The notes under the pieces: model-generated
Told to the model about the DNA's origin: nothing
Seen by the model: only the letters and a program-made list of their open reading frames with translations
The model's database searches: none
Assembly: GCA_037444125.1 (NCBI GenBank)
Contig: JBBINA010000001.1
Coordinates: 13,961 to 77,960 of the forward strand
DNA length: 64,000 bases
Reading direction: 5' to 3'
DNA from: a bacterium
GTDB taxonomy: Bacteria; Patescibacteriota; Minisyncoccia; JBBINA01
Shown: positions 1 through 64,000 of the stretch, piece after piece
Position numbering within the stretch: position 1 is the first letter of the stretch
How the letters are laid out: every line of letters begins with the position of its first letter
Translations under genes and position numbers: made by a program

Positions 1-51
1 CGTTTATATGTTAGCTAAAATCATTAATAAAGCTAAAATTTAAAAAGTTTT

Positions 52-618
52 ATGGCAAAAAAGAAAGATAAAGATTTAGGAGTTAGCAAGAAGCAAGATT
101 TAGACAAAATTGCGGAACTTCAGAATAAGCTCAATGAAATAATGCAAAAATTAAGTCTCCTTGAAGAAGAACATCTTAAAAAGGATCAAAAACTTACTGA
201 GTATCTTGATGGCTGGAAAAGGGCGCAGGCTGACCTTATTAATTATAAACGTGAGGAAAAAGAAAGACTGGAGCAATTTAAATCTTATATTGGCCTTGAG
301 ATAATCAAAAAAATTGTTATTCCAGCACTTGATGACTTGGATAGAGCTGTTGAAAATATTCCTAATGAACTGAGCGAGCATAATTGGGTTAAGGGGTTGA
401 TAGTGGTAAGTAATAATATTGTGGAGAACCTAAAGTCAGTAGGGATAGTTGTTTATGGTCAGCCGGGAGATAATTTTGATCCGAACTATCATGAAGTTCT
501 TTTAACAGAGCAAAAGCCAGAGATGGAGAATAAAATCATCAAGATCGTTGCACGAGGATATAAAACCAGTGAAGGAGTTGTTGTCAGAGCAGCTAAAGTC
601 GTCGTTGGAAAAAAATAA
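52..618 (+). CDS. grpE: GrpE nucleotide exchange factor
   Basis: 188 aa, coiled-coil N-term, GrpE-like core; directly upstream of dnaK. Confidence 0.88.
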   Translation: MAKKKDKDLGVSKKQDLDKIAELQNKLNEIMQKLSLLEEEHLKKDQKLTEYLDGWKRAQADLINYKREEKERLEQFKSYIGLEIIKKIVIPALDDLDRAVENIPNELSEHNWVKGLIVVSNNIVENLKSVGIVVYGQPGDNFDPNYHEVLLTEQKPEMENKIIKIVARGYKTSEGVVVRAAKVVVGKK

Positions 619-822
619 AAACCGAGATTTTGTTTGGAGAGTGTTTGTTTTGGATTCAAGATGAACGAGTTTATAATTTGCGAAGTTTATAATTTGTGAA
701 TAGTAGCTGAGATTTTAAATTTTTAATATTGATAGATTTCTTGTTTTAAGGCGTAAAAGATTTACTTTCAAGAATTTTTAAATATTTAAACATTTTAAAC
801 TTTTAATCTTTAAATTAAAATT

Positions 823-2664
823 ATGGCTAAAATTGTAGGTATTGATTTAGGTACAACTAATTCAGTGGTAGCCGTTATAGAATCTGGAGAACCAAGAATT
901 ATTGAAAATAAAGAAGGGGGCAGAATTACGCCATCGGTAGTAAGTATAACTAAAGCTGGCGAGCGCTTTGTTGGGATATTGGCGAAGCGGCAAGCGGTTA
1001 CTAATCCAGAAAACACAATCTATTCGATTAAGAGATTAATTGGTAGACGGTTTGATGATCCTGAAGTTCAGCATGAAATGAAGATTCTACCTTATAAAAT
1101 TAGACAAGCTAAAAATGGTGGTGTTGAAGTTAAAATGGGAGAACGTTGGTACACGCCACAGGAAATTTCAGCGATGATTTTGCAAAAAATTAAGCATGAT
1201 GTTGAGGATAAGCTTGGCGAAAAAGTTGAAGAAGCGGTGATTACTTGTCCGGCATATTTTGACGATAGCCAAAGGCGTGCTACTAAAGAGGCTGGAGAAA
1301 TAGCTGGGTTTAAAGTCAGGCGTGTTTTTAATGAGCCAACTGCAGCTGCTTTAGCTTATGGCTTTGACAAGAAAAAAGGGGGCAAAATTGTGGTTTATGA
1401 TTTTGGTGGAGGAACTTTTGATGTAACCGTGCTTGAAGTTAGTTCCGATACTATTGAGGTCAAGGCTACAGGTGGCGATACGCATCTTGGCGGAGATGAT
1501 ATAGATCAAGTGTTAATCCATTGGCTCATTAGCGAATTTAAAAAAGAACATGGTATTGATCTTAGTAAAGATGTGATTGCGCTTCAGCGCTTAAAAGATG
1601 CTTCTGAAAAGGCTAAACAAGAGCTTTCTACGCTTCAGGAGGTTGAGATTAACTTGCCTTTTATCACTTCTTCAGAATCAGGGCCTTTACATCTTTTGAA
1701 GAAGTTAACACGGTCAGAACTTGAAAGAATGGTGGTACACTTTATTGATAAGTCAATTGAGGAAACTAAGAAGACAGTTAAAGAAGCCGGTTTAGAAATA
1801 AAAGATATTGATGAGATAGTGCTTGTTGGTGGACAAACCAGGATGCCGCTTATTCAAAAAAAAGTTAAAGAACTATTTGGCAAGGAGCCGAATAAAAGCA
1901 TTAATCCTGATGAAGTAGTGGCTGTTGGCGCGGCAATTCAGGCAGGGATAATGCAGGGTGAAGTAAGAGATGTTTTGCTTTTAGATGTAACTCCCTTATC
2001 CTTAGGAATTGAAACATTAGGTGGTGTTTTTACAGTTTTGATTCCTAAGAATACCACTATTCCGACCAAAAAATCGCAAGTATTTACTACGGCTGCCGAT
2101 GGACAATCGTCAGTTGAAATTCATGTTCTTCAAGGAGAAAGACCTATGGCACAGGACAATAAAACATTGGGTAGGTTTATTCTTGATGGTATCCCGCCAG
2201 CCCCTAGGGGTGTTCCACAAATTGAAGTGACTTTTGATATTGATGCTAATGGTATTTTGCAAGTTTCTGCCGTAGACAAAGGTACGGGGAAGAGTCAAAC
2301 TATTCGTATTGAGGCTTCGACTGGGCTTTCAAAAGAAGAAATTGAAAAAATGAAAAAGGAAGCTGAACTCTATGCTGAAGAAGATAAGAAAAAAAGAGAA
2401 CTAATTGAAACTCAAAACGAAGCTGCTAATCTTATATACAGTGCGGAAAAATCATTAAAAGACTATGAAGGTAAAATTACAGCTGCAGATAAAGAGGAAA
2501 TTCAGCGTGGCATTGATGAACTTAAGAAAGTTGAGAAATCAAGCGATGTTCAGGAAATACGGGAGAAAATGAAGGCGCTTACTGATGTTTTGTTGCGCAT
2601 TGGACAGCAAATTTACAAACAAAACCCGCCGTCAGAAGAAAAAGGAAGCGGTTCTCAGAGGTGA
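823..2664 (+). CDS. dnaK: molecular chaperone DnaK (Hsp70)
   Basis: 613 aa; [18 protein letters not shown], typical Hsp70 C-terminus. Confidence 0.97.
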
Positions 2665-2873
2665 TTAAATCGTGAATTTTGAATCAAAAGTTATTTTAGA
2701 GTATCGTGGTATAGAGTTAAGTGATTTTACGAAACTAATAGTGACAATGTTGCTAATAAAGTTATTGCAGGTTATGTTGTTTCGCCAACACTAGCTTTAT
2801 CCTATCCGTTATTAGCTTTGCACATGATTAAACGCAAGAAGGCGCTCGGCAAGTTTTCGTTATATGATCACGG

Positions 2874-3110
2874 ATGCGGGGGACTGATATTTCTGAGATA
2901 AGTGAAGTTTTTGCTCGAACAATTCAGCATCAAAAAGTTGATGGTGTAATATTGTTTCCTTTGGCTAGACCGAAAACGCTAGTTTCTTGGATTGAAGCAT
3001 TAAGCAGAATGGATATTTCTGTGTCCATCAAGGGATTTACAAGCGAGTTCATTATAGAGAAGACAGCGTTATTGAAATTTATAAACTGGCAGCAAGGTAG
3101 GGTGTTTTAA
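2874..3110 (+). CDS. hypothetical 78-aa ORF, possible remnant of a degraded gene
   Basis: ORF between dnaK and dnaJ; upstream adjacent frame reads ...LYDHGCGG, weakly like SAM-methyltransferase motif I; no start context. Confidence 0.2.
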   Translation: MRGTDISEISEVFARTIQHQKVDGVILFPLARPKTLVSWIEALSRMDISVSIKGFTSEFIIEKTALLKFINWQQGRVF

Positions 3111-3220
3111 GATTCATTGTGCCTCGAGATATAATTTAGCTCTAAAGGTTCATAGCGAAGTTGATAAGATAATTAAAGGGTCAGAATGGTACTTTGTAAA
3201 ATCAGTAGTGTAAAATGAGT

Positions 3221-3251
3221 GCGGCGAGCGTTGGTTCTCGCCGCTTTTATT
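3221..3251 (+). terminator. rho-independent terminator (GCGGCGAG-N8-CTCGCCGC + TTTTATT)
   Basis: 8-bp GC stem followed by T-tract, seen directly. Confidence 0.6.
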
Positions 3252-3324
3252 CAACAGGCAGGTAATAGTATTTTAAACGAGGTTTGTTTATAATGAATTT
3301 ATCTTAATTATTTAGTTAAGGTTT

Positions 3325-4449
3325 GTGAAAAAAGATTACTATGAAATTTTAGGCGTACCTAAAAACGCCTCTCAAGATGAAATTAAGAAGGCGTATTATC
3401 GTTTAGCTCATAAATATCACCCTGATAAAGGCGGCGATGAGGAGAAGTTTAAAGAAATTAATGAAGCCTATCAGGTTTTGTCTAATCCACAGAAACGAAA
3501 ACAATATGATACCTTCGGTCACACTTTTGAAGGTGCTTATGGTCCTGGGCAAGCTGGACAGTATGGGCAAGGTTTTGGCGGTTTTAATTTTGGAGATCTT
3601 GAAGATTTATTAAAAAATTTTGGCTTCAGCGGTTTTGATATTGGTTCGGTTTTTGGTGATTTTTTTGGAGAAGGACAAAGCGGTACATCGTATACAGAAG
3701 AAGATATTTTTGGGCATAGAGCCAAAAGGGGACGCGGACGTGACATAATTGTTAATTTAGAGATTGATCTTAAAGATGTATTTTTTGGTTCAAAAAAAGA
3801 TTTTCAAATTGAAAGATATGAGAAATGTGAGGTTTGTCGTGGGCAAGGATATGATATAGAGGCAGGCGTAGAAATGTGTGGAACTTGTAGAGGGACAGGT
3901 CAAGTGCAAGAGACGCGACGAATGCCGTTTGGTATATTTTCTCAAGTGAGACGATGTTCTTCTTGCGGAGGAGTCGGACGGATTCCCAAAAAGGCGTGTT
4001 CGATATGCCGCGGCCAGGGAAGTATAAAGCAAAAAAAGACAATTAGCATTGATATTCCTGAGGGTATCGATACAAACCAAGTTTTGCAATTAAAAGGTCA
4101 AGGAAATTTCGAAGACGGCCATTATGGTAATTTATTTATAAAAATTTTAGTAAAGAAAGACCCTAATCTTACCCGCAAGGGTTCAGATTTGTTTATGAAG
4201 AAGATGGTTAAGCTGACTGATATATTGTTATCGCGTGAGATTTTTGTAAATTTATTCAATGAGCAGATTCGCATTAAACTTTATCCTCATAATCTCAGTG
4301 AACCATTAATTAAAATTGAAGGTAAAGGTATGCCAAATTTTCAAAGACGAGGTCGTGGCAACTTGTTTGTTAGAATAATTCCCCAAGTTAAAGACCGCTG
4401 GTCGCGTAATGTTTATAAACTCATTGAAGAATTAGATAAGGAGTTGTAA
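3325..4449 (+). CDS. dnaJ: molecular chaperone DnaJ
   Basis: J domain (YYEILGV...HPDK), G/F-rich linker, four CxxCxGxG zinc-finger repeats; GTG start. Confidence 0.95.
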
Positions 4450-4487
4450 AATAAGGGATAAATTTTGAATATCTAAGTAAAATAATA

Positions 4488-4967
4488 ATGATTAATTTTT
4501 TAGTCTCTTATTTTACAACTTATCTAGATTTAGCAATTTTTGTGGCTGCAGTTGTTTTTTTGTCGCCGGTTTTTTTATTAATGGGACAAGCGCGGGTAAC
4601 GGTATTGATATTAGCAAGTTATCTATCGTATGTTTTCTATCTAACTTTTCCCCGCAAAGATTTGTTTATTGATTTGAAGGTTGGTCTATTTTTACCTGGC
4701 ACCGCAGTTATGTTTATCTTGGGAGTGGTAGTGATTGCTTTGTTTTTTTTCTTTACTAATTTTGTTTTAGGCGCTCGGAAAAAGTTTCCCTTAAAGACAC
4801 TAATAGCAGGTTTATTTTTACTGATGTTGTTTTTTTCATTTTATTTTGAGACGGTTGCCCAAAGTTACAAAAATTTCAGCCCTTTTATTCAGTTTGTCTT
4901 TTTTAGCGATTATTCTTCTATCGTATGGCGAGGGATACCTATTTTTTTAATACCATTTTTTTTATAA
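4488..4967 (+). CDS. hypothetical polytopic membrane protein
   Basis: 159 aa, about 4 hydrophobic helices. Confidence 0.45.
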   Translation: MINFLVSYFTTYLDLAIFVAAVVFLSPVFLLMGQARVTVLILASYLSYVFYLTFPRKDLFIDLKVGLFLPGTAVMFILGVVVIALFFFFTNFVLGARKKFPLKTLIAGLFLLMLFFSFYFETVAQSYKNFSPFIQFVFFSDYSSIVWRGIPIFLIPFFL

Positions 4968-4970
4968 AAT

Positions 4971-6083
4971 ATGGAGCATACTGTTATTTATCGTAAATAC
5001 AGACCGACAAAGTTTGCTGATGTGATTGGACAGGATATTATAGTTGAGATTTTAAAAGCTCAAGTTTTTACTAAGCGTATTGGTAATGCTTATTTATTTT
5101 CTGGACAGCATGGAGTAGGTAAAACTACGGTAGCTAGACTTTTTTCCAAAGCAATTAATTGTCAAAATTTTCACCAGAAAGCTGATGTCTGTAATATCTG
5201 CGACAATTGCAAGCATTTTGAATCTACTTCGTTAAGTGATTTTATTGAAATAGATGGAGCGTCTAATCGGGGCATCGATGAGATCCGCAGTATTTCTGAA
5301 CAGATTCGCTATCCACCATCATTTTTGAATTACAAGGTTTATATCATTGACGAGGCCCATATGATTACTCGTCAAGCTTTTAACGCATTTCTTAAGAATC
5401 TTGAGGAGCCGCCGCCTTATGTTGTATTTATATTAGCGACTACCGAGGCTCATAAGCTACCTAAGACGATTTTATCTAGACTTCAGATTTTTGAGTTTAA
5501 AAAAGCTACGAAAGATGATATTAAGCTCAAAATTAAAAAGATTTTGCTTAATGAAAGAGTGGAATATGATGAGGCCGTAGTTGATTATGTTAGTGGATTA
5601 GGTAAAGGTTCTTTTCGTGATGTTGAATCTAGTTTAAATAAAATTCTTTTGTTGAGTTCTAAAAAGTTGACTTTGCCTCAGGTTAAGAAAATTTTGGGCT
5701 TAAGTGATTTCGAGGAGTTGAAAAAATTTATCGAATTTCTATTGGATGCCAAAACAAAAGAGGCACTAACTTTTCTTGATACGCATTTAGTTAAAAAGTC
5801 TCGTGATTTCAAAATCTTTGGTGAGGATTTATTAATGTTTTTGCGCAATATCGTTATTGCTTATTATGGCCGTAACCTTTTTGATCCTCGTGAGTTCACA
5901 GTAGATGAAATCGAGGTGTTAGTTGATTTGGGAAAAAAAGCTGAACTTAGAAAATTTATAAAGTTAATCGATATTTTTAAAGAGGCTTATCAGAATATTT
6001 ATCAATATCCATATCCTCATATTCCTTTTGAAGTGGCGGTGATAGAAGCGAGTAACCTTTTTAAACCTACTTCGGATAGATAG
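4971..6083 (+). CDS. dnaX: DNA polymerase III subunit gamma/tau (short form)
   Basis: KYRPTKFADVIGQ, Walker A GQHGVGKTT, zinc module CNICDNCKH, DEAHM box. Confidence 0.85.
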   Translation: MEHTVIYRKYRPTKFADVIGQDIIVEILKAQVFTKRIGNAYLFSGQHGVGKTTVARLFSKAINCQNFHQKADVCNICDNCKHFESTSLSDFIEIDGASNRGIDEIRSISEQIRYPPSFLNYKVYIIDEAHMITRQAFNAFLKNLEEPPPYVVFILATTEAHKLPKTILSRLQIFEFKKATKDDIKLKIKKILLNERVEYDEAVVDYVSGLGKGSFRDVESSLNKILLLSSKKLTLPQVKKILGLSDFEELKKFIEFLLDAKTKEALTFLDTHLVKKSRDFKIFGEDLLMFLRNIVIAYYGRNLFDPREFTVDEIEVLVDLGKKAELRKFIKLIDIFKEAYQNIYQYPYPHIPFEVAVIEASNLFKPTSDR

Positions 6084-6129
6084 TATATGATTTAATTTGC
6101 GGTTAATATGCATTAATATCATTATCATT

Positions 6130-7506
6130 ATGGAGTCTAAAAATAACAAGAATCTTTTGGAAAAGATAACAGCGCTCTGTAAGAGGCGAGGTTTAGTATT
6201 CCAAGGTTCAGAAATTTACGGTGGCCTTGAATCGATTTATGATTATGGGCCAGTTGGAGTTTTAATCAAAAATAATATTAAAAAATTATGGTGGCGCGAG
6301 TATGTTGAGAAACGAGCCGATATTGTAGGTTTAGACTCGTCAATATTGATGAGGGCAGCTGTTTGGAAAACATCAGGACATTTGGATAGTTTTAATGATC
6401 TAATGGTTGAGTGCATTTCTTGTCAAAAACGTTTTCGTGTTGATCATTTACTTGAGGGTTTTGGGTTTGAATTTAAGAGCGATAAAGATTACTTAAAAAA
6501 AGTTTTGAACGAAAATTCTTGCCCGAATTGTCAAAAGAAGAGTTTTGGCCAAATCGGGTCATTTAATATGATGTTTAAAACTTTTTTTGGACCTTATGAA
6601 AAAACTGAAAATGTTGTTTATTTGAGGCCCGAGACCGCTCAAGGCATTTTCGTTAATTTTAAAAATATTTTAAATTCATATCGATTGAAGCTTCCGTTTG
6701 GAGTGGCACAGATTGGTAAGGCTTTTCGTAATGAAATCACCACTGGCAATTTTTTGTTTAGACTTCGGGAGTTTGAACAAATGGAGTTGGAGTGGTTTAC
6801 TAGACCCGAGGATTCAGGGAAAGATTACGATTATTGGCAAAGAGAGCGTTTGAAATGGTACGAAAGGATTGGATTTAACCCATCTCATTTAAGAATTCGA
6901 CAGCACCAGAAATTAGAGTTAGCACATTATGCTATAGCTTCCTGTGATATAGAATATAAATTTTCTTTTGGCTGGAAAGAGATTGAAGGTATTGCGAATC
7001 GTATAGATTTCGATTTAAAGAGCCACTCACGCCAGACAAAACAAGATTTGACTTATTTTGATGAGCATACAAAAAAAGCTATTACGCCATATATTATTGA
7101 ACCTTCCTGTGGCGTTGATCGAGTGTTTTTAGCTTTATTATTTGATGCTTATTGCGAAGAAGAAGTAAGGGGTAGAAAGCGAGTTTATCTTAGGTTAAGC
7201 AAAGCTATTGCTCCATTTAAAGTTGCTGTTTTTCCTCTTTTATCAAATAATGATATTTTAGTAAAAAAAGCTCGCGAGGTTTACGATTTTCTTAAAGATG
7301 AGATTTATCCTATTATTTTTGATGACTCTGGTTCAATAGGCAAGCGTTATAGACGTATTGACGAAATTGGTGTGCCATATGGGATTACAATTGATCATAT
7401 AACCTTAATTGATACTACCGTAACTATTCGTGAGCGCGATTCAATGAAACAAGAACGTGTTGAGATAAAAGATCTTCTAAAGTGGATTAGGGAAAAATTT
7501 GATTAA
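6130..7506 (+). CDS. glyQS: glycine--tRNA ligase (dimeric class II type)
   Basis: N-term RRGLVFQGSEIYGG, class II motifs; ATG at 6130 preferred over TTG at 6097. Confidence 0.9.
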   Translation: MESKNNKNLLEKITALCKRRGLVFQGSEIYGGLESIYDYGPVGVLIKNNIKKLWWREYVEKRADIVGLDSSILMRAAVWKTSGHLDSFNDLMVECISCQKRFRVDHLLEGFGFEFKSDKDYLKKVLNENSCPNCQKKSFGQIGSFNMMFKTFFGPYEKTENVVYLRPETAQGIFVNFKNILNSYRLKLPFGVAQIGKAFRNEITTGNFLFRLREFEQMELEWFTRPEDSGKDYDYWQRERLKWYERIGFNPSHLRIRQHQKLELAHYAIASCDIEYKFSFGWKEIEGIANRIDFDLKSHSRQTKQDLTYFDEHTKKAITPYIIEPSCGVDRVFLALLFDAYCEEEVRGRKRVYLRLSKAIAPFKVAVFPLLSNNDILVKKAREVYDFLKDEIYPIIFDDSGSIGKRYRRIDEIGVPYGITIDHITLIDTTVTIRERDSMKQERVEIKDLLKWIREKFD

Positions 7507-7740
7507 TTAAGAGCACTTGAAAGTTGCGATTAATTTTTTTTATAAATAAACTGGAAGTATTGCTGAATGCCGTTCTTTTTAAAAAGCTTACGAACGGTCA
7601 GTCAGCAAAATTTACTCATGCCGAGGTGGTGGCGCACGCAAAAACGCTCGATAATATACTTCGACGATACAGGGGAAGGTGGAGACCGTTGGCTATTTAC
7701 CCACCTAATTATCTAACGGTTGAGACCTATTTATTTTTTT

Positions 7741-9027
7741 ATGAATAAATTCGAAAAAATCACCTTTCAAAATGGGCTTGTTTTGCTTTTTGCTGCTGTT
7801 AGAAATGTTGAAACTTTTACTTTTGTTGTGGCAAGTAAAGTTGGTTCAAAGTACGAAACTTTGGATAACAATGGTATTAGTCATTTGCTTGAGCATATGG
7901 TTTTTAAAGGTACAGATAAATTTAAAAATCAACAGGAGCTAAGTTTTGCTTTAGAGAATATCGGTTCAAGTTATAATGCTTTTACGGATAAAGAGGTGAC
8001 GGCTTATTATATTAAGGGCGATTTGAAATATTTTGAAGAAGCAGCCGGGATTTTAGCTTCAATGTATTTGAATCCTCTTTTACCTCAAGAAGAACTTGAA
8101 AAAGAAAAAGCGATTATTCGACAGGAAATTTATATGTATCATGATAACCCGTCACGATATGTTAGCGATTTATTTGAATACACTTTATTTGAAGGGTCAA
8201 GTCTTGGTTTTGAAATTGCTGGTTCAGAAGAAAGTTTATCTAAAATTAATTGGCAGATGTTGACTGATTATTATCAATCAAATTACATTCCCCCTAATAC
8301 TATTATCGTGGTGGCTGGTGGTTTAGACAAGAAGAGAGCTTTAAACGCCATTAAGAAACATTTTATTTTTTCTAAGGCTAGCTTGAAGGTGAAGAGTAAT
8401 CAAACTTTTGAAATACCGATAAGCAGCAAATCGGATATACGGATTCATTATAAAGAGACTAAAGAAGCTCATATTAAAATTGGTTTTCCAGCTTATGCTT
8501 TCAATGATGAAAGAAGATATATTTTGGGTGTTATGTCATGTATTTTGGGTCAAGGTATGGGATCATATCTTTTTTCTAAGATCAGGGAAGAATTGGGACT
8601 TTGTTATTATATTTTTTCTGAAGTTGGTGCCTACAAAGAAACTGGTTTTTTGGGAATTCAAGCTGGTTTAAACAATGATAAGCTTAAGCAAGGCATTATA
8701 GAAACATTTAAGATTTTAAAGAATCTTAGAGACAAAGAAGTGAATCAAAAGGAACTTAGACGCGCCAAAAATTTCTTAATTGGTAATTTCTTATTGAGTC
8801 TGGAGTCAAATTTTCAGCTAGCTAATTTCTATCTTATGCAGGAAGTGGCTGGCTCGCCTAGGATTTTAACGCCTGACGAAGTTATTAAAAAAACTTCTAA
8901 GGTTAGCTCTCAAAATATTAAAGTAATAGCTCGTGATATCATTAAAAGCCATTGTCTTAAAATTGCCTTGGTTGGACAATTTAAAAAAGATGAATTTAAC
9001 GATATAATGAAATTTGTTTTCGAATGA
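7741..9027 (+). CDS. M16 family zinc peptidase (insulinase-like)
   Basis: inverted zinc motif HLLEHMVFKGT; ~430 aa two-domain architecture; ATG 7741 preferred. Confidence 0.8.
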   Translation: MNKFEKITFQNGLVLLFAAVRNVETFTFVVASKVGSKYETLDNNGISHLLEHMVFKGTDKFKNQQELSFALENIGSSYNAFTDKEVTAYYIKGDLKYFEEAAGILASMYLNPLLPQEELEKEKAIIRQEIYMYHDNPSRYVSDLFEYTLFEGSSLGFEIAGSEESLSKINWQMLTDYYQSNYIPPNTIIVVAGGLDKKRALNAIKKHFIFSKASLKVKSNQTFEIPISSKSDIRIHYKETKEAHIKIGFPAYAFNDERRYILGVMSCILGQGMGSYLFSKIREELGLCYYIFSEVGAYKETGFLGIQAGLNNDKLKQGIIETFKILKNLRDKEVNQKELRRAKNFLIGNFLLSLESNFQLANFYLMQEVAGSPRILTPDEVIKKTSKVSSQNIKVIARDIIKSHCLKIALVGQFKKDEFNDIMKFVFE

Positions 9028-9067
9028 GTCTTGTTAAAATGAATTTTTTTGACTATTATAAAATGTT

Positions 9068-10081
9068 ATGCCTGAATCAGTCGAGATTTCATTTAAAACC
9101 ATTGTTAAGACAATTTTATTTCTTGTGGCTATTATTTTTGTTCTTTGGGTTAAAGAGTTGATTATTGTCCTAATTATTTCATTTATCATCGCCTCAGCTT
9201 ATGCACCATTGGTTGAAAAACTTAAAGAGAAAAAGGTGCCGCGGGTTTTAAGTGCTTTGTTGCTTTATTTGGTTACTCTAGCGGTTTTGTCATTTTTAAT
9301 TTATTTGGTTATTCAGCCGTTATCGCAGGAATTTTACCAAATTTCCAAGAATATACCTCAGATAATTAACCAATTTACAACTTCGTCATTTTTTAAGGAA
9401 TACGGCTTAGAATTAAAGGACGCTTTGCTTAATTTATCAACCAAGTTGCAGTCGCTTTCGCTTAACGCGATTAATCTTTTAATTGCTCTTTTGGGAGGAT
9501 TTTTACAAACAGCCGTAGTTTTAGTATTATCTTTTTACCTAACTATTGAAAATAGAGAAATTCAGAGTTTTATTTCCGTTATATTCCCTAAAAAATATCA
9601 GAACTTTTTTTTAAAGATTTGGGTGCGTTCGCAAAAAAAACTAAGCTCCTGGGTTAAGGCACAATTCCTTTTGATGTTAGTTGTTAGTGTTGTTTCTTTT
9701 TTGGGGCTTTCTTTATTGGGTATTCCTTTTGCCTTATCCTTGGCAATTCTTTCTGGTCTTTTTGAAATTATTCCTTATGCTGGGCCAATATTTGCGGCTA
9801 TTGTAGCTATTTTTATCGCTCTTATTTATACCGGACCTTTTTATGCCTTACTTACTTTGATTCTATATTTTTTGATTCAGCAACTAGAGAATTATGTGAT
9901 TGTACCCAAAATTATGGAACGCACTTTTCACTTAAGCCCTGTAATGGTTATTAGCGCTATTTATATTGGCGCCAAACTAGGTGGAGCCATTGGCGGATTT
10001 TTAGCTATTCCAGTTTCACTTCTTATTAGCGAAGGTATAAAAGAATATCAAGAATTAAAGAATGTTGAAAATGATTTATAA
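9068..10081 (+). CDS. AI-2E family transporter (UPF0118/PerM-like)
   Basis: 337 aa, ~8 TM, conserved IPYAGP motif region. Confidence 0.65.
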   Translation: MPESVEISFKTIVKTILFLVAIIFVLWVKELIIVLIISFIIASAYAPLVEKLKEKKVPRVLSALLLYLVTLAVLSFLIYLVIQPLSQEFYQISKNIPQIINQFTTSSFFKEYGLELKDALLNLSTKLQSLSLNAINLLIALLGGFLQTAVVLVLSFYLTIENREIQSFISVIFPKKYQNFFLKIWVRSQKKLSSWVKAQFLLMLVVSVVSFLGLSLLGIPFALSLAILSGLFEIIPYAGPIFAAIVAIFIALIYTGPFYALLTLILYFLIQQLENYVIVPKIMERTFHLSPVMVISAIYIGAKLGGAIGGFLAIPVSLLISEGIKEYQELKNVENDL

Positions 10082-10805
10082 AAGATTTTATATTGAATCA
10101 AAAGATTTTGAGCAATTTTCCTTTAAAGATAATATCGTCGTGTTGATGAATAAGGACTTAAGACATCGACTTTGTCACGTTTTGCGTCTAAAAGCGGGCG
10201 ATGAACTGATTTTGTTTACTGATCAGAGCATTGAGTATTTGGCGACTATTAACGAAGTTACTAAAAATTCTATTGTTTTTAAAATTAAGAGAGTGTTAAA
10301 ATTTGCAAATCATTTGACAAGACAGATTATTGTCTTTTTTTCTTTGATTAAAAAATCTAGATTTGAGTGGGCTTTGGAAAAGTTGACCGAGTTGGGGGTT
10401 TATAAAATTGTTCCCATAGTATGCGCTAGAACCGTAGTAAAGATAGATAAAATTCCTCAACGCTTTAAGAGGATTTTAATTGAAGCTTCTGAACAGTCAG
10501 GGAGGACATCAGTGCCGGCAATAGAAGATCCCTTAACTTTCAGCGAAGCTGTTCGGAAAGTAATCTCTTTTCAAGATGCAATTAATATTCTTTTCGATTC
10601 TAGTGGCGAGAAATTATCCGACTATAATGCTGATTTAAACAAAAAAAGAAAAATTAATATTTTTGTTGGTCCTGAGGGTGGTTTTACAGATGCAGAAATT
10701 ACAGAGGCGACGAGAAATAATTTTGAGATCGTAAAATTATCACCCTTAATTTTAAGAGCCGAAACAGCTGCAATTGTTGGCGCTTATCTGGTTTTAAATT
10801 ATTGA
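10062..10805 (+). CDS. rsmE: 16S rRNA (uracil1498-N3)-methyltransferase RsmE
   Basis: 247 aa; PUA-like N-term, C-term GPEGGFT...LRAETAA matches RsmE; overlaps upstream gene by 20 nt. Confidence 0.85.
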   Translation: MLKMIYKRFYIESKDFEQFSFKDNIVVLMNKDLRHRLCHVLRLKAGDELILFTDQSIEYLATINEVTKNSIVFKIKRVLKFANHLTRQIIVFFSLIKKSRFEWALEKLTELGVYKIVPIVCARTVVKIDKIPQRFKRILIEASEQSGRTSVPAIEDPLTFSEAVRKVISFQDAINILFDSSGEKLSDYNADLNKKRKINIFVGPEGGFTDAEITEATRNNFEIVKLSPLILRAETAAIVGAYLVLNY

Positions 10806-10877
10806 TAATTATGAGAATATTTATAAAAAATGCTCATTTTAAATTTATTCTGAATACAAGAATGAAAAGCAATTTCC

Positions 10878-11789
10878 TTGACAAATAATAAAAATTTCTT
10901 ATTATTTGATTGGCAATTAGCTAGTTCTTTTATAAGAGAGGTGGCGTCAGTGTCGAGAATTAATCTAATTAATCCGCAAGAGTACGATTTTGTCGTGTCG
11001 CGATTAAGGGATTTTTTTAGGCGAAAGAATTTCGTTGAGGTGCCAGTTCAGCATCGTTTAAGCATTTTGGCGGCCTGTGAAGATCCAAGAACTATAGCTA
11101 CTTTTAATTACGCTGGCGCTTTATGGCCATTGCCGCAAACTGGTCAGATGTGGCTTGAATATGAGTTGCTTACAAAACCTGAGGCACGTGGTTATTATTG
11201 TATAAGTACAAGTTTTCGTAACGAGCCGGATCCAATTCCCGGTAGACATGATCTTGTTTTCCCGATGTTTGAATTTGAAACGCATGGCGATATGGAGAAA
11301 TTGATTGCTTTAGAAATAGAGCTTTTGGAGTTTTTAGGATTTGGCAATAAAGGAGATTTTGTTATAAAGGAGTATCAAGAAATTGCTCAAAGATATGGAG
11401 TTGAAGAGCTTGACTCTTCCCATGAAGAGAGGTTATTGGAAGATTTTGGGGCAGTTGTTTTTATAAAGAATTTTCCCGAAATTACTTCGCCCTTTTGGAA
11501 TATGAAAAGAAACAAAAACGGTTCATCTTGTAAAGTTGATGTGGTTCTTTATGGTATCGAGACAATTGGTTCAGCCGAAAGAAGCTGTGATGTTACGGTT
11601 ATGCACGAAAGATTTCATAATATTAGCAATGGAATATACGCGGAACTTCTTTTTGCGCAGTTTACGAGAGAAAGGGTTTTGGAAGAGTTAGAAAATTTTC
11701 TCAGGTTAAAATTTATTACTCGATCTGGCGGTGGAATAGGTATAACACGTTTAATCAGAGCTCTAAAACTTCACGGCATATTAAAATAA
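10878..11789 (+). CDS. class II aminoacyl-tRNA synthetase catalytic-domain paralog without anticodon-binding domain (EpmA/PoxA-like or AsnA-like ligase)
   Basis: motif 1 FFRRKNFVEVPVQ, motif 2 SFRNEPDPIPGRHDLVFPMFEFE, motif 3 GGGIGITRLIRAL; only 303 aa; start codon uncertain (TTG 10878 or GTG about 10938). Confidence 0.7.
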   Translation: MTNNKNFLLFDWQLASSFIREVASVSRINLINPQEYDFVVSRLRDFFRRKNFVEVPVQHRLSILAACEDPRTIATFNYAGALWPLPQTGQMWLEYELLTKPEARGYYCISTSFRNEPDPIPGRHDLVFPMFEFETHGDMEKLIALEIELLEFLGFGNKGDFVIKEYQEIAQRYGVEELDSSHEERLLEDFGAVVFIKNFPEITSPFWNMKRNKNGSSCKVDVVLYGIETIGSAERSCDVTVMHERFHNISNGIYAELLFAQFTRERVLEELENFLRLKFITRSGGGIGITRLIRALKLHGILK

Positions 11790-11796
11790 TGTTGGG

Positions 11797-11825
11797 GAGG
11801 CTAGGCTATGCCTAGCCTTTTTTGT
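11797..11825 (+). terminator. rho-independent terminator (GGCTAGGC-TAT-GCCTAGCC + T6)
   Basis: perfect 8-bp stem, T-tract. Confidence 0.7.
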
Positions 11826-11903
11826 CTTCGAAAATTTTTATTTTTAGGATGGTTTGCTAAAAAAGTTTATTTTTGTTATGATTTTTAGTATTATTAATTT
11901 ACT

Positions 11904-13358
11904 ATGAAGAAAAGGCTTTTTATTTCAACGGCAATTCCTTATGTTAATGCAGCGCCGCATATTGGTTTTGCTTTGGAGATCGTGCAGACAGATGTATTAG
12001 CGCGCTATTATAGAAAAAGAAATTATGAGGTCTTTTTTTTAACAGGCACTGATGAAAATAGTTTGACAAATGTTCGTGCAGCCGAAAAAGAGAAAATAAG
12101 TGTTAAAGAACTAGTTGATCGCAATGCAAAAAAATTTTTGGAACTTAAGGAATTTCTTAATCTTTCATTTGATGATTTTATTAGGACTACCGAAAGTCGG
12201 CATATTAAAGGCGCTCAAAAACTTTGGTTGGCTTGCAAGAAAGATATTTATAAAAAGAAATATCGAGGTTTATATTGTATTGGTTGTGAAAGTTTTTATA
12301 GTGAACGCGAATTGATAGAAGGTTTATGTCCTGAACACAAAATTAAACCAGAAATCATTGAAGAAGAAAATTATTTCTTTAAATTAGCTAACTATGAAGT
12401 TCAGCTTAAGAAGATAATTGAATCAGACGAACTTAAAATTATTCCTCAAATCAGAAAAAATGAGGTTTTGAGTTTTATTAATTCCGGTTTGCAAGATTTT
12501 TGTATTTCTCGTTCTAAAACCCGCGCTAAAAACTGGGGTATTGAAGTGCCGGGCGACTCAGGGCAAGTTATATGGGTTTGGTTTGATGCCTTGAGTAATT
12601 ACATTAATGCACTTGGTTATGCTGACGACGAGACGAAATTTAATAAATGGTGGCAGGATAATTCTAAAAAGATTCATATGATTGGTAAAGGCATTGTTCG
12701 ATTTCATGCCATTTATTGGGCGGCTATGCTTTTATCAGCTAAACTTTCATTACCATCAACGATTTTTGTTCATGGTTATGTGACTCGTGAGGGTTTAAAA
12801 ATGTCAAAAACCATCGGCAATATAGTTGATCCTTTTGAATTAGCCAGAAAATTCAGTTCGGACCCGCTTCGTTATTATCTTTTGCGTGAAATTCCAGCTT
12901 ATCAGGATGGAGATTATTCAGAGAGAAGGTTCCGCGAAATATATAAATCAGAATTACAAAATGCGTTGGGCAATCTTGTTCAGAGAGTAAGTGTTTTGGC
13001 AATTAAAAATAATGTTAAGAAATTAAATAATGTCAGCGTACGTTTTTTGATGAAACAAAAAGAAGTGGCTAGCCGTATTCAAGAGTTACTTGAAGAGATA
13101 AAATTTAACGAAGCTGTTCAAGAAATATTAAGACTAGTTGAAATAGCAAATTTTTATATTGAACAAGAAAAACCATGGTCAAAAAATAAAAAAACTAATC
13201 AAGTAATTTTGAGCAATTTGCTGTTTTTAATTAACGAAATAAACGATCAATTAAGTGTCTTTTTGCCTGAGACTTATAAAAGAATTAGGGAGCGCATTTT
13301 TGTTAAAAATAAAAGAGTGATAGTTACAGTTAAAGAACCGTTGTTTAGGGCAATATAA
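11904..13358 (+). CDS. metG: methionine--tRNA ligase (short form)
   Basis: HIGFALE (HIGH-like), KMSKT, Zn-knuckle CIGCESF...CPEH. Confidence 0.93.
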   Translation: MKKRLFISTAIPYVNAAPHIGFALEIVQTDVLARYYRKRNYEVFFLTGTDENSLTNVRAAEKEKISVKELVDRNAKKFLELKEFLNLSFDDFIRTTESRHIKGAQKLWLACKKDIYKKKYRGLYCIGCESFYSERELIEGLCPEHKIKPEIIEEENYFFKLANYEVQLKKIIESDELKIIPQIRKNEVLSFINSGLQDFCISRSKTRAKNWGIEVPGDSGQVIWVWFDALSNYINALGYADDETKFNKWWQDNSKKIHMIGKGIVRFHAIYWAAMLLSAKLSLPSTIFVHGYVTREGLKMSKTIGNIVDPFELARKFSSDPLRYYLLREIPAYQDGDYSERRFREIYKSELQNALGNLVQRVSVLAIKNNVKKLNNVSVRFLMKQKEVASRIQELLEEIKFNEAVQEILRLVEIANFYIEQEKPWSKNKKTNQVILSNLLFLINEINDQLSVFLPETYKRIRERIFVKNKRVIVTVKEPLFRAI

Positions 13359-13396
13359 AAAGCCTCATAACTATAACTAATTTTATGAAGCTGCAG

Positions 13397-13751
13397 TCAC
13401 TGTTTGTTTGGTTTTTGTGCTAGCTTTAGGATAAGACATTTGATTGTTTTGGGTTTGGTACCGATTGGCCAGAAAAATTGAGCTACATCGGTATGTTTTA
13501 TTTTTGATTTATGCCAACATTTAAATGAAATAGTTACGCCAAAACTAAACTTTATTTTACCGTCGGTTAGTCTTGCTATGACAGTAATGTCTTTAACATT
13601 TTGATCTTCGTGAGAATTTGCTGCATGGCGGATAAATTTCGTTAGATTTTTTTCATTTGGATCAAATTTTTTCAACGCTATCTTCAAGGAATTGACATGC
13701 GTTTCGTGCGTCTAATGGAGAATTCGTTGGGCTTGCGTTTGTTTTTACCAT
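13397..13751 (-). CDS. hypothetical protein interrupted by a frameshift in a homopolymer run
   Basis: 96-aa ORF 13397..13687 plus upstream 29-codon ORF (MVKTNASPTNSPLDARNACQFLEDSVEKI) fuse if the A6/T6 run at 13667-13672 is one nt shorter. Confidence 0.35.
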
Positions 13752-13789
13752 ATTTATTATTTATGTATGCCTCCTTTAGAGCGGAAGTT

Positions 13790-14275
13790 CTAATTGAATT
13801 TCATCTTTAATGGGTATACCGTGATAGCCAATATGGGGAATTTGGGGCTTGAGTTTGCGCGATTCTTTTATGGCATCGGGGTATATTTGTGTTATTCTGA
13901 AGCCGCGTTTTGAAAGAATTGCAAGGCATTTAGATTATCATTAGTGGTTATTAGCCATATTTTGTCTAATTTTCTTTGACGGGCCATTTCGATGATTTTT
14001 TCCAAAACAATACTGCCAAATCCGATATTTTGGATATCACTATTGAGCGTAACTATTTCACAATGTTTATTTTTATTTGGTATGTTAGTACGGCGAGAAC
14101 CTGTTTTGTAAGAGCTTCGAATAATATTAAATTAGGAATTTCTAAAGCGTTAATTATTTTTTTGGCGCCTAACTATTAGAGACGTTTCTCAGTGTTTGGA
14201 AATAAATTTAGCTAATCATTCAGAGTCACCAGCAACTTTGTGGTGGATTAGAACATATTGCGATTTCATATTTCA
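13790..14275 (-). pseudogene. GNAT family N-acetyltransferase, heavily decayed
   Basis: minus-strand fragments ...NIGFGSIVLEKIIEMARQRKLDKIWLITTNDNLNALQFFQNA... and GFRITQIY... resemble GNAT motifs A/B but are split by stops and frameshifts. Confidence 0.4.
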
Positions 14276-14532
14276 CCCCTTATGTTATTATTATAGTGTG
14301 CGGTTATTTTTAAAAATCAAGTTTCACAAATAAAAAATAAAGGAGTTGTAAATTAAATTTAGACATTTACAATAAATTTAAATGATAAATATTGGAAAAT
14401 TTTACCAGAGATTTTTGGGGGCATTTTTTGCATTGGTATTGATATATCTGCCTTTAAAAAAATATTAATCATCAGTGCAAATTTAAATGAACACTCTGCC
14501 GAAGCGGCTGTTGTTACTCAAAGAACGGGGTA

Positions 14533-15948
14533 TTGCTTATGATATTTTTTGATGCTCGTTTAAATCAGCTTAGTTCAAGTATCTTGGGTACCAGTGCGCC
14601 TAGATATGACGGTATTATTTTAACGGAAGGCAATTTGGCTTATGAAGAGAACGGGCAGTTTAAGAGCGTCTTTGATGATAATGAATGGAATATTTTGTAT
14701 ACATTTGAAAACCAGTTTAGAATTAGGGAGCTAGTTATGTATACTTTTCCTACTAGTCGTTATGGCTTGGAGTTTGTTGAGACAAGGCCGGCAGGTATAT
14801 TAGCTCGACTTACGACTTCTGGTAAAGGAATATTGCCCTATGTTCCTGTAGCGGCTTCTTTAGCGATTGAAACTTATGGTTATTTAGCGAGACCTCTTGC
14901 TGGTAATACGCCATTAATAACCGATACTGACGGCCGAATAGCTGTTTCATTATATACAAACGGCAACAGAGAATTTTTAGTTTCTACTTTTGATAACAGC
15001 GTTAATCATCTTCACACTTTATTGTTTATTGACTGATTTTTAAACTGGTTGTTGAAAGGTGATTACTCCATACCTTCAGAGAATTATTTGACTGTTCATA
15101 TAGATGATATATTTATTCCTAACTCAAGTTATTCAGATCCTTCTAGAGATGTTATAATGACAAAAGAAGATTTTATTTATTTTGCCAATTGGGCTCGAGT
15201 GCGGAATTTTAGGCCAAGCCTTTTATTCAATGGTTATGGAGAAAACACGATAGAAGGAAAGACGCTTATTGATACGGTGATGAGTAGTGGAATAGCCTTC
15301 CTTTTTGAATGGATTAATCACACTTACGAACATATTAATTTAGATAATGCTTCGTTTGAGATAATTTATAATGAAATCTATAGAAATTTATCTTTCGCCT
15401 CACGTTACAAATTAACAGGTTTTGACCGTTTTGTTTTAGTCACGGGTGAACATTCGGGATTGAACAATCCTCAGCTTATTGCTGCGGCGCGGAGATTCCG
15501 CATTATAAATATAGGAGATGACGCCTCGGTGAATTTATCATCAAGATCTCTTTAGGGCATAATAACTGTACCGCGTTACCCAACAAATATTTTTGCGACT
15601 ACAGGCACGAGGCATGAGCTAGTAACTGCTTATAATACAATATATGGCACTAATTTAACTTATCCTGAAATACTTGACCGAGAGGCAAGGATTATTATAC
15701 GCCATATTTTACGGAGAGATCCGCGACCTCACTTTTTTCATCAAATCAATTTAGCACAAGATAGAATTATGATTGATTTATTAAACCTGGTTATTGAGAA
15801 GTACTCGTCATTAGATTCAAGACCATTAAAGCAATTGCGGATGAGGGAAATAGGTAAGTTATTTGGCCAAGTTACAATTTTACCTCCTTTAGTTGTAAAC
15901 AAATTGATTGGTATAACAAGGCATTTTGATGCTGATATAATGAAATAA
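14533..15948 (+). pseudogene. single ~470-codon reading frame interrupted by in-frame TGA (15034-15036) and TAG (15553-15555); possible polysaccharide deacetylase-like protein
   Basis: three consecutive open stretches in the same frame; 131 stop-free codons after the TAG; HIDD and HTYEH resemble CE4 motifs only weakly. Confidence 0.55.
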
Positions 15949-15974
15949 ATAAAAGCCTCCTAAGTTATATTGGT

Positions 15975-17452
15975 ATGTCAAAAACTATTTCAATTATAAC
16001 GGAGGGGACTTTTCCTTATGTAACTGGAGGGTTAGGGAGATGGTGTAGTGATCTTGTTTCAGGACTGGTTAATTTTAAATTCAATATTTATGCTTTTACA
16101 GCTACGCGTTATCACGTTTTTCAGTATCCTATAACTAACAATATTGAGGAAATTGTAACTGTTCCCTTGTGGGACGATAATCGTTTTCAGCATTTTTATT
16201 ACAGGAGAAAAATTAAAAAAAAAGACTTCCAGGGAAATTAATTCCCAAAGAAAGTCATATGAAGGAGAGTTTAATTGATCCCCTTTTTAGTCTTATTGGT
16301 CCTCCATATACAACTGAAATAGATATTGATTTTTTTAGAGATATATTAGTTAAACTTCGTGATTTTTTTGATAGCTATGATTATTTTGCGAGTTTTAGTT
16401 CAGGAGTATTATAGGAAGCAGCGCAAGAATTTCTCAATAGTGATGCCTTGATAGATGTTGTTTCTTGTAAGCCAAGCCTTTTTGATTTAAGGCAATTTTT
16501 GGTTATATTGAGCCTTTTTTTATATCCACTTTCTTTTGAGACGGAGTTTAAAACCGATATTTTTCACTCGAGCGTAGCTAGCTCTTTTGGTTTGTTAGGT
16601 GTTATCAACAAGATTATTTATGGAAAACCATTTGTTTTATCCGAACATGGTGTCTATCTTCGTGAGCAATATTATTTTATTAAGCAATCTCGAGTTTTAA
16701 CAAAATTTTTAAAAAAATTTTTACGCTTACTTATATACCGTTTTGTAATTTTGAATTACAATTTTGCTGATAAAATTATTCCGGTGTGTCTCTTTAATAA
16801 ACGTTGGGAACAATATTTGGGAGCAAAAGATGATAAATTGCAGGTTATCTATAATGGTATAAACGATAGCAGTGAGTTTGAATTTTTAAAACAAGAGTAT
16901 GTTAAAGAAAAAACAAGCTTTAATGATATTATATTAGTTGGCGCTTTTTATCCTTTTAAAGACATTGAAACAGCTATTAGGGCCGTAGCTATTGTTAAAA
17001 AACAGGTTCCTAATATTCGTCTCTATATTTTCGGACCAATAAAAGATAAAGACTATTTTTCTTATTGTTTAAGATTAATTAAAAATTTAAGTCTTAAAAA
17101 TAATGTTATTTACCGTGGAGTAGTGAAAGACCTACAAAATTATTTCAAGGTAGGAGGCGTTTTTTTGTCGACAAGCGTTTCAGAAGGCTTTCCTTACTCG
17201 ATTCTGGAAGCTATGTTGTATAAACAGGCAATTGTAAGCACATCTGCAGGTGGTATCCCCGAATTATTAGGTGACTGCGGTCTTTATGTTGAAATGAAAA
17301 ATCCAAACTCTGTCGCCAAAGCATGTCTTAAGCTATTACATAATCAAAGTCTTCGTATTGAATTAGGTTGGCGTGCCCACCAAAGGGCTGTAGAGCGGTT
17401 TTCTTTAAGTAGAATGCTTAAATCTTATGAGTATTTGTATAATTCGCTATGA
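15975..17452 (+). pseudogene. GT4 family glycosyltransferase (PelF-like) disrupted by an A9 frameshift and an in-frame TAG
   Basis: N-term GTFPYVTGGLGRW and C-term GFPYSILEAMLYKQAIVSTSAGGIPELLGD are GT4-like; frames join inside A9 run 16215-16223; in-frame TAG at 16412-16414. Confidence 0.7.
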
Positions 17453-18906
17453 GAAAGATTTTAAATTTTAACAATATAAAGTTATCCGAGAAAAAACTTA
17501 TTGCTCCATATATATTAGACACGGCAGTTAATCTTGAGTTTGCAGGTTACAATGATCAGCAGATAAAAAAGGAATTCGGGTTTTCCAATGTTTTTGAATT
17601 AAGCTATTTTATTCATCAGTATAGGCTTTGCCCTAAACCTTTTTTGGTAAAATCGAATAAATGGCAAGATAAGTTTTTAGCTAGTGATTCGATTAGGTTA
17701 AAAATATTTGAGTGGTTTTATTTTGGTCTAGCTAATTCTTTACTAGCCTTGGTTATTTTTTTTACTCTTTGGTTTACTGAATCAGGACATATTTTAAAAC
17801 CGATTGAAGGTTTAATAATTGTATTGTTGAGTCACATTTTTGCTTCTAGTTGGGCGAGAATACTGATTGTTAAGTTTTCATTTTATAACGATAGACCAAT
17901 AGCTGGTTATGGCGAGAAGACAATTAATCAGTATTATCTTAGGGGCCTATTTGGGATTATAACGGCAGGCATTATTTTGTTTTTTTTGTTTAGCAGAGAT
18001 AATATTTTTACCCTCGTTTTTATAGACATATCTTTATTTTGGCTTAATATAGGATATTTTGTTGCGTTTCGTCAGTTACCAATTTATTTAATAACCTTAG
18101 GTAGTATCTTGTTTCTTGGCAGTATCTATGATCCTTTTGTGCTATTTGGTGTTTTTAATGGCGTTATGATTTTTTATATTTGGCTCAAATATTTAATTAA
18201 CTTGGCGCGTGAACCATTTTCAGTTTATTCCAATTCATTTAGTAATAATTCATTGAATTTATTTTCTTTATTTTTTTTTGCTATTAATTATGGTTTCTTG
18301 CTGTTGATTGATGTCATTGTTTTGTTTTTCTATGGCCAGTTTGATACATATGATATTTTTATTCATCAGTATCTTGCCCATAAGTATTTTGGTATATTTC
18401 CTTTACTTTTGTCGGCGGGTCTTATTGAGGCATTTGGTGTTTATTTTTTTAGCAAGATTATTCGTTTGGAGCGAGTCATAAAAGAAAGCACAGTTATGTT
18501 CAATGAAATAATAAAAAACTATATCCAGACTATTAGCATTTTTTCAATGCTGCACTTTGGTGTAACGATATTAGTATCCTTCATTATTCCATTAAGCAAT
18601 GGTTATTTTAAAGAAGTTTATATTAGTTCAACTATTGGTGTTATGTTTTTGCTTTTGAGTTTGTTTAATTTGAACATTCTTCATTATTTGGGATGGCGTA
18701 AAGATTTGTGGTTTGGTATAGTTAGTTTATTTGTGGGATATGTTTATGGCAGTTTAATGTTTTATAATGTTGCCGCATACGCTGTTGTTTATGGTTTTTT
18801 GATGGCCGGGATTGTCTTTTTTGTCACAACAATGGCTTTGTTGTTGAAAAAAGCTTTACGGTATAGCTACTTAGTTTATTTAACTTCTGTATTGCCAAAG
18901 TTATAA
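17449..18906 (+). CDS. polytopic membrane protein (about 12 TM; candidate polysaccharide exporter/polymerase, PelG-like by architecture only)
   Basis: 485 aa, ~70-aa soluble N-term then multiple TM helices; ATGA overlap with upstream GT4, TAATG overlap with downstream gene. Confidence 0.55.
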   Translation: MRKILNFNNIKLSEKKLIAPYILDTAVNLEFAGYNDQQIKKEFGFSNVFELSYFIHQYRLCPKPFLVKSNKWQDKFLASDSIRLKIFEWFYFGLANSLLALVIFFTLWFTESGHILKPIEGLIIVLLSHIFASSWARILIVKFSFYNDRPIAGYGEKTINQYYLRGLFGIITAGIILFFLFSRDNIFTLVFIDISLFWLNIGYFVAFRQLPIYLITLGSILFLGSIYDPFVLFGVFNGVMIFYIWLKYLINLAREPFSVYSNSFSNNSLNLFSLFFFAINYGFLLLIDVIVLFFYGQFDTYDIFIHQYLAHKYFGIFPLLLSAGLIEAFGVYFFSKIIRLERVIKESTVMFNEIIKNYIQTISIFSMLHFGVTILVSFIIPLSNGYFKEVYISSTIGVMFLLLSLFNLNILHYLGWRKDLWFGIVSLFVGYVYGSLMFYNVAAYAVVYGFLMAGIVFFVTTMALLLKKALRYSYLVYLTSVLPKL

Positions 18907-20111
18907 TGAGGGCTTTTTTATTTATATTAATGATAGTAATGATATTGGTTGGTGTAGCGGTTGGTGATGCTTTTTTAAGTGCAGCGGCTATTTTTGAAAG
19001 GCCGATTCTTCGAGGGCCAAGCAACGGCAAATTAATAAACGAAACTCCTATTATATTTACCTGGTCTAAAATTAAAAACGAGCCTAGATACCAAATTGAT
19101 ATTTCTCTTTCAGCCGATTTTAATAAGATAATAATTACAGAAACAGTTATTGGAAATACTTATACGCTTAGGTTTTTAGATAATGATGGTATATATTATT
19201 GGCGAGTTAAATTAGCAGGGTTAATGTTTTTTTTAGCTCCATGGTCAGAAGTTTATAAATTTACTTATAAAAAAAAATTAAAAGATCAGGTTTTAACTGA
19301 ATTAAGCCAGTCTGAATTTAAACAGCCAATTTTTCGGTTTAGAAACTGGGTATCTTATTATGGCAGCAATAAAATCGAGGAATTAAAAAAGTTCGAGCTT
19401 GTTGTTATTGATGCAGATAAAGATATAGGAAATTATACTGACGAGGAGTTGCGTCAACTCAGAGATTCTGGGTCATTAGTAGTGAGTTATTTAAATATTG
19501 GTTCATGTGAAACCTTTCGTACTTATTGGTATTTGTGTCAAAAGTTTAAACTTAAGCCATATAAAGGGTATTCAGATGAATATTGGATGGATGTGACTAA
19601 TATTGACTATCAAAATTTTATAGTCAATATTTTAGCTAAAAACCTTGTTTCGCAGGGCATAAACGGTTTGTATTTGGATAACATTGATATATATCAGGAA
19701 AGTTTTAACGGAAGGACAATAGCAGAAATCAAGGCAGGATTAGCTAATATTATTGTTGCCTTAAGGAGAACATATCCTGATTTGCTTCTTATTGCTCAAA
19801 ACGGCGTCTACGCTTCTTATGATGATATTTTATATTTTAGTTCAACAATTACTGATTCAAAACCACTTTATACTTTTATTGATGGTGAGTCTCACGAGGA
19901 AGTTTTTACTAATACTAGCGAAACTCAGTCTATAGTAAGTATGCTACAAGATCTTAAGAGCAAAGGTTTGTTTATTTTAAACCTTGAGTATTTGGAAGAC
20001 CTTCAAGATATTGATAGAATAAGAGATATTTATAACCGCTCTATCCAAAACGGGTTTTTGCCATATATTTCAGATGTAAAGCTTGACAAAATTTACCTTT
20101 GGAATTTTTAA
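18906..20111 (+). CDS. secreted GH114-like glycoside hydrolase (endo-alpha-1,4-polygalactosaminidase / PelA-hydrolase / TM1410 family) with N-terminal Ig/FN3-like domain
   Basis: signal/TM N-term; motifs VVSYLNIGSCETFRTYWY and GLYLDNIDIY typical of the GH114 TIM barrel. Confidence 0.65.
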   Translation: MRAFLFILMIVMILVGVAVGDAFLSAAAIFERPILRGPSNGKLINETPIIFTWSKIKNEPRYQIDISLSADFNKIIITETVIGNTYTLRFLDNDGIYYWRVKLAGLMFFLAPWSEVYKFTYKKKLKDQVLTELSQSEFKQPIFRFRNWVSYYGSNKIEELKKFELVVIDADKDIGNYTDEELRQLRDSGSLVVSYLNIGSCETFRTYWYLCQKFKLKPYKGYSDEYWMDVTNIDYQNFIVNILAKNLVSQGINGLYLDNIDIYQESFNGRTIAEIKAGLANIIVALRRTYPDLLLIAQNGVYASYDDILYFSSTITDSKPLYTFIDGESHEEVFTNTSETQSIVSMLQDLKSKGLFILNLEYLEDLQDIDRIRDIYNRSIQNGFLPYISDVKLDKIYLWNF

Positions 20112-20138
20112 GCTACCTTTTGCAATATTTAAATAATA

Positions 20139-20172
20139 AAAAGGAGGTAGATCGTCGCCTCCTTATTTTAAT
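20139..20172 (+). terminator. rho-independent terminator (AAGGAGG-N10-CCTCCTT + ATTTTAA)
   Basis: 7-bp stem 28 nt after the GH114 stop. Confidence 0.55.
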
Positions 20173-20262
20173 GTCATTAACTGTTTTTATTGAATTTATT
20201 AAATAGTAATAACTGCAAATAGTTGAAAACAACAGCAAGTAAGGAAACAACCACTAGTGCCA

Positions 20263-20517
20263 TTAGAGCATGAGTTTGAGCATTATTAAGAGGAGTAGTA
20301 TTGGAATAATTAATAGTTTAGCTAGTATCAAGCCGCGAGTGACACCAAATCGCTTCATAAATATTTTGGCTATTGGATTGCTTTTGTACTCAATATTACC
20401 AGTTTTCCTAAAGAATAAAATGGTGCTGTGAAAATCAAGAACATTCAATATAAGATAATAAATGATTAAAAGCAGTTGGGGCGAAATTCCCCTGGCGTCG
20501 CCAACTAGTATAGACAA
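20263..20517 (-). CDS. hypothetical small membrane protein
   Basis: 84 aa, two hydrophobic helices; isolated on minus strand in an intergenic gap. Confidence 0.3.
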   Translation of the reverse strand: MSILVGDARGISPQLLLIIYYLILNVLDFHSTILFFRKTGNIEYKSNPIAKIFMKRFGVTRGLILAKLLIIPILLLLIMLKLML

Positions 20518-20724
20518 GGTCGTGAAGACTATTATGAAACTATTATGGTAGCGTCGACCATAATAATAATAATAACGACTTTCTTATATTTGATCACCCC
20601 TTTTTATTTTCTAGAGACAGCGCTTCTGATTGATATTATAAATAAAGTATTTGTCAATAACCAAGTAACTTGCAATAATTTTTAGAAGCTATAAAATAAC
20701 AGATAAAATAAAATATCTTTTTAT

Positions 20725-22026
20725 ATGAAGTTTATCTGCGATTTTGAGATTCATTCGCGGTATTCCCGTGCCTGTAGTAAAAATATTAGTCTTGAGGAAA
20801 TAGCTCGTTGGGCTCAGATTAAAGGCATTAAACTTGTTGGCACAGGTGATTTTACGCACCCTTTTTGGTTCAAAGAAATAAAAGAAAAATTGGAGGAAAA
20901 AGAGCGCGGTTTTTTTAGCTTAAAGGAGCAATATATAAAGCTAGCTAATAAAAATAAAGATATTCCCATCGCGATTAAAAAAGACGCTGTGCGGTTTTTA
21001 TTAAGCGCGGAAGTTAATTGTATTTATCATAAGAATCAAAAGTTGCGCAAGGTTCATCATATTATTCTTGCGCCTGATCTTGCAACAGTAGAGAAAATAA
21101 ACGAGTCGTTATCTTGGTATGGCAAATTGGCTAGCGATGGACGACCAATAATTACCCTTAGCTCAAAAGAGCTTTTGAAGAAGCTTTTGGATATAAATGT
21201 CCAGATCTTACTTATCCCGGCGCATTGTTGGACGCCTTGGTTTGGTATTTTTGGTTCGAAGTCCGGTTATGATTCGCTTGAAGAATGCTTTGACGAGTTG
21301 ACTAAATATGTTTATGCGATTGAAACAGGTCTTTCTTCTGACCCTGAGATGAATTGGCGCATTCCTTGGCTTAAGGATGTAGCTATTTTATCAAGCTCTG
21401 ATGCTCATTCTTGCCCAAAGATAGGCCGTGAGGCAACTTGTTTTGATACTGAATTTAGTTATAATGGATTATACGAAGCTATTAAAACAAATAGTTCCTC
21501 AAAAATCGCCTATACGATTGAATTTTTTCCCGAAGAAGGTAAGTATCATTATGATGGACATCGTCATTGCAATATTTCATTGTCTCCCCTAGAAAGTGAA
21601 AAATATGGTGGTATTTGTCCTCATTGCAGTTTACCGTTTACTTTGGGCGTGCTGAATCGTGTGTATAAATTAGGTAAACAGGGGATAATTGAAAAGCCAA
21701 TGAATAGACCGCCATTTTATAAAATAGTTCCGTTAGAAGAAGTACTCTCTGAGGTGTTTGGTTTGCCAGTCGGCTCGAAGACTTTACGGATTAAATATTT
21801 TGAAACTGTGGGGGCGTTGGGTGAAGAATTTAAGATATTACTAGAACTTGATTTTCATGAGATTCAGCAACTAAATGAAAGATTGGCTGAAGCTGTAACT
21901 AAAATAAGAAAGGGTGAAATCGTTATTAAACCAGGCTATGATGGCGTTTTTGGAGTAGTGAGAGTGTTTCCTGAAAGTCAATATGTTGCTGAAGAGGAAA
22001 ATATTTTTCAGGAGCCACTTCTTTAA
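20725..22026 (+). CDS. endonuclease Q-like PHP-domain nuclease with C-terminal zinc ribbon (TIGR00375-like)
   Basis: N-term DFEIHSRYSRACSK...LVGTGDFTHPFW, central HHIIL...PAHCWTPW...SSSDAHS and CPHCSLPF zinc ribbon match the archaeal EndoQ pattern. Confidence 0.7.
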   Translation: MKFICDFEIHSRYSRACSKNISLEEIARWAQIKGIKLVGTGDFTHPFWFKEIKEKLEEKERGFFSLKEQYIKLANKNKDIPIAIKKDAVRFLLSAEVNCIYHKNQKLRKVHHIILAPDLATVEKINESLSWYGKLASDGRPIITLSSKELLKKLLDINVQILLIPAHCWTPWFGIFGSKSGYDSLEECFDELTKYVYAIETGLSSDPEMNWRIPWLKDVAILSSSDAHSCPKIGREATCFDTEFSYNGLYEAIKTNSSSKIAYTIEFFPEEGKYHYDGHRHCNISLSPLESEKYGGICPHCSLPFTLGVLNRVYKLGKQGIIEKPMNRPPFYKIVPLEEVLSEVFGLPVGSKTLRIKYFETVGALGEEFKILLELDFHEIQQLNERLAEAVTKIRKGEIVIKPGYDGVFGVVRVFPESQYVAEEENIFQEPLL

Positions 22027-22038
22027 TGTTTTGAGAAA

Positions 22039-22410
22039 ATGGATGCCAAAAATTTTCAAGTTTCTCAATTTCTTTTAGATGAAATTAGACATAGTTTGAT
22101 CGATTTTTTTACTGATTGGTTTTTGGCTTATCCTAAAAAAATCCTAAAAGGACTTATTTTGAATTTCAAAGAGTTTGATAAATCTTTAGGCTTACAAGCA
22201 ATGGCTAAAAATTGGCTTAATCCTTTGTATCAAGATTACAATATTTGGGGTTATATTATTGGCGTTACAATTAGGACAGTTTATATTTTTATTGGCGGGG
22301 CTAGTTTCTTTGCTATTTATGTTATTGTTGGCTTTTTAATTTTAGCTTTATGGTACGCTTTCCCAATTCTAATATTTATTTTATTTTTTAGAAATCTTTT
22401 TGGGATCTAA
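22039..22410 (+). CDS. hypothetical small membrane protein
   Basis: 123 aa, soluble N-term plus 2 C-terminal TM; 12 nt after the EndoQ-like gene and 2 nt before the Clp-like gene. Confidence 0.45.
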   Translation: MDAKNFQVSQFLLDEIRHSLIDFFTDWFLAYPKKILKGLILNFKEFDKSLGLQAMAKNWLNPLYQDYNIWGYIIGVTIRTVYIFIGGASFFAIYVIVGFLILALWYAFPILIFILFFRNLFGI

Positions 22411-22412
22411 TT

Positions 22413-25049
22413 ATGGATAAAAAGCAATTAGAGAATCTTTATTTTGAAGATTTTTTTACAACACTTTCTTCGGCAGAAAGAAGCACTTTACAGATGTTGG
22501 CGCGGTTTTTTTGGTATTGTGTTTTTGGACTTGGATTTATTTTCTTTATTATCGGATTAAATCAAAGTTTATTTTCGCCCAGACTCCTTGTGTCCCTATT
22601 TTTTGAACGCTCATTTTACTACGCCCTATTTTGGTTAGGCCTTTTTTTGTTGTTGTATTTTTTTCATCACTTCTATAAGAGTCGAAAACCTCGTCTTAAT
22701 TTACGAGAAATTGATCTTGTTTCTGAACTTAAATATAGGAAAATAAATAGCGCTTACTTTTTGGAGCCAGAGACAAAAAATTTTATTATTAATGTATTTG
22801 AGAGGAGCAAAAAAGAACTAATCAAAATTGATTTTAGTTTATTTGAGGCTCTTTTAGAAACTAAGTTTTTTGAGAATGTGCTTGATCATTTGGAAACTAG
22901 TTTAGAAAAAATTAAAAACCGTTATCAAACAGCGCGTAACGAGATTAAAAGATATAAAAATAGCAACGAGCTCTTAATTGATTTTGACGATTTAATAAGA
23001 GAGGCGGTTAATAATGCTTTGGTTTTTGATGACGAGGCTGTTGATTTGACTCATTTAATGGTTGCAATTTTAAAGCGGGAGAATAAATTCTTTAGCGATA
23101 TTTTTTTAGGCGAGAATATTGATTTTGACGATGTTAAGCACGTTTTGTTTTATAAAAAGCTACGGCATAAATATTTATATCTGATTCATAAGTCAAAACC
23201 GCGCCGTATTGAGCATAAGTATATGGATTTGGCTATGACAGCAAAGCCAACTTATTATTTAGATCAATTCTCTCATGACCTAACTGACTTGGCGCGTTAT
23301 GGCATTATTGGCTTTGTGATTGGCCATAAAGACGAAACCGAAGAGTTGATTAATATTTTGAATCTCGATGTTAAAAATAATGCAATGTTGATTGGACCTA
23401 CGGGTATTGGTAAAACAACTATTATTGAAAATTTAGCTTGGCGCGTGTTTCGCGGTACAGTGCCGCCAAAACTGCGTGATAAACGTGTAGTTGCTTTGGA
23501 TACTGGTTCTATTTTAAGTGGCTTAAAGACGCCCGGTGAGTTGCAAGAAAGATTAAGCAAAATCCGTGATGAAATTTTAAATGCCAAAAATTTGATTTTA
23601 GTGATTCCCGATCTTCACGATTTAATGAAGGCTACTTCTATGCAGGCAATTTCTTTGTCTTCTTTCTTTAGCTCTGTTTTTCAGATGACAGATTTCCCAT
23701 TATTGGCGACTACAGATGAGAAGAATTATCATCTTTATATTGAGCCGGACACTGAAATAATTAATGCTTTTAATCAGATTAAAATTAGGGAAATTTCTCC
23801 TGAGGAAGCTTTGTATCTTCTTATGATTGAATCTTTTAAGATTGAAGCTAAGAAAAATGTAGTGATAAGTTATTATGCTTTAAAGGAGACAGTTGAGATT
23901 GCTGTGAAATATATTCATAATCAACCCTTGCCTGGTAAAGCGACCTTATTGCTTTATGATGGTGTGGAAAATGTTTTAGCGCAAGGTAAAAGATTAGTGA
24001 CCAAGGAAAACCTGCGTGAAACTTTTACTAAAAGGACAGGTATACCTATTACCCAGACAAAGGGAGAGGAGAAAAGAATACTGTTGGAACTTGAGCAAAT
24101 TTTACATCAACGTATGGTTGATCAAGAACAGGCCGTTAAGGTTATTGCTGAAGCCTTACGAGAAGCGCGAACCGGCCTTGGTCATGAAAAGGGTCCTATT
24201 GGGACTTTTCTTTTTGTTGGTCCTACAGGCGTTGGAAAAACAGAAATGGCCAAAACTTTAGCTAGTTATTATTTTAAAGGCGAAGATAAAATGCTTCGTT
24301 TTGATATGTCGGAATATCAAACAAATGACGCTATTTATCGATTGATTGGTTATCGTGGTCAAGGCGGGTTTTTAACAGAGGCAGTTAAACAAAACCCATT
24401 TTCATTGGTGCTGTTGGATGAATTTGAAAAAGCCAATCGGGACGTTTTGAATCTTTTTTTGCAAGTTTTTGATGACGGTCGTCTTACTGATGAGCTTGGT
24501 AATGTGGTTGATTTTACTAACACTATTATTATTTGCACTTCTAATGCCCATTCGGTTTTGATTAAGGAGGAATTAGAAAAAGGACGAAATATTCAAGAGT
24601 TAAGAGATATTATGAAACAACGGCTTACTGATTATTTTAAACCAGAACTAATTAATCGATTTGATGAGATTGTGGTTTTTAAGCCATTGAGTTCTGACGA
24701 TATAAGAAAAATTGCCTTACTACAGATTGGGAGACTTTTTTGGCAATTGGAGAATGATAAGGGTTTTAAATTTAAAATAAGCGAACGAGCGCTTAATAGG
24801 ATAGCTCGAGTTGGTTTTGATCCGGTTTATGGGGCTCGTCCGTTAAGACAGGCTATTCGTAAGAAAATAAAAAATTTAATTTCTCTTTTAATTTTACAAG
24901 ATAGGCTTGAGCGAGGTAAACATTATTTGCTTGATTATGAGGAAAATAAAGACTTTTTCGTCATTGACGAAAATCTTAGAACTACTTTAAAATTGGAGGC
25001 GCAGGAGAGAATAAAATCTGCTAAAGAGGAAATAAAGGGTGGCAAATAA
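22413..25049 (+). CDS. ClpC/ClpB-family double AAA+ ATPase with N-terminal transmembrane segments
   Basis: 2-3 N-terminal TM helices, Clp_N-like repeat, D1 Walker A LIGPTGIGKTT, D2 FLFVGPTGVGKTE, LLDEFEKA, sensor/ClpB_D2-small. Confidence 0.85.
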   Translation: MDKKQLENLYFEDFFTTLSSAERSTLQMLARFFWYCVFGLGFIFFIIGLNQSLFSPRLLVSLFFERSFYYALFWLGLFLLLYFFHHFYKSRKPRLNLREIDLVSELKYRKINSAYFLEPETKNFIINVFERSKKELIKIDFSLFEALLETKFFENVLDHLETSLEKIKNRYQTARNEIKRYKNSNELLIDFDDLIREAVNNALVFDDEAVDLTHLMVAILKRENKFFSDIFLGENIDFDDVKHVLFYKKLRHKYLYLIHKSKPRRIEHKYMDLAMTAKPTYYLDQFSHDLTDLARYGIIGFVIGHKDETEELINILNLDVKNNAMLIGPTGIGKTTIIENLAWRVFRGTVPPKLRDKRVVALDTGSILSGLKTPGELQERLSKIRDEILNAKNLILVIPDLHDLMKATSMQAISLSSFFSSVFQMTDFPLLATTDEKNYHLYIEPDTEIINAFNQIKIREISPEEALYLLMIESFKIEAKKNVVISYYALKETVEIAVKYIHNQPLPGKATLLLYDGVENVLAQGKRLVTKENLRETFTKRTGIPITQTKGEEKRILLELEQILHQRMVDQEQAVKVIAEALREARTGLGHEKGPIGTFLFVGPTGVGKTEMAKTLASYYFKGEDKMLRFDMSEYQTNDAIYRLIGYRGQGGFLTEAVKQNPFSLVLLDEFEKANRDVLNLFLQVFDDGRLTDELGNVVDFTNTIIICTSNAHSVLIKEELEKGRNIQELRDIMKQRLTDYFKPELINRFDEIVVFKPLSSDDIRKIALLQIGRLFWQLENDKGFKFKISERALNRIARVGFDPVYGARPLRQAIRKKIKNLISLLILQDRLERGKHYLLDYEENKDFFVIDENLRTTLKLEAQERIKSAKEEIKGGK

Positions 25050-25110
25050 TCTTTTGTCGTAATTATCATAGACCTTTTTTTTGGAATTTGTAAACGTTAG
25101 ATGTTTTCAT

Positions 25111-25138
25111 TTGACTTACTGCATTAATTTTTTATAAT
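25111..25138 (+). promoter_or_regulatory. near-consensus sigma70-type promoter TTGACT-16-TATAAT
   Basis: seen directly; about 350 nt upstream of the next CDS (25489). Confidence 0.5.
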
Positions 25139-25367
25139 ATAGTTTTCTCTGATATTGCGAGCTATAAGCAAACTTTAGTTGACGATGACAAAGCAATTTC
25201 AGAGAAAATTCTTCTTTTGGTGTTGTGAAAAGGAGCAAAACATTTTTGTTGATAGTGTTCTAACAACCTAAAGAAGTTCTTTTGTAACCCCGTGGTCTAA
25301 GTCATAAGACTTTTGACCAGAATGTTGTGAATGACCGTGAAACTTCTGTTGAGGTAGCTAGACAACT

Positions 25368-25410
25368 CCTTGTTTTTTTATATTATTTTTGGAGGTTCGA
25401 TCTCCAAAAA
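25368..25410. repeat. short repeated hairpin element copy R1 (CCTTGTTT...TTTTTGGAGGTTCGATCTCCAAAAA)
   Basis: 8-bp stem TTTTGGAG/CTCCAAAA with 7-nt loop; a related copy at 34043-34098. Confidence 0.4.
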
Positions 25411-25488
25411 TGCGGTGTTATAAATTTAAGTCCTTGACAAATTTTATTTTAGCTTATATAATTAATAAGTAAATTTTGATTTTATTTA

Positions 25489-26340
25489 ATGATTAATAAT
25501 AAAGAAAAAAATCCCAACAAACGAGACTATGAAATACCTGGCGATTTACCTTTGGTTAATGAAGAAGAGGATAATGAAGTTGTAAAAGATAAAACTGAAG
25601 AAACGGTTGATAACGACAAAGTAGATCAAATGCAAGAAAAAGATACATCCATAGAGAGGTTAATCAAAGATGAAGAAATAGCCAAACAAGCTGCTGATTT
25701 TATGCGGCGTACTAGCGAAGACTCCACTGAGATGAGAAGTGCCATGGGTAGCATTAAAGATGTGTTAAAGCTGTTTCTTCCATTGGTTGCTGTTTTCCTG
25801 TTTTTAATACTTATCCTTGTATTTTTGATTTATCGAGTTAATAAAGCTATTTTGAATAACCTAGATTTTTTGCGCCGTGAAGATTTGGGTCAACGCAGTG
25901 GTGTTATTATTGATAAAAGTAATGGTTCAATAGAAGTTGCTATTTTTGATCCAGTGACTAGCGATAAAAAAAAACTAAGGTTTGAGTTGGATAACTTTTC
26001 TGAATTTTCCGAGGTTAATCTTAATTTCTGTTATGTTTGGAAAGAGCATAAGGAAGAGATGGCTCGGATTATGCCTAAACGTCCTTGGTATCCGACGCTT
26101 TTATTATATGTTTTACAGTGGACTTCGATGTCGCCTTCCCTTTATCCGCCGTTTCCATGTGACCGTCAAGAGATTGCTGATCGAGGGATGATTTTTGAAG
26201 ACAAAATAGGTCTTGGCGAATTAAGGAAAAACGACTATGTGATTATAAAGGCTAAGCGTAAAGGGGATAAGTTAAGTATAGCTAAAGTTTGGAAGATTGA
26301 GCCTACATTTTTAATGCCACTTTTGACTAATAAGCAATAA
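25489..26340 (+). CDS. hypothetical protein (acidic N-term, one TM, C-terminal domain)
   Basis: 283 aa ORF, no recognisable motifs. Confidence 0.5.
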   Translation: MINNKEKNPNKRDYEIPGDLPLVNEEEDNEVVKDKTEETVDNDKVDQMQEKDTSIERLIKDEEIAKQAADFMRRTSEDSTEMRSAMGSIKDVLKLFLPLVAVFLFLILILVFLIYRVNKAILNNLDFLRREDLGQRSGVIIDKSNGSIEVAIFDPVTSDKKKLRFELDNFSEFSEVNLNFCYVWKEHKEEMARIMPKRPWYPTLLLYVLQWTSMSPSLYPPFPCDRQEIADRGMIFEDKIGLGELRKNDYVIIKAKRKGDKLSIAKVWKIEPTFLMPLLTNKQ

Positions 26341-26473
26341 AATTAAAATTTTCTTCAAACCGTTATATTTCATTTTGTGCTTGACTTTTGATATATATCT
26401 ATATACACTGGTTTAAGGTTTTTTCTTAGAAAACCAAGGTCGTATTAATTTATCAAGATAAAAATATTTATAG

Positions 26474-26788
26474 ATGAACGTTAAGAATAAAGATGTAGAT
26501 ACTCCTCAGCAGTCAATAGTGAAGGGCGAGTGGAAATGTGCGCAGTGTGAAGGCACAATCAGCGAACTTCCTTTTCAACCTCGGGAAGGATCCAAGGTAT
26601 ACTGCAAAAATTGTTGGCAGGATAGGCGAAGTTTTACTCCTAAGAGGTTTAAAAGCGGACCGCGTCAAACATTTCAGGGGGAATGGAAATGTTCAGATTG
26701 CGGCGCTGCTATTAGCGAACTTCCATTCCAGCCAGCCGAAGACCGTCCAATTTATTGTCGCGATTGCTGGTTAAAAAAAAGAGGCTAA
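26474..26788 (+). CDS. tandem-duplicated CxxC...CxxCW zinc-ribbon protein
   Basis: two ~45-aa repeats GEWKC(A/S)xC..(T/A)ISELPFQP....YC(K/R)(N/D)CW; the underlying DNA repeats are ~65% identical. Confidence 0.6.
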   Translation: MNVKNKDVDTPQQSIVKGEWKCAQCEGTISELPFQPREGSKVYCKNCWQDRRSFTPKRFKSGPRQTFQGEWKCSDCGAAISELPFQPAEDRPIYCRDCWLKKRG

Positions 26789-26813
26789 ACTACATTAAAT
26801 TAAATACAGAAGC

Positions 26814-26846
26814 AAAAAGTGTGTAGTTAAAACTACGCACTTTTTG
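26814..26846. terminator. bidirectional rho-independent terminator between convergent genes
   Basis: A-tract, 10-bp stem GTGTGTAGTT/AACTACGCAC, T-tract. Confidence 0.65.
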
Positions 26847-26891
26847 TTTAGGTTTTTTATGTATTTGGATTCCAGCTTATTTTTAAAAAAA

Positions 26892-29800
26892 TCATTTGGA
26901 AAGTTCTTCTAAATCTTCGGCAATAATTTTAATTTGGTTTTCAAATCTTTCCACTTTGCCTTTAATGATTAAAACATTTTCTTCGCGGAGGCACATATGT
27001 TTTAGCTCGTAGAGGTTGGGAAAAACGATACATTCTGCAGAGCCGGTGAGATCTTCAATACGGCAAAAAGCCATTCGTTTGTTGTTACGCGTCAAGACTT
27101 TTTTTAAATTAGTTATAAGCGCTACTGTTTTGACGGTTTTCAGGTTCGATTGGCGGATTTTCTTTAAACTGTAGCCTAGCGAGAGTTTGTGTTGAAAACT
27201 TTTTAAAGGATGGCCTGAAATATACAATCCTAAAAATTCTTTTTCCCATCGTAGTTTATCGTTTTCATAAGTGTCTTGGTCAGGAAATTTTTCTAGTTTT
27301 AAATTTAATGATTGTTGTTCGTCGAATAGCGTTTCTTGCATACCGATAGTTTCTTTTTCACGGTTCATTTTAAGAAGATAGTCAATATTATATAAAAGCT
27401 GTAGCCTGTTTTCGCCTAATTGGTCAAAGCATCCCGATTTAATCAGGGCTTCAAAACTTTTCTTGTTGAGATCTTTGTGTTTAACCCGCTGAATGAAGTC
27501 AGCCAAGTTTTTAAAATTTCCATTGGCGTTTCTTGTTTCGACAATGCTTTTGGCTAAATTTTCGCCAACATTACGTATGGCTCCTAGGCCAAATCTTATT
27601 TGGAGAACATCACCTTTTTCAATAGGTGTGAAATTTTCATCGCTTTCATTGATATCAGGCGGTAGTACTTCAATATTTAGACGTTTTGTTTCATCAAGAA
27701 GTTGGGCAATTCTTTCTATTTTATAGCCTTCATTAATTAAAAGGGCGCAGATAAAATAAAGTGGGAAGCTAGCTTTAAGGTAAGCAGTGCGATAGGCAAT
27801 AACAGCGTAGCAAGCCGCGTGAGATCTGTTGAAGCCATAGCGCGCGAATGGTATAAACCAGTTCCAGATGCGTTTAGCCACTTGTTCTTTTATTCCATTT
27901 TTTACCATACCTGTAACTAGTTTTTCGCCTTCTTCAATTAGTAGGGATTTTATTTTTTTACCAACGGCTCTTCTTAATTTGTCTGCTTGAGAATAGCTGA
28001 AGCCGGCAAGTTGACGAGCTATCTCTATAAGTTGTTCCTGATAAACGGCAATACCGTAAGTTTTATTTAAGATTGGTTCAAGGCCGGGGTGAAGATATTC
28101 AATTTTTTCGAGTTTGTTTTTGCGATTGATGTAATGTTCAACTTGCCCCGCGTCGAGAGGTCCTGGCCTATAGAGTGATATCATAGCAATAATGTCTTCA
28201 AGTTCTGTGGGTTTAAGTTCAGATAAATATCGGCGCATGCCATCAGATTCAAGTTGAAATACGCCGACAGTAGAGCCATCTTGGAGAATTTCGAAAGTCT
28301 TTTTATCAGTATAGTCATCTTTTTCAATATCAAGGTTAATATTTTTATATTTTTTGATTAAACTTAAGGTATCTTCGATGATGGTTAGATTTCTCAGGCC
28401 AAGAAAGTCCATTTTGAGCAAGCCTATTTCTTCAATCGCTTTCATATCGTATTGGCTAATGATTGTGTTATTTTTGTCTTTTGAATCAGTTGTAGCGTAT
28501 TGTAGTGGTAAATAATTATGTAGCGCCTTATCTGCCATTACGACTCCACAGGCATGTTTTGAAACGTGACGCGCAACTCCTTCAAGATCTATAGCGATGT
28601 CAATTAGTTCGCGAACTTTAGGATCAGAGGTATATTGTTTGCGTAGCTCGGGTATTTCTAATGAAGCTTTTTTTAAAGGATAGTTAGTTGGGATGAGTTT
28701 TGAAATTGAATCACAGAATGAATATGGCAGTCCCAAGATGCGTCCAACGTCTCTTACGGCCTGCTTTGATTTTATTTTTCCGAAAGTAATAATTTGAGCC
28801 ACATTATTTTGTCCATATTTTTGACGAGCATATTCAATTACTTCATCACGGCGTCTATCAGCAAAGTCAATATCAATATCAGGAAAGGTAATTCTTTCTG
28901 GATCTAGGAATCTTTCAAACATAAGGCCATATTTTAAGGGATCAATGTCGGTGATATTTAAGGCATAAGAGACAAGACTGCCGGCTGCCGATCCGCGACC
29001 CGGCCCTACCACGATTCGGTTTTGCTTGGCGTAATTAACGAAATCTTGGACAATCAGCAAGTAAGAGGAGAAACCAGTTTGTTGGATGACTTTAAGTTCA
29101 TAATCGAGACGTTTTTTGATAGTTTGTTTTTGTGTTTTAGTGAGTTGATCGAAATTAAATCGTTTTTTAATGCCAGCATTAGCTAATTTTTTTAAGTAGC
29201 TAAAATCAGTTTCGCCGGGAGGAACTTTAAAAATTGGCATTATTTTTTTCTTTGCCTCAAGGTCAAGATGAATTGAGTCTTTGATAATAGAGGTATTAAC
29301 AAGAGATTCTTCCGGCAGATCGAGCAAATTAATATACTGCATCATTTTTGCTTCATCAGGAAAGGAGAAATCTTCTTTTTTCATAGAAAGCCTTTCTTCT
29401 GGATCGCTTTCATTGGTTTGAATTGCGATTAAAACATCTTGTGCTGTTTTATGGGTTGATTTAATATAATGACTATCATAAGTTAGAACCAGCGGAATTT
29501 TTAAAGATTTGGAAAAATCGATAAGTGCTTTATTGACAATTTGTTGTTCGGGGATATTTGGATGAGGTTGAAGTTCAAGATAAAAATTATTTTTACCGAA
29601 TATGCCATACATTTTATCAATTAACTTTTTAGCTTCATTTATTTTACCAGCCAGTATTGTTTTTGATATTTGGCTATTAAGACATCCTGAAAAACATATA
29701 AGGCCTTCAGAATGTTTAGTTAGAAGTTCAAGGTCGATTCTTGGTTTATAATAAAAGCCTTCCAGCCATGATTTTGTAACTAATTGAATTAAATTATGAT

Positions 29801-30101
29801 AGCCAACAAGATTTTTGGCTAGAATTGTAAGATGGTATCTTTTTTGATCAACTTTGGGAATTTTGCTCGTATAAGAACCCGCCGCCACATAAAATTCGCA
29901 GCCGATGATTGGTTTTATGCCCTTTTCTTTGCAAGCTTTATAAAACTCGATGGCTCCGTATAAGTTGCCATGATCTGTTAGGGCAACGGCGTCCATACCA
30001 AAATCAACGCATCTGTCGATAATATCTTCAATCCGCGAAAGTCCATCAAGGAGGGAATAATTGGAGTGAGTATGAAGATGTATAAAACGAGATTTAGCCA
30101 T
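26892..30101 (-). CDS. dnaE: DNA polymerase III alpha subunit
   Basis: 1069 aa; PHP domain N-term HLHTHSNYSLLDG, polymerase core, OB fold. Confidence 0.97.
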   Translation of the reverse strand: MAKSRFIHLHTHSNYSLLDGLSRIEDIIDRCVDFGMDAVALTDHGNLYGAIEFYKACKEKGIKPIIGCEFYVAAGSYTSKIPKVDQKRYHLTILAKNLVGYHNLIQLVTKSWLEGFYYKPRIDLELLTKHSEGLICFSGCLNSQISKTILAGKINEAKKLIDKMYGIFGKNNFYLELQPHPNIPEQQIVNKALIDFSKSLKIPLVLTYDSHYIKSTHKTAQDVLIAIQTNESDPEERLSMKKEDFSFPDEAKMMQYINLLDLPEESLVNTSIIKDSIHLDLEAKKKIMPIFKVPPGETDFSYLKKLANAGIKKRFNFDQLTKTQKQTIKKRLDYELKVIQQTGFSSYLLIVQDFVNYAKQNRIVVGPGRGSAAGSLVSYALNITDIDPLKYGLMFERFLDPERITFPDIDIDFADRRRDEVIEYARQKYGQNNVAQIITFGKIKSKQAVRDVGRILGLPYSFCDSISKLIPTNYPLKKASLEIPELRKQYTSDPKVRELIDIAIDLEGVARHVSKHACGVVMADKALHNYLPLQYATTDSKDKNNTIISQYDMKAIEEIGLLKMDFLGLRNLTIIEDTLSLIKKYKNINLDIEKDDYTDKKTFEILQDGSTVGVFQLESDGMRRYLSELKPTELEDIIAMISLYRPGPLDAGQVEHYINRKNKLEKIEYLHPGLEPILNKTYGIAVYQEQLIEIARQLAGFSYSQADKLRRAVGKKIKSLLIEEGEKLVTGMVKNGIKEQVAKRIWNWFIPFARYGFNRSHAACYAVIAYRTAYLKASFPLYFICALLINEGYKIERIAQLLDETKRLNIEVLPPDINESDENFTPIEKGDVLQIRFGLGAIRNVGENLAKSIVETRNANGNFKNLADFIQRVKHKDLNKKSFEALIKSGCFDQLGENRLQLLYNIDYLLKMNREKETIGMQETLFDEQQSLNLKLEKFPDQDTYENDKLRWEKEFLGLYISGHPLKSFQHKLSLGYSLKKIRQSNLKTVKTVALITNLKKVLTRNNKRMAFCRIEDLTGSAECIVFPNLYELKHMCLREENVLIIKGKVERFENQIKIIAEDLEELSK

Positions 30102-30104
30102 TTT

Positions 30105-31496
30105 TCAAATGTTTATTTTAATGTTTAATTCACTTAACTGCTTTTTGGAAAGTTTTGAGGGTGCGTCCATAACAGCTGTGCGCCCAGAACTTGTTTGCGG
30201 AAATGCTTGGACTTCTCTGAGAAATTGCTCACCAGTTAAAATCATAATTAATCTTTCTACTCCATGAGCAAGCCCTCCGTGGGGAGGCGCGCCATAAGAA
30301 AAAGCTTCAAGCATATGGCCGAATTGTTCCTGAATAACTTTTTCTTTATAGCCCATTATTTTAAAGACTTTTTTTAGGATTTCGGGCTTGTTAGAGCGTA
30401 TACTGCCGCCGCCGACTTCATAGCCATTACAGATAAGGTCATATTGAGTTGTCAGAATTTTATCTATATTTTTTTCTTTTAAGAGCCAGTCAATATGTTC
30501 AGGTTTCGGTTGAGAAAATGGATTATGGGTGAAGGTCCAGTGACCATCTTTATCCTTTTCAAAAAAAGGAAAATCAATTACCCATGCAAAAGCAAGTAAT
30601 CCTTTTTTCTTTTCTTCTTCATTTCGTAAATCAAATTTATCGGCTTTAAATTTTTTTATAGCTTCCTGGTAAGTGAATATAGGAAATGGCTTTTCTTTAA
30701 TTTTATAATTCAATTTTTCAACGATTGTAGTTATCATTTCTTCATCCAGTTTCATTACATCTTCTCGTTCAACATAACTCATTTCAAGATCGATTTGCGT
30801 ATGTTCAAAACCACGGTCGGCTCTTAAGTCTTCGTCTCTTAGGCAGCGAGCGATTTGAAAATATCTTTCAAAACCAGCGACCATTAAGAGTTGTTTATAT
30901 TGCTGTGGACTTTGGGGTAGAGCAAAAAATTTTCCTGGATGTAGACGTGAGGGCGCTACAAAATCTCGCGCGCCTTCAGGGGTAGATTTGGTTAAAATAG
31001 GTGTTTCAATTTCAATAAAATTTTTTTCAAACAGAAACTCGCGGGCCATTTGGACGAATTGTGAACGTAGTTTGATATTCTTTTGCAGGCGTTGGCGACG
31101 CAAATCAAGATAGCGGTATTTTAATCTTAGCTCTTCGTTAATTTCATAGCCGTCGCTAGTTATACTGAAAGGCAAGTCTTTAGCGGTTGAAAGAATTTGG
31201 AGTTCATTTACTTCGCCTTCAATAGAGCCAGTGTCTAGATTAGGATTAATGGTTTTTCCAGGACGTTTATGAATAATCGCTTTAACTGCGATTATAGATT
31301 CGTTTTTAAGACCATCTATTTTTTCGAAAATTTCTTTTTTGGCAGGAAGGATAACCAGTTGTAGAATTCCTGTCATGTCTCGAAGATCAATGAATTTGAT
31401 TTTTCCATGATCGCGCTGTGAGTTGACAAAACCTGCTAAAACTACTTCTTGATTTACTTTATTTAAGGTCTTCTTGATTAAAATGCGATTTTTCAT
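30105..31496 (-). CDS. aspS: aspartate--tRNA ligase (compact form without GAD insertion)
   Basis: N-term OB fold, FRDEDLRADRGFEHTQID, GGGSIR, GLAHGVERLIMIL; 463 aa. Confidence 0.88.
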   Translation of the reverse strand: MKNRILIKKTLNKVNQEVVLAGFVNSQRDHGKIKFIDLRDMTGILQLVILPAKKEIFEKIDGLKNESIIAVKAIIHKRPGKTINPNLDTGSIEGEVNELQILSTAKDLPFSITSDGYEINEELRLKYRYLDLRRQRLQKNIKLRSQFVQMAREFLFEKNFIEIETPILTKSTPEGARDFVAPSRLHPGKFFALPQSPQQYKQLLMVAGFERYFQIARCLRDEDLRADRGFEHTQIDLEMSYVEREDVMKLDEEMITTIVEKLNYKIKEKPFPIFTYQEAIKKFKADKFDLRNEEEKKKGLLAFAWVIDFPFFEKDKDGHWTFTHNPFSQPKPEHIDWLLKEKNIDKILTTQYDLICNGYEVGGGSIRSNKPEILKKVFKIMGYKEKVIQEQFGHMLEAFSYGAPPHGGLAHGVERLIMILTGEQFLREVQAFPQTSSGRTAVMDAPSKLSKKQLSELNIKINI

Positions 31497-31648
31497 TTTT
31501 TAGTATTGACATATTAGATTTGATTTGTTAGCATTATAGTGTCTTCTAAATCATCTGCCGGCTAACCTCTTTTTCTGGCTGACCTCCTTTCTAGCTTTAT
31601 AGTTCAGCTAGTTTAGGTGTTCTCCCTCCTTCCCTCTCTTTGTTGGGC

Positions 31649-31680
31649 CCGATACTCCACTCGGGCCCTTTATATTTAAT
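31649..31680. other. GC-rich perfect hairpin GGGCCCGA-N8-TCGGGCCC in the pepA-aspS intergenic region
   Basis: 8-bp all-GC stem in AT-rich DNA; T-tract follows on plus strand, polypurine tract on minus strand. Confidence 0.4.
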
Positions 31681-31682
31681 AG

Positions 31683-33161
31683 TTAATTTTTTACAAATTC
31701 GAATAATAACCATACGCCATAGCCAGTTGCCCCTTTTTCTTGCCAGAGAGTATCTTGTGAATAAAAAGCTGTGCCGGCTACATCAAGATGTAAAAAATTA
31801 TAATCTTTGGCAAAAAATTCCAAGAAGGCTGCTGCTGTAATTGCACCGCCGGGTCTTCCGCCTAAATTTTTAATGTGAGCCACCTGAGATTTATTTTGTT
31901 CTCGGTGTTCATCGTATATAGGTAGCTGCCAGACTCGTTCACCTGAAATTGCCGCAGCCCTTTTTATTCTTTTTGCCAATTCCTCATTATTAGTAAATAA
32001 GCCTGATGCCCAATTGCTTAAAGCGATAATACATGCACCAGTCAAAGTAGCTACGGTTATAATGGCTTGGGGATTATAAGTCTTTTTGGCATATTCAATG
32101 GCATCGGCTAGGATGATTCTACCTTCTGCGTCAGTGTCAAGCACTTCGACTGTTTTGCCGCCATATATTTCTAGAATATCGCCCGGCTTAAATGAAGTAT
32201 GACTAGGCATATTTTCAACAATAGGCAGAATAGCTACAAAATTCTTTTTTATGCCAAGAGATTTTAGCAGAAAGGCGCTTGAAGCTACTATACTGCCTCC
32301 TGACATGTCAGATTTCATTTCATCAAGACCTTCACGTGGTTTAATAGAAATACCCCCTGAATCAAAAGTGACTGATTTTCCAATCAAGACTAGAGGTCTT
32401 TCTTTTGGATTAATAATATTTTCAATAATCAGCAGGTGTGGCTCATGGCATGAACCGCGACCAACGCCTAGAATACCGCCAAATTTATTTTTCTCCAGTT
32501 CTGCTTTAGCCATTAATTTAACATTAAGATTAAGCTGCTTAGCAGTTTTAGCTAATTCTTGAGCGAAGGTAGATGGAGTAAGTTTTGAACTGTGTTCGTT
32601 AATATGGTCTTTGGAATAGTTAATCCATTTAATCAATTCGCGGCCAAAATCTAGATTTTTCTCTATTTTACTAATAAGCTTAACGTCTTTGATTAGAAGA
32701 TGAGCTGTTTTGAGAGGTCTAATCTCGTTATTAGCACTAATGTATTTTAAAAATTTATAAAAACCATTATTAATACCTTTTATAATATGAATTAGAGTTT
32801 GGTTGTTGTTTTTGGTAATAGTGAGAAGCGATTTATCAATTACAAGATTAAATTCGTCAATATTTTTTAATTGAAGGTTACGGCCCAATAAAGAAAAAGA
32901 TTTAAACACAGCAAAAGTGTCTGTGTAAATCTCTTTTTTGTCTAGTCCGTAAAGTATGAAAAATCTATTTTCCTGATTTATTGTCGTAAAAATGTCACCA
33001 AGTTTTCCTTTAAAAAAATTCAAAATTTGTTTAGCTGTCATTTGAGAGAAATTAAGCTCGTTTATAAGATATGTTTCGTTAAGGTTATTTTGAAATATAG
33101 GAAATACTGTAGGTAACCGTGGATTTGAAGTTTTGTATGTTTCGACAACAAATTGATTCAT
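31683..33161 (-). CDS. pepA: leucyl aminopeptidase (M17)
   Basis: NTDAEGR-type motif VLDTDAEGRIILADA, MKSDMSGGS. Confidence 0.92.
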   Translation of the reverse strand: MNQFVVETYKTSNPRLPTVFPIFQNNLNETYLINELNFSQMTAKQILNFFKGKLGDIFTTINQENRFFILYGLDKKEIYTDTFAVFKSFSLLGRNLQLKNIDEFNLVIDKSLLTITKNNNQTLIHIIKGINNGFYKFLKYISANNEIRPLKTAHLLIKDVKLISKIEKNLDFGRELIKWINYSKDHINEHSSKLTPSTFAQELAKTAKQLNLNVKLMAKAELEKNKFGGILGVGRGSCHEPHLLIIENIINPKERPLVLIGKSVTFDSGGISIKPREGLDEMKSDMSGGSIVASSAFLLKSLGIKKNFVAILPIVENMPSHTSFKPGDILEIYGGKTVEVLDTDAEGRIILADAIEYAKKTYNPQAIITVATLTGACIIALSNWASGLFTNNEELAKRIKRAAAISGERVWQLPIYDEHREQNKSQVAHIKNLGGRPGGAITAAAFLEFFAKDYNFLHLDVAGTAFYSQDTLWQEKGATGYGVWLLFEFVKN

Positions 33162-33823
33162 AGGTTATAAGTTAGCAACTTAAATAAAAAATTAATAATT
33201 GGAATAATTATCCACGAAAACCAAAAGATAAAAATAAACAAAAGAATAATACCATATTGATTTAATAAAGTTTCGATATGCGCTAGGCGTTGCGGCAAAA
33301 TACCAACTAGAATTTTTGAGCCGTCAAGCGGTGGAATTGGAACAAGATTAAAAATAGCGAGCATCAGATTTATTAAGACAGTCTTTAGTATAAGCCAGCT
33401 AAAGCTATCTTGGATTGAAGTTAACCCAAACATTATTAAAATTCTTAAAATTATGGCGAGACTTATAGCAATGATAATATTGGAGGCTGGCCCTGCCAAA
33501 GCTACAAGCGCTGTGTCACGTTTGGGATTTTTTAAATTATATGGGTTTACTGGTACTGGTTTTGCCCAAGCAAAGAAAAATCCCGAATTGCTAAGTATAA
33601 GTAAAGCCGGTAAAAGGATACTACCAATTGGATCAAGATGTGGCAACGGATTTATGGTTATGCGGCCCATAAGTTTAGCTGTTTTGTCGCCAAGTATTAA
33701 AGCCATTTGTCCGTGGCTAACTTCGTGAATAATAGCTGAAAAAAGCAATATTAAGACAAAAACAATTAAAGAAGTCGCACTATTATCTTGCATTTCCGCA
33801 ATATTTAAAAATTTAATAAGCAT
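33158..33823 (-). CDS. M50 family site-2 protease-like metalloprotease
   Basis: HEVSHG (HExxH) inside a TM helix, polytopic 221 aa; ATGA overlap with pepA. Confidence 0.8.
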   Translation of the reverse strand: MLIKFLNIAEMQDNSATSLIVFVLILLFSAIIHEVSHGQMALILGDKTAKLMGRITINPLPHLDPIGSILLPALLILSNSGFFFAWAKPVPVNPYNLKNPKRDTALVALAGPASNIIIAISLAIILRILIMFGLTSIQDSFSWLILKTVLINLMLAIFNLVPIPPLDGSKILVGILPQRLAHIETLLNQYGIILLFIFIFWFSWIIIPIINFLFKLLTYNL

Positions 33824-33896
33824 AATAGCTTGTAATTGATTTTAACAAAGTTCTGAATTAAAATACAAGAACTAATTGGTTTGGTTATTTATTAAT

Positions 33897-33970
33897 TCCG
33901 GGATCGTCTAATGGCAGGACGCCACGCTCTGGACGTGGAGATTGGGGTTCGAGTCCCTGTCCCGGAGCCA
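33897..33970 (+). tRNA. tRNA-Gln (anticodon CUG), CCA-encoded
   Basis: cloverleaf folded by hand: acceptor TCCGGGA/TCCCGGA with U1:A72 typical of bacterial tRNA-Gln, D stem GTCT/GGAC, anticodon stem CCACG/CGTGG, loop CTCTGGA, T arm TGGGG-TTCGAGT-CCCTG, GCCA end. Confidence 0.85.
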
Positions 33971-34042
33971 GAGAATACGATACGAACATGGATTTTTGAG
34001 AAAAGAATTTTTGTTCGCCTTTTGATGGTAGCAGAGTAGTGC

Positions 34043-34098
34043 CCTTGTTTGAATCGAGAAGAATTTTGTTTTATATTTCGGAGGTCGATCTCTAAAAA
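34043..34098. repeat. short repeated hairpin element copy R2 (CCTTGTTT...TTTCGGAGGTCGATCTCTAAAAA)
   Basis: related to copy at 25368-25410; lies between tRNA-Gln and the hsp20 terminator. Confidence 0.4.
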
Positions 34099-34111
34099 CA
34101 TAAAAAAACAT

Positions 34112-34139
34112 AAAAATCCCCGAAAAAAGGGGATTTTTA
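34112..34139. terminator. bidirectional terminator (ATCCCC-gaaaaaa-GGGGAT, flanked by A- and T-tracts)
   Basis: 30 nt downstream of the hsp20 stop on the minus strand. Confidence 0.65.
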
Positions 34140-34167
34140 TGTTTATTATTTTATTATTTGTTTTATT

Positions 34168-34605
34168 TTATTTTGTGTTTTTGATTTTTATTTTAATCTT
34201 GGAAGGTGGCTTGACTGCTAATTTTGGCATTACGATTTTAAGAACGCCTTTATCGTAAGTGGCTTCCGTTGCCTTTTCTTTTACTTCTGTTGGCAATCGT
34301 ACAATTCTTTCAAACGAACTTTTCTTGATTTCTTTTTTCCAGTAGTTTCTTTTCTTTTCTTCTTTTTCTTCATCAGCTTTGCCACTTACTTTTAGAATGC
34401 CGTTTTCAACAGAAATATCAATTTTTTCAGGATCAAAATCGGGGATATTTAATTCAGCCACGACTTCCTTATCAGTTTCATAGAGATTCATTGCTGGCAT
34501 AGCCAAATTTTTGCTTGAAAATACAGGCAGAAACCAGTCGTCATCTTCAAAGAATTTCTCTAAGTCGAAAGGTTGTTTCCATGGGATTAGCGACATATTT
34601 TTCAC
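34168..34605 (-). CDS. Hsp20/alpha-crystallin family small heat-shock protein
   Basis: alpha-crystallin domain, C-term ...GVLKIVMPK; strong SD AAGGAGGTG. Confidence 0.9.
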   Translation of the reverse strand: MKNMSLIPWKQPFDLEKFFEDDDWFLPVFSSKNLAMPAMNLYETDKEVVAELNIPDFDPEKIDISVENGILKVSGKADEEKEEKKRNYWKKEIKKSSFERIVRLPTEVKEKATEATYDKGVLKIVMPKLAVKPPSKIKIKIKNTK

Positions 34606-34708
34606 CTCCTTTCAAACTTATCTAAATAGCTTTTATGCCAAAATTATAAAAAACTTTTACTAAATTTTTAGTCTCTATATTATATTTTAAAATTTTTGAT
34701 GGCTAAAG

Positions 34709-34737
34709 TCAAGAAGAATTTAAAATATCTTCTTGAA
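34709..34737. promoter_or_regulatory. perfect 9-bp inverted repeat TCAAGAAGA-N11-TCTTCTTGA (candidate operator) between divergent hsp20 and cupin genes
   Basis: overlaps a TATAAT-containing putative hsp20 promoter on the minus strand; matches neither CIRCE nor HAIR consensus. Confidence 0.4.
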
Positions 34738-34781
34738 CATTTATAATTTTGTTATGTTAAAATAATTTGTAATCAAATTTT

Positions 34782-35177
34782 ATGAGAGGTTTTATAGCCG
34801 ATATAAAAAAGGAAACATTAATTAATAGTAGTTTTCGTAAGGTTTTATACACAGGTAAAAATAGTCAGCTAGTAATAATGAGTTTAAAACCAAAAGAAGA
34901 AATCGGCATGGAAATATTTTCAAAAAATGATCAGTTTTTTCGCTTCGAAAAGGGTTGGGGTAAATGTATTGATGGCACTATTTATGAAGTTGGAAGTGGT
35001 ATTGCGGTAATAGTTCCTGCGGGAGCTATGCATAATATTATAAATATTTCGGAAAATGAAGAGCTTAAGTTTTATACAATTTATTCTCCTCCTCATCATA
35101 AAGATGGTATTGTAAGAAGCACAAAAGAAGAAACAGAAGCAAGCGAGGCAGAATTTGATGGTATTACCTCGGAATAA
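34782..35177 (+). CDS. cupin domain protein
   Basis: 131 aa; two-His cupin motif region GAMHNIIN. Confidence 0.65.
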   Translation: MRGFIADIKKETLINSSFRKVLYTGKNSQLVIMSLKPKEEIGMEIFSKNDQFFRFEKGWGKCIDGTIYEVGSGIAVIVPAGAMHNIINISENEELKFYTIYSPPHHKDGIVRSTKEETEASEAEFDGITSE

Positions 35178-35462
35178 TGAAGAAAGAACCAAACTTAATT
35201 TAAGAATTTAGGTTTTTAATTGTATTTTTCGCATAAGGTTTTCAGTATCTATTTATTACGGCGGTTTTAGTCTTTTTTGATGATTTTACCTTTTTGGTTA
35301 TTTGACGAAGGTGTAAACCATTTTTGTGGAAACATATTTTTATTTATTTTGTGTTTTCTATTTTGATTATTAATATTTGCTTATTTTTATAACCAAGATT
35401 ATTTATCAAGATTTTGTTTACTTAGAAGAGATTCATGAATTATTTGTTTATTAAGCGTTTTT

Positions 35463-35867
35463 ATGAAAAATAAAGATATTATAAAACAGGAACACAAAGA
35501 AGTTGAAAAAAACTTTATTATATTAAATTTAGGTTTGGGGGAGCGTAATAAATTTATTTTGATAAAAACTCGACAAAGAAATGATGTATGTCAATATTTT
35601 GTCATTGGCGACATTACTCAATACCATCAGCATGTATATCTGTATAATAAAGCAAAAACCAATATCGTAGGTGAAATTTTAGAGACTTGCGGAGGTTTGT
35701 TGGATATCACTAAAACCAAAAATGGCATTATCGGGAGGATTTGGGGTAAAAGCAATGTTTATTACGGATATAAAAAAATCGAACTCGAACGGCTATCTAA
35801 GTTAATAAAGGCGCGTTTGGGTTTTAACGAGCTTGAAATTGAAGAGTCAAAACCATATTCACTTTAG
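35463..35867 (+). CDS. hypothetical protein
   Basis: 134 aa ORF, no motif recognised. Confidence 0.4.
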   Translation: MKNKDIIKQEHKEVEKNFIILNLGLGERNKFILIKTRQRNDVCQYFVIGDITQYHQHVYLYNKAKTNIVGEILETCGGLLDITKTKNGIIGRIWGKSNVYYGYKKIELERLSKLIKARLGFNELEIEESKPYSL

Positions 35868-36040
35868 CGACTTAATTTAATTTCTTATCTTAAAAGATAG
35901 GAAAATAAAAGTTCAGCAGCGTTGATGGTTTTTAAGGTGGTGTTATTTAATGTATTTTGTGTTCTTTTTTGTTTTTTTAAAAAATATTTGATAAATTAGG
36001 CTATGTGTACCCTAAACAGCATTACTAAAGGAGGTAAAAT

Positions 36041-37047
36041 ATGCCTATACGAATTGGTCTGAATGGTTTTGGGCGGACAGCGCGGACTTTTTTTAGAATT
36101 GTAAGCGAAAGTCCATCGGTTGAGCTTGAGGTTGTAGCTATTAATGTAAAAAGTCAAAGCCCAGAGCAAGCAGCTTATTTACTTAAATATGATTCAGTAT
36201 ATGGACGATACTCCAAAGATGTATTGTATAACGATAAAACCATCAAAATAGAAGGTTGCGAAGTTCCGATTCTACAGGTTTCAGACCCGGCAGAAGTTCC
36301 TTGGTTTAAGTTTGATGTAGATATAGTTGTCGAAGCAACTGGGAAGTTTAGATCATTTGATAAAGCAGCTAAACATCTTGCCAGCGGTGGAGTTAAAAAA
36401 GTGCTTATTACTGCGCCGGCAAAAGGCGATATTCCCACTATTGTCTTTGGGGTTAATGACAATATTTATAACAAAAAGAGGTATCATATAATTTCAGCTG
36501 TTTCTTGTACTACTAATTGTTTGGCACCTGTGGCTTTATTTTACATAAAGAGTTTGGAATAAAAAGGGGTTTAATGACTACGGTTCATGCTTATACTGGT
36601 AGTCAAAATTTAGTGGATAGCAGTAACGAAGATATGGTTGAAGGCCGGGCGGCGGCTGTCAATATTATTCCGACAACAACAGGAGCGGCTAGCGTCATAG
36701 GTTTAGTAATCCCGGAACTGAAGGATAAACTTGATGGTATGGCTTTTCGCGTGCCCGTTCCTACAGGATCAGTGATTGACCTAGTAGTGGAATTAGAGAA
36801 GAAGGTTCTTGTTGAAGAGGTTAATAATATTTTTAAGCAATACGCTTTTGGTCAATTTAAGAAAACACTTGGTATTTCTGAGTGGCCATTAGTTTCCTCA
36901 GATTGTATTGGCGATAGCAGATCTGCCATTGTTGATTTAAGCTCAACTAAGATTATTGATGGAGACTTTTTAAAAGTAGTAGCTTTTTATGATAATGAGT
37001 GGGGTTATTCTGCGAGACTTGTTGATATTGCTAAAATGCTTTTATAA
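36041..37047 (+). CDS. gapA: glyceraldehyde-3-phosphate dehydrogenase, interrupted by a 1-nt frameshift near 36535-36545
   Basis: GLNGFGR, SCTTNCLAP then frame switch, then GLMTTVHAYT; two overlapping ORFs 36041..36562 and 36517..37047; strong SD AAAGGAGGT. Confidence 0.85.
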
Positions 37048-37232
37048 AAAATTGGGTAGTAAATTTAATAAATTGACCTGCTGTTTATGAGTTTTATTAG
37101 CGAGGTATAATGATTGCAATCTGGAAGAACAAGACAGCAGGGCAATTTTTAAATACTTTCGTTAAATTAAATACTATATAGTTAAGTCCGTTAAAGTGTA
37201 TTAAAGTAACTACAAAGGAGGGCTGGTTCTTT

Positions 37233-38279
37233 ATGGTAGAAGTAAGTTATAGTAAAGTAAATATGTGGTTTTTTTGCCAAAGAATGTTTTGGTATGTTTA
37301 TGTAAAGAAGCAAAAAATGCCAGCCCCAGTAGCTTTAGTTTTTGGAGATGCTATTCATAGAGCTATTGAGTGGTTATATAAGGGCGATCCGCGTCAGAAA
37401 TTAAAAAGACTTAATAATGGCTATTCGCAGCTTTATTTTAAGTCGGCTGAATCATTTGTTAATTTTTGGAAATTTTTGTGGCGGGAATTTAATAAAGGTA
37501 AAAATGCTAATCCTGCAATACTTGGAACACAGCCTTATGAAATAATTAAGTTTTCAAGTAACAATTCTTACGCTATTAAAGAAGAGTATTATACGTTGCA
37601 AAACTTCGGCTCGTCTTTATTGAGGTATTACTATAATACTCATAGTAAAAAAGGACCTTTTCCGATCGAAGTAGAGAAAACTTTTTGTATTCCTTTAGGA
37701 GCTGTAAGGAGAAGTTTAGAAGGAGTAAGATTGAAAGGCGTTTTTGATCAAATATGGCGCGATCAAAAAGGAAACTATATTTTAGTAGATTTTAAAACCG
37801 GCTGGCGTTTTTATTCAATTCAAGATCCTCAAGCGCAGCTGCCTTTACATAAAGATTTCCAGTTAAGCCTCTATAGTTTAGCTTTTAGATATATTTATAA
37901 AACTGAAGAAAGTTGTATTATTTGGTACCCTTTGCATTACGAGAGAGATAATAAAAATGGCAACATTAATTATTGGAAGCCGGTACCGACTTTTAGAACA
38001 AAATCTGATCACGAACGCGCTTTAGACAGAATTGAAGCTTTTATAAAGGGAATTAATCTGAATTATTTTGAGCGTACGAGCGATCCAAACCGTTGCCGGC
38101 ATTGCTCTTTTTTTAAATCGTGCTGGGGAGAAGAAATTATGGTTACGCGACCTTTAGAAGTTAGCGAATTGCCGACGATTTCTATTAAAGAGCAAATTTA
38201 CAATTTAAAAGAAAAAGTAAGTTGTATGGATCCATTGATTAGCGAGCCACGACTTAAACTCAAACCGCGTCAGTATTAG
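37233..38279 (+). CDS. stand-alone Cas4-like PD-(D/E)XK nuclease with Fe-S cysteines (DUF83/RecB-family)
   Basis: N-term YSKVNMWFFCQRMFWYVYV, GDAIHRAIE, ILVDFKTG (D..K), QLSLYSLAF, C-term CRHCSFFKSC; strong SD. Confidence 0.72.
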   Translation: MVEVSYSKVNMWFFCQRMFWYVYVKKQKMPAPVALVFGDAIHRAIEWLYKGDPRQKLKRLNNGYSQLYFKSAESFVNFWKFLWREFNKGKNANPAILGTQPYEIIKFSSNNSYAIKEEYYTLQNFGSSLLRYYYNTHSKKGPFPIEVEKTFCIPLGAVRRSLEGVRLKGVFDQIWRDQKGNYILVDFKTGWRFYSIQDPQAQLPLHKDFQLSLYSLAFRYIYKTEESCIIWYPLHYERDNKNGNINYWKPVPTFRTKSDHERALDRIEAFIKGINLNYFERTSDPNRCRHCSFFKSCWGEEIMVTRPLEVSELPTISIKEQIYNLKEKVSCMDPLISEPRLKLKPRQY

Positions 38280-38295
38280 TGTAAATATTGGTTGG

Positions 38296-38333
38296 GCCTG
38301 CAAGGATAGTTTTATCTTGCAGGCTGTTTTTAT
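38296..38333 (+). terminator. rho-independent terminator (GCCTGCAAG-N11-CTTGCAGGC + T-tract), followed by a second weaker hairpin+T-tract about 38345-38395
   Basis: seen directly. Confidence 0.7.
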
Positions 38334-38421
38334 AAAACAAAATAGGCCCGTGAAGTTTGATTATTTACGGGTCTTTTATTTCGTTTTTAACTGCTATAAT
38401 ATCTTTTTTATATTTTTGTAA

Positions 38422-39259
38422 GTGAATACATATTTTAAAATAAGTTTAAAAATTTTTTTCATTGTTGGCGGTTTATTTTTTGGTTTTGTAGGTGAGTTTA
38501 GTACAGGACAATTGGTTCATTTGTCATCAGACTTTGATTTAGAAGTTGTTTCTTTCATCACTTCTCAAAATACTCGTCGAGTTGTTCGAAATCAGGACAA
38601 AAAGATATACGGCGCAATTGTGCTGCATCGTTTATTAGCTAAACCAATTATTACCGAAATCTTGAACGAAGTAGCGCAAATTTTTAAATTGCAGAAATGA
38701 ACACCTAATCAGGTTATACTCTTTTCTCCGAATCATTTTTTAACTGGAAAGTATCCTATAATTGGCACAAGCTTTGATTGGAAGACAAAATTTGGCATTG
38801 TTCAAAGCGACAAAATTGAGACTGCTGTTTTTGGTTTAACTATTAAGCGTGAGTATCTCGATTTGAAAAATAAGCCTATAGAAGAGTTTTCTGCCGGTGA
38901 TTTAGTAAAGATAAAATTGATCGTTAATTCCCGTAATAATGAAAAATTAATTTACATTATTATCGAGGATTTCTTACCATCTAGTTTTGCTCCTCAAAAT
39001 CCGCGATTAGAGAACGGGAGTGAACGAGAACGTCGGTGGTGGGGGTACGAAATGGATATAAGAGATGAACGTGTGGTTTTTTGTGGACAATCTTTGGAAT
39101 GACATACATATATTTGACTATATAGCGCGCGTCAACTTTAGAGGCGAGTTTGAGGTGTCAGCTCCGCAGGTTCAAATGATGTATGTGCCTACAAATTATG
39201 GCTTTGGTAGTGCTAAAAAAAATGATTATAAATTAAATTTTTTCAATTGGGTTTTTTGA
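38422..39259 (+). pseudogene. C-terminal remnant of an alpha-2-macroglobulin family protein (A2M receptor-binding/MG10-like region)
   Basis: IIEDFLPSSFAPQNPRLEN matches the A2M C-terminal LPAGxExEN motif; in-frame TGA at 38698-38700, frameshift in T6 run 39077-39082; the N-terminal >1000 aa expected for A2M are absent. Confidence 0.5.
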
Positions 39260-39368
39260 GGTTGGGGCTTCAAAAATTATTTCATAACAGTCATATTGAC
39301 AGAAGTAATTTTATACATTAAAATATAGATAGAGCTCACTAAAACAAATTTATAAAGGAGTGATAGTG

Positions 39369-40583
39369 ATGAAGAGGTTTGTATGCTTGGTCGGTTTGCT
39401 CCCGTTTTTTGCTGGCATTAGCGCGGCGGCGCAGGTTCCGTGGGTTTTTGAGCGTCCGGGATTTGGCGGCGGACTTGATGTGAATATAATTAAATCCGGG
39501 CAATTCGTTGAAATCAGAACTACCCATGAAGCATTTCTTTGTGTTTATGGATTTTCGCTTGACCAAAAGATTATTGATTATAATGACCAGGTACCTGTGG
39601 CGGTATTAAGATACGCTGGATCTAAAACATTATTAAATCCTAAAAACGCAGTTTGGCTGCAAGTTATTGCTGTAAAGACTAGTCCAGTTTTTGAATGTGA
39701 TTCGCAACACTTAAGTTTCTTTAGAACACCTAATGAACTTAGTGATTGGATGCAGGTTTTAGCTAGAAGCATTCAAGAGTATGGCGTTTCTCTGTGGGCG
39801 GCTAGATTTATTTATTTAGGATCTGCGCAAGGTGAAGGAGCAAAAATTCAAGGAGCAGTGGAAAATCAAAACCCGACGCCCCTTGTTACTTGGAAGCCAC
39901 AGATTCCTTTTGTGGGCCAAGAAGTTATTTTCGATGCTTCTAATTCGTATGATTCAGATGGTGGGATTATTTGGGTAGGTTGGGATTTTGGTGATGATGG
40001 CATTTTTGATACTACTGGAACAAGCTTAAGCGTTAGTTTTCGTTTTCAATCTGCTGGTTATCAAAAAGTTAGGTTGACCTTAAAAGATAATCGCGGCGGG
40101 CAAGCTAGTACAGTTTTAACACTAAGGGTAAACCCCCTAAGAGCTGAGGAAGTTTTCAGTTATACGATTAATGCTGAGTGTGTAATTATTGATAGCGGCG
40201 GCGCCAAAGAATATGTCCTAGTAGAAAGCAAATATTATTCATTTAATGCCGGTTCTTCCAGTTTTCGAAGTATCGGTTGGGATTTTAATTTGGATGGACG
40301 AAATGACAGCCAGGCTGTGGCTATTATGTCTTTCCCTAAGGGAGTGCGGTATATTGCTATTAACGGTATAAATAGTACAGGTGAATATCGAGGCGAGCAG
40401 ATTAAGTTAAAGGTTGTCACCGTTTCAGAACTTTCGGTTTATTGTAGGGTAGATAAGATTTATCAACCACCCAGCAAACCATCAAAAACCCCTGTCCCCA
40501 TTAATTTTAAGACAATTGTGGCCGTTTTTATGGTTCTGCAAGTAGTAGGCATTGTTATTTGGGGAATTATTAATAAGAGTTAA
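39369..40583 (+). CDS. cell-surface PKD-domain protein with signal peptide and C-terminal TM anchor
   Basis: signal peptide, PKD motif FDASNSYDSDGGI..VGWDFGDDG, C-terminal hydrophobic anchor; SD AAGGAG 8 nt before ATG 39369. Confidence 0.7.
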   Translation: MKRFVCLVGLLPFFAGISAAAQVPWVFERPGFGGGLDVNIIKSGQFVEIRTTHEAFLCVYGFSLDQKIIDYNDQVPVAVLRYAGSKTLLNPKNAVWLQVIAVKTSPVFECDSQHLSFFRTPNELSDWMQVLARSIQEYGVSLWAARFIYLGSAQGEGAKIQGAVENQNPTPLVTWKPQIPFVGQEVIFDASNSYDSDGGIIWVGWDFGDDGIFDTTGTSLSVSFRFQSAGYQKVRLTLKDNRGGQASTVLTLRVNPLRAEEVFSYTINAECVIIDSGGAKEYVLVESKYYSFNAGSSSFRSIGWDFNLDGRNDSQAVAIMSFPKGVRYIAINGINSTGEYRGEQIKLKVVTVSELSVYCRVDKIYQPPSKPSKTPVPINFKTIVAVFMVLQVVGIVIWGIINKS

Positions 40584-40608
40584 GTTAAATATTTAGTTTG
40601 TAGCTTGA

Positions 40609-40640
40609 CGGAAGGAGTAGTTGTCCTTCCGTTTTTTGTT
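40609..40640 (+). terminator. rho-independent terminator (CGGAAGGA-N8-TCCTTCCG + T6)
   Basis: seen directly. Confidence 0.7.
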
Positions 40641-40647
40641 TACCCTC

Positions 40648-40675
40648 TTGACATTTTTATATGGTATGCTAGAAT
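40648..40675 (+). promoter_or_regulatory. sigma70-type promoter TTGACA-16-TAGAAT with TG extended -10
   Basis: seen directly; drives a ~150-nt leader ending in a hairpin/T-tract before CDS 40841. Confidence 0.55.
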
Positions 40676-40840
40676 AAAAACGTGAAAGTCCGAACCAACT
40701 CGATTATATTATAAAGATTTAGGTTTAAGGTGGTATTAGCAGGACGAGCGTTCGAACTTTTTTATTTTGTTCTCTGAAATTGGAATCTCGGGTGGCAATC
40801 CAAACAAACACAAATCAATCTTAAGGAGGATTGATAACCC

Positions 40841-41155
40841 ATGGCTCGAAAAACTGTTCAGCCCGGAGCTGTTCGTCAGACAATGACTTTGGAGGAGCCG
40901 ATTACTGTGGTTCAGTTGTCAGAAATCGACTCCGTAGGTTACTATGTTAACACGCAAACTGGTCTTGGTTTGCGGGTTGACAAGAATCTTCTTCAAGCCC
41001 TGAACATCGGCGGCCATGCTTTCGGACGTTTTGAGGCTAGCCCCGAAAATCAGGGATTGCTGCAGTTTGCCAAAATCAGTGGGGATCCGTTTATCCCCAG
41101 CGACGAAGCGGCTTTGCGCGCCGCTCGCGCTAGTCTGCCGGTCGCCTTCCAGTAG
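40841..41155 (+). CDS. hypothetical 104-aa protein in a compositionally foreign (~52% GC) gene
   Basis: strong SD AAGGAGG-10-ATG, GC-rich codons, followed by two terminators (GCGGGCT-t-AGCCCGC; CCCCAGCTTG-gtaca-CAAGCTGGGG+T5 at 41213-41245). Confidence 0.6.
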   Translation: MARKTVQPGAVRQTMTLEEPITVVQLSEIDSVGYYVNTQTGLGLRVDKNLLQALNIGGHAFGRFEASPENQGLLQFAKISGDPFIPSDEAALRAARASLPVAFQ

Positions 41156-41323
41156 TAAAATAGCGGGCTTAGCCCGCATCGTTTAGTCAAAAGCGCCACC
41201 CGAGGTTTCTTGCCCCAGCTTGGTACACAAGCTGGGGTTTTTCTTTATTCTAGAAAACTTGCGTCCTTAATATATTAGGTTTAGAATATTAGAGTTAGAA
41301 ATAAATTATAATTAATTTTACTT

Positions 41324-41686
41324 ATGGTTAATAAAATTTTTCTCGCCTCGGGAATTTTGGTTATTGTTATAATAGTTATAATAATTGTAGTAATTTTTAT
41401 GATAAAACAAAAAACTGAGAAATCGAATAGTTTTAGTAATTTGCCTATGGCAAATAAGGTAGTTGATTTTGCAGCCAAAGAATTAAAAGTTGGCCCCAAA
41501 GAAATTACGATCATTGAAATAAAAGAAGCCGAATGGCCTGATGCTTGTCTCGGCTTAGTAAAAGCCGGCGAGTTTTGTGCTCAAGTTATAACGCCGGGTT
41601 ATAGTGTCCTACTTCGCGCAAGGTCTATAGAGTATCGTTATCGTACAGATAAAGAGGGCATAGTTATTATTCAAGATACAAGATAA
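41324..41686 (+). CDS. hypothetical membrane-anchored protein
   Basis: N-terminal TM helix then ~80-aa domain with 2 Cys. Confidence 0.45.
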   Translation: MVNKIFLASGILVIVIIVIIIVVIFMIKQKTEKSNSFSNLPMANKVVDFAAKELKVGPKEITIIEIKEAEWPDACLGLVKAGEFCAQVITPGYSVLLRARSIEYRYRTDKEGIVIIQDTR

Positions 41687-41735
41687 ATAATAAGGCTAAT
41701 TAAAATTCTTTTGCCTTTTGCTTAACATATGTCTA

Positions 41736-41764
41736 TTGACATATTTATCTTTATGTGTTAATAT
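41736..41764 (+). promoter_or_regulatory. sigma70-type promoter TTGACA-17-TAATAT
   Basis: seen directly, ~50 nt upstream of ATG 41816. Confidence 0.5.
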
Positions 41765-41815
41765 ATATAAGTTAAGGTTGTTCATTAAAAAACAAGATTT
41801 AAAGAGGTGAAAGCA

Positions 41816-42229
41816 ATGGCGCGATATCGACAGAAGTTTACGCCTGAGTGTGTTGACAGTTGGTGGGAGGCCCTTGATGATTATCCGGAGACTATGCGGT
41901 TTCTGTGGGCTGTTATTAATCATTATAATTGCGGCGATATAGAAGATGCAGTTGATACATTTAAAAGAAATTTTGGTTTAAAACACTTTAGCCACAATGA
42001 TTTTGAGTTTTTGATGAGCGGTAGGTTGCCAGCACATATTGATACGCGGCTTAATCTTGATACCATTCCTAGCAACAGATGGAATCCCGAACGAGAGGCA
42101 ATGCACGAGTTTATAGCCGAAAAATTGTGTGAAGTTCTGTCAGAAACTTTTCGGTCGCCTTGCAGCGAGAAAGAACGAGAGCGCTGGAAGGTTCTTAGAA
42201 GACTTTGGATAGCGTTTTTAAAGTTATAG
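41816..42229 (+). CDS. hypothetical protein (elevated GC ~43%)
   Basis: 137 aa from the ATG preceded by AAGAGGTG. Confidence 0.5.
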   Translation: MARYRQKFTPECVDSWWEALDDYPETMRFLWAVINHYNCGDIEDAVDTFKRNFGLKHFSHNDFEFLMSGRLPAHIDTRLNLDTIPSNRWNPEREAMHEFIAEKLCEVLSETFRSPCSEKERERWKVLRRLWIAFLKL

Positions 42230-42267
42230 AAATGGTCGTAGGAATGAAACCTTAAAGGAGGTTTCAA

Positions 42268-42762
42268 ATGGCAAAAATTGTTCTTGTAATTGGGATGATA
42301 TGTGGTTTTCTTGCGATTATATTTTTTTGGCAAGGCGGAGTTTTTGAACAGGATCGAGAACTTCGATTTAACTTTAACTTGCCGACAAATTTTGAGGTTT
42401 TCGAGCCAACTTCTGTGAGGTCGCATACTATGACTGATATACCTTTGGAAGAAGAGGCATTTTGGGAAAAATCTCAAAATAAATTAGTATTCGTTATTTA
42501 CCAACCGCGGTGTAGCAAGGATGATTTATGGTTTTTGGAATATGCGTTTTACGAGGGAAGCGTCCGGTTTTACACAAGAAAAGAAATTGTTTTAAGTTCT
42601 ATTTGGTGTCAGAATTTTGGATTTGTGCCAAAATTAGATAAAGGTGTTTTGATTTTTAGCCAAGAGCGGGTTGAATATTTTGTTTATTTCCTCGGGGTGG
42701 TTTTCTTGGTTGTTTTCGTAGTATTTGCTTCGATAGTGTTACTGGTACCATTGTTGGGCTAG
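42268..42762 (+). CDS. hypothetical membrane protein
   Basis: N- and C-terminal TM helices; strong SD AAAGGAGGT; followed by terminator GGCCTGTCC-N14-GGACAGGCC+T5 (42772-42808). Confidence 0.5.
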   Translation: MAKIVLVIGMICGFLAIIFFWQGGVFEQDRELRFNFNLPTNFEVFEPTSVRSHTMTDIPLEEEAFWEKSQNKLVFVIYQPRCSKDDLWFLEYAFYEGSVRFYTRKEIVLSSIWCQNFGFVPKLDKGVLIFSQERVEYFVYFLGVVFLVVFVVFASIVLLVPLLG

Positions 42763-42832
42763 TTGTCTAGTGGCCTGTCCGCAGTTGATTTTGTGGACAG
42801 GCCTTTTTAATATTTTAAAAACCAGATTAAAA

Positions 42833-43749
42833 TCAATCGGCGAAAATAGCTAAAACTAGCGGCACGGCGATTAGCGAAAAAATCGTTGAAGTAAGTATAG
42901 CCATACTTACTGCTTTTGTGTCAAGATTAAATCTTTGTGCTATGACGAATGTGGTTACTGCTGTTGGCATAGAGGATAAAAGCAGAGGAATCCTAATATC
43001 CGGAGTTCTAAAGACAAATAGGGCAATTAAGACTGTTATAAAGGGAAATAAAAGCATTTTGGTTATACTTATTATTAAGATTAAACTCATATTTTTTGTT
43101 TGAAATTTGCCGTATAAAAACTACCCAACAAAAAAAGGGCTAGTGGCGAGGCGGTTTGGCCGAGCATATTAAGGGTTTTTTGGAAGGCTTGTTCTAATTG
43201 AGTATCTGTTTTGACGAAACTTAAGACGGCGCCAATTGCAATCGAAATAACCAGCGGATTCTTGGCAAATTCAAATACTTCGTTTTGAATATTATTTTGA
43301 TGTTTATCGTGCCAGTAGTAAATGACAAATATTGAAGTCAAAATTGGAATTACCAAATAAAGATTGCCGATAATAGCGGCTGTGGGTAGGTGATTTTTCC
43401 CGAATCCAAATTCAACCAGCGGAAAGCCCATATAGATTGTATTGCCGGTAATGGCAGCAAGAAATAGGGCAGATTTGAGACTGTTTTTAATTTTAGCAAT
43501 TGATAGGACAAAAAAAACAATAAGTGAAAAAACAAAAAGCGTTATTAAGCCAAAAACAAAATGCCGATGAAGATTTGTGTCGGTTAGGTTAAGGTTCCAT
43601 AAGCTGACTATTACTAGTGCTGGAAGCGAAACATAATAGGCAAAAATATTTAAAATATGGACCCAGGAGTTGTCGGCAAGTTTAAGTTTTCGAAAGAGCC
43701 AGCCGGCGAAAATTATAAGAAATAGAGGCAGAGAAATAAAAAATGGCAT
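42833..43749 (-). CDS. auxin efflux carrier (AEC) family transporter, split by a 1-nt frameshift in the central loop
   Basis: ORFs 43087..43749 and 42833..43090 overlap in ATGA; they fuse if the A6/T6 run at 43093-43098 is one nt longer; two 5-TM halves typical of the AEC/Mem_trans family. Confidence 0.7.
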
Positions 43750-43853
43750 AATTAATGGAAATTAGAGGGAATGGTTAATCATTATACCGAAAGGATTAAA
43801 AATTAAAAGCAGAAAGTTGATTTTTTAAATTTTGGGTGTTTATAATTTAAATT

Positions 43854-44411
43854 ATGAAGAGAATATATTTTGGGGTTATAGCCGTAACTATTTTAATCAG
43901 CTTGGCAGCTGTTTTAAATATTAATCGAAAGTTTTCCCAAACAGATTTAATTTCTAAAAATAATAATATGAAAATTTCAAGCCCGGTTTTTTTAAATAGC
44001 GAAACCATACCGGCAAAATATACTTGCGATGGCGAAAATGTTAATCCTCCTCTCCTAATTGAAGGAGCGCCGCTTGAAGCTAAAAGTCTAGTTTTAATTG
44101 TTGATGATCCGGATGCGCCTATGGGGACTTGGACCCATTGGACTGTTTGGAATATAAATCCAGACACGAGAGAAATTTCAGAAAACAGCGTTCCTCCGGG
44201 CGCAGTTCAGGGAAAAACAAGTTTTGGAAAACCAGGTTATGGCGGACCATGCCCGCCTTCGGGAACACATCGTTATTTTTTTAGAGTATACGCTCTAGAT
44301 AAATTGTTAGATTTGAGTTCAACGGCTACTATTAATGATATTAAAAGAGCCATGCAAAATCATATATTAGATAGTGGCGAATTTTTTGGCATCTACTCGC
44401 GCAAAAAATAA
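43854..44411 (+). CDS. YbhB/YbcL (PEBP/Raf-kinase-inhibitor-like) family protein with signal peptide
   Basis: DPDAP...WTHW motif. Confidence 0.85.
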   Translation: MKRIYFGVIAVTILISLAAVLNINRKFSQTDLISKNNNMKISSPVFLNSETIPAKYTCDGENVNPPLLIEGAPLEAKSLVLIVDDPDAPMGTWTHWTVWNINPDTREISENSVPPGAVQGKTSFGKPGYGGPCPPSGTHRYFFRVYALDKLLDLSSTATINDIKRAMQNHILDSGEFFGIYSRKK

Positions 44412-44482
44412 AAAAATTGATATATATTTTACAACCTGCTATAATGATAAAAATAGGATTTAATACCTAAATAAAAAAATAT

Positions 44483-46258
44483 ATGAAGCGTTTATTTGGA
44501 ATATTAAGCACAGTGCTTTTATTAATTGCAGTCGCAAAAGTGGTTTTTGCTGGTAATGATCTCCAACCAGTTGAGTTTGCGACTGGACGTATTATTCTAA
44601 AGTTCAAAAATAATGTTGGCCTAGGTGAGCAAATATCTTTATTCAAAAAACTTGGCTTAGAAAAAATCGACATTTTTAAAAAATTGGACTATCAGCTTAT
44701 GAAAGTAAAGCCCGGCAGTGAACAGAATTTAATTGCGCAATTGAGAGATAATCCTTTAGTTGATAAAGTTGAGCTTGACGGAGTTGTTAGAGTATTTATG
44801 ACAACAAATGATCCTTTAATTTCGCAGCAGTGGGGTCTTTTTAAAGCCAAATTTGCTGATCCAGGTACAAGTGCCTGGGATATTAATAAAGGTAGTACAT
44901 CTATTAAAATTGCTATTTTAGATACAGGGATAGATCAAAATCATGAAGATTTAGTGAGCAAGATTGTGGTAAATAAGAATTTTACCACCAGTTCAACTGT
45001 TGATGATTTATATGGTCATGGCACTCATGTGGCGGGTATTGCCGCGGCAGTAATTAATAATAATATTGGCGTGGCCGGTTCTGGTTATAATTCAGTACTA
45101 ATGAATGTTAAGGTATTGGATGATCGTGGCTCTGGTTATTACTCATGGGTGGCTAATGGTATTATCTGGGCTGTTGATAATGGCGCTAAGGTGATTAATA
45201 TGAGTTTGGGCGGTTCAATGGCTTCGTCAATTTTGGAGGATGCTATTAATTATGCCTGGAGTAAGGGTGCGGTAGTAGTGGCAGCAGCGGGTAATGATGG
45301 TTCTGATGCTCCCAGTTACCCAGCTTATTATACTAATGCGATTGCCGTTGCCGCTACAGATAGTAGTGATTTGAAAACTAGTTGGTCAAATTATGGTAGT
45401 TGGGTTGATGTGGCTGCGCCAGGTTCTTCGATTTATTCAACTTTACCTAATCATAGCAATCGAATTGGCAAAAGAAACTATGGCTCACTTTCAGGTACTT
45501 CTATGGCTGCGCCTTATGTGGCAGGCTTGGCTGGATTAGTTTGGGCGAGTGGTTTATGTTCGAATAATACTTGCGTAAGGAATCAAATAGAATCGACCAG
45601 TGATTCAGTTCCTGGTACTGGATTATATTGGACCTATGGTCGTATTAATGCACTTAATGCTTTAGGTGGAGTTAGTCTGCCTCAGCATTATGCCCTTGAA
45701 GTATTCAAAAATGGCAATGGCAATGGTAGTGTTATAAGCGAACCCTTAGGTATTGATTGTGGCGGTGATTGCGTGGAAGAATATTTGGGAGTAACAGTTG
45801 TCAGCTTGACCGCCATAGCTGATAGCGATTCAGTTTTTGTTGGATGGTCTGGTGATTGTACAGGTACAGAAAATGTATGTGTTTTGGTTTTAGATTCAAA
45901 TAGCCAAGTTAAAGCTACATTCAACAACATAAATTCGCCAAGTCCAACGAGTATGGTTGTGCAGTCAGTTGACTATGTTAAATACGGTGGTCGTCAAAAT
46001 AACCGGAATATAGATATCATCATTTCTGTGGTAGATAATTTAGGTGGCCCGTTAGAAGGTGCAGCTCTTTCAATACTTTTAACCAATACTACTTGGGGCA
46101 TTAGTTGGAGCGGTAAAGGTACAACGAATAGTAATGGGAAGGTAACTTTTACCTTAAAAAACGCGTTTTCGGGTTGTTATGTTGTAACCGTGACTGAATT
46201 AGTTAAATCTGGTTTATCATGGGATAACATTACGCCACCTAACGGTGTTTGCAAGTAA
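44483..46258 (+). CDS. secreted subtilisin-like serine protease (S8) with C-terminal extension
   Basis: signal peptide, I9-like propeptide, catalytic triad motifs ILDTGID, HGTHVAG, GTSMAAPYVAG. Confidence 0.92.
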   Translation: MKRLFGILSTVLLLIAVAKVVFAGNDLQPVEFATGRIILKFKNNVGLGEQISLFKKLGLEKIDIFKKLDYQLMKVKPGSEQNLIAQLRDNPLVDKVELDGVVRVFMTTNDPLISQQWGLFKAKFADPGTSAWDINKGSTSIKIAILDTGIDQNHEDLVSKIVVNKNFTTSSTVDDLYGHGTHVAGIAAAVINNNIGVAGSGYNSVLMNVKVLDDRGSGYYSWVANGIIWAVDNGAKVINMSLGGSMASSILEDAINYAWSKGAVVVAAAGNDGSDAPSYPAYYTNAIAVAATDSSDLKTSWSNYGSWVDVAAPGSSIYSTLPNHSNRIGKRNYGSLSGTSMAAPYVAGLAGLVWASGLCSNNTCVRNQIESTSDSVPGTGLYWTYGRINALNALGGVSLPQHYALEVFKNGNGNGSVISEPLGIDCGGDCVEEYLGVTVVSLTAIADSDSVFVGWSGDCTGTENVCVLVLDSNSQVKATFNNINSPSPTSMVVQSVDYVKYGGRQNNRNIDIIISVVDNLGGPLEGAALSILLTNTTWGISWSGKGTTNSNGKVTFTLKNAFSGCYVVTVTELVKSGLSWDNITPPNGVCK

Positions 46259-46307
46259 AAATTTTCCAAGATTGCTTTAAACAGGTATTTATTATATTAT
46301 TGTTTTT

Positions 46308-46697
46308 ATGAAGATTTTATTTACTGTCTTATTGTCAATTATTTATCTCTTGTTTGCAATTTTTGGTTTAGCTATACAAAGTTTCGATAATACACATCAT
46401 CTAGCAGGGAGGTGTTTGTCTGTAATTATTAATGGCTATGGTTGTCCTAACCCAACTGATGATTATGGTTCGGCTAATTTCCATATTAAGGCTTTTAAGA
46501 CATTTTCAATGGGTTTCGTGGATGATTGGGGCTTTGAAAATGTAAAGTTGGCTTTTTTTATCATATTAGTTTTTGTGTTTTTAGTAAGCGCTAGTAGATT
46601 TTTTCAAAAATTTGTTTCCACGGCATTATTTATCTATAATTTAACTTTCCTATCCTGGTTATCTTTATTTCGGCTTAGTCCAACTTTAAAGCATTGA
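46308..46697 (+). CDS. hypothetical membrane protein
   Basis: 129 aa, hydrophobic N and C segments. Confidence 0.35.
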   Translation: MKILFTVLLSIIYLLFAIFGLAIQSFDNTHHLAGRCLSVIINGYGCPNPTDDYGSANFHIKAFKTFSMGFVDDWGFENVKLAFFIILVFVFLVSASRFFQKFVSTALFIYNLTFLSWLSLFRLSPTLKH

Positions 46698-46779
46698 TCA
46701 GGGAAACCTAGTTGTTAGGTTGTCTTCTGGTCAATAAAGACCTTTTTAGAAAGGTTTTTTTAACTTTTGAGCTAATTTT

Positions 46780-47280
46780 ATGAATAAACTAAAAAATGTA
46801 GGATTGTATATAGCCTGTATCGGATTGCTTATTACGTTTTTATTGTGGTTGGGCAAGCCAGGCGAATCAGTTGATTCGGGGCAAGTAAATAAAAATCCCA
46901 CCGAGGTATTCCAAACAAATGAGCGAGAATTTGATTTTGGCACAATTTCTATGGCTAAAGGTAAGGTTAGGCACACTTTTGTATTAACGAATAAGACTGC
47001 CAGCGATATTATCCTTAAGAAAATATATACTTCTTGTATGTGTACTACAGCTTTTTATGTAAGTAATCGTAAGCGATATGGACCTTTTGGTATGCCTGGC
47101 CATGGTTTGACTCCAAGCATTAATGAGCAAATTGAATCAGGTCAATCTTTTAATCTTGAAGTGGAGTTTGATCCAGCGGCTCATGGCTCGGCTGGAATTG
47201 GAGCTGTTAAGAGAATAGTTTATCTTGAAACAGTGGCAGGAAGGCAAGAGATAGTGGTTCGGGCCATAGTTACACCTTAG
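46780..47280 (+). CDS. DUF1573 domain protein
   Basis: N-terminal anchor; FDFGTI...V.H.F.LTN...IILKKIYTSCMCTT pattern typical of DUF1573. Confidence 0.65.
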   Translation: MNKLKNVGLYIACIGLLITFLLWLGKPGESVDSGQVNKNPTEVFQTNEREFDFGTISMAKGKVRHTFVLTNKTASDIILKKIYTSCMCTTAFYVSNRKRYGPFGMPGHGLTPSINEQIESGQSFNLEVEFDPAAHGSAGIGAVKRIVYLETVAGRQEIVVRAIVTP

Positions 47281-47335
47281 TTATGAGTAATGTTTTATAT
47301 TTTATGCGTTCCATTTTAAAATTTAACCTGTATTT

Positions 47336-48214
47336 ATGAAAGATAAATTTCTAATCATAAGATTGATTTTAGCCGCGGTAGTTATTGTTACCGTTAGTAT
47401 AGCGGTGAAAAATTCAATTCTTAAATCAAGTAAAGTGAATACCAGTGATACTTTATCTTTAGAGCAACAGGATAAGGTTTTGCCTTTAGAGGGCGTTGTT
47501 TTGCCAATTTCTTGGCGCGATCTTGGGAAGAAATTAGTAGATAGCGGCACTATTGATTTGGAAAAATTCCAGGCGCTTTATAAAACAAGCGGAGAACAAG
47601 AGGAATTAATTAAAAAACTTCTTACTCAATCATTTGATGAAGCTTTAGTGATGACTCAAAACAATTCGGGCGTCTTGCTGAATATACTCTGGGCTTTTGG
47701 TTTAGCGAATAAAAATAGAATTCTTGAAGAGGGGCCAATTATGGATTCTAAATACGGCGGTGCCGGCAGGTTTGCTTCTACGGGCGGTTGGACTTTAGCC
47801 AAAGGTAACCCAATGAATCATTATTCTAAACATAGGTTTATAGTTTTGACCGAACAACAACAAGAGTTAGTTGAGAGAGTTTCAAAAAATATTTATCGAC
47901 CGTGCTGTAGCAATGCAACGTATTTCCCAGATTGTAATCATGGTATGGCAATGTTGGGACTGCTTGAGTTAATGGCGGCAAATAATGTTGCTGAAGACAA
48001 AATCTATCAAATAGCTTTAAAAGTTAATTCTTATTGGTTTCCTTCGACTTATTTAACTCTTAGTAAATATTTCGAAAGTAAAGGAATTGCTTGGGATAAT
48101 ATTGATCCTAAAGAAGTGCTTGGTTATAATTTCTCAAGTGCTGCAGGTTATCAGCGTGTGTTGGCCGAGATTGAACCGGTTAGAGAACAGGGTGGAGGAA
48201 GTTGTGGGGTTTAA
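47336..48214 (+). CDS. hypothetical secreted cysteine-rich protein
   Basis: N-terminal anchor; RPCCSNATYFPDCNHG cluster, C-terminal GGGSCGV. Confidence 0.5.
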   Translation: MKDKFLIIRLILAAVVIVTVSIAVKNSILKSSKVNTSDTLSLEQQDKVLPLEGVVLPISWRDLGKKLVDSGTIDLEKFQALYKTSGEQEELIKKLLTQSFDEALVMTQNNSGVLLNILWAFGLANKNRILEEGPIMDSKYGGAGRFASTGGWTLAKGNPMNHYSKHRFIVLTEQQQELVERVSKNIYRPCCSNATYFPDCNHGMAMLGLLELMAANNVAEDKIYQIALKVNSYWFPSTYLTLSKYFESKGIAWDNIDPKEVLGYNFSSAAGYQRVLAEIEPVREQGGGSCGV

Positions 48215-48257
48215 ACATTCATTGTAATCTTAAATATTTTTAACTATAATTAAACTT

Positions 48258-49055
48258 ATGAGCATCGATAAATTTAAAATAAGGACTGGCTTTATAGTTG
48301 GTCTAGGAATTATTTTTATTCTTTTTTTTCTTGTTCTTAAATATAATAATTCGACAACTCAAACTTTATGGAACTTGAGTCAAGGAGGTAAATGGTTATT
48401 GCCTTTGGTTTTAACTTCAGCAGTTATTGATAGTGTTAATCCTTGTGCTATTTCAGTATTATTGTTAACTGTTGCCTTTCTTTTTAGCATTGGTAGGTTA
48501 AGAGCCAATATTTTGCGTGTGGGTAGTTCCTATATTTTGGGGTTATTAATTGTTTATGTATTGATTGGTTTAGGGATTTTGCAGGCGCTTCATTTTTTTA
48601 ACACACCCAACTTTATGGCTAAACTGGGGGCGATGTTGCTTATTGTTTTAGGTGTGATTAACTTAATTAATCACTATATACCTAGTTTCCCTATCAAACT
48701 TAAAATTCCAGTAGCTTCTCATAAGACAATGGGTATTTTGATGGAAAAAGCGTCGATTCCAACCGCTTTTTTGTTGGGCGGTTTAGTTGGATTATGCGAA
48801 TTTCCCTGCACCGGCGGACCTTATCTTATGGTTTTGGGTTTACTACATGATAAAGTGACTTATTACAAAGGTCTTGTTTATCTTATAATCTATAATTTGA
48901 TTTTTATTACGCCGTTAGTCATTATTCTGCTGCTAGCAAGCGATAAGATAGTGCTTGATAAATTGGCTCAATGGAAAAAAGAAAAAACAGGTATGCTTAA
49001 GTTAATCAGCGGTATTGCGATGATTTTTTTAGGGATTTTGATTTTTCTCATTTAA
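48258..49055 (+). CDS. CcdA/DsbD-like thiol-disulfide transporter (cytochrome c biogenesis DsbD_2 family)
   Basis: polytopic; conserved Cys motifs NPCA and FPCTGGPY. Confidence 0.72.
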   Translation: MSIDKFKIRTGFIVGLGIIFILFFLVLKYNNSTTQTLWNLSQGGKWLLPLVLTSAVIDSVNPCAISVLLLTVAFLFSIGRLRANILRVGSSYILGLLIVYVLIGLGILQALHFFNTPNFMAKLGAMLLIVLGVINLINHYIPSFPIKLKIPVASHKTMGILMEKASIPTAFLLGGLVGLCEFPCTGGPYLMVLGLLHDKVTYYKGLVYLIIYNLIFITPLVIILLLASDKIVLDKLAQWKKEKTGMLKLISGIAMIFLGILIFLI

Positions 49056-49101
49056 CCATTTACTTGAAGATTGTTAACTAATTAATAAATAAGCAAATTT
49101 T

Positions 49102-49608
49102 ATGAACGATAATAATCAAAAATTTAATGAGCTTTTAAAAAAAATTGATCAACTGAAAAAAACTGGCGAAATTGATTTGTCTATGGAGGAAGATTTAAGT
49201 GTGGCAGTGATGAATCTTATTAGTTTAGAGGAGCACTTCTTTTTTACAGGTTCAAAAACTGGCAAAACCGAATATTATGATTTTCTCAACGAAACGAGGC
49301 AAATTAGGAAGGATTTACTTGGTCGATTGATTGATAAAAAAAAGCATGAGGGCGAGACTTGGTGTATTAGTAAACACTTATTAGCGACAACGATGCGTCT
49401 GATGGAAGTTGGAACAAAATATCAGCAGGATGGCAAAAAAGACGAAGCCAAAAAAATATTTGCTTATGCTTATAAAATATATACTTTATTTTGGGGTTTA
49501 AGATTGCAACTAATTGATGTTTCAGGTATTAAAAAAGTTGCTCAAGAGGAAAAACCATGGAGTCTGGAAGATATTGTTAACAAGTTAGTGGATTGTTGTG
49601 ACGAATAA
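49102..49608 (+). CDS. hypothetical protein
   Basis: 168 aa ORF. Confidence 0.45.
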   Translation: MNDNNQKFNELLKKIDQLKKTGEIDLSMEEDLSVAVMNLISLEEHFFFTGSKTGKTEYYDFLNETRQIRKDLLGRLIDKKKHEGETWCISKHLLATTMRLMEVGTKYQQDGKKDEAKKIFAYAYKIYTLFWGLRLQLIDVSGIKKVAQEEKPWSLEDIVNKLVDCCDE

Positions 49609-49664
49609 ATAAAAAATATAAAGTTAATTGGTAGTTAAAAACATGAATTGAAATTAGACGAATT

Positions 49665-50921
49665 ATGATTAAGAATATTGAAAAATTAGGCGTTTCCGAA
49701 GAAAGAAAGAAGCTTTTAGAGATTCTTGATTATGGTCTTGAATGCACGCGACCGAAGGAAGCTGTGAAAAGATCTTTAAGTTTGCAAGGAGATTATCTTT
49801 TTATACAGGGAGTGAATTTCGATTTGACAAAATTCAAAAGTATTTGTGTTATTGGGATCGGCAAATCGTCTGGTCAAGCCTGCGAAGCACTAGAGGAAAT
49901 ATTGGGTGAAAAGTTATCTTTTGGTTACTGTATTGATGTTGTGCCAGCTAGCCTAAGAACAATAGCTTTAACTATCGGTGAACATAAGACTCTTGTTAAA
50001 AGGAATTTTTCTTTTTCCAATGCTGTGGTTTCGTCTTTGAGAAATTTAGAGAAAGATGATTTGGTTATTGCAATTATTTCGGGCGGAGGATCGGCTTTGT
50101 TTAGTTATCCTTACGACAGCGAACATATTGTAGGGCGGTTTTTGTTTGAAAAGTTAACCCAACAAGGTGCTAAAATTCAAGAAATTAATACAGTCCGCAA
50201 ACATTTGTCATTAGTTAAGGGAGGCGGTTTAGCAAAAATTGTTTATCCAGCCACACTGATTGGGCTTATTTTTTCCGATGTGCCGGGCGATGATATAAGT
50301 TTTGTTGCTTCTGGACCGACAGTTAAGGACCAAACTACTGTTAAGGATGCTATGGCTATATTAGATAAATATAATATTAATGAGAAAATTGAATTTATTG
50401 AAACGCCAAAAGATGATAAATATTTTGAAAGAGTTTTTAATTTTTTAGTTTGTTCAAATGGAATTACTTTAACAGCAATGAAGAAAAAGGCAGAAGATTT
50501 AGGGTTGAAGGCGCGCATATGGAGGCGAGATTTTGAAGCTGATGCGGATTTAGCCGCAAAGATTTTATTAGATGAAACTGAACCAGGCGAGCTACTTTTG
50601 GCTGGAGGCGAAACTACAGTTAGAATAAGAGGTGGTGGTGTTGGCGGACGAAACCAACAGTTGGTCTTGTCAGCCCTTAAAGTTATAAAAGTTGGAGAGA
50701 TTGTTATTTCCTGTGCTTCCGACGGTTATGATAATAGCGATGCTGCCGGGGCAATTGCGGATTATATTACTTTAGAGAAAGCAAATCAACTCAATTTGGA
50801 TATTCAGTCATATATTTCAAATAATGACTCTTTTAATTTTTTTTCTAAAACAGGCGATCAAATTATAAGCGGTCTCACCGGTATAAATATTTCTGATCTT
50901 TTTTTAATTTATAAAAAATAA
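49665..50921 (+). CDS. glycerate 2-kinase (MOFRL family)
   Basis: ISGGGSALF, INTVRKHLSLVKGG, LLAGGETTVRIRGGGVGGRNQQLVLSA, GLTGINISDL match TM1585-type glycerate kinase. Confidence 0.82.
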   Translation: MIKNIEKLGVSEERKKLLEILDYGLECTRPKEAVKRSLSLQGDYLFIQGVNFDLTKFKSICVIGIGKSSGQACEALEEILGEKLSFGYCIDVVPASLRTIALTIGEHKTLVKRNFSFSNAVVSSLRNLEKDDLVIAIISGGGSALFSYPYDSEHIVGRFLFEKLTQQGAKIQEINTVRKHLSLVKGGGLAKIVYPATLIGLIFSDVPGDDISFVASGPTVKDQTTVKDAMAILDKYNINEKIEFIETPKDDKYFERVFNFLVCSNGITLTAMKKKAEDLGLKARIWRRDFEADADLAAKILLDETEPGELLLAGGETTVRIRGGGVGGRNQQLVLSALKVIKVGEIVISCASDGYDNSDAAGAIADYITLEKANQLNLDIQSYISNNDSFNFFSKTGDQIISGLTGINISDLFLIYKK

Positions 50922-50923
50922 TT

Positions 50924-53401
50924 ATGGATAAATTGAGGGAATTTGTCCTTTGGTTTGACCAGGTAGGAATAGAAGATACGCCGCTTGTTGGCGGTAAAAA
51001 CGCAGCTTTAGGCGAGATGTATCGAAATCTTACGCCGATGGGCATTAAAGTGCCTAATGGCTTTGCCGTAACTAGTTATGCTTATAACTACTTTATTGAG
51101 CAAAATGATTTAAAGAAAGCTATTTATGATATTTTGAAGGATCTTGATACTCATAATATAAGACAGCTACAACAATGTGGTCAGCAAGTAAGAAATTTGA
51201 TTTTAACCGGCTCATTTCCGGAGGATCTAAAGAATGCCATCTGGAAGGCTTATGACGATTTGGGTTTGTGTTATTTTAAAGATCCGGACGTGGCTGTGCG
51301 TTCATCAGCTACAGCAGAAGATTTGCCTGATGCTTCTTTCGCTGGCGAACAAGAGACATACCTTAATGTAAGAGGTAAAGAAAAATTGCTTTTAGCGGTT
51401 AAAAAGTGTTTTGCGTCCTTATTTACAGATAGGGCTATTTCTTATAGGAATGATAAGAAATTTGATCATTTTAAAATTGCGCTTTCGGTAGGTGTTCAAA
51501 AAATGGTGCGTTCGGATCTAGCGGGTTCTGGCGTTGCCTTTACACTTGATACTGAAACTGGTTTTGACAAGGTTATTGTTATAAATGGTGCTTATGGGTT
51601 GGGAGAATTAATTGTTCAGGGCCAAGTTATTCCAGATGAATGGATTGTTTATAAAGAAGCACTTAAAAAGGGGTATAAAGCTATTATTGCAAAAAGTCTT
51701 GGTGAAAAGTCTAAAAAAATTATTTATGGAAAAGAAAGGCAAACTGAGTTAGTTGATGTCTCTTCGGCTGATTATGTTAAGTTTGTTTTAACAGACGAGG
51801 AAGTTTTAAAATTAGCTAAGTGGTGCAGTCTCATTGAAGAACATTTTTCCCAGAAGCGAGGCAAATTTCAACCAATGGATATTGAATGGGCTAAAGATGG
51901 GGAGATTAACGAACTTTTTATTGTGCAAGCAAGGCCAGAAACAGTGCATTCAACTAAACAGAAGAATGTTCTTGAAGAATACAAGCTAGAAGTTAAGGGC
52001 AAAGAATTACTTCGTGGCATTGCTGTTGGTACTAAAATTGCCACGGGCAAAGTCCGTATTATAAAAGATGTTGAGAAAATTCATGATTTCCAAAAAGGCG
52101 AAATTTTGGTCACTGAAATTACTGATCCAGACTGGGAGCCAATTATGAAAATCGCCTCAGGTATTATTACTGACAAAGGTGGTAGGACAAGTCACGCCGC
52201 TATTGTCTCGCGGGAACTTGGTATACCTTGTATTGTTGGTGCTCAGCGGGCGACATCTGTTTTAAAAACAGGTCAAATGATAACTATGGATTGTTCTTCG
52301 GGGGTAGAAGGTGTTATTTTTGATAAAATTCTAGATTACAAGATTATAAAACATGACCTTGGAATTATTCCTGAAACCAGGACCCATGTTATGGTGAATA
52401 TTGGTTCGCCGGCTGAGGCTTTTAAGAATCATTTTTTACCAGTTAAAGGCGTAGGGCTTGCCCGGGAAGAATTCATTTTAGCCAGCCACATAAGGATACA
52501 CCCCAATGTCTTAATTGATTATTTTGAATTAAAAGAGCGTTCTAAAAAATTAAGCCTGAAGTCGCAGAAATTAAAATTTGAAGCGATGTTAAAAGAAATT
52601 GAAAGTTTAACTGCTGGTTATGAAGATAAAAGACAATATTATGTTGATAAATTAGCCTATGGAATTGCCAAAATAGGCGTGGCTTTTGCGCCTTATCAGG
52701 TAATTGTTAGATTTTCTGATTTTAAGACCAATGAATACCGAACGCTTTTAGGCGGAGAGTTATATGAACCTCATGAAGAAAATCCAATGATTGGTTGGCG
52801 GGGCGCCTCGCGTTACTATGATCCGAAATTCGCCGAGGCGTTTAAATTAGAAGTCAAAGCTATTAAAAAGGTGCGCGAAGAAATGGGTGTTACCAATATT
52901 GTGCCTATGATTCCATTCGTTAGAACAGTCGAGGAAGTTAAGAGGGTTATTGAAATAATGAGGCAAGGCGGTTTAGAACGTGATGTTCAGCATATAAATT
53001 CTTGTCATAAACAAGTTCAGGACTGCGACCATTTCCGTATCTATATGATGTGTGAAGTGCCGTCAAATGTTATTTTGGCTGATGAGTTTTTGGAGCTGGT
53101 TGATGGTTATTCAATTGGTTCAAATGACTTGACTCAGTTGACTCTTGGTTTGGATCGTGATGCTGGAATTTTAGCGCATATTGGAAATGAAAACAATGAA
53201 GCCGTAAAGATTTTTATCAGACAGGTTATTAAAAAATGTTTGGAAAAACATAAATACATCGGCATTTGTGGTCAAGCGCCTTCAGATATTGAAGGTTATG
53301 CTGAGTTTCTGGTAAAGGGGGGTATTGAATCAATTAGTTTAAATCCTGACACAGTCATTAAAACAATTTTAAAAATTAGTCAAATTGAGAAATCAATATA
53401 G
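50924..53401 (+). CDS. ppsA: phosphoenolpyruvate synthase (pyruvate, water dikinase)
   Basis: N-term PPDK_N pattern, phospho-His motif GGRTSHAAIVSRELGIPCIVG, C-terminal PEP-utilising TIM barrel. Confidence 0.92.
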   Translation: MDKLREFVLWFDQVGIEDTPLVGGKNAALGEMYRNLTPMGIKVPNGFAVTSYAYNYFIEQNDLKKAIYDILKDLDTHNIRQLQQCGQQVRNLILTGSFPEDLKNAIWKAYDDLGLCYFKDPDVAVRSSATAEDLPDASFAGEQETYLNVRGKEKLLLAVKKCFASLFTDRAISYRNDKKFDHFKIALSVGVQKMVRSDLAGSGVAFTLDTETGFDKVIVINGAYGLGELIVQGQVIPDEWIVYKEALKKGYKAIIAKSLGEKSKKIIYGKERQTELVDVSSADYVKFVLTDEEVLKLAKWCSLIEEHFSQKRGKFQPMDIEWAKDGEINELFIVQARPETVHSTKQKNVLEEYKLEVKGKELLRGIAVGTKIATGKVRIIKDVEKIHDFQKGEILVTEITDPDWEPIMKIASGIITDKGGRTSHAAIVSRELGIPCIVGAQRATSVLKTGQMITMDCSSGVEGVIFDKILDYKIIKHDLGIIPETRTHVMVNIGSPAEAFKNHFLPVKGVGLAREEFILASHIRIHPNVLIDYFELKERSKKLSLKSQKLKFEAMLKEIESLTAGYEDKRQYYVDKLAYGIAKIGVAFAPYQVIVRFSDFKTNEYRTLLGGELYEPHEENPMIGWRGASRYYDPKFAEAFKLEVKAIKKVREEMGVTNIVPMIPFVRTVEEVKRVIEIMRQGGLERDVQHINSCHKQVQDCDHFRIYMMCEVPSNVILADEFLELVDGYSIGSNDLTQLTLGLDRDAGILAHIGNENNEAVKIFIRQVIKKCLEKHKYIGICGQAPSDIEGYAEFLVKGGIESISLNPDTVIKTILKISQIEKSI

Positions 53402-53442
53402 TAGATAGAGAATGATTATAGCTTTAATTTGACTAGGATAAA

Positions 53443-53922
53443 GTGGTAAATTCTGAAAATTTTAATAAAATTATGATTTTTCTAGGAGCCGACCATCGAG
53501 GATTTAAATTAAAAGAGGTTTTAAAGAGTTGGCTTAAGGCCCAAGGAGTTGCTTTTGAGGATTTGGGAGCTTTTAGTTTTAATCCCGACGATGACTATAA
53601 TGATTTTGCTTTGGCGGTAGCAAAAAAAGTGGCAGAGAGGCCTGAAGAAGGCAGAGGAGTTTTAATTTGCGGTTCAGGTATTGGCGTTGATATTGTTGCT
53701 AATAAAGTAAAAGGCGTAAAATCATCTTTAGTTTGGCGCAAAGAGTTGGCCGATTACCGTAAATATTATGGCGCAAATGTTTTATCATTGCCAGCAGATT
53801 TTTTGACTGAAAGCGAAGCCATTGAAATTGTGAAAATCTGGTTAAATACCAAAGAGCTTTTACAGGAAGAAAAATATAAAAGGCGACGACAGAAAATCAA
53901 AGAACTTGAGGATGGGCAATGA
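53443..53922 (+). CDS. rpiB: ribose-5-phosphate isomerase B
   Basis: GADHRGF, ICGSGIGVDIVANK; ATG at 53473 is the more likely start. Confidence 0.85.
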   Translation: MVNSENFNKIMIFLGADHRGFKLKEVLKSWLKAQGVAFEDLGAFSFNPDDDYNDFALAVAKKVAERPEEGRGVLICGSGIGVDIVANKVKGVKSSLVWRKELADYRKYYGANVLSLPADFLTESEAIEIVKIWLNTKELLQEEKYKRRRQKIKELEDGQ

Positions 53923-54080
53923 GGATTTAGTCCAAAAACTTTAATTTAATTAGCCAGAGAATTTCAGTATAAAAACAGGACAACTTCAACTTGATATCTA
54001 ATTTGCATTTGGTTTTTGAAATGGTAAAATTATTAGTAATACAGTATTAAGAAAATAGGATTTAATTTGTAATTTTTTCT

Positions 54081-54344
54081 ATGGCCGAGGATTATAAAGA
54101 AGTTTTAGTGGGCGAAATTATTCATTATTATGGTCATATTGGCGTAGGTATCGTGAAACTGGAAGGAGCGCTTAGGGTTGGCGATAAGATTCATATTAAA
54201 GGGCATTCGGATGATTTTGAGCAAGTGGTTGAGTCAATGCAAGTGGAGCATAAGCCTGTTGATTCAGCTAAGAAGGGTGAAGTCGTTGGTGTAAAAGTTG
54301 TCCAAAAAGTGCATGAAGGTGATAAAGTATATTTGGTTAAATGA
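54081..54344 (+). CDS. small beta-barrel protein resembling EF-Tu domain 2
   Basis: 87 aa; G(V)GIVKLEG.LRVGDKIHIKG pattern. Confidence 0.45.
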   Translation: MAEDYKEVLVGEIIHYYGHIGVGIVKLEGALRVGDKIHIKGHSDDFEQVVESMQVEHKPVDSAKKGEVVGVKVVQKVHEGDKVYLVK

Positions 54345-54708
54345 GCTGAATTTTTTCAGTCAGTCTGCGTTAATTATAGCAGATTTATGTTTACCAAAAA
54401 TTTTTTGATTGTTTTAATCTCCGTTATGGTTATTATTAATAATGGTATTATTTTGTTAGCTACGAGTTTTATTTTGAAGTCAAAATTTTAGTTTTAAAAA
54501 AAATAGTTTTATGATTTTGTTGAGCCAGTTTTATATTTTATTTCTTTTTATTCTATACTTGAAAACTTGACCGATTTTTAATCAATAAGATAGCAATTCC
54601 AAGATAGTAATTTTAAAATTTACGCATATTTTTAAACAATTCTGTACCAAACATAAAAAGATATGTTTTATTTTAATAGCATATTAAATTATATATAGCT
54701 AAGAAAGA

Positions 54709-55134
54709 ATGGTTTATTATATTTTTAGTTTTACCATTGTTTTAATCAGCGCTTTTTTACTGATTAAACTTGATATGACGTCCTACAGTAATTTAGGACT
54801 GGCTATTTTGGTTATATTTTTGGCAAGCATGCTTTTTTCTATAGCTTATACAGCTTATGTTACGAATGTGAGGGATTGGGATAAGAAAATTAAAGAAGTT
54901 GGTTGGGACAAATTAAGCCGGCAGGACAGAATAAAGCTTACAACAGAAACTTTGTTAGTTGTCGGTCTTTTAATAGTTACGGCAATTTATATTAAGGAGA
55001 GATTTTTTGAGCGAGAAGTTGGTTTTGGCAACTTTTTAAGCACCACATTTTTAGTTATTTCTGCAAGAGTTTATATAGAGTATAGACTTATACTCGCAAT
55101 CAGAGCAAAAATAAAAAAGCCAGAAGTTGTTTGA
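54709..55134 (+). CDS. hypothetical membrane protein
   Basis: 141 aa, 4 predicted TM. Confidence 0.4.
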   Translation: MVYYIFSFTIVLISAFLLIKLDMTSYSNLGLAILVIFLASMLFSIAYTAYVTNVRDWDKKIKEVGWDKLSRQDRIKLTTETLLVVGLLIVTAIYIKERFFEREVGFGNFLSTTFLVISARVYIEYRLILAIRAKIKKPEVV

Positions 55135-55521
55135 AACCTCTCAACAGAAGTTTTGAAGTTTTGATATGTTTCACAACATTCTGGCTCCATCAATGGAATT
55201 ACGAAAGAACTTCTTTGGAGTTGCTCTAGGAGAATGAACAAAAAGTTTTGGCTTTAATCGCAACATCCAAAGAATAGTTTTCTCTGAAGTTGCTAACACC
55301 GAGTCAACAAAATGTTTCACTTTCAGACACAACATTCAGAGAAATAATATTATAAGGTAATTTAAATTATAAAGTCAAATAAAACAAATTTTTAAAAATT
55401 TGACTAGATAATTTAGGTATAATAAAATTATATTGTATGTCTGTATAAAATTGTTTAACTTAATTTATTTGCAACATTTTATTTATGCCTCAGGCAGCAA
55501 AAACTCGGGTAAATATTATGC

Positions 55522-56509
55522 GTGGCTTACGGTTTAGCGATTGTTACAGGTATAACAGCTTTTGCCATAGCATATACTAATTTAACGGGTTCTCTTTCTA
55601 CGACTATTAATACTTCAAGTATTTATGGTTTAACTATAGAGGGAATAAAAGATTTAGTTTGGAATCCTGCTATCAATTACAAATATTCGGCTGTTGGCAC
55701 TAGTTCAAGAAATGGCAAAATAACATATTACTTTGAGTGGAGCGATGGTATTTTTTTAACAAGACCTTAAAAGCTGATAGCGGCAAACGAGTATTTATAA
55801 AAAGAAGGTTTCCTGCGCCAGGAGCTTACTGGCTTAAAGTTACAGCTGCAGATCAATATGGAGCTAAAGCGCAAAAAGTTGGAGGATCTTTTACGGTAAC
55901 AAATCAAAATCCAAGAGTAAATTTTTACGGCTTTGATTTAAGTTATTATCGCGATAAAACTTACTCATTTGCTATTGAAATGTTAGAGGATAAATTTGAT
56001 AGGATTGTAAGTTATAGCTGTAGTTGGCATGATAGTATATCTTGTGGTTCTCCTTCTGTTACAGGAAATGGCAAAAAATACTTTATAAAACCGATAGGGA
56101 GTTTAAAAATGCTGGCGCTTTCAGAGTTAATTACGAAGCCACTGATTCTTACGGAGGATGGAGGATTTAGTAGTGGCAGCAAAACAATTTTTGTAGCCCC
56201 AAATAGACCTCCCGTCATTTCTATTAATGTCCTACTGTTATAACTAGGGGTGGAATGGGGACATGGTATTATAGATGTTCGTGACGGAGAGGATAGTGTC
56301 CAAAATACCATTACAGAACTAGAGTGTAAGTGATCAGATGGGGTTAATTGTAGCAATGTACCATTTCCAGGGTTTAACGAGGTTTTATTTCAAGAAGTTA
56401 GGAGTTTTTCTAAAACAGGACTTTTAAGCTAACAGTAAGGGCAACAGATAATGAAGGTGCCGTAACAAGTAAAATTTATTCAGTGACAGTAACTGAATTA
56501 ACGCCATAG
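55522..56509 (+). pseudogene. PKD-repeat surface protein, degraded by multiple frameshifts
   Basis: PKD-like segments (ITYYFEWSDG..., YWLKVTAADQYGAKA, LTVRATDNEGAVTSKIYSVTVTE) spread over three frames; first shift inside the T7 run 55751-55757. Confidence 0.55.
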
Positions 56510-56543
56510 ATTTTATTTTTAATATTTTAAATATTTAAATATT

Positions 56544-57548
56544 ATGAAAATTGGATTTTTTGAGTTGGAGGGATGGGAAGAAGAAATAATTAAAAAAAAC
56601 CTGTCCAACGATGAGTTGTTTTTTTCAAAGGAAAAAATTGATCAAAATAGTTTAGCTTTTCAAAAAGATTGCGAAGGGATTTCAATTTTTGTTAATTCAA
56701 AAATTAATGCTGAAGTTTTGCAAAATTTTCCTAAATTGAAATTTATCACTACGCGTTCGACAGGTTATGACCATATTGATTTAAAAGCATGTTCTGAAAA
56801 AAATATTGTTGTCGCTTATGTGCCGGGTTATGGCGACAATACTGTGGCTGAATTTGCTTTTGGTTTAATACTTAATTTAACGCGTAAGATTTATCATGCT
56901 ATTGATCAAATAAAAGAGCATGGTTCGTTTTCACTTGAAGGCATGAGGGGAATTGATTTAAAAGGAAAGACTTTAGGCGTCATAGGAACCGGCAGAATTG
57001 GTAAAGAAGTAATTAAAATTGCCAAAGGATTTTCGATGAATATTATTGCCCATGATATTTATCCTGATTTTAAATACGCTCAAGAAATGAATTATTCTTA
57101 TCTTGATCTTAACGGGCTTCTAAAAAATTCAGATATTATTACTATTCATACTCCATATTTACCCCAGACTCATCATTTGATCAATAAACAAAACATTAAC
57201 TTTATTAAAAGAGGTGCTTACCTTATTAATACCGCTCGCGGCCCAATTGTTGAAACAGAGGCTTTGGTAGAGGCTCTTAAGCAGGGAATTCTTATGGGTG
57301 CAGGCCTTGATGTTTTGGAAGAAGAAGGCGAGGTGAAGGATGAGCTCAATTTTTTAGCTAAAAACCACCCTCGCGAGCAAACGCTTAAAAATATGCTTTA
57401 TAACCATATTTTAATGGAAATACCAAATGTTCTTATCACCCCCCATAACGCTTTTAATACTCAAGAAGCCTTAGAAAGGATTTTAAGGACGACGATTGAT
57501 AACATAAAAAGTTTTAAAAACAATGCGCCTATAAACTTGGTTAAGTAA
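56544..57548 (+). CDS. D-isomer-specific 2-hydroxyacid dehydrogenase (D-lactate dehydrogenase LdhA-like)
   Basis: NAD motif GVIGTGRIGKEV, catalytic R/E/H context, LdhA-like N-terminus. Confidence 0.85.
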   Translation: MKIGFFELEGWEEEIIKKNLSNDELFFSKEKIDQNSLAFQKDCEGISIFVNSKINAEVLQNFPKLKFITTRSTGYDHIDLKACSEKNIVVAYVPGYGDNTVAEFAFGLILNLTRKIYHAIDQIKEHGSFSLEGMRGIDLKGKTLGVIGTGRIGKEVIKIAKGFSMNIIAHDIYPDFKYAQEMNYSYLDLNGLLKNSDIITIHTPYLPQTHHLINKQNINFIKRGAYLINTARGPIVETEALVEALKQGILMGAGLDVLEEEGEVKDELNFLAKNHPREQTLKNMLYNHILMEIPNVLITPHNAFNTQEALERILRTTIDNIKSFKNNAPINLVK

Positions 57549-57555
57549 TAAGCTT

Positions 57556-58761
57556 ATGCAGATAAAAAGTATAGTTATCAGGCAAATTTTTGATTCTCGG
57601 GGAGAGCCTACTCTTGATTTTGAAATCCAAGATTATCGAGGGAATATAGTATTTTCGCAAATCCCGCGAGGTAAAAGTATTGGTTCTAATGAGGTTCAAT
57701 CTTTTGATTATGAACATGCTAAGAAAGTAGTCGCAGAAACGGTTTTGCCCAAAATCCAAAATTTGGATTTTAAAAATGTATCAGATTTTGATAATTTTTT
57801 GATTGAATTAGATGGAACAGTCTTTAAATCAAAATTAGGCGGCAATGTTATGCTTGGACTTTCAATTGGTTTCGCTAAGATATTAGCTAATAACTTAGGT
57901 AAGCAATTATACTTGGTTTTGCAAGAAGAGTTTTTCAGAGAAGGAGCTTTGGATATTAGTCAACCAGTGATTCTGGCTAATTTTATCAATGGCGGCGCCC
58001 ATGCTAAAAACAATTTAAGTTTTCAGGAATATTTAGTCTTGGGGTTTATGCGGGATTCGGTTGGCAGTACGATTAATAAATTAATAAGGTTATATCAAGA
58101 GTTGGAAAAATATCTAACAGAGTATTGTCATACGGATATTGTTCCTATAGGTGATGAAGCAGGCTATTCGATTAATTTTAAAAACAACCTTGAGCCACTA
58201 GAGATTCTTGAGGTTTTAATTAAAAAAAATCATTTAGAAAAATATTTTAAGCTTGGCCTTGATGTGGCTGCTAGCCATTTTTATCGGGACGGTTTTTATT
58301 TTATTGATAACAAAAAATATGACTCCAATGAACTATTAGGATATTATGAGGAGATGTTTAAAAAATTTTCTCTACTTTATTCTATTGAGGATCCATTTTT
58401 TGAAGGCGATCAAGAAGGTTTTAAGAGCTTAATGCATCTTTACGGCGATACAAAGTTGATTATTGGAGATGACCTTACAGCTACTAATGTTAATTTGATT
58501 ACACGGGCTCATACTGACAAAATGATAAACGGGTTAATTATAAAGCCTAATCAGATAGGGACTATAACTGAAACAGCTATTGCTTTAAAAACGGCCAGCC
58601 AATATAATATGAAATCGATTGTATCGCATCGTTCAGGCGAAACCGAGGACAATTTTATTATTGACTTAGCCAAAGCTGCCGGAGCTTTTGGTGTTAAAAT
58701 CGGTGCGCCGGCTCGCGAAAGAATTTTAAAATATAATCAATTAATAAGATTATATGAATAA
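57556..58761 (+). CDS. eno: enolase (divergent)
   Basis: N-term IRQIFDSRGEPTLDFEI, C-term SHRSGETEDNFIIDLA...KIGAPARERILKYNQLIR. Confidence 0.85.
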   Translation: MQIKSIVIRQIFDSRGEPTLDFEIQDYRGNIVFSQIPRGKSIGSNEVQSFDYEHAKKVVAETVLPKIQNLDFKNVSDFDNFLIELDGTVFKSKLGGNVMLGLSIGFAKILANNLGKQLYLVLQEEFFREGALDISQPVILANFINGGAHAKNNLSFQEYLVLGFMRDSVGSTINKLIRLYQELEKYLTEYCHTDIVPIGDEAGYSINFKNNLEPLEILEVLIKKNHLEKYFKLGLDVAASHFYRDGFYFIDNKKYDSNELLGYYEEMFKKFSLLYSIEDPFFEGDQEGFKSLMHLYGDTKLIIGDDLTATNVNLITRAHTDKMINGLIIKPNQIGTITETAIALKTASQYNMKSIVSHRSGETEDNFIIDLAKAAGAFGVKIGAPARERILKYNQLIRLYE

Positions 58762-59125
58762 AAATTTATCAACTTACTTTATAATTATTTGTTTTATTGT
58801 TTTGATTGTGGGATTATTTATTTGGAAGCAAAAAGCGCAAAAGCCTGATCCGAGAGCCGAGGTTTTAGCTAAATGTTTAGCTGAAAATAAGGCGGCAATG
58901 TATGGCGCCTATTGGTGTAGTCATTGCCAAAACCAAAAGAATATGTTTGGGGCCGCCTTTAAATATGTGCCATATATTGAATGCACTGAGGAAACTCAGA
59001 AATGTGTTGATGCCGATGTCAAAGGGTATCCTACTTGGATTTTCGCTAGTGGTCAAAAATTAGAAGGCGTACAAAGTTTTGATAAATTAGCCGAGACAGC
59101 TGGTTGTGATTTGCCAGCTTTTTAA
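58754..59125 (+). CDS. membrane-anchored thioredoxin-like protein (resembles the VKOR-associated Trx domain)
   Basis: TM anchor; YGAYWCSHCQNQK CxxC motif, ...YIEC..., GYPTW. Confidence 0.65.
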   Translation: MNKNLSTYFIIICFIVLIVGLFIWKQKAQKPDPRAEVLAKCLAENKAAMYGAYWCSHCQNQKNMFGAAFKYVPYIECTEETQKCVDADVKGYPTWIFASGQKLEGVQSFDKLAETAGCDLPAF

Positions 59126-59318
59126 TATTGCTGTTTCTAACTAGCCTAATGTTTCGGAACATATAAAATCGAAACAAATAAAATTCTGGAAAATTATTGG
59201 CATTTGTTTAAGACACTATTATACTACTAAAGCTGGAACTTCAAGAAGAAAATGAATAAAGAAATAAAAATTTTTGCAAAGCGCGGAGGAGCGCTTTTTA
59301 ATTTTTGAATTAATTTCT

Positions 59319-61889
59319 ATGAAAAAGTATTTTGGCGTTATAACTTTTAGTTTATTTAGTTTTATTATATTTGGCTCTATCTCAGTTTTGGCAGCAGGGC
59401 CAAGTTGGGATATTTCTGGTACTTGGAATATTGTTTTTGATGTTGGAGGTACTCCTTATCTACATACAATGAATGTAACTTTATTTAATACATTAACTGG
59501 GGAGTTTATAGCTAATGGATTTTATAATCCCGACCCTTCATATACTTGGAACGCCACCGGAACTGTTTCCTCGAACTTAGTATCTTTTCATGTAGTTTAC
59601 ACTGGAACTAACTCTGGCTATAGTTTCGATGTGGCGGGCACTATCGCTGGCGATGGTTTCTCGATGTCGGGCGTGTGGGATTTAGGTACTTGGGCAGGAA
59701 CTGGTCAAGCCACGGGATTAGCGCGGTTGACTGTCAACAAAGTCGTAATCAATGATAATGGTGGTAGTAATAGCGTAGATGATTTTGACTTATTTATTAA
59801 TGGCAACCCAGTTTTAAATGGTTCGTCAACAATAGTCATCGTAGGTACATATATAGTAAGCGAAACTCCAGTTTTAGGTTATGTCGGAACCATTGGCGGT
59901 GATTGTGATTCTCAAGGCGTAATTGTTTTGTCGCCGGGAGATGATAAAATTTGTACGATTACAAATGATGATGAACCGGGACATATAATTGTTCAAAAGA
60001 CTACCCACCCCTCTAGCGAACAAACAGAATTCGCCATCAGCGCTACTGGTACTGGAGCGGTTTTAAATGGTGAAAATGGCACCACAACTGATGCTATTGA
60101 TTATGAGTATTTAGTAAATGCAGGAACTTATTTCGTAACGGAGACAGTACCAGCGGGATGGATAATGCTTAGCAATAGCTGTCAGGACATGGTTATAGAA
60201 ATTGGCCAGACACTTTTTTGCGAAATTGTCAACTTGAAACTGGGGGAGATTCACGGGGTTAAATTTGAAGATTTAAATGGAAATGGGCAGAAAGATCAGG
60301 GCGAGCCTGGGATGTCAGGTTGGACAATTTATCTTGACTCAAATAATAATGGACAATTCGATTTAGGAGAAATTTCTACACAGACAAGTCAAAATGGCAG
60401 TTATGCGTTTACGAACTTGATGCCTGGGCAATATAATGTTAGAGAGGTATTGCCAGCAAGCGGCTGGAGCCAAACTTTGCCAGTGAATAATGGTAAATAT
60501 GTTGTTGATATTTTTCCTGGCACTATTTCTCAAGATAATGATTTTGGCAATTTTCAATGGAATCTTATTACCGGTTTTAAATGGCATGATCTTAATGGTG
60601 ATGGTATTTGGCAACAAAATGAGCCACCACTTGAAGGTTGGCCAATTGAACTTCATAGAATTATTCAGCGCGATCCGCAGGGAAGTCCAATTGAAACTGA
60701 ACTAGTTGCTTTAACTTTAACCGGTGGCGACGGGAGTTTTAGATTATATGGGACGGGAGTTGCCCATTTTGGCTATGGCCTTAAAGAGAAAAGGCGGGAA
60801 GGCTGGATACAAACCGCACCAGAAGTTTCGTCATTTTTTGATGTATTTTTTGAAGTATTTGTAACCCAGAGCGGACAAACCCATACGACTGATAATCAAC
60901 AAAGATCTCTGAATTTTGGCAATTTTGAACTTAATAAAATTACAGGTTATAAGTGGGAAGATATAAATGGCGATGGCATCTGGCAGCAGGGCGAACCGCC
61001 AATTTCATTGTGGAAAATTAAGCTTGATGGCAAAGATCGAGATGGCAATATTATTCATCGAGAAACCTTTACTGATATTAATGGCAGATTTTCTTTCTTT
61101 GATGTATTTGTAAATTTTCAAAATGAGCCTTATAAGATTACGGAAGAAAACAAAAATGGTTGGATAGGGACTTATCCAACGAGTTCTTTCTTTGATGTGT
61201 TTGTTGAATTGAGCGGCGTAGAACATACCACTGATCATAACAACTTGCCTCTTTATTTTGGTAATTTCAGATTGGGAGAAATTCGTGGAACAAAATTTGA
61301 AGATGTTGATAGAAATGGTAGAAGAGGTTCCGCAGAGCCAGGGCTTGCGGGTTGGACTATTCAGTTAACTGGATTTGATGAAATTACCCAACAGAATGTT
61401 AATCTGGCTACGACCACTGACTATAATGGAAGATATTCTTTTACCGGTTTGACCAAAGGCACCTATACAGTTACCGAAGTAGGACAACAAGGTTGGAGCC
61501 AGACTGCTCCTTCTTCTGGGAGTTATACTTTAACCATTGATACAAGCGGACGCGTTTATGCGGGCAAGGACTTTGGCAATTTTAGGCTAAAAAATTTCCA
61601 TGGACGTAAGTACCATGATGTTAACCGTAATCGTAGATATGATAATGGCGAGCCGTTGCTTCAGGGTTGGACTATTGAATTAATGGATATGATGGGGGGT
61701 GCGCGGCTGCGTACAACCACAGATATTAATGGCGAGTATGTGTTTCTAAATGTTATGCCGGGAAAATATTTTCTTCGCGAAATAGTTGAGCCGGGTTGGA
61801 AGGCTTGGAGTCCGAGAACAGGATTTTATCTTTTGAAGCCTCAAAGTTCAGATACTTTGTCTTATGATTTTGGGAATATTCCTTTATAG
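59319..61889 (+). CDS. large secreted surface protein with about five SdrD-B-like/prealbumin-fold repeats
   Basis: signal peptide; repeated units G.KFEDLNGNG..D.GEPG..GWTI.L......T.T...G.Y.F..L..G.Y.V.E; ATG 59319 preferred over 59274. Confidence 0.75.
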   Translation: MKKYFGVITFSLFSFIIFGSISVLAAGPSWDISGTWNIVFDVGGTPYLHTMNVTLFNTLTGEFIANGFYNPDPSYTWNATGTVSSNLVSFHVVYTGTNSGYSFDVAGTIAGDGFSMSGVWDLGTWAGTGQATGLARLTVNKVVINDNGGSNSVDDFDLFINGNPVLNGSSTIVIVGTYIVSETPVLGYVGTIGGDCDSQGVIVLSPGDDKICTITNDDEPGHIIVQKTTHPSSEQTEFAISATGTGAVLNGENGTTTDAIDYEYLVNAGTYFVTETVPAGWIMLSNSCQDMVIEIGQTLFCEIVNLKLGEIHGVKFEDLNGNGQKDQGEPGMSGWTIYLDSNNNGQFDLGEISTQTSQNGSYAFTNLMPGQYNVREVLPASGWSQTLPVNNGKYVVDIFPGTISQDNDFGNFQWNLITGFKWHDLNGDGIWQQNEPPLEGWPIELHRIIQRDPQGSPIETELVALTLTGGDGSFRLYGTGVAHFGYGLKEKRREGWIQTAPEVSSFFDVFFEVFVTQSGQTHTTDNQQRSLNFGNFELNKITGYKWEDINGDGIWQQGEPPISLWKIKLDGKDRDGNIIHRETFTDINGRFSFFDVFVNFQNEPYKITEENKNGWIGTYPTSSFFDVFVELSGVEHTTDHNNLPLYFGNFRLGEIRGTKFEDVDRNGRRGSAEPGLAGWTIQLTGFDEITQQNVNLATTTDYNGRYSFTGLTKGTYTVTEVGQQGWSQTAPSSGSYTLTIDTSGRVYAGKDFGNFRLKNFHGRKYHDVNRNRRYDNGEPLLQGWTIELMDMMGGARLRTTTDINGEYVFLNVMPGKYFLREIVEPGWKAWSPRTGFYLLKPQSSDTLSYDFGNIPL

Positions 61890-61970
61890 GTGTTTGCCTA
61901 AAAACCAGTCATAGTAAAAGAACTGAAGAAGCTATGGTAATTGATGTTTTTTTGTTATAATGTTTTAAAT

Positions 61971-62819
61971 ATGGCAGAACAGGAAAATAAATTTGAAGGA
62001 ATAAAAAAACCCGAGAGGTTGTTTAGCAATTACGAGAGACTGGAAGTTGACTTTTTAAATGCCCTTGAACATCAAGACGAAAAAGACATTTGCAAATTAC
62101 AAGAAAGATTTAATTGTGAATTTAATGAGGATCTTGAAGGAGTGAAGGTCTTATTTGGTTTTAGAAAATATGCCTTAGCTGAGAAAAGATTACTGGATTT
62201 TCGCCAAGGGCAGGCAGAAGAAATTTCTTCTACTATTTATAAGGAATTGACCGAATATGAGTTTACTATTGTGGACTACTTAATAAAAATTTATAAAAGA
62301 CCAGAAGAAGCAAGGAACCTTTGGAGTATTTTAGAGAAAATGAGTAAAGTTTATGGCATTCATAGTAGATTTGAGCAATTTAAAAGAGGAGTCATAGGAC
62401 AAGTAACAGTTTATAAAATTCTTGAAAAGCTTGGTAGAAAACCTCAACTTTCTAGCCCTGAAGAAGACGCCTATAGGGCTATTGACCTTTGGTCGTATGA
62501 TGATACGGCAGTACAGATAAAGACAAGTATTCATATCACTGAACCAGTAATAATTGGAATTAGCGAAGCGGAAGAAATTGCCTTTCCAGTTGTTCGAGTG
62601 AAAGATGAACAGAAGAATTATGAAGAGTTCTATAACTCTAAATTTTTCCAAGAAACCAGACGTTTTAAAACAAAATTAAACAAATATGCCCATAAAGTGC
62701 ATAAAAATCTTAAAGGGTATCTTATTATAGTACCAATCGATGAAAAATATGTTGACCTAGATACTGGCGAGCCAAAGCCAAGTCTCGTCGAATTTTTTGG
62801 AAAAATTATAAGTCGTTAG
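61971..62819 (+). CDS. hypothetical protein
   Basis: 282 aa from ATG 61971 (ORF opens at 61941); no confident motif, weak D...QIK resemblance to nuclease folds. Confidence 0.45.
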   Translation: MAEQENKFEGIKKPERLFSNYERLEVDFLNALEHQDEKDICKLQERFNCEFNEDLEGVKVLFGFRKYALAEKRLLDFRQGQAEEISSTIYKELTEYEFTIVDYLIKIYKRPEEARNLWSILEKMSKVYGIHSRFEQFKRGVIGQVTVYKILEKLGRKPQLSSPEEDAYRAIDLWSYDDTAVQIKTSIHITEPVIIGISEAEEIAFPVVRVKDEQKNYEEFYNSKFFQETRRFKTKLNKYAHKVHKNLKGYLIIVPIDEKYVDLDTGEPKPSLVEFFGKIISR

Positions 62820-62859
62820 TCTATTAATAATTTCGACTTATATTATAATAAGGTATATT

Positions 62860-64000
62860 ATGGAATTTTTTTTAACTATTTTGGGAACCGTTTTGGTGCT
62901 TGCAAGTATTGTTTTTATATTGAAAAAACCAATTGTTGGTTTTCTTGCTTCTTACTTTAAGGTTGTTTTTGATGAAAACTTTAGGTTAGTTGAGGAGAAA
63001 ACAAAATCAATTTTTAAAGAGGAGCGCGAACGCTTGCTTGAGCAGTATAAATCCAAAGAGCAGCTTTTGGAAGAGAGGTTAAAGAAAGGGGAACAATTTA
63101 TTGAGCTAAAAGAAGATACCATCAGAGAGTTAGTTTTAAAAATTAATGAAGAGTTGCGTCGACATCAGAAAAAACTAGAAGAAGTTGAAAAAGAACGAAT
63201 AACTGAATTTAATACCCTTAAAAATGTCATAGAAGAACATAAGTTAGTTACTGACAAGTTGCATATTACCACGAGAGATCTTAAAAATATTTTGTCAAAC
63301 AATCAGTTGAGAGGGAAATATGGCGAAGAAGTTGCCGAGAATTTACTTAAGTCAGTTGGTTTTGTCAAAGGACAAAATTATGTTGTTAATGAGATGCAAG
63401 ATACGGTTTCAACCCGACCGGATTTTACGATTTTACTGCCGGATAAAACCAAGATTAATGTTGACGCCAAATTTCCTTTGCAGGCGTTGATAAAATTTCA
63501 GGAGACGGATGACAAAAGAGAACAAGACCGTTATATTAAAGATTTTGCCCAAGATGTGAGGCAGAAAATTAAAGAAATCACTACGCGCGACTATATTAAT
63601 CCTGAGGAAAAGACCGTTGATTTTGTAATTATGTTTGTGCCCAATGAAATGATTTTCAGTTTTATTTACGACAAGTTGCCTGATGTTTGGAATGAAGCGA
63701 TTAAGAAAAAAGTAATTTTAGCCGGCCCTTTCAGTTTTACTGCGATTTTACGGATGGTTTACCAGTCTTATAAGAATTTTAAATATCAGGAGAATTTATA
63801 CGAAATTATTAAACTTATTAAAGCTTTCGAGCTTGAGTATACCAAATTTTCACAGGAGTTGGATAAACTTGGTGATAGACTTTCTTCGACTGTGAATCAA
63901 TACGAAGTTGTATCTTTAACTCGGACTAAAAAATTGACAGGCATAGTGGAAAAGATAAGGGGAGAAGAAATTTTACCAGCACCAGAAAGACGTCAGGATG
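62860..64000 (+). CDS. rmuC: DNA recombination protein RmuC (partial, runs off window end)
   Basis: N-terminal TM, long coiled coil, then RmuC-like region NQLRGKYGEEVAENLLKSVGF...; no stop before 64000. Confidence 0.78.
   Translation, partial: MEFFLTILGTVLVLASIVFILKKPIVGFLASYFKVVFDENFRLVEEKTKSIFKEERERLLEQYKSKEQLLEERLKKGEQFIELKEDTIRELVLKINEELRRHQKKLEEVEKERITEFNTLKNVIEEHKLVTDKLHITTRDLKNILSNNQLRGKYGEEVAENLLKSVGFVKGQNYVVNEMQDTVSTRPDFTILLPDKTKINVDAKFPLQALIKFQETDDKREQDRYIKDFAQDVRQKIKEITTRDYINPEEKTVDFVIMFVPNEMIFSFIYDKLPDVWNEAIKKKVILAGPFSFTAILRMVYQSYKNFKYQENLYEIIKLIKAFELEYTKFSQELDKLGDRLSSTVNQYEVVSLTRTKKLTGIVEKIRGEEILPAPERRQD

Follow-up and report, generated by a model that had tools for sequence, protein, structure and literature searches.

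A gene in the 64-kb window (the whole stretch of DNA analysed here) encodes a stand-alone class II aminoacyl-tRNA synthetase core, and belongs to a large family that, by sequence and fold comparison, is an offshoot of the asparaginyl-tRNA synthetase (AsnRS) lineage. We suggest, with confidence that we put at even, that its product is an adenylate-forming enzyme supplying dihydroorotate in UMP biosynthesis. Natural fusions to pyrimidine enzymes and recurrent gene neighbourhoods point to this pathway role; the exact reaction is proposed less firmly than the role itself, and falls short of an even call.

Gene boundaries and surroundings

The gene lies in an uninterrupted open reading frame on the + strand (10878..11789), which counted from its TTG codon gives the 303-residue protein of the preliminary description. 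That frame exists, but a shorter protein is likelier. An alignment of 29 homologs begins at '..INLI.P', corresponding to an in-frame GTG at 10950, and the 24-residue N-terminal extension of the TTG-started frame is unconserved in all homologs; the leader of the Bacteroidota copies of the family differs from it too. Because the homologs begin at GTG 10950, GAGAGGTGG precedes this codon, and the extension is unconserved, we reject the long TTG start at 10878; the true start is probably GTG 10950, and the protein 279 residues long (10950..11789) rather than 303. The features of the locus are:

10878..10949, + strand: in-frame upstream extension with TTG start, probably untranslated (unconserved in homologs; pLDDT 53-67)
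10936..10944, + strand: Shine-Dalgarno-like GAGAGGTGG for the GTG start, 5 nt before the GTG by direct sequence reading
10950..11789, + strand: likeliest coding sequence, a stand-alone AsnRS-derived class IIb catalytic core (family alignment start, Shine-Dalgarno 5 nt upstream, PF00152, AF2 fold)
11136..11159, + strand: QTGQMWLE, residues 87-94 in the 303-residue numbering, an AsnRS-type amino-acid-binding motif (Q..Q..LE) that aligns with QSSQLYLE of Brugia AsnRS
11211..11279, + strand: class II motif 2, STSFRNEPDPIPGRHDLVFPMFEFE, with R114, E116, R123, H124, E132 and E134; aligns with a 21-residue segment of E. coli AsnRS and is family-invariant
11538..11585, + strand: DVVLYGIETIGSAERS, the class IIb metal- and side-chain-binding segment with D221, E228 and R235; aligns with DVLAPGIGEIIGGSQRE of E. 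coli AsnRS and is invariant
11721..11759, + strand: class II motif 3, RSGGGIGITRLIR, with R291; its GGGIG form resembles GGGIGQSR of E. coli AsnA
11798..11824, + strand: intrinsic terminator-like hairpin AGGCTAGGC-TAT-GCCTAGCCT followed by a T-run, between the gene and metG, by direct sequence reading

Upstream, the RsmE gene (10062..10805) ends 72 nt before the open reading frame, so there is no space for an anticodon-binding domain. Downstream the gene adjoins metG (11904..13358), as first described, which encodes a short MetRS of 484 residues (TIGR00398, 418 bits). This RsmE/metG setting was not repeated in the other loci of the family examined. A search downstream of the window gene with covariance model R1 gave no match to a tRNA-like RNA, only the terminator being present, and no pyr genes were found within the 64-kb window, whose GC content is ~34%.

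An intact AsnRS-type catalytic core

The protein scores 56.6 bits with PF00152 (tRNA-synt_2; Pfam), whose cutoff is 25 (E 2.8e-15, residues 39-296), and R114, E116 and R291 are invariant. The preliminary description had proposed a stand-alone class II paralog, and the protein is one, of subclass IIb, with motif 2 (SFRNEPDPIPGRHDLVFPMFEFE) and motif 3 (GGGIGITRL) as it reported. Its second point, the lack of an anticodon-binding domain, was borne out: an OB-fold is absent from the protein at either length (279-303 residues), and some 120 listed homologs are nearly all 275-300 residues long. The protein is acidic, and a neighbour search revealed neither a split anticodon-binding protein nor an OB-fold partner encoded beside the gene.

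The AF2 model (pLDDT 88, pTM 0.86) has a fold matching the cores of AsnRS, AspRS and LysRS, the closest being AsnRS 1x54 and 9sh8 (Foldseek, E ~1e-16). Across 138 distinct members, 73 positions are at least 97% conserved in all settings, including every catalytic residue and two cysteines, and the pocket residues Q87, Q90, L93 and E94 reach the same level in these 138 sequences. Acyl-adenylate formation is common to all class II cores. Given this conservation of catalytic and AsnRS-type pocket residues, we read the family as an active adenylate-forming enzyme with one shared biochemical activity.

A distinct offshoot of the AsnRS lineage

Known families describe this one poorly. The NCBIfam models that it matched (AsnRS, archaeal AsnA, EpmA, AspRS and LysRS) scored 16-32 bits against cutoffs of 264-468. 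A family profile compared with solved structures placed AsnRS first (Brugia 2xti, E 4e-8), followed by archaeal AspRS, and hhalign against E. coli proteins gave the same leader (AsnRS 34.7, EpmA 28.6, AsnA 23.9), although all three scores are weak. Because AsnRS ranks first by profile, fold and hhalign, and because the pocket motifs are AsnRS-type, we conclude from these comparisons that the family branches off the AsnRS lineage as a group of its own, outside the EpmA, AsnA and archaeal AS-AR families. Comparison of catalytic domains thus yields an affinity to AsnRS, and leaves membership of the EpmA and AsnA families, both of which the preliminary description had put forward, unsupported.

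Likeness to the AsnRS catalytic domain extends from the matches to 2xti and 1x54 (Foldseek E 1e-16) to motifs 2 and 3 in the hhalign alignment with E. coli AsnRS (30% identity), and to the shared QxxQxxLE motif, RH…E…E (RH…E.E) segment and GS..R (GS.ER) segment. The family nonetheless differs from AsnRS in lacking the N-terminal OB-fold anticodon-binding domain, in scoring far below the AsnRS equivalogs (TIGR00457, 24.6 bits against 342.6; NF003037, 31.6 against 414), in a motif 3 of the form GGGIG where AsnRS has GFGLG, in an extra invariant acidic residue (ED for EGG) and two invariant cysteines, and in genomic links to pyrimidine enzymes.

The archaeal AS-AR proteins (3p8t/3rex), whose AspRS/AsnRS-like core makes asparagine without tRNA, share the ~290-residue core without an anticodon domain (TM 0.62-0.66), and took an evolutionary step of the same type, by which a synthetase became an amide ligase for small molecules. 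They are however a separate offshoot with a genomic context unlike that of the family: 3p8t was matched at E 0.009 and ranked 41 in Foldseek, and the models NF005055 and NF005053 scored 24.6 bits against 389 and 23.8 against 322. E. coli AsnA shares the GGGIG form of motif 3, but its hhalign match (score 23.9, E 0.02, probability ~2.4%) does not amount to full-length homology. The suggestion that the protein belongs to AsnA or AS-AR therefore fails, at 24-25 bits against cutoffs of 322-389. An amino acid:carrier-protein ligase, a further earlier candidate, fits no better: the core is class IIb, not SerRS-like class IIa, and when 148 immediate neighbours are sorted into families, none of the 25 commonest is a carrier protein.

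Distribution and naming

A word-indexed search scored at least 7999 relatives, nearly all of 275-300 residues, whose names are generic or wrong (“amino acid--tRNA ligase-related protein,” “aspartyl/asparaginyl-tRNA synthetase,” “tRNA ligase,” “transposase”). At E <= 1e-30 they make up 179 clusters of a library clustered at 50% identity, which marks the family as unusually tight. Among GTDB species-representative genomes 403 matching stretches were confirmed, and the 80 loci retained of these 403 come from metagenome-assembled genomes (MAGs) labelled Patescibacteria, Pacearchaeota, Dependentiae, Bacteroidota, Alpha- and Gammaproteobacteria, Myxococcota, Kapabacteria and Neomarinimicrobiota. Carriers include DPANN archaea, cyanophages (P-SSM2, P-SSM5 and P-SSM7), megaphages and giant viruses; at least 578 IMG/VR contigs carry the family, true giant viruses among them, as an NCLDV capsid protein is encoded in 17 loci. 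No family gene was found on plasmids. In giant viruses and phages the gene mostly stands alone.

Our literature search found nothing on the family, on a phage gene-tRNA pair or on an alternative dihydroorotase; a 2010 comparison of cyanophages goes no further than to list a “tRNA ligase” among sporadic host-like genes (PMC3037559). Two local arrangements were also seen: a tRNA-Gln recurs 1-5 kb from the family gene in Patescibacteria, probably through clade synteny, and adjacency to PEPCK is confined to one Flavobacteriia clade.

Fusions to, and neighbourhoods with, enzymes of UMP biosynthesis

Two independent natural fusions join the family domain to pyrimidine enzymes. In the first (P0242), a single 1986-nt open reading frame encodes a dihydroorotate dehydrogenase domain (DHO_dh, PyrD; residues 5-307) followed by the family domain (370-638); the frame is identical on 7 contigs and divergent from a UMPS-like gene. 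The second (P0271) joins the family domain to OMP decarboxylase (PyrF), and adjoins PyrE and PyrD.

The same enzymes recur as neighbours. When the neighbours of 86 cellular loci were clustered, the commonest that clade-level synteny does not account for were PyrE, alone or fused as PyrE-PyrF, and a class 1A dihydroorotate oxidase (NF002702, 483 bits). Adjacency to PyrD and PyrE/UMPS occurs in MAGs labelled Patescibacteria, Chitinophagales, Aureispira, Alphaproteobacteria, Myxococcota and Dependentiae, as well as in giant-virus MAGs, in arrangements that include:

Chitinophagales and Aureispira: UMPS(-), then PyrD and the family gene
a Myxococcota MAG: family gene-UMPS-PyrD
one Patescibacteria contig: family gene-PyrD-PyrE-S51 peptidase-PyrF
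other Patescibacteria contigs: PyrE-PyrD-x-PRK06886-ArgH, then the family gene

A tblastn census of 256 family-centred loci (3.2 Mb, within 10 kb) found PyrD at 21/256 and PyrE/UMPS at 27/256, again including giant-virus MAGs. With E. coli queries, PyrB, PyrC and CarB were each found at 0 of these 256 loci within 10 kb, and CarA and CarB queries from Gracilibacteria gave the same outcome; the sole exception among all these queries was one weak match to a generic amidotransferase. On a neighbour-joining tree the copies with pyr neighbours are spread over at least 5 separate clades, and the linkage was repeated in an independent metagenome sample of 80 loci of general family members. Fusion and conserved operon alike thus associate the family with de novo pyrimidine synthesis, and the company of the three late enzymes near the locus, and never of the three early ones, is what would be expected if the family supplies dihydroorotate.

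In several Patescibacteria the family gene forms a tight trio with ArgH and PRK06886, an AtzC/CodA-like amidohydrolase, often downstream of pyrE-pyrD. The ArgH is genuine (TIGR00838, 314 bits against 279.5), and the nearest solved relative of PRK06886 is AtzC, an enzyme that hydrolyses an alkylamine off an amidine carbon. Another adjacency, gatC-gatA followed by the family gene on two Gracilibacteria/Peribacteria contigs, had hinted at amide chemistry and at a replacement for GatB. In relatives with the same synteny the slot is empty or holds carA/carB, and never gatB; we therefore reject this idea, the adjacency reflecting an insertion slot of variable content and not a functional link.

A proposed route to dihydroorotate

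We suggest that an AsnRS catalytic core, having lost its anticodon-binding domain, may have become a small-molecule ligase in UMP biosynthesis. With ATP and an aspartate-type substrate bound, the enzyme would form an acyl-adenylate and pass dihydroorotate on to PyrD. It would take the place of dihydroorotase, and possibly also of aspartate carbamoyltransferase, at the start of the pathway. The simplest reaction would be N-carbamoyl-L-aspartate + ATP -> dihydroorotate + AMP + PPi. Adenylation of the β-carboxylate would follow the example of asparagine synthetase A, but the attack would come from within the molecule, by the ureido nitrogen instead of ammonia.

AsnA and the archaeal AS-AR establish that such a core can activate the β-carboxylate of aspartate for attack by nitrogen. 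Since ring closure is the same chemistry with a tethered nucleophile, an ATP-driven carbamoyl-aspartate cyclo-ligase replacing PyrC seems the most economical candidate reaction. AsnA remains the closest mechanistic analogue: in both cases adenylation of the aspartate β-carboxylate would precede attack by a nitrogen nucleophile, which is ammonia for AsnA and, as proposed here, the substrate's own ureido nitrogen for the family. Dihydroorotase (PyrC) achieves the net ring closure that is proposed for the family, likewise feeding PyrD, but the two are not homologous, PyrC being a TIM-barrel metalloenzyme of the amidohydrolase superfamily and the family having the class II synthetase fold. The PyrC reaction is a reversible equilibrium, whereas that proposed here would be driven by ATP and irreversible; for a virus, an auxiliary gene that makes this thermodynamically unfavourable step irreversible would be sensible.

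For the Patescibacteria trio a longer route can be imagined, in which arginine and fumarate would give argininosuccinate, then carbamoyl-aspartate and ornithine, and finally dihydroorotate. Both this route and a double replacement of PyrB and PyrC are conjecture on our part. An unlikely extension is that the family enzyme, PyrD, PyrE and PyrF would together provide UMP by an alternative route that is complete, can move horizontally and bypasses ATCase and dihydroorotase, with dihydroorotate formed directly from aspartate or asparagine and a one-carbon/nitrogen donor (for example aspartate with carbamoyl phosphate or urea, and ATP). In some Patescibacteria the donor would then come from arginine via ArgH and the AtzC-like hydrolase; apart from this, the protein may have been retained, or put to new use, in one phage clade alongside a purpose-built, class-II-shaped tRNA-Asn, the two forming an orthogonal pair for charging.

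Several observations weigh against dihydroorotate supply. Some 85% of loci lack a pyr gene at a distance of up to 10 kb, and the window is one of them, with none in its 64 kb. The family is very common in Patescibacteria, most of which are considered to be without de novo pyrimidine synthesis. The pocket residues resemble those that bind asparagine in AsnRS, the carbamoylated substrate being putative. In giant viruses and phages the gene mostly stands by itself. Nor does pyrimidine chemistry account for the special tRNA-Asn(GUU) that, in one phage clade, always comes directly after the gene, and to which we now turn.

A phage gene-tRNA cassette and alternative functions

In cyanophages P-SSM2 and P-SSM7 a tRNA(GUU) of 86-88 nt with a long variable arm starts 7-9 nt after the stop codon of the family gene. 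A covariance model built from nine such tRNAs found tRNA(GUU) directly downstream of the gene in 34/82 viral and 19/80 metagenome loci, in none of 84 cellular loci and not in the window. Reciprocally, the family gene lies upstream in 67/68 viral stretches that have the tRNA signature and enough room to judge. In 57 distinct tRNA sequences 99.9% of cells are paired, with compensatory changes in 15/20 pairs, and the asparagine identity set is fixed (U1-A72 in 56/57, G73 in 57/57, GUU in 57/57); position 37 is U in 52/57, and the variable region spans 13-41 nt. Judged by this covariation, the tRNA is real and constrained. It appears to form, with the phage family gene, an undescribed and very consistent gene-tRNA pair. 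The tRNA-linked copies are, however, essentially one clade (20/25 in the neighbour-joining tree), such that the linkage may be inherited rather than functional, for example as a relic of origin from a viral AsnRS/tRNA-Asn pair. The phage proteins show no change of their own in the invariant core. They have gained no basic residues and, at a net charge of about -20, are more acidic than any other group; these features, too, speak against direct contact between enzyme and tRNA.

This pairing keeps two alternatives alive. The family might be a tRNA-independent, ammonia-dependent asparagine synthetase (Asp + NH3 + ATP -> Asn), a third independent invention after AsnA and AS-AR, here from an AsnRS core, which would provide asparagine for AT-rich, asparagine-hungry genomes and viruses. 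Such an enzyme would make good use of an AsnRS-type pocket (L93/E94, E132, R235) and an AsnA-like GGGIG, has a precedent of the same architecture in AS-AR 3p8t, and would be workable as a stand-alone gene, in line with its occurrence in phages and giant viruses and with the window's housekeeping surroundings; the carriers seen are AT-rich, as is the window, and phages pair the gene with a tRNA-Asn. We nonetheless consider it rather unlikely from the sequence comparisons, which put the protein far under the AsnA and AS-AR cutoffs, and it leaves unexplained the PyrD and PyrF fusions and the repeated pyrD/UMPS adjacency in several clades; the gatC-gatA adjacency, as a variable insertion slot, does not help it.

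The second alternative, a minimal AsnRS that charges tRNA-Asn without an anticodon-binding domain, and which in phages would form an orthogonal pair with the long variable arm as recognition handle, draws on the circumstantial evidence of the cassette itself: on the proximity of gene and tRNA, on their reciprocal co-occurrence, and on the strong constraint and fixed identity set of the tRNA. Class II enzymes, moreover, face the variable region of tRNA. We regard this reading as improbable on the evidence of the same loci, where linkage in a single clade may be inherited, the variable arm ranges threefold in length, and the phage proteins are acidic rather than enriched in basic residues. Cellular and giant-virus copies have the same 73 invariant positions with no such tRNA nearby, and the pyrimidine fusions would again go unexplained.

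The EpmA/PoxA-type enzyme of the preliminary description, lysylating elongation factor P, shares with the family a class IIb core lacking the anticodon-binding domain, and gives weak matches to EpmA models and to E. coli EpmA (hhalign E 0.004, probability 8.6%). EpmA (PoxA/GenX) is however LysRS-derived and acts on Lys34 of EF-P, whereas the family lies on the AsnRS/AspRS side by profile and fold, has AsnRS-type pocket residues, and has no EF-P context: efp and epmB were absent among the window genes scanned and from the neighbour census, no EpmA structure occurs among the profile matches or the best 50 Foldseek matches, and the EpmA models gave 20.1 bits for TIGR00462 (cutoff 286.9) and 20.8 for NF006828 (cutoff 264). 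EpmA is thus effectively refuted, its probability being negligible. Equally negligible is an annotation artefact, in which a frameshift or mis-called start would have cut the N-terminal domain from a full-length AsnRS or AspRS and left its 3' part, as the preliminary description had also considered; it accounts for the missing domain and nothing else, there is no upstream room for an OB-fold, the gene has its own Shine-Dalgarno and terminator, and the ~280-residue length shared by thousands of homologs refutes it.

Implications

Should the family indeed supply dihydroorotate, the ring closure of a textbook pathway would have a second enzyme, unrecognised so far and not homologous to the known one. 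Thousands of genomes would encode it, from CPR bacteria and DPANN archaea, the least understood of microbes, to predatory and free-living bacteria, and for phages and giant viruses it would be an auxiliary metabolic gene. Where metabolic reconstructions of reduced genomes show “incomplete” pyrimidine pathways, these would then read differently, and a very common mis-annotation (“Asp/Asn-tRNA synthetase,” “tRNA ligase,” “transposase”), which can mask a missing AsnRS, would be corrected. The family would also be the third case, after AsnA and AS-AR, of a synthetase core recruited to small-molecule amide chemistry. The pairing of the phage gene with a long-variable-arm tRNA-Asn is notable whatever the function of the family.

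Phage tRNA genes beside the AsnRS-like gene

Some phage copies of the AsnRS-like gene are accompanied by a tRNA gene with an encoded CCA, anticodon GUU, a U1-A72 pair and G73. This RNA has a tRNA-Leu-like D-arm, U37 and a variable arm of 13-41 nt, and is a class-II-shaped tRNA-Asn. It is consistently placed immediately 3' of the AsnRS-like gene, which lies upstream in 67 of the 68 viral stretches that have this tRNA signature and room to judge. Examples of the phage tRNA(GUU), by position within family-centered loci, are:

L170 (cyanophage P-SSM2), 7808-7894
L171 (cyanophage P-SSM7), 7800-7885
L102, 10832-10920
L135, 2343-2444

The GenBank position of the P-SSM2 tRNA-Asn is about 2 kb away from that given by ARAGORN and Rfam.

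In the window, the roughly 1.2 kb past metG (13359-14532) has no plus-strand ORF of at least 100 aa; a tRNA search of this interval found none, and model R1, the covariance model built from nine phage tRNA(GUU) RNAs, gave no match there. The sole tRNA in the window is a tRNA-Gln (33897-33970), 22 kb from the family gene. About 14 Patescibacteria loci have a tRNA-Gln gene within 1-5 kb of the family gene; at least three arrangements occur among them, and this proximity could be clade synteny. These loci include:

L001, 12517-12588
L012, 15186-15257
L007, 6375-6446
L038, 14916-14988
L078, 12636-12709

Other features of the window

The window (GC about 34%) has positive GC skew in every 2-kb bin except 30001-32000 (-0.004), and all ORFs of at least 100 aa upstream of about 26.9 kb are on the plus strand; the whole window therefore seems to lie on one replichore. 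Two further features are:

7720-9027, M16-family peptidase
36041-36562 and 36517-37047, a pair of ORFs (173 and 176 aa) that overlap

The peptidase merits mention because EF-P modification was among the roles that the preliminary description considered for the family gene. Its scores against the "EF-P 5-aminopentanol modification-associated" models YfmF/YfmH, 122/107 bits, are below the cutoffs of 285/250, and the product is probably a generic M16 peptidase. The similarity of the 173-aa ORF to type I GAPDH is confined to the enzyme's N-terminal half (positions 1-164 of 330), and the pair has the appearance of a gap gene that is split or carries a frameshift, or of an error in sequencing.

Contexts of the family gene in other genomes

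In a 484-kb uncultured phage (L322), TnpB/IS605 OrfB genes flank the family gene on both sides (503-1795 and 10932-12254), and in a 735-kb uncultured phage (L321) a RimK-type ATP-grasp ligase of 520 aa (6940-8502) lies 94 nt downstream. Some Kaiserbacteria and Yanofskybacteria family copies carry the NCBI name "transposase," which is a mis-annotation. Family copies also occur alongside eIF-1A, TFIIB, Rpb5, ERCC4, PolX and RING-finger genes on 467-kb contigs (L003, L004), and alongside DSHCT helicase, protein kinase and SWIB genes on another large contig (L089), where a weak DHO_dh gene lies 1.6 kb away; these settings are giant-virus-like or archaeal/eukaryote-like.

Within Gracilibacteria, comparison of L323 (7591-8673 and 11200-12858) with L020 (6403-7287) and L324 revealed that, in otherwise identical synteny, one lineage has carA/carB in the slot that follows gatC-gatA, a second has the AsnRS-like gene there, and a third has nothing. 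This slot behaves as an insertion hot spot for metabolic genes.

On a Patescibacteria contig (L006), the operon running from the family gene through pyrD, pyrE and on to pyrF contains a Peptidase_S51 gene (10674-11261). Peptidase_S51 is the dipeptidase E/cyanophycinase family, which cleaves Asp-X, and its presence inside this operon hints that peptides supply the carrier's aspartate.

Follow-up and report, generated by a model that had tools for sequence, protein, structure and literature searches.

Background

Frameshift pseudogenes at poly(A) and poly(T) tracts are known from host-restricted bacteria with AT-rich genomes, Buchnera and Blochmannia among them, and in AT-rich endosymbionts frameshifts within A/T tracts are known to be rescued by polymerase slippage. 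Homopolymeric tracts also underlie the phase-variable contingency loci found in surface and LPS genes of Neisseria, Haemophilus and Campylobacter. Furthermore, assemblies based on nanopore, 454 and Ion Torrent data contain homopolymer indel artefacts which result in split genes. Among uncultivated lineages, metagenome-assembled genomes (MAGs) of Parcubacteria have been described to carry pseudogene fractions of 5-10% of genes, according to Pseudofinder counts (PMC11188291).

The window considered here is a stretch of 64,000 nt (GCA_037444125.1, JBBINA010000001.1:13961-77960), which probably derives from a poorly sampled, Parcubacteria-like (CPR/Patescibacteria) bacterium with an AT-rich genome of ~34% GC. 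It resembles Buchnera and Blochmannia in its AT bias and in the dominance of one-base indels at A/T runs, which nonsense mutations and deletions accompany; unlike them, it bears no sign of slippage rescue or of life as a host-restricted endosymbiont, and most of its runs fall short of the 9-10 nt for which rescue is discussed. With the Parcubacteria MAGs it shares a small, AT-rich, CPR-like genome and the presence of fragmented or truncated genes, which in those genomes are read as ongoing genome reduction (PMC11188291). In contrast to that survey, the lesions of the window are resolved per base and were checked in a second assembly, and a core glycolytic enzyme is among the affected genes. 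Approximately 7 of the ~55 genes in the window (~13%) are affected, a local density which lies at or above the genome-wide 5-10%.

An initial annotation of this DNA listed six genes split at mononucleotide runs and favoured systematic homopolymer indel error, with gene decay or phase variation as the alternatives if the lesions were real. Our analysis favours decay: with a probability of roughly 80%, the split genes are genuine pseudogenes, with slippage at A/T runs as the main cause. The phenomenon is already well known, as is the mutational mechanism behind it, and neither would surprise a specialist.

Results

Homopolymer runs and gene junctions

All six runs are present, with coordinates which are exact or within one base: a T6 in an ORF pair termed "hypothetical" (13667-72), an A9 in a GT4 glycosyltransferase gene (16215-23), a T3 (36535-37) and a T4 (36539-42) separated by a single A in gapA, a T6 in an alpha-2-macroglobulin (A2M) fragment (39077-82), a T6 in an AEC transporter gene and a T7 in the gene of a PKD protein (55751-57). 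The AEC run lies at 43092-97 instead of the 43093-98 first given, as position 43098 is a G. A split gene was recovered at five of the six sites (PelF-like GT4, gapA, the A2M MG10 remnant, AEC and PKD), where homology is continuous through the junction, while the "hypothetical" is without homologue. The further claim that each pair fuses into one ORF upon a one-base change applies fully to gapA (335 aa) and AEC (305 aa) alone: after run correction, GT4 stops at the TAG at 16412, PKD has further breaks downstream, and only a C-terminal remnant exists of A2M. Overall, the association between runs and lesions exceeds chance (combined p ~0.003), a signal which comes mainly from the A9 and the T7. 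The T3/T4 of gapA is unremarkable, the probability of a run of equal length in a random coding interval being 0.80.

The "hypothetical" ORF pair and genes with several lesions

The "hypothetical" ORF pair is a putative gene on the minus strand (13397..13751), split at the T6 (A6 on the gene strand), where the 96 aa become 120 aa once a single base is deleted. A search of 5.8 billion protein clusters gave no homologue of the fused protein, which has no Pfam match either; no gene is called in the region 13397-13751 in the Logan annotation, and the codon bias is weak, with a log-likelihood of 0.11 per codon against 0.26 +/- 0.07 in real genes. Beside it, on the same strand, a GNAT acetyltransferase pseudogene (13779..14270) absent from the initial list can be followed through a three-frame reading. 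It carries at least two frameshifts, one of them at a T4 (13908-11, plus strand), and its N-terminal half is degraded; after reconstruction, a match to Acetyltransf_1 (profile 65-116, E 5e-9) is obtained for the C-terminal half.

Two adjacent pseudogenes on the plus strand encode functions related to polysaccharides. The Agd3/PelA-like polysaccharide deacetylase pseudogene (14491..15948) is in a single frame with two in-frame stops, TGA at 15034-36 and TAG at 15553-55; on read-through translation its match to Agd3_CE rises from 30.5 to 56.6 bits, with residues 271-427 matched, the TAG included. The PelF-like GT4 glycosyltransferase pseudogene (15975..17452) combines the frameshift at the A9 with an in-frame TAG (16412-14). 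Its 492 aa reconstruction has one continuous match over both lesions to Pfam DUF3492 (profile 2-267), and also matches Glyco_trans_1_4 and Glycos_transf_1. An A9 tract so early in a polysaccharide glycosyltransferase gene (~codon 93-96 of 492) is a classical setting for phase variation and recalls the contingency loci of Neisseria, Haemophilus and Campylobacter, but the gene also bears a nonsense codon 190 nt downstream of the tract. Since the same applies to PKD, with five further lesions besides its run, no run length yields an ON state in these two genes, and some tract length giving an intact gene exists for gapA and AEC only.

The A2M gene is represented by a remnant of the bacterial alpha-2-macroglobulin C-terminus, the MG10 domain (38422..39259, plus strand), with a one-base insertion at the T6 and a possible in-frame TGA at 38698-700. 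The match to bMG10 extends over profile positions 1-130 of 131 (E 4e-16) and spans the junction, and the remnant corresponds to residues 1476-1606 of the 1614 of E. coli YfhM. At least 1,400 aa are missing upstream, where the preceding gene ends at 38279 and leaves only ~1 kb before the remnant.

The most damaged gene encodes a protein with three PKD repeats (55522..56509, plus strand) and contains six lesions. These comprise frameshifts at the T7, at an A6 (56073-78) and at a T4 (56422-25), a perfect 7-bp tandem duplication of GGAGGAT (56153-66), and two in-frame stops, a TAA (56241-43) and a TGA (56331-33), the latter from TGG within a "WSDG" motif. The whole reconstructed protein reaches 26.5 bits against a Pfam cut-off of 23.5; at the T7 the match is weak alone, with 17.8 bits for the fused repeat and 14.6 for its C-terminal part. 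The second repeat is unrecognised by Pfam in both frames, so the additional lesions are based on the visible duplication and on the alignment scores between the internal repeats, whose z-scores increase from 2.6-4.7 to 9-13 after reconstruction.

Genes with a single lesion

In gapA, which encodes a type I GAPDH (36041..37047, plus strand), the frameshift is the sole lesion and splits the gene into 173 aa and 157-176 aa, with one T missing from TTTATTTT (36535-42). Alignment to nine GAPDHs places the deficit at exactly one nucleotide; with one T added, the 335 aa protein is gapless against all nine (53-70% identity) and retains all the invariant residues, including SCTTNC. The species representatives of GTDB, scanned with the fused protein, returned distant GAPDHs alone (<=71%, Bipolaricaulota and Fraserbacteria), without synteny. 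The loss of gapA would be metabolically surprising, as enolase, PPDK and glycerate kinase are intact alongside it.

The gene of the AEC/Mem_trans transporter (42833..43749, minus strand) is divided into 220 aa and 85 aa by a frameshift which is likewise its sole lesion, one A having been lost from what is an A6 on the gene strand. The two fragments match the Mem_trans profile at 7-251 and 268-342, and the fused protein at 7-342. At 305 aa, it is gapless at the junction against eight homologues of 303-313 aa.

Lesion spectrum and distribution

All the verified one-base lesions are in or adjoin A/T runs, and 8 of 9 are deletions, a proportion compatible with natural deletion bias and also with nanopore-type error. 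In addition, there are six in-frame stops, with all three types represented (TGA 15034, TAG 15553, TAG 16412, TGA 38698, TAA 56241 and TGA 56331), and those at 15553 and 16412 are bridged by Pfam matches. A reassignment of stop codons was rejected: the broken genes contain all three stops in frame, and each of TAA, TGA and TAG also terminates normal long ORFs.

The lesions are clustered. Four frameshifts fall within the 988 bp of the PKD gene (Poisson P ~6e-5), and nonsense or truncation lesions co-occur with frameshifts in the same genes (Fisher p = 3e-4). Inactivating lesions number six in PKD, two in GT4, two in the Agd3-like gene and at least two in GNAT; A2M has a frameshift and a truncation, and gapA and AEC have one lesion each. 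Homology continues past the lesions in GT4, bMG10, Mem_trans/AEC, PKD, GNAT, Agd3_CE and gapA, and the affected genes mostly have accessory, surface or exopolysaccharide functions. The longest runs, conversely, are seldom associated with breaks: of the genic runs of at least 8 nt, 19 out of 22 are in frame within intact coding sequences, including three 9-mers, and the sole one at a break is the A9 of GT4. The genes of DnaE, ClpB and PPDK are intact despite a total of 31 runs of at least 6 nt.

Second assembly and related lineages

The window was compared with a k-mer assembly (Logan, k=31) of the raw reads of run SRR11582170. Its contig SRR11582170_6450 (78 kb) covers positions 7449-63401 of the window with 4 SNPs and one indel over 56 kb, and run lengths are equal at all six sites, that of gapA included, with the reservation that both assemblies may derive from the same reads. 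The only indel between the two is in an intergenic A6 (49611..49616), which is an A5 in the Logan assembly. Exact look-ups found the proteins of the window on two contigs only, a scan of JGI metagenomes with a neighbouring PKD protein of 404 aa found nothing, and a literature search for the accession SRR11582170 returned no paper.

Sibling lineages were recognised through DnaE, at 87, 84 and 69% identity, on short Logan contigs only. These are syntenic around dnaE and end at an M50 peptidase gene, before all six sites; an intact ancestral allele was accordingly not seen on the retrieved contigs.

Discussion

The lesion spectrum suggests that slippage during replication, at A/T runs 3-9 bases long, would have generated one-base indels, chiefly deletions, in company with nonsense substitutions in the style of G-to-A, the 7-bp tandem duplication and larger deletions. 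Under such a process, the genes with several lesions, namely those for the PKD surface protein, GNAT, the Agd3-like deacetylase, the PelF-like glycosyltransferase and A2M, of which the last domain is left, would be old wrecks. Conversely, gapA and the AEC transporter gene, otherwise perfectly conserved, would be young breaks. The deacetylase and the glycosyltransferase belong to a Pel-like exopolysaccharide operon. The window would portray a Parcubacteria-like genome which is losing this operon together with its alpha-2-macroglobulin, a surface protein with PKD repeats and perhaps also GAPDH, and it adds a base-resolved example to the pseudogene reports in such genomes (PMC11188291).

A stronger version of the decay reading, which we regard as improbable, has the CPR/Parcubacteria-like lineage undergoing a burst of genome reduction at present, in which gapA and AEC were each freshly hit by a single slippage event and may stay partly functional, by low-level transcriptional or ribosomal slippage or as split polypeptides. 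If true, the window would capture the patchy central metabolism of CPR bacteria in the making. The gapA gene would here be horizontally related, being closest to Bipolaricaulota.

Less probable still is the explanation preferred in the initial annotation, that homopolymer indel errors of a nanopore, 454 or Ion Torrent platform were carried into the assembly while the organism itself has intact genes. The prevalence of deletions at or beside A/T runs and the restoration of perfect, full-length gapA and AEC by a single base are what such artefacts produce, and one intergenic A-run does differ between the assemblies. On the other hand, the breaks of the window are reproduced in the second assembly, are concentrated in few genes and do not scale with the count of runs or depend on their length, as runs of 8-9 nt mostly stay in frame, yet gapA is broken at a trivial T3/T4. 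Also foreign to those artefacts are the substitutions, the duplication and the truncation in the same genes. Moreover, noisy reads rarely yield a 78-kb contig at k=31. Because the assemblies may share reads, systematic read error retains some probability at gapA and AEC, where we consider it unlikely.

With a similarly low probability, gapA and AEC may be genuinely shifted and still expressed, by ribosomal -1 frameshifting, transcriptional slippage or the cooperation of two polypeptides. The two genes show perfect conservation elsewhere, the fragments of AEC share an ATGA overlap, which is a usual layout in translational coupling, and slippage rescue has its precedent in the endosymbionts. Nevertheless, the ATGA overlap is a trivial outcome of ancestral "K N M S" codons, and the retrieved GAPDH and AEC homologues with a full-length entry are without exception single ORFs. 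For gapA, programmed -1 frameshifting was dismissed because the sequence at the site, GCU UUA UUU UAC, does not conform to the canonical X XXY YYZ heptamer and the homologues are unsplit. Efficient transcriptional slippage generally requires a tract longer than the T4 of gapA.

Finally, slipped-strand phase variation, with the runs as on/off contingency switches for surface and exopolysaccharide genes within the population, is very improbable: PKD and AEC are indeed envelope proteins, but gapA is not a surface gene, tracts other than the A9 are short (mostly 4-7 nt), and run lengths are equal at every site between two consensus assemblies, with no tract-length polymorphism seen between them.

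For annotation purposes, gene decay being the favoured reading, the split genes of this contig should be marked as pseudogenes; they are not candidates for "repair" by polishing, nor a sign of poor assembly. An 87-aa ORF (54081-54344), with a weak match to EF-Tu domain 2, was considered as a further gene fragment; it reads as complete and small, and was left out of the pseudogene count.

Homology across the run junctions

The window has a GC content of approximately 34% and contains 769 homopolymer runs of at least 5 nt, 26 of which reach at least 8 nt. The initial annotation had described six genes split at such runs, and all six runs were found in the sequence: T6 at 13667-72 in a "hypothetical" gene, A9 at 16215-23 in GT4, T3 at 36535-37 with T4 at 36539-42 in gapA, T6 at 39077-82 in an A2M fragment, T6 at 43092-97 in an AEC transporter (previously placed at 43093-98, one base off) and T7 at 55751-57 in a PKD protein. 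A one-base edit extends the ORF at every one of them, but fusion into a single complete ORF was obtained only for gapA (335 aa) and AEC (305 aa), while GT4, PKD and A2M are still incomplete.

Homology is continuous over the junction in five of the six cases, confirming that these genes are truly split. For gapA, the fused product shows 53-70% identity to nine GAPDHs in a gap-free alignment, with all invariant residues conserved; precisely one nucleotide is lost between the 'PVA' and 'LHKEFGI' codons. The AEC fragments match Mem_trans positions 7-251 and 268-342, their fusion matches 7-342, and the alignment with full-length homologues of 303-313 aa is gapless at the junction. The reconstructed GT4 covers Pfam DUF3492 positions 2-267 in one stretch, in addition to GT1 domains, and then ends at an in-frame TAG (16412). 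The fused A2M fragment covers bMG10 positions 1-130 of 131 and aligns to residues 1476-1606 of 1614 of E. coli YfhM, the extreme C-terminus; the piece comprises the terminal domain only. In PKD, fusion lengthens a weak PKD match and further breaks follow downstream. The "hypothetical" case has no such gene support: a protein-cluster search of its fused product returned no homologue, there was no Pfam match, codon bias is weak and no gene is called in the region in the Logan annotation.

At each site the frameshift may fall anywhere in a permissible interval of 19-50 nt. Long runs are overall commoner in these intervals than expected by chance (p ~0.003), a signal driven by A9 and T7, and the gapA T4 is ordinary for its interval (P = 0.80).

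Additional lesions

Lesions not due to run-length change, overlooked in the initial annotation, are also present. The Agd3/PelA-like deacetylase gene upstream of GT4 lies in a single frame interrupted by in-frame TGA (15034) and TAG (15553) codons, and the Agd3_CE match climbs from 30.5 to 56.6 bits when the latter is read through. The GT4 TAG falls inside the DUF3492 match, and the A2M remnant may carry an in-frame TGA at 38698. Beyond its T7, the PKD gene shows three more frame changes, namely frameshifts at A6 (56073-78) and T4 (56422-25) and a perfect 7-bp tandem duplication, GGAGGAT-GGAGGAT (56153-66), together with in-frame TAA (56241) and TGA (56331) stops, the second replacing the Trp of a repeated 'WSDG' motif. 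Once these lesions are undone, alignment z-scores of its three internal repeats rise from 2.6-4.7 to 9-13. At least two frameshifts affect a GNAT gene (13779-14270, minus strand).

The duplication and the one-base loss at the upstream A6 of PKD together bring the reading back into frame, and by chance no stop interrupts the out-of-frame segment between the two. Nearby, a weak match to EF-Tu domain 2 lies in an ORF of 87 aa (54081-54344), which looks like a small ORF that is complete, not a piece of a broken gene.

The Agd3-like gene, the PelF-like GT4 (DUF3492), a 485-aa protein and a GH114 hydrolase are consecutive (14491-20111) and look like a Pel/GAG-type exopolysaccharide operon, in which the first two genes are pseudogenes and the other two appear intact. 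The 485-aa protein, without a Pfam match, is possibly PelG-like.

Sequencing error, phase variation and gene decay

Systematic homopolymer miscalls, the explanation preferred in the initial annotation, are not supported. The 89.6-kb NCBI contig holding the window was compared with the 78-kb Logan contig SRR11582170_6450, and the two are identical at all six sites, although the assemblies may share reads. Nonsense codons of all three types, the 7-bp duplication and the truncation are impossible as run-length miscalls; such non-run lesions share genes with the frameshifts (Fisher p = 3e-4), and four frameshifts fall within the 988-bp PKD gene (Poisson P ~6e-5). Moreover, DnaE, ClpB and PPDK are intact despite 31 runs of at least 6 nt between them, and 19 of 22 genic runs of at least 8 nt, three 9-mers among them, lie in frame in intact CDS. 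Deletions account for eight of the nine verified one-base lesions, as natural deletion bias but also nanopore-type error would give. Read error at gapA and AEC, the single-lesion sites, is therefore unlikely yet still conceivable, given this excess and the possibly shared reads.

The Logan contig spans 7449-63401 and, over these 56 kb, differs from the window only by four substitutions (25316, 36566, 42698 and 50135) and one intergenic A6/A5 (49611-16), suggesting slight population heterogeneity. Among the substitutions, the one in gapA changes R to K 25 nt past the frameshift, another changes V to A in an ORF of 164 aa, a third is a synonymous change in glycerate kinase, and the remaining one is intergenic.

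Slipped-strand phase variation, part of the fallback reading in the initial annotation, is unsupported, as the GT4 TAG lies downstream of A9 and no tract variation was seen between the two assemblies at any of the six sites. Programmed frameshifting in gapA is likewise unsupported because the T4 tract is too short for slippage, the canonical heptamer is absent from the site and every homologue listed at full length is unsplit.

The splits are best read as ordinary mutational decay, the other part of that fallback, which is supported by the stops, duplication, truncation and clustering; the original observation was largely right. In this AT-rich genome, decay would proceed through slipped-strand indels at A/T runs and through AT-biased nonsense substitutions (e.g. 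TGG to TGA), with small duplications and larger deletions adding to it. On this reading two ages can be told apart, PKD, GNAT, Agd3-like, GT4 and A2M being old wrecks with several lesions apiece, and gapA and AEC fresh breaks with one lesion each in otherwise perfectly conserved genes. The phenomenon is already well known and the instance is new, of mild interest in that a CPR-like genome carries such lesions in a glycolytic gene and an exopolysaccharide operon. Reported pseudogene fractions in Parcubacteria MAGs are 5-10% (PMC11188291), compared with approximately 7 of roughly 55 genes hit here.

In AEC (minus strand), the N-fragment stop overlaps the C-fragment ATG as ATGA (43087-43092) after the frameshift, resembling translational coupling; the overlap probably just follows from the ancestral 'K N M S' codons.

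Organism and relatives

DnaE (26892-30101) has a 100% match in both NCBI and Logan, with siblings at 87, 84 and 69% identity in Logan assemblies only. The next matches reach 52-54%, and all those with a phylum-level name are Parcubacteria, Nealsonbacteria or Patescibacteria. The genome probably belongs to a CPR bacterium whose clade has seldom been sampled. Unlike those of DnaE, the nearest matches of gapA (36041-37047) are GAPDHs of Bipolaricaulota and Fraserbacteria (69-71%), which may reflect horizontal origin or merely the higher conservation of gapA.

Sibling contigs are syntenic around dnaE, with 65-84% protein identity, and stop short of all six sites. Compared with window positions 25049-26892, L085, the sibling contig with 84% DnaE identity, carries three extra small genes (141, 135 and 156 aa; 7379-8447 and 10065-10535), which shows gene-content turnover between close lineages. 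Most genes of the window lie on the plus strand, GC skew is strongly positive (0.1-0.3) and constant over 1-64000 with no switch, and one tRNA was found, tRNA-Gln(CTG) at 33897-33970.

Follow-up and report, generated by a model that had tools for sequence, protein, structure and literature searches.

Probable decay of an Agd3-like deacetylase gene and a PelF-type glycosyltransferase gene at the front of a predicted surface-polysaccharide operon in Patescibacteria

The first two genes of a predicted surface-polysaccharide operon in a 64,000-nucleotide stretch of Patescibacteria DNA (hereafter the window) are very probably recently inactivated pseudogenes in a host with the standard genetic code. 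The stops at 15034, 15553 and 16412 are real in-frame stops, and the decay of the two genes, which encode an Agd3-like deacetylase and a PelF-type glycosyltransferase, is ordinary gene decay, neither recoding nor a sequencing artefact. Both genes show full-length homology to intact genes and carry DNA-level lesions that a genetic-code explanation does not cover. The host is Parcubacteria-like, with a tiny genome and the standard code. The region consists of the front two genes of a four-gene synthase-type exopolysaccharide operon, predicted to be of the bacterial Pel/GAG-like kind, in the order Agd3-like deacetylase, PelF, multi-spanning membrane protein and GH114 glycoside hydrolase.

The deacetylase gene is laid out as follows.
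14382..14468, + strand: probable original start and signal-peptide or transmembrane remnant (MINIGKFYQRFLGAFFALVLIYL...), now in another frame and closed by a stop (from the ORF list; inferred)
14447..14530, + strand: probable remnant of an N-terminal domain strand motif (SAFKKILIISANLNEHSAEAAVVTQRTG), in the third frame (local alignment to homologues)
14533..15033, + strand: fragment A, a CBM87-type carbohydrate-binding domain (PF25116 CBM87_Agd3, 3.9e-8)
15034..15036, + strand: in-frame TGA, aligned to Gly in 11 of 12 homologues
15037..15552, + strand: fragment B, first half of the CE18 catalytic domain (PF25115 Agd3_CE, 2.7e-7)
15097-15114, + strand: CM1, HIDDIF, in fragment B (mapped to Agd3 6NWZ)
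15316-15333, + strand: CM2, NHTYEH, in fragment B (mapped to Agd3 6NWZ)
15553..15555, + strand: in-frame TAG in a variable loop between CM2 and CM3 (alignments and motif mapping)
15556..15948, + strand: fragment C, second half of the CE18 domain (PF25115, 2e-7)
15571-15588, + strand: CM3, PRYPTN, in fragment C (mapped to Agd3)
15736-15753, + strand: CM4, FHQINL, in fragment C (mapped to Agd3)

A preliminary description of this DNA, all of whose coordinates were correct, had treated 14533-15948 as one reading frame broken only by the TGA and the TAG. This frame, which ends at TAA 15946-15948, comprises 472 codons. At the stop rate expected from local base composition (0.072 per codon) about 34 stops should occur, and two are observed; the other five frames of the same DNA carry 27-52 stops each. 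The stop-free run after TAG 15553 (130 codons, P ~6e-5) is beyond chance, as had been claimed.

The three fragments are identifiable separately, fragment A scoring 33.8 bits with PF25116 and fragments B and C scoring 30.3 and 30.8 bits with PF25115, all above the 27.6 cut-off. A deacetylase-family profile matched Agd3 6NWZ at E 1.8e-59, with all four catalytic motifs present. The CE18 signatures CM1 (DD), CM2 (HxxxH), CM3 (Arg) and CM4 (His) are thus all found, with TAG 15553 between the first pair and the second. The single ORF with an N-terminal export signal expected of such an enzyme is gone, two in-frame stops interrupting it. The window copy keeps 44 of the 47 residues invariant across 12 homologues, the same rate as intact members, which points to recent inactivation; the same retention is equally expected of a still-functional deacetylase gene. 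An active site in two pieces and the lack of a signal peptide suggest that no functional deacetylase would be made. With the stops and frameshifts, an active site divided at TAG 15553 and a PelF gene broken twice, neither gene should yield an active product.

Likely damage at the 5' end of the deacetylase gene was seen in addition to the lesions of the preliminary description. The span 14382-15948 amounts to 522 codons, and intact orthologues have 514 and 557 residues. A tblastn search upstream of the main frame gave no in-frame match to the N-terminal 63 orthologue residues. The 14447-14530 remnant aligns locally to the N-terminal motif K-L-L-v-s-A-d-g-t-E of five homologues with a score of 36. 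In one run the null was 21.6+-3.6 with a maximum of 35, and no shuffle reached 36; in a second run the null was 24.3+-4.4 and 25 of 1000 shuffles reached the score (p ~0.02). As this remnant lies in the third frame, two extra frameshifts, at ~14440-14460 and ~14525-14535, are weakly indicated.

The glycosyltransferase gene starts at ATG 15975 and ends at 17452.
15975..16223, + strand: PelF N-terminal fragment (DUF3492) up to the A9 run (PF11997, 4.3e-18)
16215..16223, + strand: A9 homopolymer, the site of the frame change (sequence and alignment to the orthologous GT4 protein of the L004 cassette)
16412..16414, + strand: in-frame TAG, aligned to Trp of the closest orthologue (tblastn, L004 GT4)
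16415..17452, + strand: PelF C-terminal part, the rest of DUF3492 plus the catalytic GT1/GT4 domain (NF038011, PF13692, PF00534)

The N-terminal fragment is 37% identical to residues 5-91 of the orthologous PelF of L004. The C-terminal fragment alone scores 115.3 bits with the NCBIfam PelF model NF038011 (cut-off 100), and the intact L004 orthologue scores 142.8. No intact PelF frame is left: the A9 frameshift and the in-frame TAG at 16412-16414 reported in the preliminary description are both present. At A9 the frame of 15975 gives way to that of 15977; one nucleotide lost, or two gained, relative to the ancestral frame would produce this shift. The tract may be variable in length, or the indel may have arisen in sequencing or assembly. 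Homopolymer tracts in surface-glycan glycosyltransferase genes are classic phase-variation switches, and a frameshift lying exactly at such a tract is what would be seen if the A9 run were a contingency on/off switch and the off state had been sequenced. However, TAG 16412 remains in the restored frame, so an "on" state is impossible; the partner deacetylase carries two stops, and the orthologues have neither poly-Lys nor poly-A at this place. A switch is therefore most improbable.

The fragments might also be translated separately and assemble into active enzymes as functional split genes. Possible starts (TTG or ATG ORFs) lie near fragments at 14533, 15049, 15769, 16259 and 16448, and the TGA falls roughly at the CBM87/CE18 junction. 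The TAG, in contrast, interrupts the CE18 barrel itself, after CM2 and before CM3, and translation could restart after it only at 15769, with the loss of CM3 and CM4. Orthologues carry an N-terminal hydrophobic signal, whereas no main-frame fragment starts with a signal peptide; as the enzyme must act outside the cell, this argues against split genes. No intact relative shows such a split, and we consider functional split genes extremely unlikely.

Intact counterparts were found for both genes. The whole deacetylase frame is 51-52% identical (E 3e-143) to a 557-aa protein (P0001), which a genome scan showed to be the deacetylase of the L004 cassette, and 39% identical to a second deacetylase (P0002, 514 aa). 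The glycosyltransferase is collinear with the L004 GT4 protein (490 aa; 38% identity). The Parcubacteria MAG L004 and a second genome, L002, each carry all four genes of the cassette intact. No closer relative with the cassette was found, the best protein match among 5.8 billion clusters being 52% identical. With the TGA codon masked, the DNA surrounding it had no match in a metagenome scan, and all window proteins tested were singletons at 90% identity.

Comparison of orthologous loci, which the preliminary description had suggested as a check, gave homologues with sense codons at 15034 (Gly) and 16412 (Trp), so that ancestral residues can be inferred at two of the three stops. TGA 15034 fits a single G-to-T change from GGA (Gly) and TAG 16412 a single G-to-A change from TGG (Trp), both codons being deduced from distant homologues. 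The segments downstream of the stops, on whose conservation the preliminary reading had been made to depend, belong to frames with full-length collinear homology to intact proteins.

Sister contigs L084-L088 are collinear with the window on both flanks and lack the cassette. Their flanking proteins are mostly 72-78% identical in amino-acid sequence to those of the window (61-78% overall; ~75%). The cassette sits at a variable site between metG and a conserved 433-aa gene. Its absence from the closest relatives at this site indicates that the operon is accessory in the clade and can be lost, and loss fits ordinary reductive evolution. A search for direct and inverted repeats flanking the cassette found only short chance matches, and gain and loss are therefore not distinguishable: one gain in the window lineage and one loss in the sister ancestor are equally parsimonious.

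The preliminary description had argued that TGA, TAG and TAA all end ordinary genes here, dnaK ending in TGA, and that whole-genome recoding is unsupported. The argument is correct. Of 44 intact ORFs in the window, 27 end in TAA, 10 in TGA and 7 in TAG; dnaK (613 aa) ends in TGA and the sister genome dnaK has 614 aa. Stops flanked by long open frames occur only in wrecks or between adjacent genes. The stops could nevertheless be read through locally, by a suppressor tRNA, by selenocysteine or pyrrolysine insertion, by TGA decoded as Gly (code 25) or, at the A9 run, by transcriptional slippage, with full-length enzymes being made. Code 25 is used by other Patescibacteria, the Gracilibacteria and Absconditabacteria, and in some AT-rich symbionts slippage on poly-A tracts can restore a shifted frame. 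In the window genes the frame and all catalytic motifs are preserved on either side of each stop, and the TGA falls exactly at a conserved Gly. Against readthrough, TGA and TAG end 17 of the 44 intact genes, including dnaK at its orthologous length, and, evident wrecks aside, no other conserved gene in the 64 kb has an in-frame stop. The TGA aligns to Gly rather than Cys and hence is not Sec-like. To yield full-length enzymes, several independent rescue mechanisms would have to act at once on two kinds of stop codon, a frameshift and a damaged 5' end. An Rfam scan of the 64-kb window at the gathering threshold returned tRNA only, the sole tRNA being tRNA-Gln(CTG). Readthrough is thus exceedingly improbable.

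Under another history, a code-25 donor (Gracilibacteria or Absconditabacteria) would have passed the cassette horizontally to a standard-code recipient, where it was "dead on arrival" and would now mark, in fossil form, a transfer between two genetic codes. However, the ~1,850 codons of the cassette contain just one in-frame TGA, the nearest intact cassettes belong to Parcubacteria with the standard code, and a single G-to-T change suffices to give the TGA. We regard such a donor as extremely improbable.

A further explanation is that the stops and the frameshift are consensus artefacts and the genes are intact in the organism. Frameshifts in the window do lie at homopolymers, as is typical of some platforms (A9 in PelF, T4 in the GAPDH gene, T5/A6 in a Mem_trans gene), and a frameshift in a core gene such as that of GAPDH is suspicious. 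However, homopolymer errors fail to account for substitutions, as the preliminary description had pointed out, and three of the lesions are of this type. Moreover, the NCBI contig (89.6 kb) and a Logan k-mer assembly (78 kb) are base-identical across the locus: over window positions 11449-24906 (13,458 bp) the Logan contig, assembled from SRR11582170, shows 100% identity. The fragmentary gene products were recorded from both assemblies, and the GAPDH frameshift is present in both. Elsewhere in the window only the last ~200 codons of an alpha-2-macroglobulin gene survive, and a GNAT gene has a frameshift plus several N-terminal in-frame stops, both beyond base-call error. Consensus artefacts are highly unlikely.

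The GNAT pseudogene lies directly upstream of the operon, and with three further broken genes in the window it extends the list of lesions given in the preliminary description.
13779..14270, - strand: GNAT acetyltransferase pseudogene, divergent from the operon (tblastn with the intact L088 GNAT)

With the intact 132-aa GNAT of the sister contig L088 as query, the tblastn match to the window fell into two HSPs that lie in different frames, at 57% and 73% identity (E 2e-35). In the window copy the frame shifts near 13910-13925 and in-frame stops interrupt the N-terminal part; its reconstructed C-terminal half matches PF00583 at 2.4e-9. Outside the deacetylase and PelF genes, the 64 kb thus hold four broken genes: those of GNAT and GAPDH, the alpha-2-macroglobulin remnant and a split Mem_trans gene. 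Coding density is ~74% on a tally of intact ORFs 100 aa or longer, from which a few intact ORFs (e.g. the PBP gene) are missing.

Of the three explanations offered in the preliminary description, recent pseudogenisation was borne out by intact full-length homologues, several independent kinds of lesion, absence of the cassette from the closest relatives and pseudogenes nearby. Programmed readthrough was not upheld: the stops are of two different kinds and accompany frameshifts, a recoding signal is lacking, and these codons are not in general use as sense. Base-call error is unlikely for the substitution stops, on which the two assemblies agree.

The two downstream genes have the following features.
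17449..18906, + strand: multi-spanning membrane protein, intact 485-aa ORF (29% identity to the syntenic 502-aa L004 protein)
18906..20111, + strand: GH114-family glycoside hydrolase (Ega3-like), intact 401-aa ORF (PF03537, 1.4e-15; 50% identity to the L004 orthologue)

Searches of Pfam and NCBIfam gave no match for the membrane protein even at E<=10, and hence none to PelG. The GH114 protein has an N-terminal signal or transmembrane segment. A terminator-like hairpin at 20141-20164, 3' of the GH114 gene, is a plausible terminator; otherwise the promoter and terminator scan stayed at chance level. The cassette contains none of the canonical Pel partners (PelG or the PelA/PelD/PelE type). The intact membrane-protein and GH114 ORFs count against pseudogenisation of the operon; that they are still intact is attributed to the recency of the decay.

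The course of decay may be reconstructed as follows. Nonsense substitutions struck the deacetylase gene twice, once by changing GGA (Gly) to TGA, and probably two 5' frameshifts were added, severing the signal peptide. TAG 15553 leaves CM1 and CM2 (metal binding and base) in one fragment and CM3 and CM4 (Arg and acid) in the next. PelF suffered a 1-nt slip in its poly-A tract and a change of TGG (Trp) to TAG. The lesions run in the G/C to A/T direction, as expected at 34% GC. The operon should then no longer make or modify its polymer, unless a suppressor tRNA or a second intact copy is encoded outside the window. By a rough estimate, neutral divergence since constraint was lost may be 1-3%; random substitutions create stops in these frames at a rate of 4-5.5%.

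The region should thus be annotated as two pseudogenes, not as five or six short hypothetical proteins and not as a recoding event. It offers a clean, datable view of an accessory surface-polysaccharide operon being shed in Patescibacteria, in which damage reached the synthase and the modifying enzyme first, leaving the hydrolase and the transporter-like protein apparently intact. The locus, with the intact copies of L004 and L002, places the predicted Agd3/PelF/GH114 (GAG/Pel-like) operon in Patescibacteria, which has a modest bearing on episymbiont host attachment.

Bacterial agd3 operons with a glycosyltransferase, a multi-TM protein and GH114 have been described (PMC7229062), and the window cassette has the gene set given in the description of those operons by Bamford et al. 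2020 (Nat Commun 11:2450, PMC7229062): a CBM87 plus CE18 deacetylase, a cytoplasmic glycosyltransferase, a membrane protein and GH114 (ega3-like). Unlike the operons of that description, the window cassette has its deacetylase and glycosyltransferase inactivated by stops and frameshifts. Hosts named there include Actinobacteria, Deinococcus-Thermus and Proteobacteria such as Burkholderia, Moritella and Stigmatella (PMC7229062), and the window cassette lies in a Patescibacteria-type genome, outside these groups. No product is known to have been demonstrated for any bacterial operon of this type. As in the Pel system (pelDEADAFG, pelA-G), the window GT4 protein matches the PelF equivalog model and has a DUF3492 N-terminus, and Pel and GAG are described as sharing a predicted partially de-N-acetylated alpha-1,4-GalNAc-rich polymer (PMC7229062, PMC13254593). 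Unlike Pel, the window lacks PelA, PelB, PelC, PelD and PelE, and its membrane protein lacks a PelG match. The deacetylase is CE18/Agd3-like rather than PelA or PelA_DA, and GH114 stands in place of the PelA hydrolase domain. In its decay, the locus resembles pseudogenes of genome-reducing bacteria (PMC11188291), with nonsense mutations and homopolymer frameshifts in dispensable genes and several wrecks per 64 kb; in Parcubacteria MAGs pseudogene fractions are reported to be 5-10% (PMC11188291). Here too the affected locus is accessory and missing from relatives, and nothing essential differs. The locus is a well-resolved individual case of a known kind of decay and leaves current understanding unchanged.

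It is very probable that the four-gene exopolysaccharide cassette is a dispensable operon whose two front genes, encoding an Agd3-like deacetylase and a PelF-type glycosyltransferase (GT4), were recently inactivated by mutation. The deacetylase frame from 14533 extends for 472 codons to TAA 15946-15948 interrupted only by TGA 15034-15036 and TAG 15553-15555, whereas about 34 stops (one per 14 codons) are expected from local base composition and each of the remaining five frames of the same DNA contains 27-52. The 130 open codons 3' of TAG 15553 have P ~6e-5. These values bear out the preliminary description of a single frame of ~470 codons with a stop-free run beyond chance. Of the three pieces delimited by the stops, A matches CBM87_Agd3 and B and C match the Agd3 CE18 deacetylase domain, each above the Pfam cut-off, and a profile of the window sequence plus 12 homologues matched the Aspergillus Agd3 crystal structure 6NWZ at E 1.8e-59. 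All four CE18 catalytic motifs, as defined in PMC7229062, were found.

CE18 catalytic motifs of the window deacetylase (motif mapping)
15097-15114, + strand, CM1 (DD), HIDDIF
15316-15333, + strand, CM2 (HxxxH), NHTYEH
15571-15588, + strand, CM3 (Arg), PRYPTN
15736-15753, + strand, CM4 (His), FHQINL

TAG 15553 falls within a variable loop and leaves the metal and base motifs on one fragment and the Arg and acid motifs on the next; that the pieces are functional split genes is unlikely. Gly occupies the position aligned with TGA 15034 in all but one of 12 homologues, which fits a GGA to TGA change. Genetic code 25, in which TGA encodes Gly, occurs in other Patescibacteria, the group in which MetRS homologues place this organism. 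The match is most likely a coincidence produced by that GGA to TGA change, although worth recalling if more such cases appear in the genome. Of the 47 positions that do not vary among the other 12 sequences, the window copy retains 44, and intact members do likewise in a leave-one-out test; inactivation was thus recent. Given that 4-5.5% of random substitutions create stops in the deacetylase and PelF frames, one or two nonsense mutations per ~1.4 kb suggest ~1-3% neutral divergence, a rough value with wide error.

The first ~63 residues of the orthologues (signal peptide plus first strand of the N-terminal domain) were not found in frame upstream of 14533 by tblastn. ATG 14382 opens a signal-like ORF, and a third frame holds SAFKKILIISANLNEHSAEA, which aligns weakly (p ~0.02) with the family N-terminal motif in five homologues. 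As the 522 codons of 14382-15948 are in line with orthologue lengths, two further frameshifts are probable, and the export signal would have been lost.

The second gene, with DUF3492 and GT4 domains, starts at ATG 15975, shifts at the A9 run 16215-16223 to the frame of 15977 and ends at 17452; a fragment alone exceeds the NCBIfam PelF equivalog cut-off. Either loss of one nucleotide (A10 to A9) or gain of two would account for the frame change, which is followed by TAG 16412-16414, so the gene carries both lesions first described. That TAG aligns with Trp in the closest orthologue (tblastn), fitting a TGG to TAG change. Phase variation at the A9 run is unlikely.

Sequencing error, an explanation raised at the outset, is also unlikely, because the independent Logan assembly of SRR11582170 is identical base for base across 13,458 bp spanning the locus; only the A9 indel may reflect error or tract variation. 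Fragment proteins are on record from the NCBI and Logan assemblies alike. Programmed readthrough, likewise suggested earlier, or a code change is unlikely, since separate solutions would be needed for the TGA, the two TAGs, the frameshift and the damaged 5' end. Intact ORFs (n=44) end in TAA (27), TGA (10) or TAG (7), and dnaK stops at TGA at orthologous length; whole-genome recoding was rightly discounted. A window scan for stops with at least 80 open codons on either side gave only wrecked genes and ordinary gene junctions. The window encodes a single tRNA, tRNA-Gln(CTG); an Rfam scan of the window at gathering thresholds detected no other RNA family.

The reconstructed deacetylase retrieved 110 homologues, the best being P0001 at 52% identity (557 aa) and P0002 at 39% (514 aa), both from loci with the same four genes, every one intact.

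Intact cassettes (deacetylase, PelF-type GT4, membrane protein, GH114)
L004, contig of a Parcubacteria-group MAG: 557, 490, 502, 360 aa
L002, contig from SRR27730035: 514, 483, 510, 339 aa

In tblastn, the proteins of these cassettes pass uninterrupted over the window stops and frameshift. The L002 cassette adjoins sortase and LTD-domain genes. The closest contigs, L084-L087 and L088 (MetRS ~75% identical to that of the window), show the same gene order as the window over dnaK to metG and then from a 433-aa gene (TIGR00375/MJ0043_C) through clpB, with 61-78% protein identity, but have only one or two small genes in the intervening interval. In this interval (window 13359-20724) each of the three related lineages compared has different small genes, and only the window has the cassette. 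From its absence in the sisters, the cassette is accessory and its spot variable; it may have been gained in the window lineage or lost in the sisters. Flanking repeats and compositional contrast were sought at the cassette and none were found. A 96-aa ORF at 13397-13687 (- strand), between metG and a GNAT remnant, has no Pfam/NCBIfam match, and the sister contigs lack an equivalent. The run accessions of L002 and the cassette-free L084-L088 form one consecutive block (SRR27730020-40), a data set that may hold closer relatives allowing a dN/dS test.

Other broken genes in the window
13779-14270, - strand, GNAT acetyltransferase pseudogene directly upstream of the deacetylase gene; frameshift and N-terminal stops; intact 132-aa orthologue in L088 (4633-5031) in the equivalent position immediately following metG
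36041-37047, + strand, GAPDH gene in two ORFs, Gp_dh_N (173 aa) and Gp_dh_C (176 aa), after loss of one T from the T-run 36538-36541 (...CLAPVALF/LHKEFGI...)
38422-39260, + strand, bacterial alpha-2-macroglobulin gene remnant, last ~200 codons with only the C-terminal bMG10 region (PF17973, 1.4e-17); in-frame TGA 38698 and frameshift near 39065-39100
42833-43749, - strand, Mem_trans (auxin-efflux-carrier family) gene split into 220-aa and 85-aa ORFs overlapping in ATGA 43087-43090; frame change near a T5/A6 stretch

The GAPDH frameshift, also present in the Logan assembly, is either real decay of a core glycolytic gene or a reason for a read check. Four small same-strand ORFs (104, 120, 140 and 164 aa) lie within 2.5 kb at 40584-43086 (+ strand); a family search gave no matches, and they could encode small proteins specific to the lineage or be fragments of one more decayed gene. 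About 6 of ~58 genes in the window are broken, in agreement with the pseudogene fractions of 5-10% already reported for Parcubacteria MAGs (PMC11188291).

Intact orthologues, the retained invariant positions and the agreement of two assemblies favor recent pseudogenisation of the locus front, as first proposed. The inactivating mutations would be G/C to A/T substitutions plus homopolymer slips. With PelF interrupted twice, the deacetylase motifs split by TAG 15553 and the export signal gone, we infer that polymer synthesis and modification were lost. The third and fourth genes, a 485-aa multi-spanning membrane protein without family assignment and a 401-aa GH114 hydrolase, are intact ORFs followed by a terminator-like hairpin, presumably intact because little time has elapsed. 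The decay is an ordinary though well-documented case. According to Bamford et al. (PMC7229062), bacterial agd3 operons contain a glycosyltransferase, a multi-TM protein and a GH114 protein, the same gene set as the window cassette, and are predicted to make a Pel/GAG-like, partially de-N-acetylated GalNAc polymer.

Follow-up and report, generated by a model that had tools for sequence, protein, structure and literature searches.

Probable remnant of a four-gene, GAG-like exopolysaccharide operon in a probably CPR-type bacterium

The locus described here raises the question of whether a bacterium of probable CPR/Parcubacteria type, with a reduced genome, encodes a working apparatus for a cationic exopolysaccharide or the remains of one. 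In the window, the whole 64,000-nucleotide stretch of DNA analyzed, an earlier note had recognized three translationally coupled, co-directional genes for a GT4 glycosyltransferase, a membrane protein (here X) and a hydrolase. Both stop/start overlaps are present as described, with an ATGA at 17449-17452 in which the GT4 stop overlaps the start of X by 4 nt and a TAATG at 18904-18908 in which the X stop overlaps the start of the hydrolase, and the reading frames 17449-18906 and 18906-20111 stand; the GT4 gene, however, is interrupted, and a fourth gene belongs to the group. The locus is a four-gene operon that includes two pseudogenes, as opposed to three intact coupled genes, and its members lie on one strand in the following order:

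14383..15948, + strand: Agd3-type de-N-acetylase pseudogene (CBM87 module and CE18 catalytic domain, preceded by an N-terminal signal/anchor), from Pfam matches of the fragments and the intact orthologue
15975..17452, + strand: PelF-type GT4 pseudogene (DUF3492 and Glycos_transf_1), from Pfam, NCBIfam and tblastn
17449..18906, + strand: X, an intact 485-aa membrane protein whose N-terminal domain (about 75 aa, cytoplasmic) precedes 12 predicted TM helices
18906..20111, + strand: intact 401-aa hydrolase with a hydrophobic signal/anchor (residues 1-24), an extra domain (about 30-135) and a TM1410-type (beta/alpha)8 domain of the GH191/GH114 superfamily (about 140-400)
20141..20164, + strand: terminator-like hairpin with a T-rich tail, 30 nt past the hydrolase stop

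The hairpin marks the probable end of the operon, a reading that is suggestive in strength because the scanned region has three sites of this kind, this one included, a number not above chance expectation. The locus is flanked by genes for MetRS, a GNAT remnant, a TIGR00375-family PHP-type protein and a ClpB-like protein; Pfam and NCBIfam revealed neither PelD_GGDEF nor a TPR protein among these flanking genes, and neither the locus nor the scanned ORFs of the window showed an epimerase that would form UDP-GalNAc.

The first gene of the operon had been tentatively read as an interrupted CE4-like deacetylase at 14533-15948. Its true start lies earlier, at 14383, and while it is indeed a deacetylase homologue, its fragments match Pfam CBM87_Agd3 and Agd3_CE, identifying the Agd3 type and not a plain CE4 enzyme. 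An intact 557-aa orthologue is encoded in the Parcubacteria metagenome-assembled genome MHXC01000058 (L002) and matches the Agd3 structure 6NWZ (E 4e-8, PDB sequence search). Residues 66-518 of this orthologue can be followed by tblastn in one frame of the window, at 51% identity and across two in-frame stops, whereas its N-terminal 65 residues are readable only through three frames in turn. The deacetylase has thus accumulated four lesions, two frameshifts and two nonsense codons, and its catalytic motifs (HIDD, HTYEH, PRYP, HQINL) can still be read. The second gene is of the GT4 family and PelF-like, as proposed, yet it does not form the single ORF assumed for 15975-17452: the region matching Pfam DUF3492 and Glycos_transf_1 and NCBIfam PelF is split across ORFs 15975-16241 and 16448-17452, and tblastn with the intact orthologue places residues 5-91 in one frame, which ends at 16241, and residues 100-484 in another, shifted by -1. 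The C-terminal fragment alone scores 115.4 bits against NCBIfam PelF (NF038011; cutoff 100 bits), and the intact orthologue scores 142.8 bits. The lesions of both genes are located as follows:

14456..14462, + strand: A7 run at the first deacetylase frameshift (frame 0 to frame 2), from three-frame translation against the L002 N-terminus
about 14505-14530, + strand: second deacetylase frameshift, from the same comparison
15034..15036, + strand: in-frame TGA in the deacetylase, opposite a Gly of the intact orthologue
15553..15555, + strand: in-frame TAG in the deacetylase
16215..16223, + strand: A9 run at or just 5' of the GT4 -1 frameshift (an apparent 1-nt deletion)
16412..16414, + strand: in-frame TAG in GT4, opposite a Trp of the intact orthologue

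Such lesions could in principle be errors of sequencing or assembly, or be bypassed by slippage on the A7 and A9 runs and by stop read-through, leaving the operon fully functional, as the earlier note had implicitly supposed. Two of the three frameshifts do fall within or beside these homopolymers, and both broken genes combine legible catalytic motifs with 37-51% identity to their intact orthologues. The third frameshift, however, lies away from any long homopolymer, nonsense substitutions make up half of the six lesions (TGA 15034, TAG 15553, TAG 16412), other A9/T9 runs within intact genes of the window are unshifted, and the 64 kb contain more than 50 further ORFs without any interruption. 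No stop codon has been reassigned, since all three terminate conserved genes here (TAA 18, TGA 5 and TAG 5 among 28 large conserved ORFs). The Logan assembly of SRR11582170 is identical at the lesions and agrees with the window across 21.4 kb but for a single mismatch outside the locus, although both assemblies may share reads and their agreement is therefore no independent exclusion of systematic sequencing error. Lastly, the neighboring GNAT gene has likewise decayed, which argues that the decay is local and real. A fully functional operon is hence highly improbable; six lesions break the GT4 and deacetylase genes, and because both are pseudogenes the synthesis of a polymer by this genome's system is impossible.

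The remaining two genes are intact. The identification of the last one as a GH114-like hydrolase was confirmed by matches to Pfam Glyco_hydro_114 (PF03537, 57.7 bits) and to TIGR01370, the MJ1477/TM1410 family (103 bits). Its PDB sequence matches are TM1410 (E 1e-21), Env-GH191 (9ep5, E 6e-13) and PelA (E 4e-5), and no match to Ega3 was obtained at E <= 0.01, so that, as judged by sequence similarity, the enzyme is of the TM1410 lineage and nearer to GH191 than to PelA/GH166. TM1410 itself is now placed in CAZy family GH191, not GH114 (PMC12054363). Residues D258 and E331 are invariant in an alignment of 13 sequences and correspond to Asp156 and Glu225 of TmGH191 (PMC12054363). Neither Pfam nor the PDB sequence search gave a match for the N-terminal extra domain of about 100 aa, which the earlier note had called Ig-like and which the closest homologue of the hydrolase lacks.

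The nature of X is less straightforward. Its proposed role as the counterpart of PelG is consistent with 12 predicted TM helices, a position directly after a PelF-type GT and a MOP-like predicted fold, but neither X nor seven relatives match Pfam PelG (PF16933) even at E <= 10, against 459 bits for a genuine PelG control. The predicted structure of X, a low-confidence model (pLDDT 58.7), matches MOP flippases/transporters only, and an hhalign comparison of X with the PelG profile yields a weak but collinear alignment (score 36.1, probability 15%; shuffled controls 10.9-18.7, reversed control 17.9). By sequence X is not of the PelG family, and it is PelG-like just in its predicted MOP-superfamily fold and its position; by analogy, it constitutes a candidate polymer exporter. 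Only four 50%-identity clusters of X homologues were found among 1.84 billion proteins. The N-terminal domain, on the other hand, is common to the X proteins of CPR and Acidimicrobiia and to membrane proteins of Deinococcus and actinobacteria (hhalign E 1e-9; 98% probability, global mode). Current PelG models are blind to the X family, and any pipeline built on finding pelF-pelG pairs will consequently miss operons of this kind.

The uneven distribution of lesions bears on whether X and the hydrolase are still in use. Six lesions in the 3.04 kb of the deacetylase (four) and GT4 (two) genes stand against none in the adjacent 2.66 kb of X and the hydrolase, where 5.2 would be expected at the same rate; the Poisson probability of finding none is about 0.005 by our own arithmetic, which assumes that all four genes began to decay together. 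The absence of lesions, despite T8, T9 and A9 runs in these genes, and the retention of both catalytic residues in the hydrolase suggest that the pair, or at least the hydrolase, is probably under selection. It is also conceivable that the entire locus is dead, with X and the hydrolase no longer expressed or useful and simply unhit so far: they lie 3' of two pseudogenes in a single operon, no internal promoter better than chance was found, and X has no obvious job once its GT partner is lost. Beyond the lesion counts, this somewhat unlikely reading conflicts with the similar departures of X from otherwise invariant family positions in the window (20/60) and in the intact cluster (18/58), and with the fact that stand-alone genes for hydrolases of this lineage are common. 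If the hydrolase has been retained by selection, its role would plausibly be that of cutting galactosamine-rich polymers of other cells; Env-GH191 cuts Pel and favors GalN-rich stretches (PMC12054363).

The conservation of these genes as a cluster is borne out in other genomes. All four genes occur intact and in the same order in Parcubacteria MHXC01000058, where PelD and PelE are also absent from the cluster, and the PelF-X pair is found in seven high-GC loci (L007, L008, L009, L011, L024, L025, L026) on Acidimicrobiia-like contigs, L011 being labeled Acidimicrobiia. In Deinococcus, Thermus and Kocuria, plasmids bear genes for an Agd3-like protein, PelF, an unnamed membrane protein and GH114, some with spherulin-4 and epimerase genes in addition, and a Streptomyces plasmid is laid out alike, except that the gene 5' of pelF (about 700 aa) lacks an Agd3 Pfam match. 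Among plasmid records, the window GT is most similar to the pelF genes of the Deinococcus, Streptomyces, Kocuria and Thermus clusters. Taken as a whole, the locus is on balance best read, with modest confidence, as what is left of a synthase-dependent, four-gene exopolysaccharide operon belonging to the Agd3-homologue, GAG-like type, in which X and the hydrolase are probably still selected.

The Pel and GAG literature provides a model for the intact form of this system, with a polymer chemistry drawn from homology to enzymes acting on GalNAc and GalN. A cytoplasmic PelF-type GT4 would build an alpha-1,4 chain from a UDP-HexNAc, UDP-GalNAc being the likeliest, and the 12-TM X, putatively of MOP fold, would then pass that chain through the single membrane; the conserved cytoplasmic N-terminal domain of X would probably dock the GT in place of the missing PelD/PelE. 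Next, a CE18 deacetylase of Agd3 type, anchored or secreted and fitted with CBM87, would strip some of the N-acetyl groups, rendering the polymer cationic and adhesive, and an anchored or secreted TM1410-type endo-alpha-1,4-galactosaminidase would trim or release it. Alternatively, the intact system might make another polymer, GlcNAc-based or mixed for instance, with the Pel/GAG analogy being purely architectural. TmGH191, which among solved structures is closest to the hydrolase, is inactive on GAG and does not bind GalN or GalNAc (PMC12054363), GT4 donor specificity is not readable from sequence, and the CPR clusters contain no epimerase. Nonetheless, all characterized relatives of three of the four proteins (Agd3; PelF; and Ega3, Env-GH191 and PelA) act on GalNAc/GalN polymers (PMC7229062; PMC12054363; PMC7112168), and the related plasmid clusters include genes for a UDP-glucose 4-epimerase and for spherulin-4 (GH135-like), making a different polymer unlikely. 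A bolder extension of the GalNAc-based model, which we regard as distinctly doubtful, is that an episymbiotic, probable CPR bacterium kept X and the endo-galactosaminidase, the latter having gained its extra N-terminal domain, after the loss of synthesis in order to cut, or feed on, the cationic, Pel/GAG-like and GalN-rich matrix of its host or of a neighbor, and that the relatives of X represent an unrecognized family of PelG-analogue exporters, equipped with a GT-docking N-domain, for synthase-dependent GalNAc polymers in bacteria without PelD/PelE.

Pel and GAG, cationic GalNAc/GalN polymers, rank among the major adhesins of biofilms, and sequence is all that is known of the bacterial Agd3-type operons presumed to produce such polymers. 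If genomes of CPR/Parcubacteria type carry a four-gene version, the range of these operons would reach attachment-dependent bacteria with minimal biosynthetic capacity, and the components of that version (GT, membrane protein of putative MOP fold, CE18 deacetylase and hydrolase) would give the smallest candidate set for reconstitution. The copy in the window mainly illustrates gene loss, in which the synthesis genes decay first and the hydrolase persists; it is probably a commonplace case of decay, unusual solely in its probable tiny-genome, CPR-like host.

The parallel with Pel and GAG turns out to be stronger than was claimed, the first gene being an Agd3-type CE18/CBM87 deacetylase, and the GT is PelF-like and the hydrolase of the TM1410 lineage; PelD and PelE are missing, and X is not PelG by sequence. 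The relevant Pel comparators are pelABCDEFG of P. aeruginosa and the Gram-positive pelDEA(DA)FG operons (PMC7112168; PMC9135694), with PelF modeled as polymerizing UDP-GalNAc (PMC7112168). As in these systems, the window has a GT that passes the NCBIfam PelF cutoff, a 12-TM protein of tentatively predicted MOP fold in the PelG position with a 4-nt overlap, a deacetylase and an endo-alpha-1,4-galactosaminidase-type hydrolase, and the expected product would be a partially de-N-acetylated GalNAc polymer. Unlike them, it lacks the c-di-GMP receptor PelD as well as PelE, PelB and PelC, its deacetylase is of the Agd3/CE18 and not the PelA type, its hydrolase is nearest to TM1410 (GH191) instead of PelA-h (GH166), and X, missed by Pfam PelG, has an additional cytoplasmic N-terminal domain. 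The galactosaminogalactan cluster of A. fumigatus (uge3, sph3, ega3, agd3, gtb3; PMC9860509; PMC4817252) shares with the window an Agd3-type deacetylase with CBM87, a membrane-anchored Ega3-related hydrolase and the joint encoding of polymerization and export. Gtb3, however, is one large transmembrane glycosyltransferase (about 300 kDa), whereas GT and X are separate genes in the window, which has no Uge3 epimerase, Sph3 (GH135) or fused Gtb3. Within CAZy GH191, TM1410 (TmGH191) and Env-GH191 are the best solved relatives of the hydrolase, which keeps the Asp nucleophile and Glu acid/base as D258 and E331 and differs in its N-terminal anchor and its extra domain of about 100 residues.

The closest known system is the bacterial Agd3 operon, comprising an Agd3 homologue, a cytoplasmic GT, a multi-pass membrane protein and a GH114 enzyme, which was described bioinformatically by Bamford et al. 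(2020, Nat Commun, section 13, Fig. 8; PMC7229062). The operon type is thus already published, and the window locus belongs with these Agd3-homologue ('GAG-like') operons, not with Pel proper, because it has no PelD or PelE genes. The same four core functions are all present in the window, with the deacetylase and GT as pseudogenes, and the membrane proteins have a conserved N-terminal domain in common. The published hosts are Actinobacteria, Deinococcus-Thermus and Proteobacteria, and neither 'Parcubacteria' nor 'Candidatus' occurs in the supplements of that study (PMC7229062), whereas the host of the window is probably a CPR bacterium. Furthermore, the window locus consists of just four genes, without epimerase, nucleotidyltransferase or spherulin-4, two of the four are pseudogenes, and X comes from a very small and divergent subfamily. 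The elements that may be new are the probable CPR host and the divergent subfamily to which X belongs.

The region between 14.3 and 20.2 kb of the window (local GC about 31–34%) carries four genes, all on the + strand. Together they form an operon of the Agd3 type, not of the Pel type, and half of it is pseudogenised in the window. An earlier note had described three coupled genes here, encoding a GT4 glycosyltransferase, a 12-TM membrane protein and a GH114-like hydrolase; the gene families and both stop/start overlaps are confirmed, but the locus comprises four genes and half of it has decayed. Its salient features are as follows.

14456–14462, + strand: deacetylase (gene 1) frameshift 1, at an A7 run
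about 14505–14530, + strand: deacetylase frameshift 2
15034–15036, + strand: in-frame TGA in the deacetylase, aligning with Gly
15553–15555, + strand: in-frame TAG in the deacetylase
16215–16223, + strand: A9 run; the glycosyltransferase (gene 2) frame breaks at the run or just after it
16412–16414, + strand: in-frame TAG of the glycosyltransferase pseudogene, in the continuing frame, aligning with Trp (tblastn, intact orthologue as query)
17449–17452, + strand: ATGA overlap of the glycosyltransferase stop and the start of membrane protein X
17449–18906, + strand: X open reading frame (gene 3), uninterrupted, 485 aa
18904–18908, + strand: TAATG overlap of the X stop and the hydrolase start
18906–20111, + strand: hydrolase open reading frame (gene 4), uninterrupted, 401 aa

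The locus is flanked by MetRS on one side and by a TIGR00375-family PHP-type protein and ClpB on the other. An Rfam scan returned a single tRNA in the window and no match in the intact cluster of a relative (L002, below), and hence no riboswitch, such as the c-di-GMP type, in either; a promoter scan gave no more sites than expected by chance.

The analogy with the Pel and GAG systems is right and better supported than had been claimed. The first gene matches Pfam CBM87_Agd3 and Agd3_CE. The suggestion of a CE4-like deacetylase upstream thus stands as regards the enzyme, and the CE4-like catalytic motifs HIDD, HTYEH, PRYP and HQINL are still legible, but Pfam places it in the Agd3 type and its true start lies earlier than reported, at an ATG at 14383 that begins a hydrophobic anchor. 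Against an intact 557-aa orthologue, itself a match to the Agd3 crystal structure 6NWZ (E 4e-8), the gene shows 51% identity; it bears four lesions, two frameshifts and two in-frame stops. The second gene combines DUF3492 and Glycos_transf_1 domains and clears the 100-bit equivalog cutoff of NCBIfam PelF, the window fragment at 115 bits and intact relatives at 143–157 bits. It is not the single open reading frame previously assumed: frame 0 from 15975 ends at 16241, and homology picks up again in another frame through to 17452, with tblastn placing residues 5–91 of the intact orthologue in one frame and residues 100–484 in the other.

Several lines of evidence indicate that these six lesions are real, with small residual doubt. 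The alignment of TGA with Gly could be read as stop-codon reassignment, but among 28 large conserved open reading frames of the window TAA terminates 18 and TGA and TAG five each, so that no stop codon is reassigned, and the locus carries frameshifts too. A separate assembly (Logan) of run SRR11582170 is identical to the window across 21.4 kb, save for one base beyond the locus, and A9/T9 runs within the X and hydrolase genes keep their frame. More than 50 other window open reading frames of at least 100 aa are unbroken, including housekeeping proteins of 613–1069 aa. Directly upstream of the deacetylase pseudogene, at about 13700–14270 on the minus strand, lies the remnant of a GNAT-type N-acetyltransferase with several in-frame stops. 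Decay is therefore local, extending over about 13.7–16.5 kb, and the remnant forms with the deacetylase a ~3-kb pseudogene block in an otherwise intact housekeeping neighbourhood.

The third gene product, X, begins with a soluble segment of about 75 residues, after which 12 TM helices are predicted. It has no match in Pfam or NCBIfam; word-indexed searches recovered only the query, whether X alone or a 4-sequence X alignment was used, and exhaustive phmmer against 1.84 billion cluster representatives yielded a family of four members, X included. The parallel with PelG drawn in the earlier note holds for position and probably for fold, but not, by sequence, for family membership: neither X nor seven relatives match PF16933, against 459 bits for a genuine PelG control (NCBIfam is uninformative on this point, as the same control is also without a match). 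Alignment of the X profile to a 6-sequence PelG profile with hhalign is collinear over 292 columns and scores 36.1, compared to 10.9–18.7 for 20 column-shuffled controls and 17.9 for a reversed one, at a stated probability of only 15%. A single-sequence AF2 model was unusable (pLDDT 50, pTM 0.26) and one from the 4-sequence alignment reached a pLDDT of only 58.7; all matches of this low-confidence model were MOP flippases or transporters, and WzxE ranked first in Foldseek. X is therefore PelG-like in position and probably in its fold, without demonstrable membership of the PelG family. Residues 1–80 (window 17449–17690) form a short three-helix cytoplasmic domain ahead of the TM region, with conserved A26, E30, G33 and D36. 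This domain, compared in X of the window and in loci L002, L011–L013 and L015–L017, occurs in the membrane protein of every Agd3-type and PelF-X cluster examined, but PelG lacks it.

The hydrolase matches Pfam Glyco_hydro_114 and TIGR01370. Among solved structures it is nearest to TM1410 (E 1e-21) and Env-GH191 (9ep5, E 6e-13), then to PelA (E 4e-5), and Ega3 gave no match at E ≤ 0.01. D258 and E331 are invariant in a 13-sequence alignment and correspond to TmGH191 Asp156 and Glu225; pairwise HMMER alignment mis-gaps the Glu, which is placed by the motif match of GESHEEVF to GWAVENLF. Residues 1–24 form a hydrophobic signal or anchor, and residues about 30–135 an additional domain that is missing from the nearest homologue and has no Pfam or PDB match; the label "Ig-like" is a plausible guess from sequence pattern. 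Outside the window, hydrolase genes of this lineage commonly occur on their own. In two loci (L005 6754–10889 and L006 6921–11056), a stand-alone homologue lies, in divergent orientation, next to a canonical Gram-negative pel operon (PelA-like protein of 950 aa, PelB barrel, PelD), and this pel system hence has two GH114-type domains.

An intact cluster of the four genes in the same order is found in Parcubacteria group bacterium RIFCSPHIGHO2_01_FULL_47_10 (MHXC01000058, L002 5253–11011), with products of 557, 490, 502 and 336 aa and a 4-nt overlap between the glycosyltransferase and X genes. The two X proteins share 28% identity over their full length (E 1e-40) and the hydrolase domains 51%. 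The neighbourhood of the L002 cluster differs from that of the window, and the locus hence behaves like an accessory module. L002 2670–5231, upstream of the intact cluster, contains scaffold gaps (runs of N) and, on the other strand, a divergent 712-aa open reading frame missed by the gene caller. A metagenome scan revealed no additional CPR copy, L023 being the same sequence as L002.

The remaining X relatives lie on high-GC contigs (68–72% GC), one titled Acidimicrobiia, where X in every case comes immediately after a PelF-like gene; tblastn and Pfam detected no Agd3-like or GH114 homologues on the stretches examined. RTX (HemolysinCabind) repeat proteins flank the PelF-like/X pair in three of these loci (L007 4471–7187, L009 2428–3432, L011 9564–10916); one of these RTX proteins matches Spherulin4 (GH135-like) weakly (E 0.039), and next to it is a sulfotransferase gene. 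Among plasmids, tblastn with the PelF-like protein gave best matches in Deinococcus, Streptomyces, Kocuria and Thermus. An unnamed membrane protein of 420–480 aa follows pelF in these records. The surrounding genes include an Agd3-like one (about 700 aa) and GH114 genes; some records add a spherulin-4 gene, a UDP-glucose 4-epimerase and a nucleotidyltransferase. Pfam confirmed the Agd3 domains in the Deinococcus, Thermus and Kocuria proteins, not in the Streptomyces one, and the plasmid membrane proteins share the N-terminal domain of X (hhalign E 1e-9; 98% probability in global mode). On the Kocuria rosea plasmid NZ_CP126484 (L015), the Agd3-like/pelF/membrane protein/spherulin-4/GH114 cluster (4520–13588) is bracketed by two oppositely oriented copies of transposase WP_284563886.1. 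The same transposase on both sides suggests that this GAG-like cluster as a whole is part of a composite transposon, carried by a mobilizable plasmid.

By analogy with Pel (PMC7112168, PMC9135694) and GAG (PMC9860509), in the intact form the cytoplasmic GT4 would polymerise UDP-GalNAc, X would carry the chain across the membrane, an anchored CE18 deacetylase with a CBM87 module would partly de-N-acetylate it, rendering it cationic, and an anchored or secreted galactosaminidase would trim or release it. PelD and PelE are absent, and the glycosyltransferase may dock on X through its conserved N-terminal cytoplasmic domain. In the window, no polymer can be made, because the glycosyltransferase and the deacetylase are dead. 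X and the hydrolase show no lesions over their 2.66 kb; the adjacent 3.04 kb holds six, a density at which 5.2 would be expected (Poisson probability of none about 0.005). Otherwise invariant family positions are changed about as often in X of the window (20/60) as in X of the intact cluster (18/58). Together these observations favour ongoing selection, at least on the hydrolase, for which the cutting of foreign GalN-rich matrix is a possible, but speculative, role.

The nearest homologues and genome style point to a probable CPR host. Eight window proteins, including DnaK, enolase, ClpB-like, PPDK and MetRS, are each alone in their 90%-identity cluster, so that the 15-billion-protein collection holds no close sequenced relative of the lineage. 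Other predicted surface or secreted proteins, encoded at 39360–40583, 44483–46258 and 59274–61889, comprise a PKD-domain protein, a subtilase with Ig-like domains and an 871-aa protein with SdrD B-like/SpaA prealbumin-fold repeats, and are possible adhesion factors of the organism.

Exactly this kind of bacterial operon was described by Bamford et al. 2020 (PMC7229062, section 13), who list Actinobacteria, Deinococcus-Thermus and Proteobacteria as hosts and report consistent co-occurrence of GH114 genes and the presence of spherulin-4 genes in some Actinobacteria. We found no experimental characterisation of such an operon in the literature, and the locus is a fresh instance of a published kind known from sequence only. 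What it adds is modest: the probable CPR host ("Parcubacteria" and "Candidatus" are absent from the supplements of PMC7229062, and a literature search found no paper joining Parcubacteria with PelF) and a tiny, divergent subfamily of membrane proteins, putatively of MOP fold, that escapes PelG-based searches. Compared to the Pel operon, the locus is without PelD or PelE and its membrane protein is not a recognisable PelG, so that the earlier interpretation stands as an analogy with Pel and GAG but gives way, as to the system itself, to the Agd3-type operon.
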